The notes below the pieces were generated by a model that saw only the letters and a program-made list of their open reading frames with translations, was not told where the DNA came from and searched no databases. A program made the translations under genes and the position numbers. From a virus, in the IMG/VR virus record IMGVR_UViG_3300045988_074812, positions 1 to 12,769 of that record: 12,769 nt of DNA. One strand, 5' to 3'. Each line of letters begins with the position of its first letter. Within the stretch, counting starts at the first letter, position 1. Shown piece by piece: positions 1 through 12,769 of this stretch.

Positions 1-142
1 AGACAAACCTGTGAACAAATTGTTAACATTTCCCCAATCTGTTCATATTTTGTTCATAATTGCAAAACTGGCATGAATCTTGCTAGGCAACTATAACATT
101 AAATTGTCTGACAATATACCACAAAGTCTGTCACTTATTCTG

Positions 143-171
143 TTGACATATTAGTTCATATGAACTATAAT
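143..171 (+). promoter_or_regulatory. Consensus sigma-A/sigma-70 type early promoter inside left ITR
   Basis: TTGACA (143-148), 17-nt spacer, TATAAT (166-171). Both hexamers match consensus 6/6 with optimal spacing. It faces inward toward the SD-led ATG at 222. Confidence 0.8.
152..167. promoter_or_regulatory. Perfect 16-bp palindrome (candidate operator) in the spacer of the left ITR promoter
   Basis: TAGTTCATATGAACTA is a perfect palindrome. It fills the promoter spacer and overlaps the first two bases of the -10 hexamer, a geometry typical of a dimeric repressor site. The binding protein is unknown. Confidence 0.5.
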
Positions 172-221
172 AGACTTATCAAATGAAACAGCAACAGCCG
201 ACAAGGCGGGAGGGTGAAAAC

Positions 222-410
222 ATGAGAACATTAAAAGAAGTAACAAACGAGGAAATGAATGACATTGCTTCATACATGAATGATGAGCTTAGAGAATCTA
301 TACATTTTGACTTAGCACCTTGCACAAATGAGGAGTTTATCATCGCATATTGCAATGCTGATCCAACTTTTGAAGATCTTCTTAATGAAGAATTTCACAT
401 TGAATTATAG
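222..410 (+). CDS. Small, strongly acidic early protein (62 aa), function unknown; candidate DNA-mimic/anti-defence protein
   Basis: The ORF track gives 183..410. I place the start at ATG 222 because GGAGG (209-213) lies 8 nt upstream. ATG 183 has no SD and sits only a few nt from the predicted TSS. The protein has 16 D/E versus 3 K/R in 62 aa. It is the only convincing plus-strand gene and is followed directly by a strong terminator. Confidence 0.7.
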   Translation: MRTLKEVTNEEMNDIASYMNDELRESIHFDLAPCTNEEFIIAYCNADPTFEDLLNEEFHIEL

Positions 411-416
411 GAGGGT

Positions 417-458
417 AAAAGAGAGATAGCCCAGCGGATGCTGGGCTATCTCTCTTTT
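417..458. terminator. Bidirectional rho-independent terminator between convergent genes
   Basis: Perfect 15-bp stem GAGAGATAGCCCAGC (421-435) / GCTGGGCTATCTCTC (440-454) with 4-nt loop GGAT. It is flanked by AAAA (417-420) and TTTT (455-458), so a U-tract follows the hairpin on either strand. It sits between the 222..410 (+) gene and the last gene of the minus-strand operon. Confidence 0.85.
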
Positions 459-1713
459 ACATCGTAATTGAGCCCCTGTGAATCTGTACCTGTGTAACCT
501 CTGTCAAAGTCCGGTAATTGTGCTTGTCATCTGAGACATCATACAAGCTCAAATAGATATGCCGACCTCTGAAGTTAAGCTGTGCGGGGATATGATAAAA
601 GTCACTGCTAGACTTAACGATCACACTTGTTGGATAGCATGTATAGCCATTGTGATCTCCGATAAAAGAAGTTGAAAAAATACGCCCCAAGCGGTACTCA
701 GTGCCATCACATGTAAGTGTTCCGCTGTTTGGCAGGCAAACATAGTTACCCCAGATCAGAGTACTTGTATTATCATTGTAGGAACTTACAAATTGCCAAC
801 TTGATCCCGGAGTAGGTGCAAAGTCACCTGCTTCAAAATTTGCACTAACTTCATAAAATGATGGACTACACGCCCCTGTTTCTACAGCGGTCGCAAGATA
901 AGTAGCAAGCCTCTCCTGTCCGGTTGTGTTTGGGTGAAATCCATCAGAACCAAGGAACCCATCAGCATGGAGAATATAGTCTGACCCTGTCAGATACCGC
1001 CAATTCTTTCTCTGAGTGTTATAAACACTCTTTGCGATCTTTAGCCTATTTTGCACCATTGGATCATCCGTTCGATCAACGCTCCATGCTACCATGGCAG
1101 AAAATACTTTTGCGTTCGGAAATCTCACTTCTGCTGCTCCCATAAAAGCATTGATTGCATTTTCAATTTCTGAATAAGTTCCGAACTCATTAAATCCACC
1201 TACAACAAGGATCTGTTTGACCTCATCAGATGCTGGCACAGCATTTAAAAGCATAATGAATGAATTAGCAGCTGTTGAGAAAGATGCACCCCCATTTGCG
1301 GAAATGATTACATTATCAAGCCCTGTGTACTTGATAAAGTTTGTAGTCCATGGCTGCACATTACCATCCGGAGTATAACCAACGGTGTAACTGTCTCCGA
1401 TAATGATGGTTTTCCCGGAATGGTCAAAAAGCCCTTCTCTTTTTTGTAACTTTGTGATTTCAGCTGTATTTGTTCCTACTTGCTCTTTTAATGGTTCAAT
1501 CTGTTCGTTGATTACTTTTGTAGTAGCTTCATTTACTACTTTTCCGATCTCTCCATCATCCAGACTTTTCTGGATTGCATCATCAATCATGGTCTGGGCT
1601 GTGTCTTTTATGTGTGTCCATTCCTCATGATCTTTGTTGGCCTGTTTTCCAACTTTAAGCAACCAGTCTAAATTCATATCCTGCATAGAACTATGTGGGT
1701 AGTTAAAAAACAT
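457..1713 (-). CDS. Tail appendage / receptor-binding protein with SGNH (GDSL) esterase domain
   Basis: 418-aa ORF with GGAGG 8 nt before ATG 1713. SGNH blocks are visible: I IIIGDSYTVG (about 1381-1410), II NGGAS, III GGFNEF, V DGFHPNTTG. The N-terminal ~95 aa look helical/coiled-coil and the C-terminal ~140 aa look like a beta-rich, Cys-containing domain. It occupies the phi29 gp12 position, after connector and lower collar. Confidence 0.75.
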   Translation of the reverse strand: MFFNYPHSSMQDMNLDWLLKVGKQANKDHEEWTHIKDTAQTMIDDAIQKSLDDGEIGKVVNEATTKVINEQIEPLKEQVGTNTAEITKLQKREGLFDHSGKTIIIGDSYTVGYTPDGNVQPWTTNFIKYTGLDNVIISANGGASFSTAANSFIMLLNAVPASDEVKQILVVGGFNEFGTYSEIENAINAFMGAAEVRFPNAKVFSAMVAWSVDRTDDPMVQNRLKIAKSVYNTQRKNWRYLTGSDYILHADGFLGSDGFHPNTTGQERLATYLATAVETGACSPSFYEVSANFEAGDFAPTPGSSWQFVSSYNDNTSTLIWGNYVCLPNSGTLTCDGTEYRLGRIFSTSFIGDHNGYTCYPTSVIVKSSSDFYHIPAQLNFRGRHIYLSLYDVSDDKHNYRTLTEVTQVQIHRGSITM

Positions 1714-1726
1714 AATTCATTCCTCC

Positions 1727-2416
1727 TTAATAAATTAATAAAAGCAGATCCTGTGCAAAAAGACCTGTGCAGTAGTCAATAAAGCTTTGTTTTCTCAACT
1801 CAAGCTCCGACTGAATCATATTCTGTGACGTAGTAACTCCAATGTTGCCATGAATATGCCCGATATGCTTATTCTGCCCTGTCTCCCGGCTTGTCTCACC
1901 CTTGCCATACTCAAATGTATTTTTATTCTCACCAGAACTTTGTACTTTTGTACTGCCTCCATACTCTGTAGTTGTTTTTTCATTCGGGGAGTAGTTTGCA
2001 TCATTAAAAGCACTGACATCATTGGTAGCTGTATCTGCCCCAGAGTTGGTCGTAGTGGTTCCCTGTCTTGCTTCTGCCCTGTTTACATCTTGTCCGGAAG
2101 TCTGACTTGTTCGTGTCATGTCCGGGCTGTCTGTCCATTCTTCATGACGGTCATAGTTTTCAATCGGTTCATAATTCGTTAGTTCTAACACATTATAAAC
2201 CTTGTCAATGCTTGTTTTCCATTTCTGGCTCCATGCAGGAATAGCACTTTCATACATAAAATCCCAATCCGGGTATAATGGTTCACAATCCCCATAGGAC
2301 AGAAGCAAGCTATCGATAAAATTCTGCCTGTCTGCTGATTCTGGAAATTCCATTTTATCAAATAAAATGTCATTCCATTCATAAAGCCCTGCTATCGTAA
2401 CCTTATAAAGTGCCAT
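1727..2416 (-). CDS. Putative lower collar / tail tube adaptor protein (phi29 gp11 position)
   Basis: 229-aa ORF with SD GGGGGTGA upstream of ATG 2416 and a 14-nt overlap with the connector gene end. It lies directly downstream of the connector, as gp11 does in phi29. The N-terminal domain contains YEPIENYDRHEEW and the centre is S/T/G/N-rich. Function is assigned by synteny only. Confidence 0.5.
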   Translation of the reverse strand: MALYKVTIAGLYEWNDILFDKMEFPESADRQNFIDSLLLSYGDCEPLYPDWDFMYESAIPAWSQKWKTSIDKVYNVLELTNYEPIENYDRHEEWTDSPDMTRTSQTSGQDVNRAEARQGTTTTNSGADTATNDVSAFNDANYSPNEKTTTEYGGSTKVQSSGENKNTFEYGKGETSRETGQNKHIGHIHGNIGVTTSQNMIQSELELRKQSFIDYCTGLFAQDLLLLIY

Positions 2417-3323
2417 AACTTTTCACCCCCGCAGTTTCATAGTTTCTTATCTTGATTGACAAATTCATTTCCGGATACAGTCTATTTGTCGTGTCAACCC
2501 CTGCTTGCATGGTTTCAAGCCATGTTGTAAGCCGTGTCACGGATTCTGCATCATTTTTGCTTGTTTCAAGCACATTCAGGCGTTCTTTTTTATCAGATCC
2601 AACAGATGGAATACCGACCTCTGTGTCAAACTGATCCAGAAGCTTTTCAAAAACCTCAATCAGCTCTGGTGCAATAAAGTTCTGCTTCAAATCTTTGTTG
2701 AATGTCTCCCAGGCGTCCTGCTTGCTTCCTTGTCTATCTTCTGTTTTTATGGATACATCAAAAGCCTCAACTGGGTTACCAGCCTGTATACTGTCATAAA
2801 TTTTTTTCAACGTCTGAGCTGCTGCTTTGTTTTTCGCAGCAATCAGAAAAGCAAGTTTTGAGTTAAAAATATTCATGTCAAAAGCAGACGCAACAAGTGC
2901 CAGTTTGTAGCTGTAAAAGCCAATGATATCTCCAATCCCACAAAAAGTAGGCCTGAGATAGATGACAGAGCAGTCTTTCCCGATCTCCATATCCTCTATG
3001 TCAATTGTCGCATTGCTTGCATACGTATGTATGCTTGCTGTCGTTGGTTTAAAGTAAATATTGTAGCCTGTCAGCATTGGATACTGAGCAATCAGTCCAT
3101 AAAGATCTGTCTTTGTGATGCAAATATAACCCCCAAAAAGCAGGCAATATTTGAAGTAATCAATATCAATGTTTCCGTTGTATGTTATATCAAGGATAGA
3201 ACACACACGCTCATAAAGCATCCGATCGAACGTATCAGTATATAAGCTGTTAACTTTGATCCCGGATGGCTGGAAGTAATTAGTGCATATGTTTATTTTG
3301 TCAAAATTCATAGGTACCCACAT
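2403..3323 (-). CDS. Portal / upper collar connector protein (phi29 gp10-like)
   Basis: The ORF track gives 2403..3359. I prefer ATG 3323 (MWVPMNF...), which has GGAGG about 10 nt upstream and no overlap with the upstream gene. At about 306 aa it matches phi29 gp10 (about 309 aa). The segment GIPSVGSDKKERLNVLETSKNDAES resembles the gp10 stretch ...[21 protein letters not shown] as I remember it. Synteny is knob-connector-collar-appendage. Confidence 0.7.
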   Translation of the reverse strand: MWVPMNFDKINICTNYFQPSGIKVNSLYTDTFDRMLYERVCSILDITYNGNIDIDYFKYCLLFGGYICITKTDLYGLIAQYPMLTGYNIYFKPTTASIHTYASNATIDIEDMEIGKDCSVIYLRPTFCGIGDIIGFYSYKLALVASAFDMNIFNSKLAFLIAAKNKAAAQTLKKIYDSIQAGNPVEAFDVSIKTEDRQGSKQDAWETFNKDLKQNFIAPELIEVFEKLLDQFDTEVGIPSVGSDKKERLNVLETSKNDAESVTRLTTWLETMQAGVDTTNRLYPEMNLSIKIRNYETAGVKSYGTL

Positions 3324-3339
3324 GTTTTTCATCCCTCCT

Positions 3340-4683
3340 TTATTCAAAATAAAAACCATTATTCAAGTAACTATTCACCTGCTCTTGATCCCCCTCAAAT
3401 CCTGCAATCTGGATAGATGCATTACGGCACTTTACAAACCCACTCAGTGCAGAAATAGACCGGATAGTCCCGTCTATATAACCCTCACTTGTGCCATCTG
3501 GATCTATGCTTGTGCAGGCATAGCAGATACTGTTTGCATCCATGCTGTTGAGTATAGAGGAAATATTGCCAACTGTACCTACCATGTTGGGCTCTGGTGA
3601 AGTCACACTCTGAAAAGCACCTACCGTATTTGTGATAACCCCAATAGGGTTACCGGAAGCAAGGCTTGTGCCAACGTCTATTAAGTTGGTAGTAAGTTGA
3701 CCAATGTTAGTGGTGGCATATCCAATCTGTACCGGAACAGCAAGCTGACATTGAAAGTGAGCGTATTCATCTGTTCCAGAAGTTAGCCAAACATCAGCCA
3801 TGCCTGATACAGCATCAAAGTTATAAGTAGCTTTTAACTGACCCTTATGTGTCTTTGTTGGATTGATAGGGATAACACCCACAAATGGTAATTTGACAGC
3901 GTACTTTGAAAAACTAGCATTGTAATAGCGAAAATCTGTATCAGCATATAAGGGGTTGCCAAGGCTTAAATCATAAGAAAAAGTGCATGTTGCATCATTA
4001 ATTAATGCAGCAGTTACATTGCTGTCCCAGTAGCCAAGCTTGATATTATCGGCAATATTCAAAAATGAGCTTAACCGAAACGGCAGCCATTTTAGATCCA
4101 CGATATACTGAAATGGATTGAAAAGCAAACGTGTAAGTGCTGAGTCGATCACATCTGGGATGGATCCATAAGTGTACATAAATTCCATTAGATCATCTAA
4201 TTGGCTTCCTGTGACATAATAAGTGCTTATCCCATCCACTGAAATAGTCCGCAGCAGATAGTTTCTAGCATATCCATTCACAAATGTATTGATCGGCTGC
4301 CCTACGATCGTGGATTGACTTACCCAGTCATTCGTAGGAATATACATGGAATCATTTGCAAGCGTAGTCTGCTTGCTGGATCTCTCAATGAAACATGTAT
4401 AGTTGCCTATCTCTGTCCGGTAAGTTGCTAACACATCCTCACTCGCTGAAAGCTCAACCATGTCATTATTCAGTGAAACTGTTGAATTAATAAAATAGTA
4501 ATGGTCAGCCCACTTCAAATAGTTGTATTGCAAGGCATTATCTAATGATAATTTTAGCTTAAATACTGGATTTTGAAACGTGGTATTTGATTTTAAAAGA
4601 CAGGGGACGGTTGCCCCCTGTCCTGTCGGTCTTTTTGTACTGTTTTTTCGTTTGGAAAAATGGAATAAGATAATCTCTGTCAT
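3340..4683 (-). CDS. Tail knob / distal tube protein (phi29 gp9-like)
   Basis: The ORF track gives 3340..4725. I prefer ATG 4683, which overlaps the endolysin stop (ATGA), giving 447 aa. It lies immediately upstream of the connector, as gp9 does. The C-terminal GFVKCRNASIQIAGFEGDQEQVNSYLNNGFYFE resembles the remembered gp9 C-terminus ([33 protein letters not shown]). Confidence 0.55.
   Translation of the reverse strand: MTEIILFHFSKRKNSTKRPTGQGATVPCLLKSNTTFQNPVFKLKLSLDNALQYNYLKWADHYYFINSTVSLNNDMVELSASEDVLATYRTEIGNYTCFIERSSKQTTLANDSMYIPTNDWVSQSTIVGQPINTFVNGYARNYLLRTISVDGISTYYVTGSQLDDLMEFMYTYGSIPDVIDSALTRLLFNPFQYIVDLKWLPFRLSSFLNIADNIKLGYWDSNVTAALINDATCTFSYDLSLGNPLYADTDFRYYNASFSKYAVKLPFVGVIPINPTKTHKGQLKATYNFDAVSGMADVWLTSGTDEYAHFQCQLAVPVQIGYATTNIGQLTTNLIDVGTSLASGNPIGVITNTVGAFQSVTSPEPNMVGTVGNISSILNSMDANSICYACTSIDPDGTSEGYIDGTIRSISALSGFVKCRNASIQIAGFEGDQEQVNSYLNNGFYFE
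4591..4622 (-). terminator. Intragenic terminator-like hairpin (possible attenuator) near the 5' end of the tail-knob gene
   Basis: On the minus-strand RNA: GACAGGGGGC-AACC-GUCCCCUGUC (4622..4599). The stem is 10 bp including one G-U pair, with a tetraloop, and is followed by UUUUAAAA (4598..4591). It lies in codons ~21-31 of the tail-knob ORF, just after the lysis genes. Confidence 0.3.
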
Positions 4684-5330
4684 GATAAGTAAATATCTCC
4701 CTTTGCCGTGATTGCACATATCCAACCGGATGGAATCCTAACCCACGTTGCACTGGCTTCATCCTTTTTGACATCTTTTACCGTGACTGTGGTTCCTTTT
4801 TTCAGGCAGCCATCAGAATAAGCATGTTTCATGCCATCCCTTGTCAGCTGTGCATACTCTTTGATCTGGCCCCATATGCTATAACGTACATGTAAGTGAT
4901 CTATCATTGTAGTATAAGTTCCGCCAATTTCATAAGATATACTTTTTTCATCCCATACCCTGCGGATGCAGGATAAGTCAGACCTACGACTTACAAGGCT
5001 TTTGACTACCCCAACCCCAGGATTGTATTGAGTATTTTTTCTGCCACCCCTGCTTTCAATCATATATCCGTATCCTACGAAAATAGCACAATGAGTTACT
5101 GGAGTGCCGAAAAAAAGAAAATCACCTACTTTTTGCTCTCCAATTGGAATCCTTGTTCCAAGCTTTGAATAGCTTGATGCCGTCAGTCTTCCAACATTTG
5201 ACCCTGCTTTTTTCTGGATCCAGTAAAGCAATCCGGAACAGTCAAGTCCCTGTGTGGGGTTTGAACCACCCCACACATATCTAACTCCAAGTAATTCCTT
5301 TGCATTTTCAATAAGTTCGTTCGCTGTCAT
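4680..5330 (-). CDS. Endolysin: NlpC/P60 endopeptidase with C-terminal SH3b-like wall-binding domain
   Basis: 216 aa. The NlpC/P60 signature is YVWGGSNPTQGLDCSGLLYW (catalytic Cys, about 5231-5250) with GDFLFFG...THCAIFVGYGYMIES (His). The C-terminal GTTVTVKDVKKDEASATWVRIPSGWICAI...IYLS fits an SH3b pattern. It lies directly downstream of the holin candidate. Confidence 0.9.
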   Translation of the reverse strand: MTANELIENAKELLGVRYVWGGSNPTQGLDCSGLLYWIQKKAGSNVGRLTASSYSKLGTRIPIGEQKVGDFLFFGTPVTHCAIFVGYGYMIESRGGRKNTQYNPGVGVVKSLVSRRSDLSCIRRVWDEKSISYEIGGTYTTMIDHLHVRYSIWGQIKEYAQLTRDGMKHAYSDGCLKKGTTVTVKDVKKDEASATWVRIPSGWICAITAKGDIYLS

Positions 5331-5337
5331 TTTACAC

Positions 5338-5562
5338 CTACTTTCCTAAGTGTTCAATTAATGAGTTCATTTTTTCAACCGCAAGTGTGTTATTTTTGAT
5401 AACTTCAGAAAGCGTATCAACTTCATTTTTGTGTTCCTCGTTGAGTTTGTCAACTCGTGAATTTGTCTGGTCATATATATACTTTACGAAGTATGCCATG
5501 ACACAGCAGCAAACGATTGGAAAAGCATAGTTGCCTAAAATAGTTAAGAATGTATCCATCAT
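5338..5562 (-). CDS. Putative holin (BhlA/UviB-like architecture)
   Basis: 74 aa with one N-terminal transmembrane segment (FLTILGNYAFPIVCCCVMAYFV) and a charged helical C-terminal tail, as in BhlA/UviB holin-like proteins of Firmicutes. It lies immediately upstream of the endolysin, and its ATGA overlaps the preceding gene. Confidence 0.6.
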   Translation of the reverse strand: MMDTFLTILGNYAFPIVCCCVMAYFVKYIYDQTNSRVDKLNEEHKNEVDTLSEVIKNNTLAVEKMNSLIEHLGK

Positions 5563-5864
5563 GCTGATACCCCCTCTTCAAAATAGTCATTATTAATTGG
5601 GGCAAGAGGCACTGTATCAACTAAAACTGCCCCAAAACCAAATTGAAAAACTGAAAAATTTGATAATTTCGGAAACCCATAATAACTATCAAATTTTAAT
5701 TCTAAACCGTTACTCCTATTAAAGTAAGCGATTACATTTCCATTTAGTTCTAATGTTGAACTTTGCTCTGATGTGCTTGTGCATATAATTCTGCGAACTC
5801 CATAATCACCATTCAGACTAAAAACCTGCCCTTGTTCATCTGCCTGCATGTTGAAAAAAAACAT
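5559..5864 (-). CDS. Hypothetical protein in the head module (101 aa)
   Basis: ATG 5864 overlaps the capsid gene stop (TAATG), with GGAGG 7 nt upstream. No motif recognised. Its position after the capsid gene allows a decoration or minor head protein, but that is a guess. Confidence 0.6.
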   Translation of the reverse strand: MFFFNMQADEQGQVFSLNGDYGVRRIICTSTSEQSSTLELNGNVIAYFNRSNGLELKFDSYYGFPKLSNFSVFQFGFGAVLVDTVPLAPINNDYFEEGVSA

Positions 5865-7060
5865 TATACTCCCTCCCCCAGGACATACAGAATTGCATTG
5901 TGTGTAAAGTTATTCCACGCATTGAATCTGTAGTGATCAAAGATATTGTAATAACCACCGGCTGCATTGAATGGCGTAGCAGCTGAATACATCCACTGAT
6001 TATTAACTCCCATTGCCCTACGGTCATAAAGTAAACCGAGTACATAAGGAATACTTACCGCTGTAGTGGCTGTCTTTGAAGCTCCGTCAGCATCAATGAT
6101 GTTCGGCTTAATATTGATTGCAGGGCTGTCGAACTCCTGCCAGCCATTTACCAACTCTTTGTCTGCGATTTTAAGTTGCTCATCGCTAAACACTGTCGGG
6201 AATACTTGTGTTTCAGAATCAATCCAGAAATCTGTGTACATGAGCAGTTTCTGATTCTCTGGTCGGGTAAATCTCAAGATATCTTTACCAGTGAGATTCA
6301 TATGATATTTTGTCGTACGATCCTGCATTTTTTTCGAATCTTTTTTGATTCTTGCAACCACAAAAGCCATGAAGTCTCTGTGATGCTCCGGGCTTAACAG
6401 CTGCTTTCTTGTCAGTTCTGTACCATAGGCTGTGTTATACTCTTTTACTAAATCCACCTCATTTGTTCCCAGTGAGGAAATCCCAGCCATAAAGTTAAGC
6501 ACTGTCAATCTGCGCTTTGCTTCATTTCTGGATTCAATGTCATTATAGTAAGCAGTCATATAGCTACTTACAAACATCAGAAACTCTGCTTCGTTGGAGA
6601 AAGCAAGAGCCAGCTGATCACGGAAACGCGTGATATGCGACTGCAAAACTTTGCTGCCATAGAATTTCAGCTCCACTACTTTTGGCGCATTGATCTTGTA
6701 CATATCGACCGACTGACCATCGGCAAGCTGATTTTCATTCAAGTCTGTATTCCAATCCTGTGATGCTTCTGCATCTAACGGAAGTGAAATGATCTCACGT
6801 GTGATAGCTCCCCATCGCTCATTATTCTCAATGATGGATCGGAACACTCCGGATCTGTATTTTTCCATTTCAAAATAGGTACGACCACACCACTGACTAA
6901 GTGCTTTCAACGTTGGTTCTACACCTGTCCGTAGCATTGTCTCTCCGACAGCCACAAAAGAACTTGTATCTAGCGCTTTGATATTCTCCCGTCCGGTAGC
7001 CATCTTGTACAGATCATTAATGATTAAATAGGCATCCTGTACGACTAAACTATTTGCCAT
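5864..7060 (-). CDS. Major capsid protein (candidate, phi29 gp8 position)
   Basis: 398-aa ORF with strong SD AAGGGGGT 8 nt before ATG 7060. It lies directly downstream of the scaffold-like gene. Its size and position are typical of small-podovirus capsid proteins. No database comparison was possible. Confidence 0.7.
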   Translation of the reverse strand: MANSLVVQDAYLIINDLYKMATGRENIKALDTSSFVAVGETMLRTGVEPTLKALSQWCGRTYFEMEKYRSGVFRSIIENNERWGAITREIISLPLDAEASQDWNTDLNENQLADGQSVDMYKINAPKVVELKFYGSKVLQSHITRFRDQLALAFSNEAEFLMFVSSYMTAYYNDIESRNEAKRRLTVLNFMAGISSLGTNEVDLVKEYNTAYGTELTRKQLLSPEHHRDFMAFVVARIKKDSKKMQDRTTKYHMNLTGKDILRFTRPENQKLLMYTDFWIDSETQVFPTVFSDEQLKIADKELVNGWQEFDSPAINIKPNIIDADGASKTATTAVSIPYVLGLLYDRRAMGVNNQWMYSAATPFNAAGGYYNIFDHYRFNAWNNFTHNAILYVLGEGV

Positions 7061-7074
7061 TTTCTATTACCCCC

Positions 7075-7410
7075 TTAATTCATGAGTTTCATGAGATCTT
7101 CTGCCACGTTATCCGATGTGCGTGGTGTTGATCCAGCTTTTCCAGATGCAGACAGGTTCCCAGCCTGTAACGTAGCGGTCAAAGTATTGATTGCTGTCAG
7201 CAAGGCTGCATTGGTTGCATCCTGTCCCGTCTGTGCTGTCAGATTCAGGGGAGTATTTGCAACCTGCTGTCCCAGATTCTGAATCTGTTCTGTACCCTGT
7301 GGGCTTGTGATCTGATTAAGCCCAGCCATGTTCTGAGCATTCAGGATTCCCATGATTTCATTTTTAGAAAAACCAAGCTTTCCAAGTTCTAAAATTTCAT
7401 TTACTTTCAT
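7075..7410 (-). CDS. Scaffolding-like protein (111 aa from the SD-led ATG; ORF stays open up to TTG 7554)
   Basis: The ORF track gives 7075..7554, but that start is TTG without an SD. ATG 7410 (MKVNEILELG...) has GGAG 9 nt upstream and lies downstream of a near-consensus promoter (7526-7554). The sequence is Q/N/T/A/L-rich and looks helical, and it lies directly upstream of the capsid gene, like phi29 gp7. The start is ambiguous. Confidence 0.5.
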   Translation of the reverse strand: MKVNEILELGKLGFSKNEIMGILNAQNMAGLNQITSPQGTEQIQNLGQQVANTPLNLTAQTGQDATNAALLTAINTLTATLQAGNLSASGKAGSTPRTSDNVAEDLMKLMN

Positions 7411-7430
7411 TTTTTCTATCTCCTTTTCTG

Positions 7431-7519
7431 CCGGAAGTGAAAAATTAAAATAGGTCAACGCTTCCGGGTTATCATCCCACGGCATCCGCTTCCGGCGGTC
7501 GATGTAGCCACGTTGACCT
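7431..7519 (-). promoter_or_regulatory. GC-rich structured leader candidate upstream of the scaffold/capsid genes
   Basis: There is a 9-bp inverted repeat AGGTCAACG (7452-7460) / CGTTGACCT (7511-7519). CGCTTCCGG is a direct repeat (7459-7467 and 7487-7495). CCGGAAG (7431-7437) is complementary to both CTTCCGG copies. The core 7452-7519 is 41/68 G+C in an AT-rich genome. The arm order on the mRNA is compatible with an H-type pseudoknot just 5' of the SD. Confidence 0.35.
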
Positions 7520-7525
7520 GTCTTT

Positions 7526-7554
7526 AATATATAATTTTTAAAATAGTTTGTCAA
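7526..7554 (-). promoter_or_regulatory. Near-consensus internal promoter (candidate late/structural promoter)
   Basis: On the minus strand: TTGACA (7554..7549), 17-nt spacer, TATATT (7531..7526; 5/6 to TATAAT). It lies in the last codons of the ATPase gene. The predicted TSS is about 7518-7519, exactly at the first arm of the GC-rich repeat element. Confidence 0.5.
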
Positions 7555-8584
7555 TATAGAATTTTACAGAAATATTCTGGTAGCTGATTCTATTTGTCAG
7601 ACGATAGCTGTCAATCCAGCTATAAAAGCATCTAAACTGATCTTTGCCATGCTGACTATCTTCAAATACATCCTTGCAGGATCCCGATATATGATCCGAA
7701 ACATACAAGTGTGCTTTTGACTTGTGTTCGTAAATAGCCACTTTTCCAATCACACAAATAAGCTTGTATTGGCGTATATCTTCTGATCGGATAGCAGAAA
7801 CATCATCATATGCAAATTCATTTGATAAAGCCATCTTTGCAAAGTCAGTATTGCCCGATAATGCACGATACAAAGCAGTATCTTTTTTCTTTTCTGAAAT
7901 CGGGGAATCATTAATGAGAACCAAGATGATTCCTCTCTCTTTTAGCATGGAAAACTCCTGCTTATTCTTTTTCATTCGCTCCAAGATTGGCAGCAGTCCG
8001 AAAGCTTGCACAATTGCATTATCTAAGGTGTTGGAGTTGGAAGCAAGCCACCAGCGGAATGGCTTCTTTCCCTGCAACTCCCTATTTGCTGAGATTGTTT
8101 CAACAGCATTTAAAAAAGCATCATCCTCCCCACTGATTGACTTAGCAATCTTTTCCGGAATAAATTCATCATAAATCCCCTCCGAAAAATCAGATCCGGA
8201 GAAACCACGGTTGTTATGCATTGAGGTGAGACAGAATGCCTCACCCCTATAAACTTCTTCATCCTCTGTTTGCTCCATGATCTTAATCCGTCCATACTCA
8301 CCTCTGGGCTTTTCAAAATGAAAAAACCTGTTCAGATCTTTATTTATGTCCAGCCATGGATCAAACTCCGGAAGAAATACTTTTGTCAGCTGCTCTTTTG
8401 TACGCCTCATATAGATGATCTTCTCATTTTTGGAAAAAACATCATTGATGAAGTGCTGGAATATTCCATACGTTTTCCCAGTTCTACGCGCTCCAATGAT
8501 GAAAATAAAGTTAATTTTATTTTTATCGGCAAGCTGGACGATCCTTGGAACATCCAGCCAACCATTTATATCATAGATGTTCAT
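7538..8584 (-). CDS. DNA encapsidation (packaging) ATPase, phi29 gp16-type
   Basis: The ORF track gives 7538..8632. I prefer ATG 8584 (MNIYDINGW...), which has GGTGGA 8 nt upstream and forms a TAATG overlap with the preceding stop, giving 348 aa. Walker A is IIGARRTGKT (about 8471-8494) and Walker B is GIYDEFIPEK. NFIFIIGARRTGKTYG...EKIIYMRRTKEQL parallels remembered gp16 NFVIGARGIGKSYA...EQFIYVRRYKPEL. There is no terminase nuclease domain. Confidence 0.9.
   Translation of the reverse strand: MNIYDINGWLDVPRIVQLADKNKINFIFIIGARRTGKTYGIFQHFINDVFSKNEKIIYMRRTKEQLTKVFLPEFDPWLDINKDLNRFFHFEKPRGEYGRIKIMEQTEDEEVYRGEAFCLTSMHNNRGFSGSDFSEGIYDEFIPEKIAKSISGEDDAFLNAVETISANRELQGKKPFRWWLASNSNTLDNAIVQAFGLLPILERMKKNKQEFSMLKERGIILVLINDSPISEKKKDTALYRALSGNTDFAKMALSNEFAYDDVSAIRSEDIRQYKLICVIGKVAIYEHKSKAHLYVSDHISGSCKDVFEDSQHGKDQFRCFYSWIDSYRLTNRISYQNISVKFYIDKLF
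7587..7614 (-). promoter_or_regulatory. Second promoter-like element upstream of the first
   Basis: On the minus strand: TTGACA (7614..7609), 16-nt spacer, TAGAAT (7592..7587; 5/6). It lies about 60 bp upstream of the 7554 element, inside the ATPase 3' end. Confidence 0.3.
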
Positions 8585-8883
8585 TATTGAAATCCACCCC
8601 CATAGGATGTCGGCTGCGAATTCTGATTGCATTCATTGTATTTTTTGATGCAAGCATCCTGCAAAAGCTTAGTCCATTCCTTATCAACTATATAAATGGA
8701 ATTATAGTATTTACCATCTTTTCCTTTTTTACTTGGGTATGACAGGAAAAGACCCTCTTTTCCCTCAACCAGCGTAAGCCCTTTAATTACAAGTGTTCCA
8801 TCCAGTTCCAGATCAACAAAAGCTTTTGTTTTTGAGTTTCCATTATAAGGTTTGCATGTGATTTTTACATTTGATTTTAACAT
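8584..8883 (-). CDS. SpoVG-family nucleic-acid-binding protein homologue
   Basis: 99 aa with GGAG upstream of ATG 8883. KAFVDLELDGTLVIKGLTLVEGKEGLFLSYPSKKGKDGKY aligns by eye with B. subtilis SpoVG [40 protein letters not shown]. This includes the GLF-x3-PSK-x3-DG signature, and the overall length is similar. Confidence 0.8.
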   Translation of the reverse strand: MLKSNVKITCKPYNGNSKTKAFVDLELDGTLVIKGLTLVEGKEGLFLSYPSKKGKDGKYYNSIYIVDKEWTKLLQDACIKKYNECNQNSQPTSYGGGFQ

Positions 8884-8884
8884 A

Positions 8885-9022
8885 TTAGTTTATCTCCTTT
8901 ACATCAATTCTAATAATTTTCCCCACCTTGTAAGCTACGATACTAATTTCATCATCCTCGTATGTTACTTTTCGCAGGCTGCTTGTTCGCAATGTTTCAT
9001 AGATCTCTGACATATCAATCAA
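8885..9022 (-). CDS. Small hypothetical protein (about 45 aa)
   Basis: The ORF track gives 8885..9085. GGAGG (9035..9031) lies 8 nt upstream of TTG 9022, followed by ATG 9013. The longer version has no SD and overlaps the 37-aa ORF. No motif recognised. Confidence 0.5.
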   Translation of the reverse strand: MIDMSEIYETLRTSSLRKVTYEDDEISIVAYKVGKIIRIDVKEIN

Positions 9023-9035
9023 TTTTCTCACCTCC

Positions 9036-9149
9036 TTAATCACCCAACAATAACCATACTTGACAGGTTGCAAACATGCAAGCAAAAGTGATGCAAGTCC
9101 AGAAAAGGGTGCTTAAATCTTCTTTGTTATCATTCCAGAACTTTTTCAT
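9036..9149 (-). CDS. 37-aa single-pass membrane microprotein (not in the supplied ORF track)
   Basis: My manual translation of the minus strand from ATG 9149 gives MKKFWNDNKEDLSTLFWTCITFACMFATCQVWLLLGD, ending at TAA 9038..9036. GGAGG (9165..9161) lies 8 nt upstream. The protein has a charged N-terminus and a ~22-aa hydrophobic segment. Its stop overlaps the SD of the next gene. Confidence 0.55.
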   Translation of the reverse strand: MKKFWNDNKEDLSTLFWTCITFACMFATCQVWLLLGD

Positions 9150-9204
9150 ATTTTACACCTCCTGCTTATACTTTAACTTATTTATGTTACAAAACTATTA
9201 CAGA

Positions 9205-9213
9205 TTTATAACA
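9205..9213 (-). promoter_or_regulatory. Possible extended -10 promoter in the AT-rich gap after the polymerase gene
   Basis: On the minus strand: TGtTATAAA (9213..9205) within the 70-bp non-coding gap 9150-9219. There is no good -35. This is weak evidence. Confidence 0.2.
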
Positions 9214-9219
9214 TTTATT

Positions 9220-11343
9220 CTAACTATATACGGTGTCTTCCATCTCAAAAGGCAGTGGTAATCCTGTTTCTTTATCATAAGGAATCGTGTGATCCAGCTC
9301 ATATTCTGTATCACTCAAGCGGATAGCACAGCCATATTCAATCCTGCATCCATCTATAACAATTTCATTAATTCCATCATTGAATAGATACTCTGTTTTC
9401 ATCTTCCATTTTGGATCCTGCCAATCATTCACCCTGCGGTAGTTCCTGCGGAACGTCAAGTCATTTTTGAAAATAAATCCTTTTCTAAAATTGGTTATAT
9501 CATCGTTAAGACAATAAATCCCCTCTTTTGGAACACCAGCAACTGTCAGATGCAAGCTTGCATCTTTTTTCAGTCGGTAGCAATACCGCTTGCTACCCAT
9601 CGTTTTAAATTCTGAATATAATCCATCAAACTCAGCAATTCCCAACCGGAAAGTTTTTTCCTTATACTCTACTACACCGATTTTTCTTTTTTCTGACATT
9701 TCAATTACAGACTGATTAAACTCATTCAGTTTATCATGATCCCAGTCTGTACCTTTTACAGAATCTGTGTCTGAGTATAACCACACCCGGCAGCAGGAAC
9801 CCAGCCGGAAAAGATAAGCTTGTGCATAAGCTGTAATCCATACTCCCCACTGGTACGGCATGAAGCTGTTTTTGTTCCGGTAGAACTTTTCAAGCTCTTT
9901 TTCCCTGTCCTCTGGTTCTTTTGCCTCCCACTCTCCGGATTCCATCAACTCAGTACATAAGATCTGGATGATACGCTGCACAGTCATTCCATACATTCCA
10001 TTAAGCTCCCCTTTTGAGATCATGTAGTTTGCTTCATCCAAATCCTTTAATGTGCATTTTTTAAAAAACAATTCCATCAAATAGCCTGTGAACCACTCCG
10101 GCAAGTAGTCTTTTGTAGCTCTCATGACCTTTGACACATCCGCCCAGTCATAATCATAGCTTGACAGGATTACATCTAAATCTGGATCCGTAAATGGATA
10201 GATGACAAGATCAGCGTTGACGATCTTTCCATTATCCAAATTGTCATAAAACTGTTCCTTTTTGCTTTTAGCTTCGGGAAAAACACAAACTTTTGCTTTT
10301 GAAAAAGCCAGCGGTGGCATGGGGCAGTCTTTTTTCAGTCTCAGATTCTTTAATCTGATATAGCCAGAAAAAGCATAATCATCTTTTAATTCCATAATGT
10401 CTTTTAATGTTATATTATTTGTATAACAAAAATTCGACATTGGAAACTTACAATAGCACATCCATGCAATATATGAACTTGTAAAGTCATAACACTCAAC
10501 AGGGTCTTTTATTAATTGATTCACATAATACCTGTTTGCATGGGTGTAGCCACCATGATAACAGTCAAGCATCTGATCATACTGCTCTAAGGTCAGAGCC
10601 ATTTTCTCAAATTGCTTTCTCCATTTCTTGTCTTTTCTTGCTCTCCTGCGGGCGTTCGTCCGGATAAATCCCGTATTGGTCAGCGGACAGTTCGCCACGT
10701 TAAATCCTCGCTGATCTATGTATTTGCGTAATGCCTTGCATAGACTGATTGTATCCGTACAGACATAGGCTATTTCTTTTGCTGTACGTGAACTTGCTGG
10801 CGTTCGGAATTTCTTATAGTCCCATGTGCCGACTGCTTTTTCAGTCGTTCCCATGTCTTTGCACAGTTTCTCTAATGATCGCTGTGTCAAGATAAGGCTG
10901 TCCCGAAATTCAACTCCTTGCCCTGTCCATTTCATGAAGATATACTTATGAGTTTTACTAGCAAGTGATTTGTCTGGCATTCCCCATTTTCGGAAAAAGT
11001 GATTACGAAGAAATACATAGTCATATGGAAAGTTATGCACATAAAAGCGTACAAGGTGGCTATCGTCAGCATGTAAAGTTGTGCAAATCCTGTCGATCGT
11101 ATCAATCAGATCAGAAACATGGTTGCCATAAATACAGCAATCATCCTCTATCGTGATTGTCCAATCCGTGACAAAGCCAATGTTTTTGTTAAGATAGACA
11201 AAAGTCTCCGTATCAACAGTTATAATTTTTTCATAAACTCCTAAATAATGCCCTGCATTGGATCGCCGGATAAAATCACCATTGAACAGTCGCATATAAT
11301 CGTAGTTCTTAAAATAAATAACTGAATATCCTGAGACTACCAT
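9220..11343 (-). CDS. Family-B DNA polymerase, protein-primed type (phi29 gp2-like)
   Basis: 707 aa with GGAGG 6 nt before ATG 11343. Exonuclease motifs: ExoI TVDTETF (about 11201-11220), ExoII HNFPYDYVF, ExoIII YVCTDTISL. Polymerase motifs: A YDFTSSYIAWM (compare phi29 DVNSLYPAQM), B KGELNGMYGM, C LYSDTDSVKG (about 9762-9779), and KxY in GSKRYCY. The long A-to-B spacing is consistent with a TPR1-type insertion. Confidence 0.95.
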   Translation of the reverse strand: MVVSGYSVIYFKNYDYMRLFNGDFIRRSNAGHYLGVYEKIITVDTETFVYLNKNIGFVTDWTITIEDDCCIYGNHVSDLIDTIDRICTTLHADDSHLVRFYVHNFPYDYVFLRNHFFRKWGMPDKSLASKTHKYIFMKWTGQGVEFRDSLILTQRSLEKLCKDMGTTEKAVGTWDYKKFRTPASSRTAKEIAYVCTDTISLCKALRKYIDQRGFNVANCPLTNTGFIRTNARRRARKDKKWRKQFEKMALTLEQYDQMLDCYHGGYTHANRYYVNQLIKDPVECYDFTSSYIAWMCYCKFPMSNFCYTNNITLKDIMELKDDYAFSGYIRLKNLRLKKDCPMPPLAFSKAKVCVFPEAKSKKEQFYDNLDNGKIVNADLVIYPFTDPDLDVILSSYDYDWADVSKVMRATKDYLPEWFTGYLMELFFKKCTLKDLDEANYMISKGELNGMYGMTVQRIIQILCTELMESGEWEAKEPEDREKELEKFYRNKNSFMPYQWGVWITAYAQAYLFRLGSCCRVWLYSDTDSVKGTDWDHDKLNEFNQSVIEMSEKRKIGVVEYKEKTFRLGIAEFDGLYSEFKTMGSKRYCYRLKKDASLHLTVAGVPKEGIYCLNDDITNFRKGFIFKNDLTFRRNYRRVNDWQDPKWKMKTEYLFNDGINEIVIDGCRIEYGCAIRLSDTEYELDHTIPYDKETGLPLPFEMEDTVYS

Positions 11344-11353
11344 GAGTTACCTC

Positions 11354-11977
11354 CTAATATGGTCTATACTTCAAAGCTTCTGATTCACCAGAGAACCCAA
11401 GCCGTTTAGCTATGACATCAGCCATTTCTTCGTCTGTACGCTCACGGAATTGCTCTAAATCCTCTATTATCTTTTTTACTGTAGAAGTATCAAGTTTATG
11501 ACTGATGATTCGCATTGTTTGCTTACTATCGTAGAATAATTGCATCCACTTCCAGACCTCAGACTTAAAAAATAACTTCATTTCCTCTTTTGATTTGAAA
11601 TTAATTCCATATTCTCTGCTGAGGGTCTTTTGGCGTTGATCTATGATCTCATGCCAGCCCTGCACAGTGCTGCTCTTTTCTTTCAGCACTTTTTGTATGG
11701 CCTTAACCTGAGTTCTAGGCAGACCTTTATATTTTTCATTATCCAGATTTTCCGGTATCGTTGATCGTCCTGGAAAAAATCTTGCAAGCAAATCTTGATA
11801 GTCTGCATAAGCTCCTCCAACTTCTGAATCAAAACCTTTTGCTTTTAACCTACGCATACGCTGATTCAGACGTTTTGCAAGTTGTCTGCGGAGCTGTAAA
11901 GCTTCCAGAGTAGTTAGCATTTTTGGGTTGACGTTCAACCCTTTTGACGTGGTTGGTATTTTAGGATTCTTTGGCAT
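11354..11977 (-). CDS. Candidate terminal protein (207 aa)
   Basis: It lies immediately upstream of, and co-oriented with, the protein-primed polymerase, as gp3-gp2 do in phi29. SD AGGGGGTGA precedes ATG 11977. The basic helical N-terminus (LQLRRQLAKRLNQRMRRLKAKGFD) recalls the phi29 TP N-terminal region (ARLVKNTKAKIARTKKKYGVD, from memory). The assignment is positional, with no verified homology. Confidence 0.5.
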   Translation of the reverse strand: MPKNPKIPTTSKGLNVNPKMLTTLEALQLRRQLAKRLNQRMRRLKAKGFDSEVGGAYADYQDLLARFFPGRSTIPENLDNEKYKGLPRTQVKAIQKVLKEKSSTVQGWHEIIDQRQKTLSREYGINFKSKEEMKLFFKSEVWKWMQLFYDSKQTMRIISHKLDTSTVKKIIEDLEQFRERTDEEMADVIAKRLGFSGESEALKYRPY

Positions 11978-12335
11978 TATATATCACCCCCTTCATATAC
12001 TCATAAATGCTATCGTATTCCCTAGTTGTTACGCGAAAATCTAATTCTGGTTTTTTAATGATCAAATAAAGATTCTCACATAGAACTCTTGCATCGTTAA
12101 TAGTATCATGAACATGAAATGAGGCAATAAAACGATTTGTTTCAACATTTATTAGAGACTTTGAACGATTGTACATTGTTTTTCGTGCAAGTCTCCTTAT
12201 GACGATTATTACTTCTGGATAGTTTAATTCTATCATGTCTGACCTGTCAAGATCTGGACTAGATTTCTTAAGAATCACTACAGGGGCTTTTACCCCGGTA
12301 TTTGTGTATTTAATTTTTGTATATTTTGATTTCAT
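11961..12335 (-). CDS. Hypothetical early protein (124 aa, basic N-terminus)
   Basis: SD GAGGAGG lies 8 nt before ATG 12335, which abuts the stop of the upstream gene. The 3' end overlaps the next gene by 17 nt. No motif recognised. Confidence 0.7.
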   Translation of the reverse strand: MKSKYTKIKYTNTGVKAPVVILKKSSPDLDRSDMIELNYPEVIIVIRRLARKTMYNRSKSLINVETNRFIASFHVHDTINDARVLCENLYLIIKKPELDFRVTTREYDSIYEYMKGVIYNAKES

Positions 12336-12548
12336 TTACTGGTCCTCCTCAAAATCAATGTTATTATTTCTTTCAATACAGTCTATTGAGTTAATTTTGC
12401 TACCGTCAAAAACACTAGGTACTGGATTATCAAACGGAATAGCTTTGCATGTTTGGTAAACCTTGTCATCTTTCAAAATCATGCTTAATGCTTTAACCGA
12501 CATGCTGTTCCCGTTTTTGTAATTGATTTTATAAGTATTGTCTTTCAT
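12336..12548 (-). CDS. Hypothetical early protein (70 aa), first gene of the long minus-strand operon
   Basis: The ORF track gives 12336..12587. The preferred start, ATG 12548..12546, uses the ITR-borne GGAGG, mirroring the left end. Only the start codon and one further base lie inside the ITR. Confidence 0.7.
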   Translation of the reverse strand: MKDNTYKINYKNGNSMSVKALSMILKDDKVYQTCKAIPFDNPVPSVFDGSKINSIDCIERNNNIDFEEDQ

Positions 12549-12598
12549 GTTTTCACCCTCCCGCCTTGTCGGCTGTTGCTGTTTCATTTGATAAGTCT

Positions 12599-12627
12599 AT
12601 TATAGTTCATATGAACTAATATGTCAA
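12599..12627 (-). promoter_or_regulatory. Consensus early promoter inside right ITR (mirror of 143-171)
   Basis: On the minus strand: TTGACA (12627..12622), 17 nt, TATAAT (12604..12599). It is identical to the left copy and heads the operon that runs from 12548 to 457. Confidence 0.8.
12603..12618. promoter_or_regulatory. Perfect 16-bp palindrome (candidate operator) in the right ITR promoter
   Basis: TAGTTCATATGAACTA, the mirror copy of 152-167. Confidence 0.5.
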
Positions 12628-12769
12628 CAGAATAAGTGACAGACTTTGTGGTATATTGTCAGACAATTTAATGTTATAGTTGCCTAGCAAGATTCATGCC
12701 AGTTTTGCAATTATGAACAAAATATGAACAGATTGGGGAAATGTTAACAATTTGTTCACAGGTTTGTCT

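What the first reader, a model, noticed from the sequence alone, without database searches (positions are those of the whole stretch)
1..12769. The window looks like a complete ~12.8-kb protein-primed mini-podovirus genome
Inverted (not direct) repeats sit exactly at both window ends. The interior encodes every module a phi29-type virion and replicon needs, in only 18 genes:
- replication: PolB and a candidate terminal protein;
- packaging: a gp16-type ATPase without a nuclease domain;
- head: scaffold and capsid;
- tail: connector, collar, knob and appendage;
- lysis: holin and lysin.
phi29 is about 19.3 kb, and the smallest cultured tailed phages are about 11-12 kb (e.g. Mycoplasma phage P1). 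This genome would therefore sit near the lower size limit for tailed dsDNA viruses. The layout also differs from phi29. All genes but one are on one strand, the ATPase precedes the head genes, and the lysis cassette sits between the head and tail genes.
Basis: partly seen in the sequence, partly recalled or inferred. Interest (0 to 1): 0.8.

Follow-up and report, generated by a model that had tools for sequence, protein, structure and literature searches.

The report
Small phi29-like gut phage genome
The window is an almost complete 12.8-kb genome of a common, uncultured human-gut relative of phage phi29; the genome type is already catalogued, but it holds a small, strongly conserved folded RNA next to the DNA-packaging gene that may be a miniature version of phi29's packaging RNA.

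Summary
A perfect 225-nt inverted repeat lies at both ends. There are 18 ORFs, 17 on one strand. PolB, gp16-type ATPase, phi29-type capsid, connector and NlpC/P60 lysin all pass Pfam cut-offs. The tail knob is supported by fold search, and the lower collar weakly by profile.

The genome is not quite complete. Twenty-five contig ends of relatives start 10 nt further out, at AAACTTGGCA, one of them fused to an Illumina adapter. The inferred genome is about 12,789 bp.

It is not novel as a kind:
- about 60 IMG/VR contigs are 83-88% identical;
- GenBank MT836115 is 88% identical and is listed as phi29-like (MCP cluster 12) in a 2024 review;
- cultured relatives of 10.4-12.3 kb exist;
- Amedibacillus phage AD70P3 shares the replication, packaging, head and tail gene order.

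Protein priming is inferred, not shown.

Two things are new. Each ITR carries a promoter, RBS and start codon that drive hypervariable terminal genes, one of them AcrIC5-like. A 68-nt three-way-junction RNA at 7452-7519 (minus strand), just downstream of the ATPase gene, has heavy covariation and a co-varying loop-loop pairing. Its layout matches the core of phi29 pRNA, but Rfam does not recognise it.

The parts
1..225 (.). Left inverted terminal repeat. It is truncated; the true end lies 10 nt further out, at AAACTTGGCA. It probably holds the replication origin. GTTCA/TGAAC motifs are enriched here.
12545..12769 (.). Right inverted terminal repeat, truncated in the same way as the left one.
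143..171 (+). ITR promoter, TTGACA-17-TATAAT (12 of 12 consensus positions). A 14-bp palindrome, AGTTCATATGAACT, sits in its spacer. SD GGGAGGG at 208-214 and ATG at 222 follow. The mirror copy at 12599-12627 (minus strand) drives the long operon.
222..410 (+). Small acidic early gene of the AcrIC5 anti-CRISPR family (62 aa from ATG 222; 75 aa from ATG 183).
415..460 (.). Perfect 21-bp hairpin between the convergent genes; probably a bidirectional terminator.
457..1713 (-). 418-aa tail appendage or receptor-binding candidate with an SGNH/GDSL hydrolase domain. It occupies the position of phi29 gp12.
1727..2416 (-). 229-aa lower collar candidate (gp11-like).
2403..3359 (-). Head-tail connector (gp10 family). 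The start is probably at 3323, giving 306 aa.
3340..4725 (-). Tail knob (gp9-like). The start is probably at 4683, giving 447 aa.
4680..5330 (-). NlpC/P60 peptidoglycan endopeptidase with an uncharacterised C-terminal half; the lysin.
5338..5562 (-). 74-aa holin candidate with one N-terminal hydrophobic segment.
5559..5864 (-). 101-aa protein of unknown function, in the position of phi29 gp8.5.
5864..7060 (-). Major capsid protein of the phi29 type.
7075..7410 (-). Scaffold candidate, about 111 aa from ATG 7410. The ORF extension up to 7554 is probably not coding.
7452..7519 (-). 68-nt three-way-junction RNA. It has helices P1, P1b, P2 (loop CGGAA) and P3. A loop-loop pairing joins 7500-7503 and 7471-7474. 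Its own promoter is TTGACA 7549-7554 and TATATT 7526-7531. A U-rich tract lies at 7440-7451.
7538..8632 (-). gp16-type packaging ATPase. The start is probably at 8584, giving 348 aa. There is no separate large-terminase nuclease domain.
8584..8883 (-). SpoVG-family protein of 99 aa; a presumed DNA- or RNA-binding protein.
8885..9085 (-). Small ORF of 45-66 aa; function unknown.
9036..9149 (-). 37-aa hydrophobic ORF with a strong SD; the 18th gene.
9220..11343 (-). Family-B DNA polymerase of the protein-primed type. It has Exo I-III, motifs A, B and C, KxY, and regions that align with phi29 TPR1 and TPR2.
11354..11977 (-). 207-aa terminal-protein candidate: basic and all-helical, always directly upstream of PolB. 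Its family carries the motifs NxRLxRLE and K-[ST]-S-T-x-x-G.
11961..12335 (-). 124-aa early protein of unknown function, conserved in 50 related contigs.
12336..12587 (-). Variable first gene of the long operon: 70 aa from ATG 12548, or 83 aa from 12587.

Best explanation
The window is the near-full-length linear dsDNA genome of an uncultured human-gut podovirus of the phi29-like assemblage. The inferred true length is about 12,789 bp, because 10 nt are missing at each end. It belongs to MCP cluster 12 of Evseev et al. 2024 and is a distant relative of Amedibacillus phages AD70P2/P3.

**Replication (inferred).** The 207-aa protein encoded just upstream of PolB primes DNA synthesis at the 3' ends of the roughly 235-bp ITRs, and the TPR1/TPR2-bearing PolB extends it. 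The 5'-AAA terminus is the kind of terminal reiteration that allows sliding-back.

**Transcription (read from the sequence).** A consensus sigma-70 promoter in each ITR fires inward. The left one expresses a single AcrIC5-like gene that ends at a bidirectional hairpin terminator. The right one expresses the long operon in this order: early genes, TP, PolB, small proteins, SpoVG-like protein, ATPase. A second promoter overlaps the end of the ATPase gene. Its transcript starts with a 68-nt structured RNA and continues into scaffold, capsid, lysis and tail genes.

**Packaging (inferred).** Unit-length, TP-capped DNA is packaged by a gp16-type ATPase docked on a gp10-type connector. This needs no nuclease.

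**Host.** Unknown. It is probably a Gram-positive gut bacterium.
For: **ITR and true ends**
- The ITR is 225 nt and 100% complementary.
- The ITR is also present in independently assembled relatives from other samples, and their two arms share substitutions.
- 25 of 42 relatives' contig ends begin at the same nucleotide, AAACTTGGCAAG.
- Only two contig ends carry sequence beyond that point. One (L014) has an Illumina adapter tail fused to the end. The other (L018) has 44 unrelated nt that were not examined.
- In about 60 contigs the ITR promoter is always within 210 nt of a contig end and points inward. None is permuted.

**Hallmark genes**
- PolB PF03175.
- PolB profile against phi29 gp2: probability 100%, E=4e-63, with the exonuclease and polymerase motifs and the TPR1/TPR2 regions aligned.
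- gp16 ATPase, Phi29_MCP and connector all pass Pfam cut-offs.
- Iterated searches link these families to phi29 gp16, gp8 and gp10.
- Tail knob by Foldseek.
- gp11-like collar, weakly.

**Terminal-protein candidate**
- Its family occupies the same position upstream of PolB in HM2, AD70P3, astrithr and gut contigs.

**Relatives and context**
- The same phage was assembled independently in ENA.
- The close relative MT836115 is listed as phi29-like in published Table S1.
- Promoters and terminator.
- The lysin's nearest cultured-phage matches all come from Gram-positive hosts.
Against: - No direct evidence exists for a covalently bound terminal protein.
- The TP candidate shows no detectable similarity to phi29 gp3. 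Its AF2 model is unusable at pLDDT 50. This lack of similarity is expected, because TP similarity is reported not to extend beyond Salasmaviridae (PMC11476376).
- Scaffold, appendage and holin are assigned by position or by weak hits only.
- The host is not identified. Scans of 185,579 species genomes with the lysin and the MCP found nothing.
- The missing 10 nt are inferred from relatives, not from reads of this sample.
Confidence: 0.9

Rival explanations
1. The 68-nt RNA (7452-7519, minus strand) is a miniature prohead or packaging RNA. It would bridge the gp10-type connector and the gp16-type ATPase, and would multimerise through pairing between its internal loop and its hairpin loop, as phi29 pRNA does. 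This is an addition to the best explanation rather than a replacement for it.
For: **Same order of elements as the phi29 pRNA core.**
- Both have a helix formed by the 5' and 3' ends.
- One arm has an internal loop and a capped hairpin.
- A second hairpin has a loop complementary to that internal loop (PMC5066667).

**The loop-loop pairing co-varies in every lineage examined.**
- Window clade: AUCG/UGAU and AUCA/UGAU.
- L060 clade: ACCA/UGGU.
- AD70P3: UCC/GGA.
- L066: GUCG/CGAC.
- HM2: GUAGU/ACUAC.
- L064 clade: six different 8-bp combinations.

**Formal pair counts.**
- In A9, 99.8% of cells are paired. 15 of 23 pairs change on both sides, including 6 of 8 in the loop-loop helix. No shuffle out of 500 reaches this, and slid controls give 40-57%.
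- In A7, 99.4% of cells are paired, 8 pairs change on both sides, and no shuffle out of 500 reaches this.

**Genomic context.**
- The RNA always lies directly after the gp16-type ATPase gene and has its own promoter. This holds even in a sublineage where the ATPase sits near the genome end and the next gene looks like a lysin.
- Known pRNAs show the same 3-4-nt co-varying loop pairing (PMC12670572).
Against: - Rfam's pRNA model detects phi29 pRNA at 145 bits but finds nothing in this window or in four relatives.
- The terminal helix is 9 bp, against about 26 bp for the ATPase-binding A-helix of phi29.
- The RNA is 68 nt, against 117-174 nt for known pRNAs.
- An 8-bp loop pairing in the sister clade could equally be an intramolecular pseudoknot.
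- The element sits at the 5' end of the late transcript, as a regulatory leader would.
- No expression or binding data exist.
- No such element was seen after the ATPase gene in astrithr or L065.
Confidence: 0.45
2. The RNA element is a cis-acting leader, attenuator or terminator. It would end early transcription after the ATPase gene, or control read-through and translation of the late genes (scaffold and capsid). It would not be a trans-acting packaging RNA.
For: - It lies between a promoter and the first late gene.
- In the window clade, P1 is followed by UAUUUUAAUUUUU, as in an intrinsic terminator.
- The segment just upstream of the SD (CUUCCGG) is complementary to the invariant CCGGAAG of P2, which suggests alternative pairings.
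- The sister clade has an extra variable hairpin abutting the SD.
Against: - The U-tract is weak or absent in most other lineages (L064, L067, L068, HM2), while the junction and the loop pairing are kept.
- A simple terminator does not need a co-varying three-way junction with a pseudoknot.
- The downstream gene changes between lineages, but the linkage to the ATPase gene does not.
Confidence: 0.35
3. The terminal inverted repeat is an assembly artefact (a fold-back or a duplicated end). The real genome would then be circular, circularly permuted, or flanked by direct repeats.
For: - De Bruijn assemblers collapse and mirror repeated ends, so a perfectly symmetrical ITR, truncated identically on both sides, is an expected assembler output.
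- No reads were available for this sample.
Against: - At least 12 independently assembled relatives carry the ITR at both ends, with different unique genes next to each arm.
- The arms show concerted substitutions.
- The end point is fixed in 25 contig ends, and one end is ligated to an adapter.
- No contig has an internal ITR or a permuted order.
- Both arms continue into intact, different ORFs from the shared ATG.
Confidence: 0.03
4. The element is not a virulent phage. It would be a linear plasmid, a phage-plasmid or a satellite that happens to carry phi29-like genes.
For: Some phi29-related sequences in databases are phage-plasmids with partition and toxin-antitoxin genes (PMC11476376).
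Against: - No partition, toxin-antitoxin, integrase or repressor family was detected in any ORF.
- A full virion, packaging and lysis gene set is present.
- Neither the lysin nor the MCP was found in 185,579 bacterial and archaeal species genomes.
Confidence: 0.03

Closest known systems
GenBank MT836115.1 ('Bacteriophage sp.', human faeces, Mexico, 12,876 bp), about 55 closely related IMG/VR contigs (MCP 91-99% identical), and MCP cluster 12 / terminase cluster 9 of Evseev et al. 2024 (PMC11476376)
   Same: - The best relatives are 83-88% identical at nucleotide level over 77-96% of the genome.
- Gene order, ITR, promoters and RNA element are the same.
- PolB is 95.5% and MCP 92.7% identical to MT836115.
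   Different: - Identity is below the 95% species level.
- The genes under the two ITR promoters differ between members.
- MT836115 is unannotated and truncated at both ends.
Amedibacillus phages AD70P2/AD70P3 (cultured; 12.2-12.3 kb; filed under Guelinviridae by NCBI)
   Same: - The order TP candidate, PolB, small genes, ATPase, promoter plus structured RNA, scaffold-like gene, MCP, knob, connector, collar, fibre is the same.
- Eight protein families are shared.
- Genome size is similar.
   Different: - PolB is only about 31% and MCP about 29% identical.
- AD70P3 has no holin and lysin cassette between head and tail.
- GC is 27% against 40%.
- The deposited record has no ITR.
Bacillus phage phi29 (Salasmaviridae)
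   Same: - PolB with TPR1/TPR2, a TP-position gene upstream of PolB, gp16-type ATPase, the MCP fold family, the connector and the knob.
- The structural block is collinear with phi29 genes 7 to 12.
- The terminus is 5'-AAA.
   Different: - The genome is 12.8 kb against 19.3 kb.
- The ITR is about 235 bp against 6 bp.
- Almost all genes are on one strand.
- The ATPase lies before the head genes and the lysis genes lie mid-operon.
- There are no gp4, gp5, gp6 or gp17 homologues.
- There is no RF00044 pRNA; a 68-nt RNA with a similar layout takes its place.
Astrithrvirus (Salmonella phages astrithr, Astrid and assan) and relatives infecting Gram-negative bacteria (Phanie, DU_PP_III, Vibrio K58 g2)
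   Same: - Mini-genomes of 10.4-11.9 kb.
- The PolB, TP-position protein, ATPase, MCP, knob and connector families are shared at 22-30% identity.
- They have a short ITR.
   Different: - The connector precedes the capsid gene.
- There is no intergenic RNA element after the ATPase gene.
- The hosts are Gram-negative.
- The ITR is 18 nt.
phi29 prohead RNA (Rfam RF00044)
   Same: - A three-way junction.
- A helix formed by the 5' and 3' ends.
- An internal loop on one arm that is complementary to the hairpin loop of the other arm, with covariation.
- It is encoded by a phage with a gp16-type ATPase and a gp10-type connector (PMC5066667; PMC12670572).
   Different: - It is 68 nt against 117-174 nt.
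- The terminal helix is 9 bp.
- There is no sequence or covariance-model similarity.
- The gene lies next to the ATPase gene and upstream of the late genes, not at the genome end.
- Its function is untested.

Membership tests
phi29-like (protein-primed) podoviruses, hallmark set of Evseev et al. 2024 | Family-B DNA polymerase of the protein-primed type, with TPR1 and TPR2 insertions | tested here: met
   PF03175 at 39 bits against a cut-off of 25.8. hhalign against phi29 gp2 gives probability 100% and E=4e-63 over 479 columns. Exo II, Exo III, motifs A, B and C, KxY and the TPR1/TPR2 regions all align.
phi29-like (protein-primed) podoviruses, hallmark set of Evseev et al. 2024 | gp16-type packaging ATPase, phi29-type MCP and gp10-type connector | tested here: met
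   PF05894 at 58.8 bits, PF25622 at 56.1 bits and PF05352 at 51.1 bits all exceed their cut-offs. Iterated searches reach phi29 gp16, gp8 and gp10.
phi29-like (protein-primed) podoviruses, hallmark set of Evseev et al. 2024 | gp9-type tail knob | tested here: met
   Foldseek's top nine PDB hits are the phi29 gp9, C1 gp12 and Andhra knobs, with E from 5e-5 to 0.02. The model is confident only for residues 1-100 and 410-447, so this is a domain-level match.
phi29-like (protein-primed) podoviruses, hallmark set of Evseev et al. 2024 | gp11-type lower collar | tested here: inconclusive
   The best PDB profile hit is phi29 gp11 (6qz9) at E=0.018. hhalign gives probability 80% over 29 columns. The gene sits in the right syntenic position.
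phi29-like (protein-primed) podoviruses, hallmark set of Evseev et al. 2024 | Linear genome with inverted terminal repeats and fixed ends | tested here: met
phi29-like (protein-primed) podoviruses, hallmark set of Evseev et al. 2024 | Terminal protein covalently bound to the 5' ends | not testable with these tools
   Only a syntenic candidate gene is available. It shows no similarity to phi29 gp3.
Salasmaviridae | Close proteome relatedness to phi29 and an RF00044 pRNA | tested here: not met
   There is no nucleotide match. PolB is 22% identical to phi29 gp2 in the hhalign alignment. There is no RF00044 hit, although the phi29 control scores 145 bits.
Guelinviridae (where NCBI files the nearest cultured relatives) | Monophyly and shared gene content with the Clostridium phages of the family | not tested
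   No phylogeny was run. The published clustering places the Amedibacillus phages apart from the Clostridium Guelinviridae. The window shares only about 30% identity with AD70P3.
MCP cluster 12 / terminase cluster 9 of Evseev et al. 2024 | MCP clusters with the listed members | tested here: met
   MT836115 is listed as a member. Its MCP is 92.7% identical to the window's.
Prohead RNA (pRNA, RF00044) | Match to the family covariance model | tested here: not met
Prohead RNA (pRNA, RF00044) | Three-way junction with complementary, co-varying CE-type and D-type loops | tested here: met
Prohead RNA (pRNA, RF00044) | Binds the prohead connector and docks the ATPase; required for packaging | not testable with these tools
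   An experiment is needed.
AcrIC5 anti-CRISPR family (PF22147) | Profile match above the gathering score | tested here: met
   The window protein scores 36.6 bits against a cut-off of 27. A divergent homologue from L043 scores 37.5 bits. Inhibition of type I-C CRISPR-Cas was not tested.

The most novel reading that the evidence does not exclude
The 68-nt three-way-junction RNA just downstream of the ATPase gene (7452-7519, minus strand) is a miniature prohead or packaging RNA. Homologous RNAs lie at the same place in AD70P3, Clostridium phage HM2 and several gut clades.

If so, pRNA-dependent packaging is not confined to Bacillus Salasmaviridae. It would be ancestral to, or widespread in, phi29-like phages, in a form half the known size.

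A second, smaller novelty is that the ITRs act as plug-in expression cassettes (promoter, RBS and ATG) for interchangeable anti-defence genes.
Probability: 0.45. Interest if true: 0.8.

Novelty: new member of a known kind. Interest (0 to 1): 0.4.

Why it matters
As a genome, it adds one more species-level member to an abundant and already catalogued clade of very small phi29-like gut phages. Its use is as a clean reference with defined ends and annotation, not as a new kind of virus.

The added value lies in two features.

1. **The structured RNA.** A strongly co-varying RNA sits next to the packaging ATPase gene and has the layout of the pRNA core. pRNA is considered unique to Bacillus phi29-like phages, and its origin is debated. 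A half-size relative in distant lineages would make that question testable, and it would give a new minimal self-assembling RNA scaffold.

2. **The ITRs.** They carry complete expression signals in front of hypervariable terminal genes, one of them an AcrIC5 homologue. This points to the genome ends as an exchangeable anti-defence locus.

Tried and rejected
**Searches and models that gave nothing usable**
- AF2 model of the TP candidate: pLDDT 50, so it was not used for a fold search.
- Sequence and profile searches of the TP, PolB and knob against PDB sequences: no meaningful hits for the TP or the knob.
- Host search by scanning 185,579 species genomes with the lysin and the MCP: nothing found.
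- Lysin against cultured phages: it indicates only Gram-positive hosts.
- pRNA search with Rfam: negative.
- Folding of the ITR and of the gap after PolB: z-scores from +0.9 to -1.8, so no structure signal.

**Attempts to extend the RNA analysis**
- Model R1, built from the window clade, finds only close relatives.
- A joint MAFFT alignment of all RNA lineages mis-registers, so no general model was built.
- The AD70P3 ATPase scan found only AD70P3 itself, and the L066 ATPase scan found nothing.

**Readings considered and dropped**
- Hammerhead-like or other ribozyme: there is no conserved junction core and no Rfam hit.
- The 159-aa reading of the scaffold ORF: its homologues are 91-123 aa, and the upstream part is the RNA element.

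Full report
**1. Observation**

The window ends in a perfect inverted repeat. Arms 1-225 and 12545-12769 are 100% complementary.

ORF listing and translation give 16 minus-strand ORFs of at least 45 aa and one plus-strand ORF (183/222-410). A 37-aa ORF with a strong AGGAGG Shine-Dalgarno lies at 9036-9149.

An independent gene call on an ENA assembly of the same phage (ERZ27274212, 12,623 nt) finds the same set. It also picks shorter, more plausible starts for several genes.

No tRNA was found. GC is about 40%.

**2. Gene content**

Pfam matches above the curated cut-offs:

| Family | Window coordinates |
|---|---|
| PolB PF03175 | 9220-11343 |
| SpoVG | 8584-8883 |
| Podovirus_Gp16 ATPase | 7538-8584/8632 |
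| Phi29_MCP | 5864-7060 |
| NlpC/P60 | 4680-5330 |
| Phage_connector (gp10) | 2403-3359 |
| AcrIC5 | 222-410 |

The 418-aa protein at 457-1713 matches the GDSL/SGNH family below the cut-off. PHROGs agrees with these assignments.

I built protein families from about 70 related genomes.
- The PolB family aligns to phi29 gp2 with probability 100% and E=4e-63. Exo II, Exo III, motifs A, B and C, KxY and the TPR1 and TPR2 regions are all in register.
- The ATPase, MCP and connector families reach phi29 gp16, gp8 and gp10.

The 447/461-aa protein is a tail knob. Its AF2 model is confident only at the N- and C-termini. Even so, its nine best PDB fold matches are all knobs: phi29 gp9, C1 gp12 and Andhra.

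The 229-aa protein is probably the lower collar. Its best PDB profile hit is phi29 gp11 at E=0.018, and hhalign gives probability 80%.

The structural genes run in the phi29 order 7-8-8.5-9-10-11-12. Scaffold, appendage and holin rest on position and weak hits only.

**3. Terminal protein**

The 207-aa protein directly upstream of PolB belongs to a family found in the same position in Clostridium phage HM2, AD70P3, astrithr (gp02) and several gut contigs. The family carries the conserved motifs NxRLxRLE and K-[ST]-S-T-x-x-G.

It has no detectable similarity to phi29 gp3. Its AF2 model was too poor to use. The literature reports that TP similarity does not extend beyond Salasmaviridae (PMC11476376), so this negative result carries little weight. 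Protein priming therefore remains an inference from the PolB type, the ITR, the fixed ends and the synteny.

**4. Are the ends real, and is the genome complete?**

An MCP scan of IMG/VR returned 59 contigs of 11-13.8 kb. Fifty-six have MCPs 91-99% identical to the window's, and three have MCPs 61% identical. The near-full-length ones among them are 83-88% identical to the window at nucleotide level over 77-96% of it.

- Among the contig ends that reach the terminal conserved block, 25 of 42 begin at exactly the same nucleotide, AAACTTGGCAAG.
- Only two contig ends carry sequence beyond that point. L014 has the Illumina adapter tail CTTCCGATCT fused directly to AAAC. L018 has 44 unrelated nt, probably a chimeric join, which I did not examine.
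- The window starts at AGACAAACC, 10 nt inside that terminus, on both sides. The true genome is therefore about 12,789 bp with an ITR of about 235 bp.

Symmetrical truncation is what an assembler does with a collapsed ITR. The ENA copy is truncated symmetrically by a further 73 nt. The window's own ends therefore prove little. The relatives do.

- The ITR is present at both ends of at least 12 independent contigs.
- The two arms of MT836115 share substitutions relative to the window, which shows concerted evolution.
- The ITR promoter is never internal in any contig.

This excludes a fold-back artefact, and also a circular or permuted genome, for practical purposes. The terminal 5'-AAA matches phi29's AAAGTA. 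It is the kind of terminal reiteration that sliding-back initiation uses, according to established knowledge of phi29 replication.

**5. What the ITR contains**

The only two 12/12 sigma-70 consensus promoters in the window are the ITR copies at 143-171 and 12599-12627. A GGGAGGG Shine-Dalgarno and an ATG (222-224) follow. Homology between the two arms stops one base after that ATG. Each ITR is therefore a complete expression cassette pointing inward.

The gene behind it is hypervariable among relatives. At least six unrelated small-protein families occur there. Some occur at either end. Some relatives carry the same gene at both ends, which lengthens their ITR to 334-700+ nt.

In the window, the left cassette drives a 62-aa acidic protein of the AcrIC5 family. 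A divergent homologue in L043 also matches that family. AcrIC5 homologues are known in gut Firmicutes and Actinobacteria (PMC7913775). A perfect 21-bp hairpin at 415-460 separates this gene from the convergent long operon.

The motif GTTCA/TGAAC occurs five times per ITR, against 0.31 per 225 nt elsewhere in the genome. A 14-bp palindrome occupies the promoter spacer. Together these suggest binding sites for a phage protein.

**6. Novelty of the genome**

- GenBank MT836115.1 (unannotated, human faeces) is 88.3% identical over 96% of the window.
- MT836115 is listed in Table S1 of Evseev et al. 2024 as a phi29-like sequence, in MCP cluster 12 and terminase cluster 9.
- That review states that all cluster representatives encode relatives of p2, p8, p9, p10, p11 and p16.
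- Cultured relatives with about 25-32% identical PolB and MCP are equally small or smaller: AD70P2/P3 at 12.2-12.3 kb, astrithr-like phages at 11.1-11.9 kb, and Vibrio K58 g2 at 10.4 kb.
- AD70P3 has the same gene order, apart from the lysis cassette.

The genome is therefore a new species-level member of a known kind. Its size and layout are not exceptional within that kind.

**7. An unexpected RNA**

The ORF read as a 159-aa scaffold is really about 111 aa. Its homologues are 91-123 aa, and Prodigal aa.

The 127 nt between the ATPase stop (7538) and ATG 7410 hold the following:
- a promoter, TTGACA 7549-7554, 17 nt, TATATT 7526-7531;
- from about 7519, a 68-nt RNA;
- a U-rich tract.

RNAalifold on 23 sequences of the window clade gives a three-way junction:
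- P1, 9 bp, formed by the 5' and 3' ends;
- an arm made of P1b, an 8-nt internal loop, and P2 capped by CGGAA;
- a second hairpin, P3.

Seven of its 19 pairs show compensatory changes.

Adding a 4-bp pairing between the internal loop (AUCG) and the P3 loop (UGAU) gives 99.4% paired cells and 8 pairs with double changes. No shuffle out of 500 reaches this, and slid controls give 25-44%.

Single-sequence folding gives the same topology in AD70P3, L066, L068 and L060, and a longer version in HM2. In each case the element follows a promoter just after the ATPase gene.

A sister clade of 80 contigs was found with the L064 ATPase. It gives the strongest evidence:
- 99.8% of cells are paired;
- 15 of 23 pairs have double changes;
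- the loop-loop helix is 8 bp, with 6 of 8 pairs compensatory across six sequence combinations;
- no shuffle out of 500 reaches this, and slid controls give 40-57%.

This loop-loop helix crosses P1b. It is therefore either a pseudoknot or an intermolecular kissing contact.

**8. What the RNA might be**

The order of elements is the same as in the phi29 pRNA core. That core runs A helix, then C helix with the CE internal loop (AACC) and the E hairpin, then the junction, then the D hairpin with loop UGGUU (PMC5066667). In pRNA, the CE and D loops pair between molecules and co-vary among phages (PMC12670572).

Known pRNAs are all from Bacillus phages, and pRNA is described as unique to them.

Points against homology or an equivalent function:
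- Rfam's pRNA model finds phi29's pRNA at 145 bits but finds nothing here or in four relatives.
- The terminal helix is only 9 bp.
- The RNA sits at the 5' end of the late transcript, where a leader or attenuator would sit.
- In the window clade it is followed by a terminator-like U-tract.
- A segment near the SD is complementary to P2.

Points for a link with the packaging motor:
- The RNA stays attached to the 3' end of the ATPase gene even where the downstream gene is different.
- The U-tract is not conserved, while the junction and the loop pairing are.

I put a packaging-RNA role at about 0.45 and a cis-regulatory leader at about 0.35. The existence of a conserved structured RNA is about 0.95.

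**9. Host**

The host is not identified. The lysin's nearest cultured-phage matches are all from Gram-positive hosts: Clostridioides, Bacillus, Actinomyces and Streptomyces. The review suggests Actinomycetia for the cluster-12 representative, on the basis of its lysin. Scans of species-representative genomes found nothing.

**10. Verdict**

The claims of completeness, extreme size and unusual layout are overstated, and the genome type is already catalogued. Interest in the genome itself is low, about 0.2. The ATPase-linked three-way-junction RNA and the ITR expression cassettes raise the overall interest to about 0.4.

Noticed in passing
window 7452-7519 (minus); promoter 7526-7554; also L002 about 6280-6360, L069 about 6120-6220, and L072-L151 just after the ATPase gene: A conserved 68-nt three-way-junction RNA with a co-varying loop-loop pairing lies just downstream of the gp16-type ATPase gene. 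It is absent from Rfam. Its layout matches the phi29 pRNA core.
   Followed up: yes
window 222-410 (+): The only plus-strand gene encodes a 62-aa acidic protein that matches the AcrIC5 anti-CRISPR family above Pfam's cut-off. It is driven by the left ITR promoter.
   Followed up: partly
window 143-224 and 12546-12627; ends of L001-L062: The ITR holds a promoter, SD and ATG, and homology between the arms stops right after the ATG. The first gene behind each ITR is hypervariable among relatives, with at least six families. Some families occur at either end or at both. One relative has a PAPS-reductase-domain gene there.
   Followed up: partly
window 11-57 and 153-166 (mirrored in the right ITR): GTTCA/TGAAC occurs five times per ITR, about 16-fold more often than in the interior. 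The 14-bp palindrome AGTTCATATGAACT fills the spacer of the ITR promoter. These are possible operator or origin-binding sites.
   Followed up: partly
window 9036-9149 (minus): A 37-aa hydrophobic ORF with a strong SD lies between PolB and the SpoVG-like gene. The ENA gene caller also called it.
   Followed up: no
window 11354-11977 (minus), residues 101-107: The TP-candidate family has a conserved K-[ST]-S-T-x-x-G motif. This is a speculative site for the priming Ser or Thr.
   Followed up: no
L014, right end: The IMG/VR contig keeps an Illumina adapter tail (CTTCCGATCT) fused to the phage terminus AAACTTGG. This is direct evidence of a physical DNA end.
   Followed up: yes
L127-L151: In one sublineage of the sister clade, the ATPase gene lies about 1.3 kb from the contig end. 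The gene after the RNA looks like a peptidase-M15-type lysin. Gene order is therefore rearranged, but the link between ATPase and RNA is kept.
   Followed up: partly
L002 (OP172639.1) and L003 (NC_048862.1): The GenBank record of cultured AD70P3 has no terminal inverted repeat, so its ends are probably incomplete. Astrithr has only an 18-nt ITR.
   Followed up: no
window 7428-7434 versus 7484-7490 (minus strand): CUUCCGG, just upstream of the scaffold SD, is complementary to the invariant CCGGAAG of the RNA's P2 hairpin. This is a possible alternative pairing.
   Followed up: no

Follow-up and report, generated by a model that had tools for sequence, protein, structure and literature searches.

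The question raised by this locus is why an inverted terminal repeat (ITR) should stop just where translation starts. The window, as we call the whole stretch of DNA analysed (12,769 nt), has two terminal arms of 225 nt that are 100% complementary, as the earlier note had claimed, and the promoter hexamers, SD and ATG that it had read in the repeat are all there (Table 1). The identity of the arms does stop at 225. From position 226 they part (ATGA followed by GAACA on one side and by AAGAC on the other), and one promoter, leader, SD and ATG unit faces two unrelated genes. The identity of base 225 itself has little meaning, because an A at +4 is found in nearly all first genes of the clade. 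We consider it probable that the repeat has two parts, an origin and an early-expression module that ends where the start codon attaches, and that the cassettes behind it are exchangeable.

Table 1. Positions of the repeat arms, signals and genes in the window.
Feature	Position	Strand	Basis or remark
Left ITR	1..225	+	100% complementary to 12545-12769
Right ITR	12545..12769	-	Mirror of left arm, 225 nt
Outer repeat, presumed protein-primed replication origin	1..135	.	Repeats and PolB/phi29-like gene set
Inverted GTGAACAA	11-18		Outer ITR
GTTCATA direct repeats	41-47, 52-58		11 nt apart
GTCTGNCA	106-113, 126-133		Outer ITR
Sigma-A/sigma-70-type promoter TTGACA-17-TATAAT, inward	143..171	+	12/12 match
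Perfect 16-bp palindrome (halves TAGTTCAT and ATGAACTA), candidate operator	152-167		Promoter spacer
Predicted 5′ leader, ~44 nt, transcription start ~A178	178..221	+
SD GGAGG	209-213	+	Left arm
Start codon ATG	222-224	+	GGAGG-8 nt-ATG
62-aa acidic protein, AcrIC5 anti-CRISPR family, distal accessory cassette	222..410	+	Pfam PF22147
Stop codon overlapping orphan SD (TAGGAGGGTAAAAG)	408..421	+	Cassette joints compared in 16 relatives
Bidirectional intrinsic terminator, perfect 21-bp stem	415..460	.	RNA folding
Conserved early genes behind the right-arm promoter	9220..12335	-
Family-B DNA polymerase	9220-11343	-	Pfam DNA_pol_B_2, PHROG 1907
207-aa putative terminal protein	11354-11977	-	Synteny only
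124-aa protein	11961-12335	-
70-aa protein, no assigned function, variable proximal cassette, heads the early replication operon	12336..12548	-
SD GGAGG, right-arm copy	12557..12561	-	Mirror of 209-213
Promoter, right-arm copy	12599..12627	-	12/12 match

This uncultured gut phage is phi29-like by its linear genome, ITRs and reiterated terminal base (here a 225-nt ITR, with the physical ends of relatives reading AAACTTGGC). A phi29-type structural and packaging set was found above the profile cut-offs (Phi29_MCP, Phage_connector and Podovirus_Gp16), and the polymerase matched DNA_pol_B_2 with E=5.7e-10 and PHROG 1907 with E=2.3e-49. The 207-aa ORF upstream of the polymerase had no family match in Pfam or PHROGs. 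A search for a pRNA gave no Rfam match at E ≤ 1, which is a weak negative as pRNAs diverge fast. The apparent gap at 9086-9219 was rejected as an RNA gene, since a small SD-led ORF lies there. A polymerase search of phage records found the nearest cultured phage at only 32% identity, and the search for a host in a genome collection returned one MAG contig, with 27% identity.

The contig ends of about 25 relatives run 10 nt beyond the window tip (AAACTTGGCA), and in one of them, L033, an Illumina adapter tail is fused straight onto this terminal sequence. Therefore, the full repeat is probably about 235 nt, and the window is clipped by the outermost 10 nt at both tips. In L081, foreign sequence of 174 nt stands upstream of position 38 and matched nothing.

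A perfect repeat with a sharp boundary could be an assembly artefact, in which one repeat was collapsed or duplicated. Both arms of the window are clipped at the identical outer base, as if one graph node had been used twice, and two relatives (L004 and L025) have implausibly long inverted repeats of 100% identity. These look like foldbacks, and both genomes were left out of the comparisons as probable artefacts. For the window itself, such an origin is hardly credible. The architecture recurs in about 20 genomes that were assembled separately and differ in their gene pairs, and many of the contig ends halt at the same terminal sequence as the adapter-tagged one. An independent MEGAHIT contig (ENA k141_3075; 12,623 nt) has the sequence of the window with both inner junctions, and the inner 79 nt of the right ITR were seen again in the independent contig L079. 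In addition, the arms of GenBank MT836115 (L001) have diverged, yet they still reach the SD. Repeat collapse in de Bruijn-graph assembly could account for part of the 100% arm identity, but it cannot create the inner branch point.

The outer ~130 nt of the repeat presumably serve as the origin for protein-primed replication, because a PolB/phi29-like gene set is present. Eight of the 10 copies of GTTCATA in the window are inside the two ITRs, compared with 2.4 copies expected in the entire window. The GTTCATA palindrome and the GTCTGACA sites are possible targets of early proteins, among which are a SpoVG-like one, the 124-aa protein and a 66-aa one.

In the inner part, the two ITR copies of the promoter are the only 12/12 matches to TTGACA-17-TATAAT in the window, and three sites have at most one mismatch, where shuffled sequences gave an expectation of 0.25. 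Across 64 homologous ends, TTGACA was present in 62, TATAAT in 53 and the 17-nt spacer in 61. GGAGG was present in 56 of the 60 ends with a detected SD. Column conservation was 0.83-0.93 over positions 1-210, 0.75 from the SD to the ATG (211-225) and 0.5-0.6 past the ATG. As the first start codon is only 222 nt from the tip, the promoter of either first gene must sit inside the repeat. Upstream of the polymerase operon, no further 12/12 promoter was found beyond the ITR copy. RNA folding of 178-260 did not reveal a significant leader or riboswitch structure (z -1.35 and -0.64), and an Rfam search for leader structure gave no family, with a hairpin-only match on the terminator as the sole exception. 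We infer that the inner ~95 nt form a fixed early-expression module, in which a consensus promoter for host sigma-A is followed by a leader free of structure and by a strong SD; the activity and timing of the module are predicted from these signals.

It might be argued that the promoter-like stretch is mainly an origin or protein-binding element, that its match to the hexamers is incidental and that the first genes are expressed otherwise. Each ITR has four copies of GTTCATA, two of which form an inverted pair precisely within the promoter spacer, and the ITR is ~90% conserved throughout, so that the hexamers do not stand out by conservation alone. This explanation seems very improbable to us. 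It would leave the perfect hexamer pair at 17-nt spacing to chance, and the hexamers are near-invariant over the 64 ends, with variation in the middle of the spacer. Moreover, the first genes have no other upstream DNA, and homologous promoters stand at the same place in the phages HM2, Cp-1 and asccphi28.

Another ATG lies in frame inside the repeat at position 183. Mechanically called ORFs begin there (75 aa on the left and 83 aa on the right), as does the 75-aa JGI gene call for the left gene, and translation from it would give both proteins a shared 13-residue N-terminal peptide, MKQQQPTRREGEN. The chance of this is minimal in our view. In the alignment of 60 ends, ATG183 was confined to the two arms of the window itself. 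No SD precedes it, it is about 5 nt from the predicted transcription start, and the canonical GGAGG-8 nt-ATG is located at 222. Most calls by other gene finders are of 62 aa for the left family and 63-70 aa for the right family. We rejected the start at ATG183 because it is not conserved.

We compared the boundary among about 50 phi29-like relatives from the gut and a lineage whose polymerase is 68% identical. In these genomes, the inner limit of the repeat lies somewhere from the SD to ~12 nt beyond a start codon. In 15 genomes both arms reach the inner boundary, and it lies at the SD/ATG in all of them (14 relatives and the window). A boundary between the SD and about +12 of a start codon was located in the window and in L001, L003, L011, L017, L024, L026, L027, L030, L037, L038, L042 and L043. 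The same position was seen in the 68%-identity lineage (L053/L054). In two genomes the ITR has grown by one cassette, to 457/459 nt with 99.1% identity in L012 and to 334 nt in L029, and both grown repeats end at the next SD joint. The coincidence noticed in the window is conserved. In none of these cases did the repeat end upstream of the promoter, the outcome that the earlier note had named as a refutation.

The genes behind the module are far less constant. First genes were clustered with the SD as anchor. Clustering of ORFs from the first Met was dropped, as ITR-encoded extensions had falsely merged two families. At least 11 unrelated families occupy the first position, and one of them (FAM3) was found at either end. 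More than 40 genomes have the distal gene joined directly to the module SD, and the distal slot is variable in content, holding 0-3 genes. Most accessory ORFs end in TAG followed by GAGG and so overlap the SD of the next gene. The window retains a remnant of such a joint, an orphan SD behind the left gene, which in relatives is followed by a ~91-aa gene that is absent here. There is nothing about the boundary that is peculiar to the ITR; cassettes meet at many modular SD/ATG joints, and this is the first in the series.

The left gene of the window is the distal cassette, and its product belongs to the Pfam AcrIC5 family by profile match. PF22147 matched the 62-aa protein with E=3.2e-9 and 37.2 bits, above the cut-off of 27. 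The diverged homologue in L012 also exceeded the cut-off (37.5 bits), and most homologues in the clade carry a precomputed PF22147 domain. The protein is small and highly acidic (pI 4.05, 16 acidic and 3 basic residues), and its AF2 model has a pLDDT of 93.5. The top PDB fold match was AcrIC5 itself (7yhr), although weakly so (E=1.7, TM 0.50/0.52, 32% identity over 38 columns), and phmmer against 7yhr was also weak (E=0.59). As the pairwise and fold matches are weak, the AcrIC5 link rests on the profile match. AcrIC5 has been described as an Acr of small size and acidic character which blocks the DNA-binding site by occupying it (PMC10478522), and its orthologues occur in gut Firmicutes and Actinobacteria (PMC7913775). 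The 62-aa protein is a likely candidate anti-CRISPR, with its inhibitory activity predicted from family membership. The other cassette families had no Pfam or PHROG match, except for PAPS_reduct in a 255-aa gene of L038.

The terminator behind this gene is shared, since the left cassette ends at it on one strand and the long series of minus-strand genes on the other. It folds with -41.2 and -38.5 kcal/mol in its two directions (z -8.9 and -10.2). At the other end, homologues of the 70-aa protein are found in this phage clade only and are mostly called as 63-70 aa, which is consistent with a start equivalent to ATG222. The dN/dS was ~0.08 for the 70-aa gene (against L001) and ~0.2 for the left gene, where the comparison with L012 was left out because of an indel. 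These values indicate that both flanking ORFs are real genes. The earlier note had placed the 70-aa gene at the head of a ~12-kb operon. In the search from the ITR to the polymerase stop, the only minus-strand terminator-like match was at 8204-8177, past that stop. The long series probably has internal promoters at ~7526-7614.

The earlier note had explained the shared boundary by selection, or end-to-end gene conversion, for identical expression from both termini. The two parts fared differently. Conversion agrees with the data: in 17 of 19 genomes, identity between the two arms is 99.5-100%, and the between-genome median is 87%, a pattern of concerted evolution. Furthermore, the SD-ATG spacer in L011 and L039 follows the partner arm instead of the gene. 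A panhandle or homology-restoring model is available for protein-primed replicons (PMC11886824). End-to-end homogenisation is not universal, as the arms of MT836115 are only ~88-94% identical. Selection for identical expression is not required, considering L006 and L021. The distal arm of L006 ends right after the -10 and runs into a terminator, and only 117 nt of it is kept in L021. Either the distal module is dispensable, or the two contigs are chimeric.

These two genomes also bear on the possibility that only the polymerase-proximal promoter is needed. The distal copy would then be a by-product of homogenisation, later used by 'moron-like' genes, and there would be no selection for symmetric expression. 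The distal gene or promoter seems to be missing in L006 and L021, the content of the distal slot varies, and no other strong promoter is available to the replication operon. We think this unlikely, though it deserves some weight. The many genomes that retain a distal gene directly on the module SD speak against it, as do the purifying selection on distal genes, the bidirectional terminator of -41 kcal/mol that insulates the distal cassette and the maintenance of the layout at 68% polymerase identity. The difference from our main explanation is mostly one of evolutionary emphasis.

The two-part repeat that we favour would operate as follows. The outer ~130 nt, with terminal AAA, iterated GTTCATA and GTCTGNCA, would be the protein-primed origin. 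Once the DNA enters the cell, host RNA polymerase would start inward from both tips. The proximal module would drive the replication operon, i.e. the variable first gene, the 124-aa gene, the putative terminal protein and the polymerase. The distal module would drive an accessory array of 0-3 genes insulated by the strong bidirectional terminator, which in the window would be the AcrIC5-family candidate alone. The arms would be kept identical through panhandle annealing or recombination between the ends, with conversion proceeding inward as far as homology lasts. Accessory genes would be exchanged as modules, each reaching from the ATG to a stop codon that in most cases overlaps the SD of its successor, and this exchange would be the reason why homology breaks off at the SD/ATG.

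Promoter-bearing terminal repeats are already known from cultured phages. The protein-primed phi29-like Streptococcus phage Cp-1 (Z47794) has terminal AAA, as here, and also carries two tandem TTGACA-17-TATAAT promoters at both ends, directed inward into different genes (orf1 and orfa). Its annotated ITR is 236 bp, and homology goes on at 93-100% to about nt 352, with an RBS and ATG at the mirror positions 376 and 375. Unlike in the window, the homology ends ~8 nt past the second -10, at about the transcription start, so that each end has a separate leader and SD. The inner part of its repeat is also imperfect, and neither cassette variability nor anti-defence cargo is documented. Its polymerase is too distant to appear in tblastn at E ≤ 1e-10. 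The nearest cultured relative by polymerase (31.8% identity) is Clostridium phage HM2 (LT600745). Its ITR of ~170 nt contains an inward TTGACA-17-(TG)GATAAT at 141-169, at nearly the same distance from the tip as in the window, and its first SD-led genes begin 197 and 203 nt from the two ends. However, the homology stops ~6 nt past the -10, leaving leader, SD and ATG outside the repeat. For Lactococcus phage asccphi28 (EU438902), the depositors of the record marked putative promoters pointing inward (P2 and P7) within a 577-bp ITR, at both ends, and the first ORFs begin 18-37 nt past the repeat. This ITR differs in being far longer, in having outward promoters and terminators, and in that the SD and ATG fall outside the perfect repeat.

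The window shares with these three phages an inward sigma-70-type promoter inside the repeat at both ends. It does not share, nor do ~20 of its relatives, the stop of homology near the transcription start; here the repeat holds the leader and SD, and often the ATG. Current understanding is not overturned by this locus. What is new with respect to the known phages is that the repeat extends through leader and SD to the start codon, and the known versions are simpler. With an ITR of just 6 bp (AAAGTA), phi29 has no repeated copies of its terminal promoters, and its ends are regulated separately. Its early promoter C2 also points inward near the genome tip, beside the replication origin, and is repressed by the origin-binding protein p6 (PMC11476376).

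For the cargo, the closest parallel is with the acr-aca loci of Pseudomonas phages and mobile elements, in which small, highly variable acr genes stand behind one strong early promoter at a fixed position (PMC7913775). The window likewise has variable cargo behind a strong promoter, and its cargo is of the AcrIC5 family. In contrast to those operons, the promoter is part of the origin repeat and is duplicated at both ends, and a lone gene makes up the cassette, with a terminator in the place that aca takes in an acr-aca operon. No HTH family was detected in any window protein, and no Aca-type HTH repressor gene was found by Pfam or PHROGs. A literature search for ITR-embedded phage promoters or for anti-CRISPRs beside ITRs returned nothing specific.

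The ITRs of adenoviruses and poxviruses are homogenised between the ends and can grow or shrink. They carry transcription signals in adenovirus and whole accessory or host-interaction genes in poxvirus. The one-cassette growth in L012 and L029 is comparable to this. Neither the proteins nor the signals of these eukaryotic viruses are related to those here, and the likeness is one of principle, not of homology.

A bolder possibility, which we put forward tentatively and think rather doubtful, is that the repeat acts as a self-homogenising, duplicated 'landing pad'. The fixed promoter, leader and SD at both genome tips would capture, swap and at times duplicate small anti-defence cassettes, by recombination or panhandle-primed copying at SD/ATG microhomology. 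If so, it would be comparable to an integron cassette array, or to the expansion of genes in poxvirus ITRs, but located at the genome ends and working with no recombinase; counter-defence would be expressed at once whichever end enters first, and most of the uncharacterised families (FAM1, FAM2, FAM3 and others) would be new anti-defence proteins.

For this clade, the finding means that a ~13-kb protein-primed phage may unite an origin, an immediate-early promoter and a translation-initiation site in one terminal element of ~235 bp. As it combines origin and expression module, the 225-bp element could serve as a compact part when protein-primed orthogonal replicons are built for Firmicutes. 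The clade is also a natural data set for ITR homogenisation and for the growth of ITRs by whole genes. The terminal element would be a stable socket for fast-changing accessory genes, and the slot right after the repeat, occupied by at least 10 families with no assigned function, offers a sequence-defined place to seek anti-CRISPR and other anti-defence proteins in uncultured gut phages.

Read inward, the two arms of the inverted terminal repeat (ITR) were the same through ATGA and different beyond, and each carried the promoter, SD and start codon that the earlier note had described, with all of its coordinates correct. The promoter was the sole 12/12 match in the window, where three sites with at most one mismatch were found against 0.25 expected from shuffles. 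No significant secondary structure was detected in the leader (178-260), tested in either context. An independent MEGAHIT contig in ENA (12,623 nt), identical in sequence to the window, covered the left arm in full and, on the right, the innermost 79 nt. Thus, both inner junctions were reproduced. The last shared base, 225, tells little, because A at +4 is found in almost every first gene of the clade.

The 12,769-nt window represents a linear genome, in full or nearly so, and its minus-strand genes identify it as that of a phi29-like, protein-primed podophage. A single gene reads inward from the left tip. Rfam gave no pRNA hit in any part of the window. The nearest deposited record was MT836115, an unannotated human faecal scaffold with 88% nucleotide identity. 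Among cultured phages no polymerase exceeded ~32% identity, the closest being those of Clostridium HM2 and Amedibacillus AD70P2/P3.

Features of the window and their positions
Feature	Position	Strand	Remarks
Left ITR arm	1-225		perfectly complementary to right arm
Right ITR arm	12545-12769
11-nt unit CTGTTCATATTT(T)	38-62
GTTCATA direct repeats	41-58		two copies, 11 nt apart
Promoter	143-171		TTGACA-17-TATAAT
Palindrome	152-167		perfect, 16 bp, in promoter spacer; two inverted GTTCATA copies
SD	209-213		GGAGG; 8-nt spacer to ATG
Start codon (ATG222)	222-224
Left gene (62 aa)	222-410
Orphan TAGGAGGGTAAAAG	408-421		leads straight into terminator
Bidirectional terminator	415-460		perfect 21-bp stem; -41 and -38.5 kcal/mol; closes 222-410 gene
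Two near-consensus promoters	7526-7614	-	TTGACA-16-TAGAAT, TTGACA-17-TATATT; ahead of structural genes
SpoVG-family protein, 99 aa	8584-8883	-	Pfam E=5.5e-16; between polymerase and packaging ATPase
37-aa hydrophobic ORF	9036-9149	-	strong AGGAGG SD; fills seeming non-coding gap past polymerase gene
Family-B DNA polymerase		-
phi29-type major capsid protein, connector, gp16 packaging ATPase		-
NlpC/P60 lysin, GDSL-domain tail protein		-

Another ATG within the repeat, at 183, is in frame with ATG222, and the JGI gene call begins there. It was rejected as the start because, among 60 aligned ends, it was confined to the two arms of the window, it had no SD and it sat ~5 nt from where transcription is predicted to start. 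The start codon is ATG222. The flanking ORFs were both under purifying selection (dN/dS about 0.2 on the left and 0.08 on the right).

Relatives were collected by an IMG/VR polymerase search, which gave 51 near-complete ones at 92-95% amino-acid identity and further ones at 75% (one), 68% (two) and ~30% (several). When 60 contig ends were aligned to the window repeat, homology reached ~213-225 at nearly all of them; conservation per column was 0.83-0.93 at 1-210, 0.75 at 211-225 and 0.5-0.6 past the ATG. Among 64 ends with a homologous promoter, 62 had TTGACA, 61 the 17-nt spacer and 53 TATAAT, the remainder differing by a single mismatch. Of the 60 ends with a detected SD, 56 had GGAGG. Wherever both arms of a genome extended to the inner boundary, they ceased to match at a point from the SD to about 12 nt beyond a start codon: just past the ATG in the window and L038 (after ATGA), L037 (after ATGAAA) and L011 (ATG+9), in the SD-ATG spacer in L017, L026, L027, L030, L042 and L043, and directly past GGAGG(G) in L001 (MT836115), L003 and L024. 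The lineage at 68% identity (L053/L054) had the same layout, with terminus AAACTAGGC, promoter and SD present and the arms parting right past the SD. The relatives at ~28-30% did not share it; the 104-nt repeat of L059 stopped upstream of its promoter and that of L064 before the -10. The earlier note had regarded relatives with an ITR ending well upstream of the promoter as evidence against its reading. Across the clade and in L053/L054 the repeat instead ends at the SD or start codon. The reading is therefore not refuted, and the feature is a clade-level trait.

Two distal ends (opposite the polymerase operon; the left end of the window) were shorter. The distal arm of L006 stopped right past the -10 and was followed by a terminator, and that of L021 reached only 117 nt, where it was joined to the 3' end of a gene like FAM1, one of the accessory first-gene families. 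Both look like natural losses of the distal module.

We clustered the first genes with their start codons anchored on the SD and found at least 11 unrelated protein families behind the same module. The proximal slot, nearest the polymerase operon, holds no or one variable gene, then a conserved 124-144-aa gene, a putative terminal protein and the polymerase. In the distal slot there are 0-3 small genes, the last usually of a ~91-aa family, and then a terminator. One family, FAM3, was found at either end. Most accessory ORFs end in TAG/GAGG, the stop codon overlapping the SD of the next gene (in a few, stop and start overlap as ATGA instead), so that cassettes are units from their own ATG to the next SD. 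In the window, where the left gene runs into an orphan SD-like stretch and the terminator, the usual ~91-aa gene has been lost exactly at a joint of this type. The ITR was enlarged by a whole gene in L012 (457/459 nt, 1-459 and the distal end, 99.1% identical, with an AcrIC5-like gene at both ends) and in L029 (334 nt, 1-334), and both enlarged ITRs stopped again at the next SD/ATG joint. Given these joints and enlargements, the ITR boundary is the first of several modular joints rather than something peculiar to the repeat.

The left protein (pI 4.05) scored above the curated Pfam threshold for AcrIC5 (E=3.2e-9), as did its diverged homologue in L012. Its AlphaFold model, a confident one (pLDDT 93.5), had AcrIC5 7YHR as best PDB match, a weak one (TM 0.5, E=1.7). 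AcrIC5-like genes occurred in eight of ~50 genomes. AcrIC5 orthologues are known in gut Firmicutes and Actinobacteria (PMC7913775), and AcrIC5 has been described as a small acidic inhibitor occupying the DNA-binding site (PMC10478522). We infer anti-CRISPR activity for the 62-aa protein. The other cassette families had no detectable function, save a PAPS-reductase-like gene in L038; a 231-255-aa protein with this domain lies in the proximal slot, directly behind the ITR module, there and in L008 and L013. Another contig, L081 (ENA ERZ19650874, 4679 nt), encodes an identical AcrIC5-like protein and matches window 38-460. Its first 174 nt, joined at a GTTCATA repeat, are unrelated and matched none of the sequences retrieved; the contig may be chimeric or reflect an unknown rearrangement. 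In L019, head positions 234-695 and distal positions 54-515 were 81% identical, comprising a second copy of the 124-aa gene and the terminal-protein N-terminal region. This distal copy appears fused to FAM1-like sequence and may be an ancient ITR enlargement that has since diverged.

In 17 of 19 genomes the two arms matched each other at 99.5-100% identity up to the SD, although graph-based assemblers can collapse near-identical arms (an inner branch point cannot be so invented). Arms of different genomes had a median identity of 87%, and in most genomes the nearest neighbour of each arm was its own partner. In MT836115 the arms were only ~88-94% identical. The SD-ATG spacer sometimes tracked the partner arm, not the gene. 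The conserved 124-144-aa gene had AACATG in L011, L017 and L026 and ACTATG in L039, whose distal arm likewise had ACTATG. The ~91-aa gene had ACTATG as a rule and AACATG in L011, whose proximal arm has AACATG. The right 70-aa gene of the window had the spacer type usually seen with the AcrIC5-like gene, and its MT836115 homologue a different one. This pattern fits conversion tracts that would run inward from the tips and halt at variable points of lost homology. A panhandle mechanism, or another way of restoring homology, has been put forward for protein-primed replicons (PMC11886824), and such a process may act as the conversion mechanism between arms in this clade.

About 25 relatives had contig ends exactly 10 nt past window position 1, with the sequence AAACTTGGCA; the window lacks these outermost 10 nt at both tips (1 and 12769). 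At the distal end of L033 an Illumina adapter tail (CTTCCGATCT) was fused directly to AAACTTGGC, which is thus the physical DNA end. The true repeat length is probably ~235 nt. Ends of L004 (557 nt) and L025 (at least 1000 nt) were very long 100% inverted repeats, non-homologous to the clade ITR. They probably arose by foldback during assembly or belong to defective snap-back genomes.

Each repeat had four copies of GTTCATA, and eight of the ten window copies were in the two ITRs (2.4 expected). In relatives, the half-sites of the palindrome were kept and its centre was variable, making it a candidate operator. Among relatives the 11-nt unit was present in two or three tandem copies, its number varying like that of an iteron within the presumed origin. 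Two copies of GTCTGNCA lay upstream of the -35, and it recurred in the spacer of the internal near-consensus promoter at 7614-7587. The first internal promoter had GTCTGACA in its spacer, the same 8-mer as ITR 106-113. The GTTCATA and GTCTGNCA motifs may point to a regulator encoded by the phage. No HTH protein was detected. The 99-aa SpoVG-family protein is possibly a DNA-binding regulator. Because of the internal promoters, the right-hand unit described as a 12-kb operon is probably subdivided.

On sequence grounds, the repeat appears to be a real expression module with arms in concerted evolution, and we infer promoter activity and its timing. This part of the earlier note's interpretation stood, whereas the boundary is better read as a cassette joint, and precedents exist. 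The ITR of Cp-1 is annotated as 236 bp, yet homology continued at 93-100% to ~352. This stretch holds two tandem TTGACA-17-TATAAT promoters at both ends; homology was lost ~8 nt past the second -10, and the RBS and ATG are mirrored between the two ends, at 376 and 375. Clostridium HM2 has an ITR of ~170 nt with TTGACA-17-(TG)GATAAT at 141-169; homology was lost ~6 nt past the -10, and the first genes begin at 197 and 203. In asccphi28, inward promoters inside the 577-bp ITR were annotated by the depositors. No promoter-like site was detected in the PRD1 and Astrid repeats (110 and 84 nt). Thus, an inward early promoter in the terminal repeat is a recurring, already annotated feature of long-ITR phi29-like phages. 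Unlike in Cp-1, HM2 and asccphi28, the perfect repeat of the window clade also takes in the leader in its entirety and the SD, reaching the ATG. Symmetric expression from both ends may not be essential. A further difference is that the leader- and SD-bearing repeat has been kept across a large gut clade of uncultured phages and serves interchangeable cassettes, one of which is an anti-CRISPR family member.
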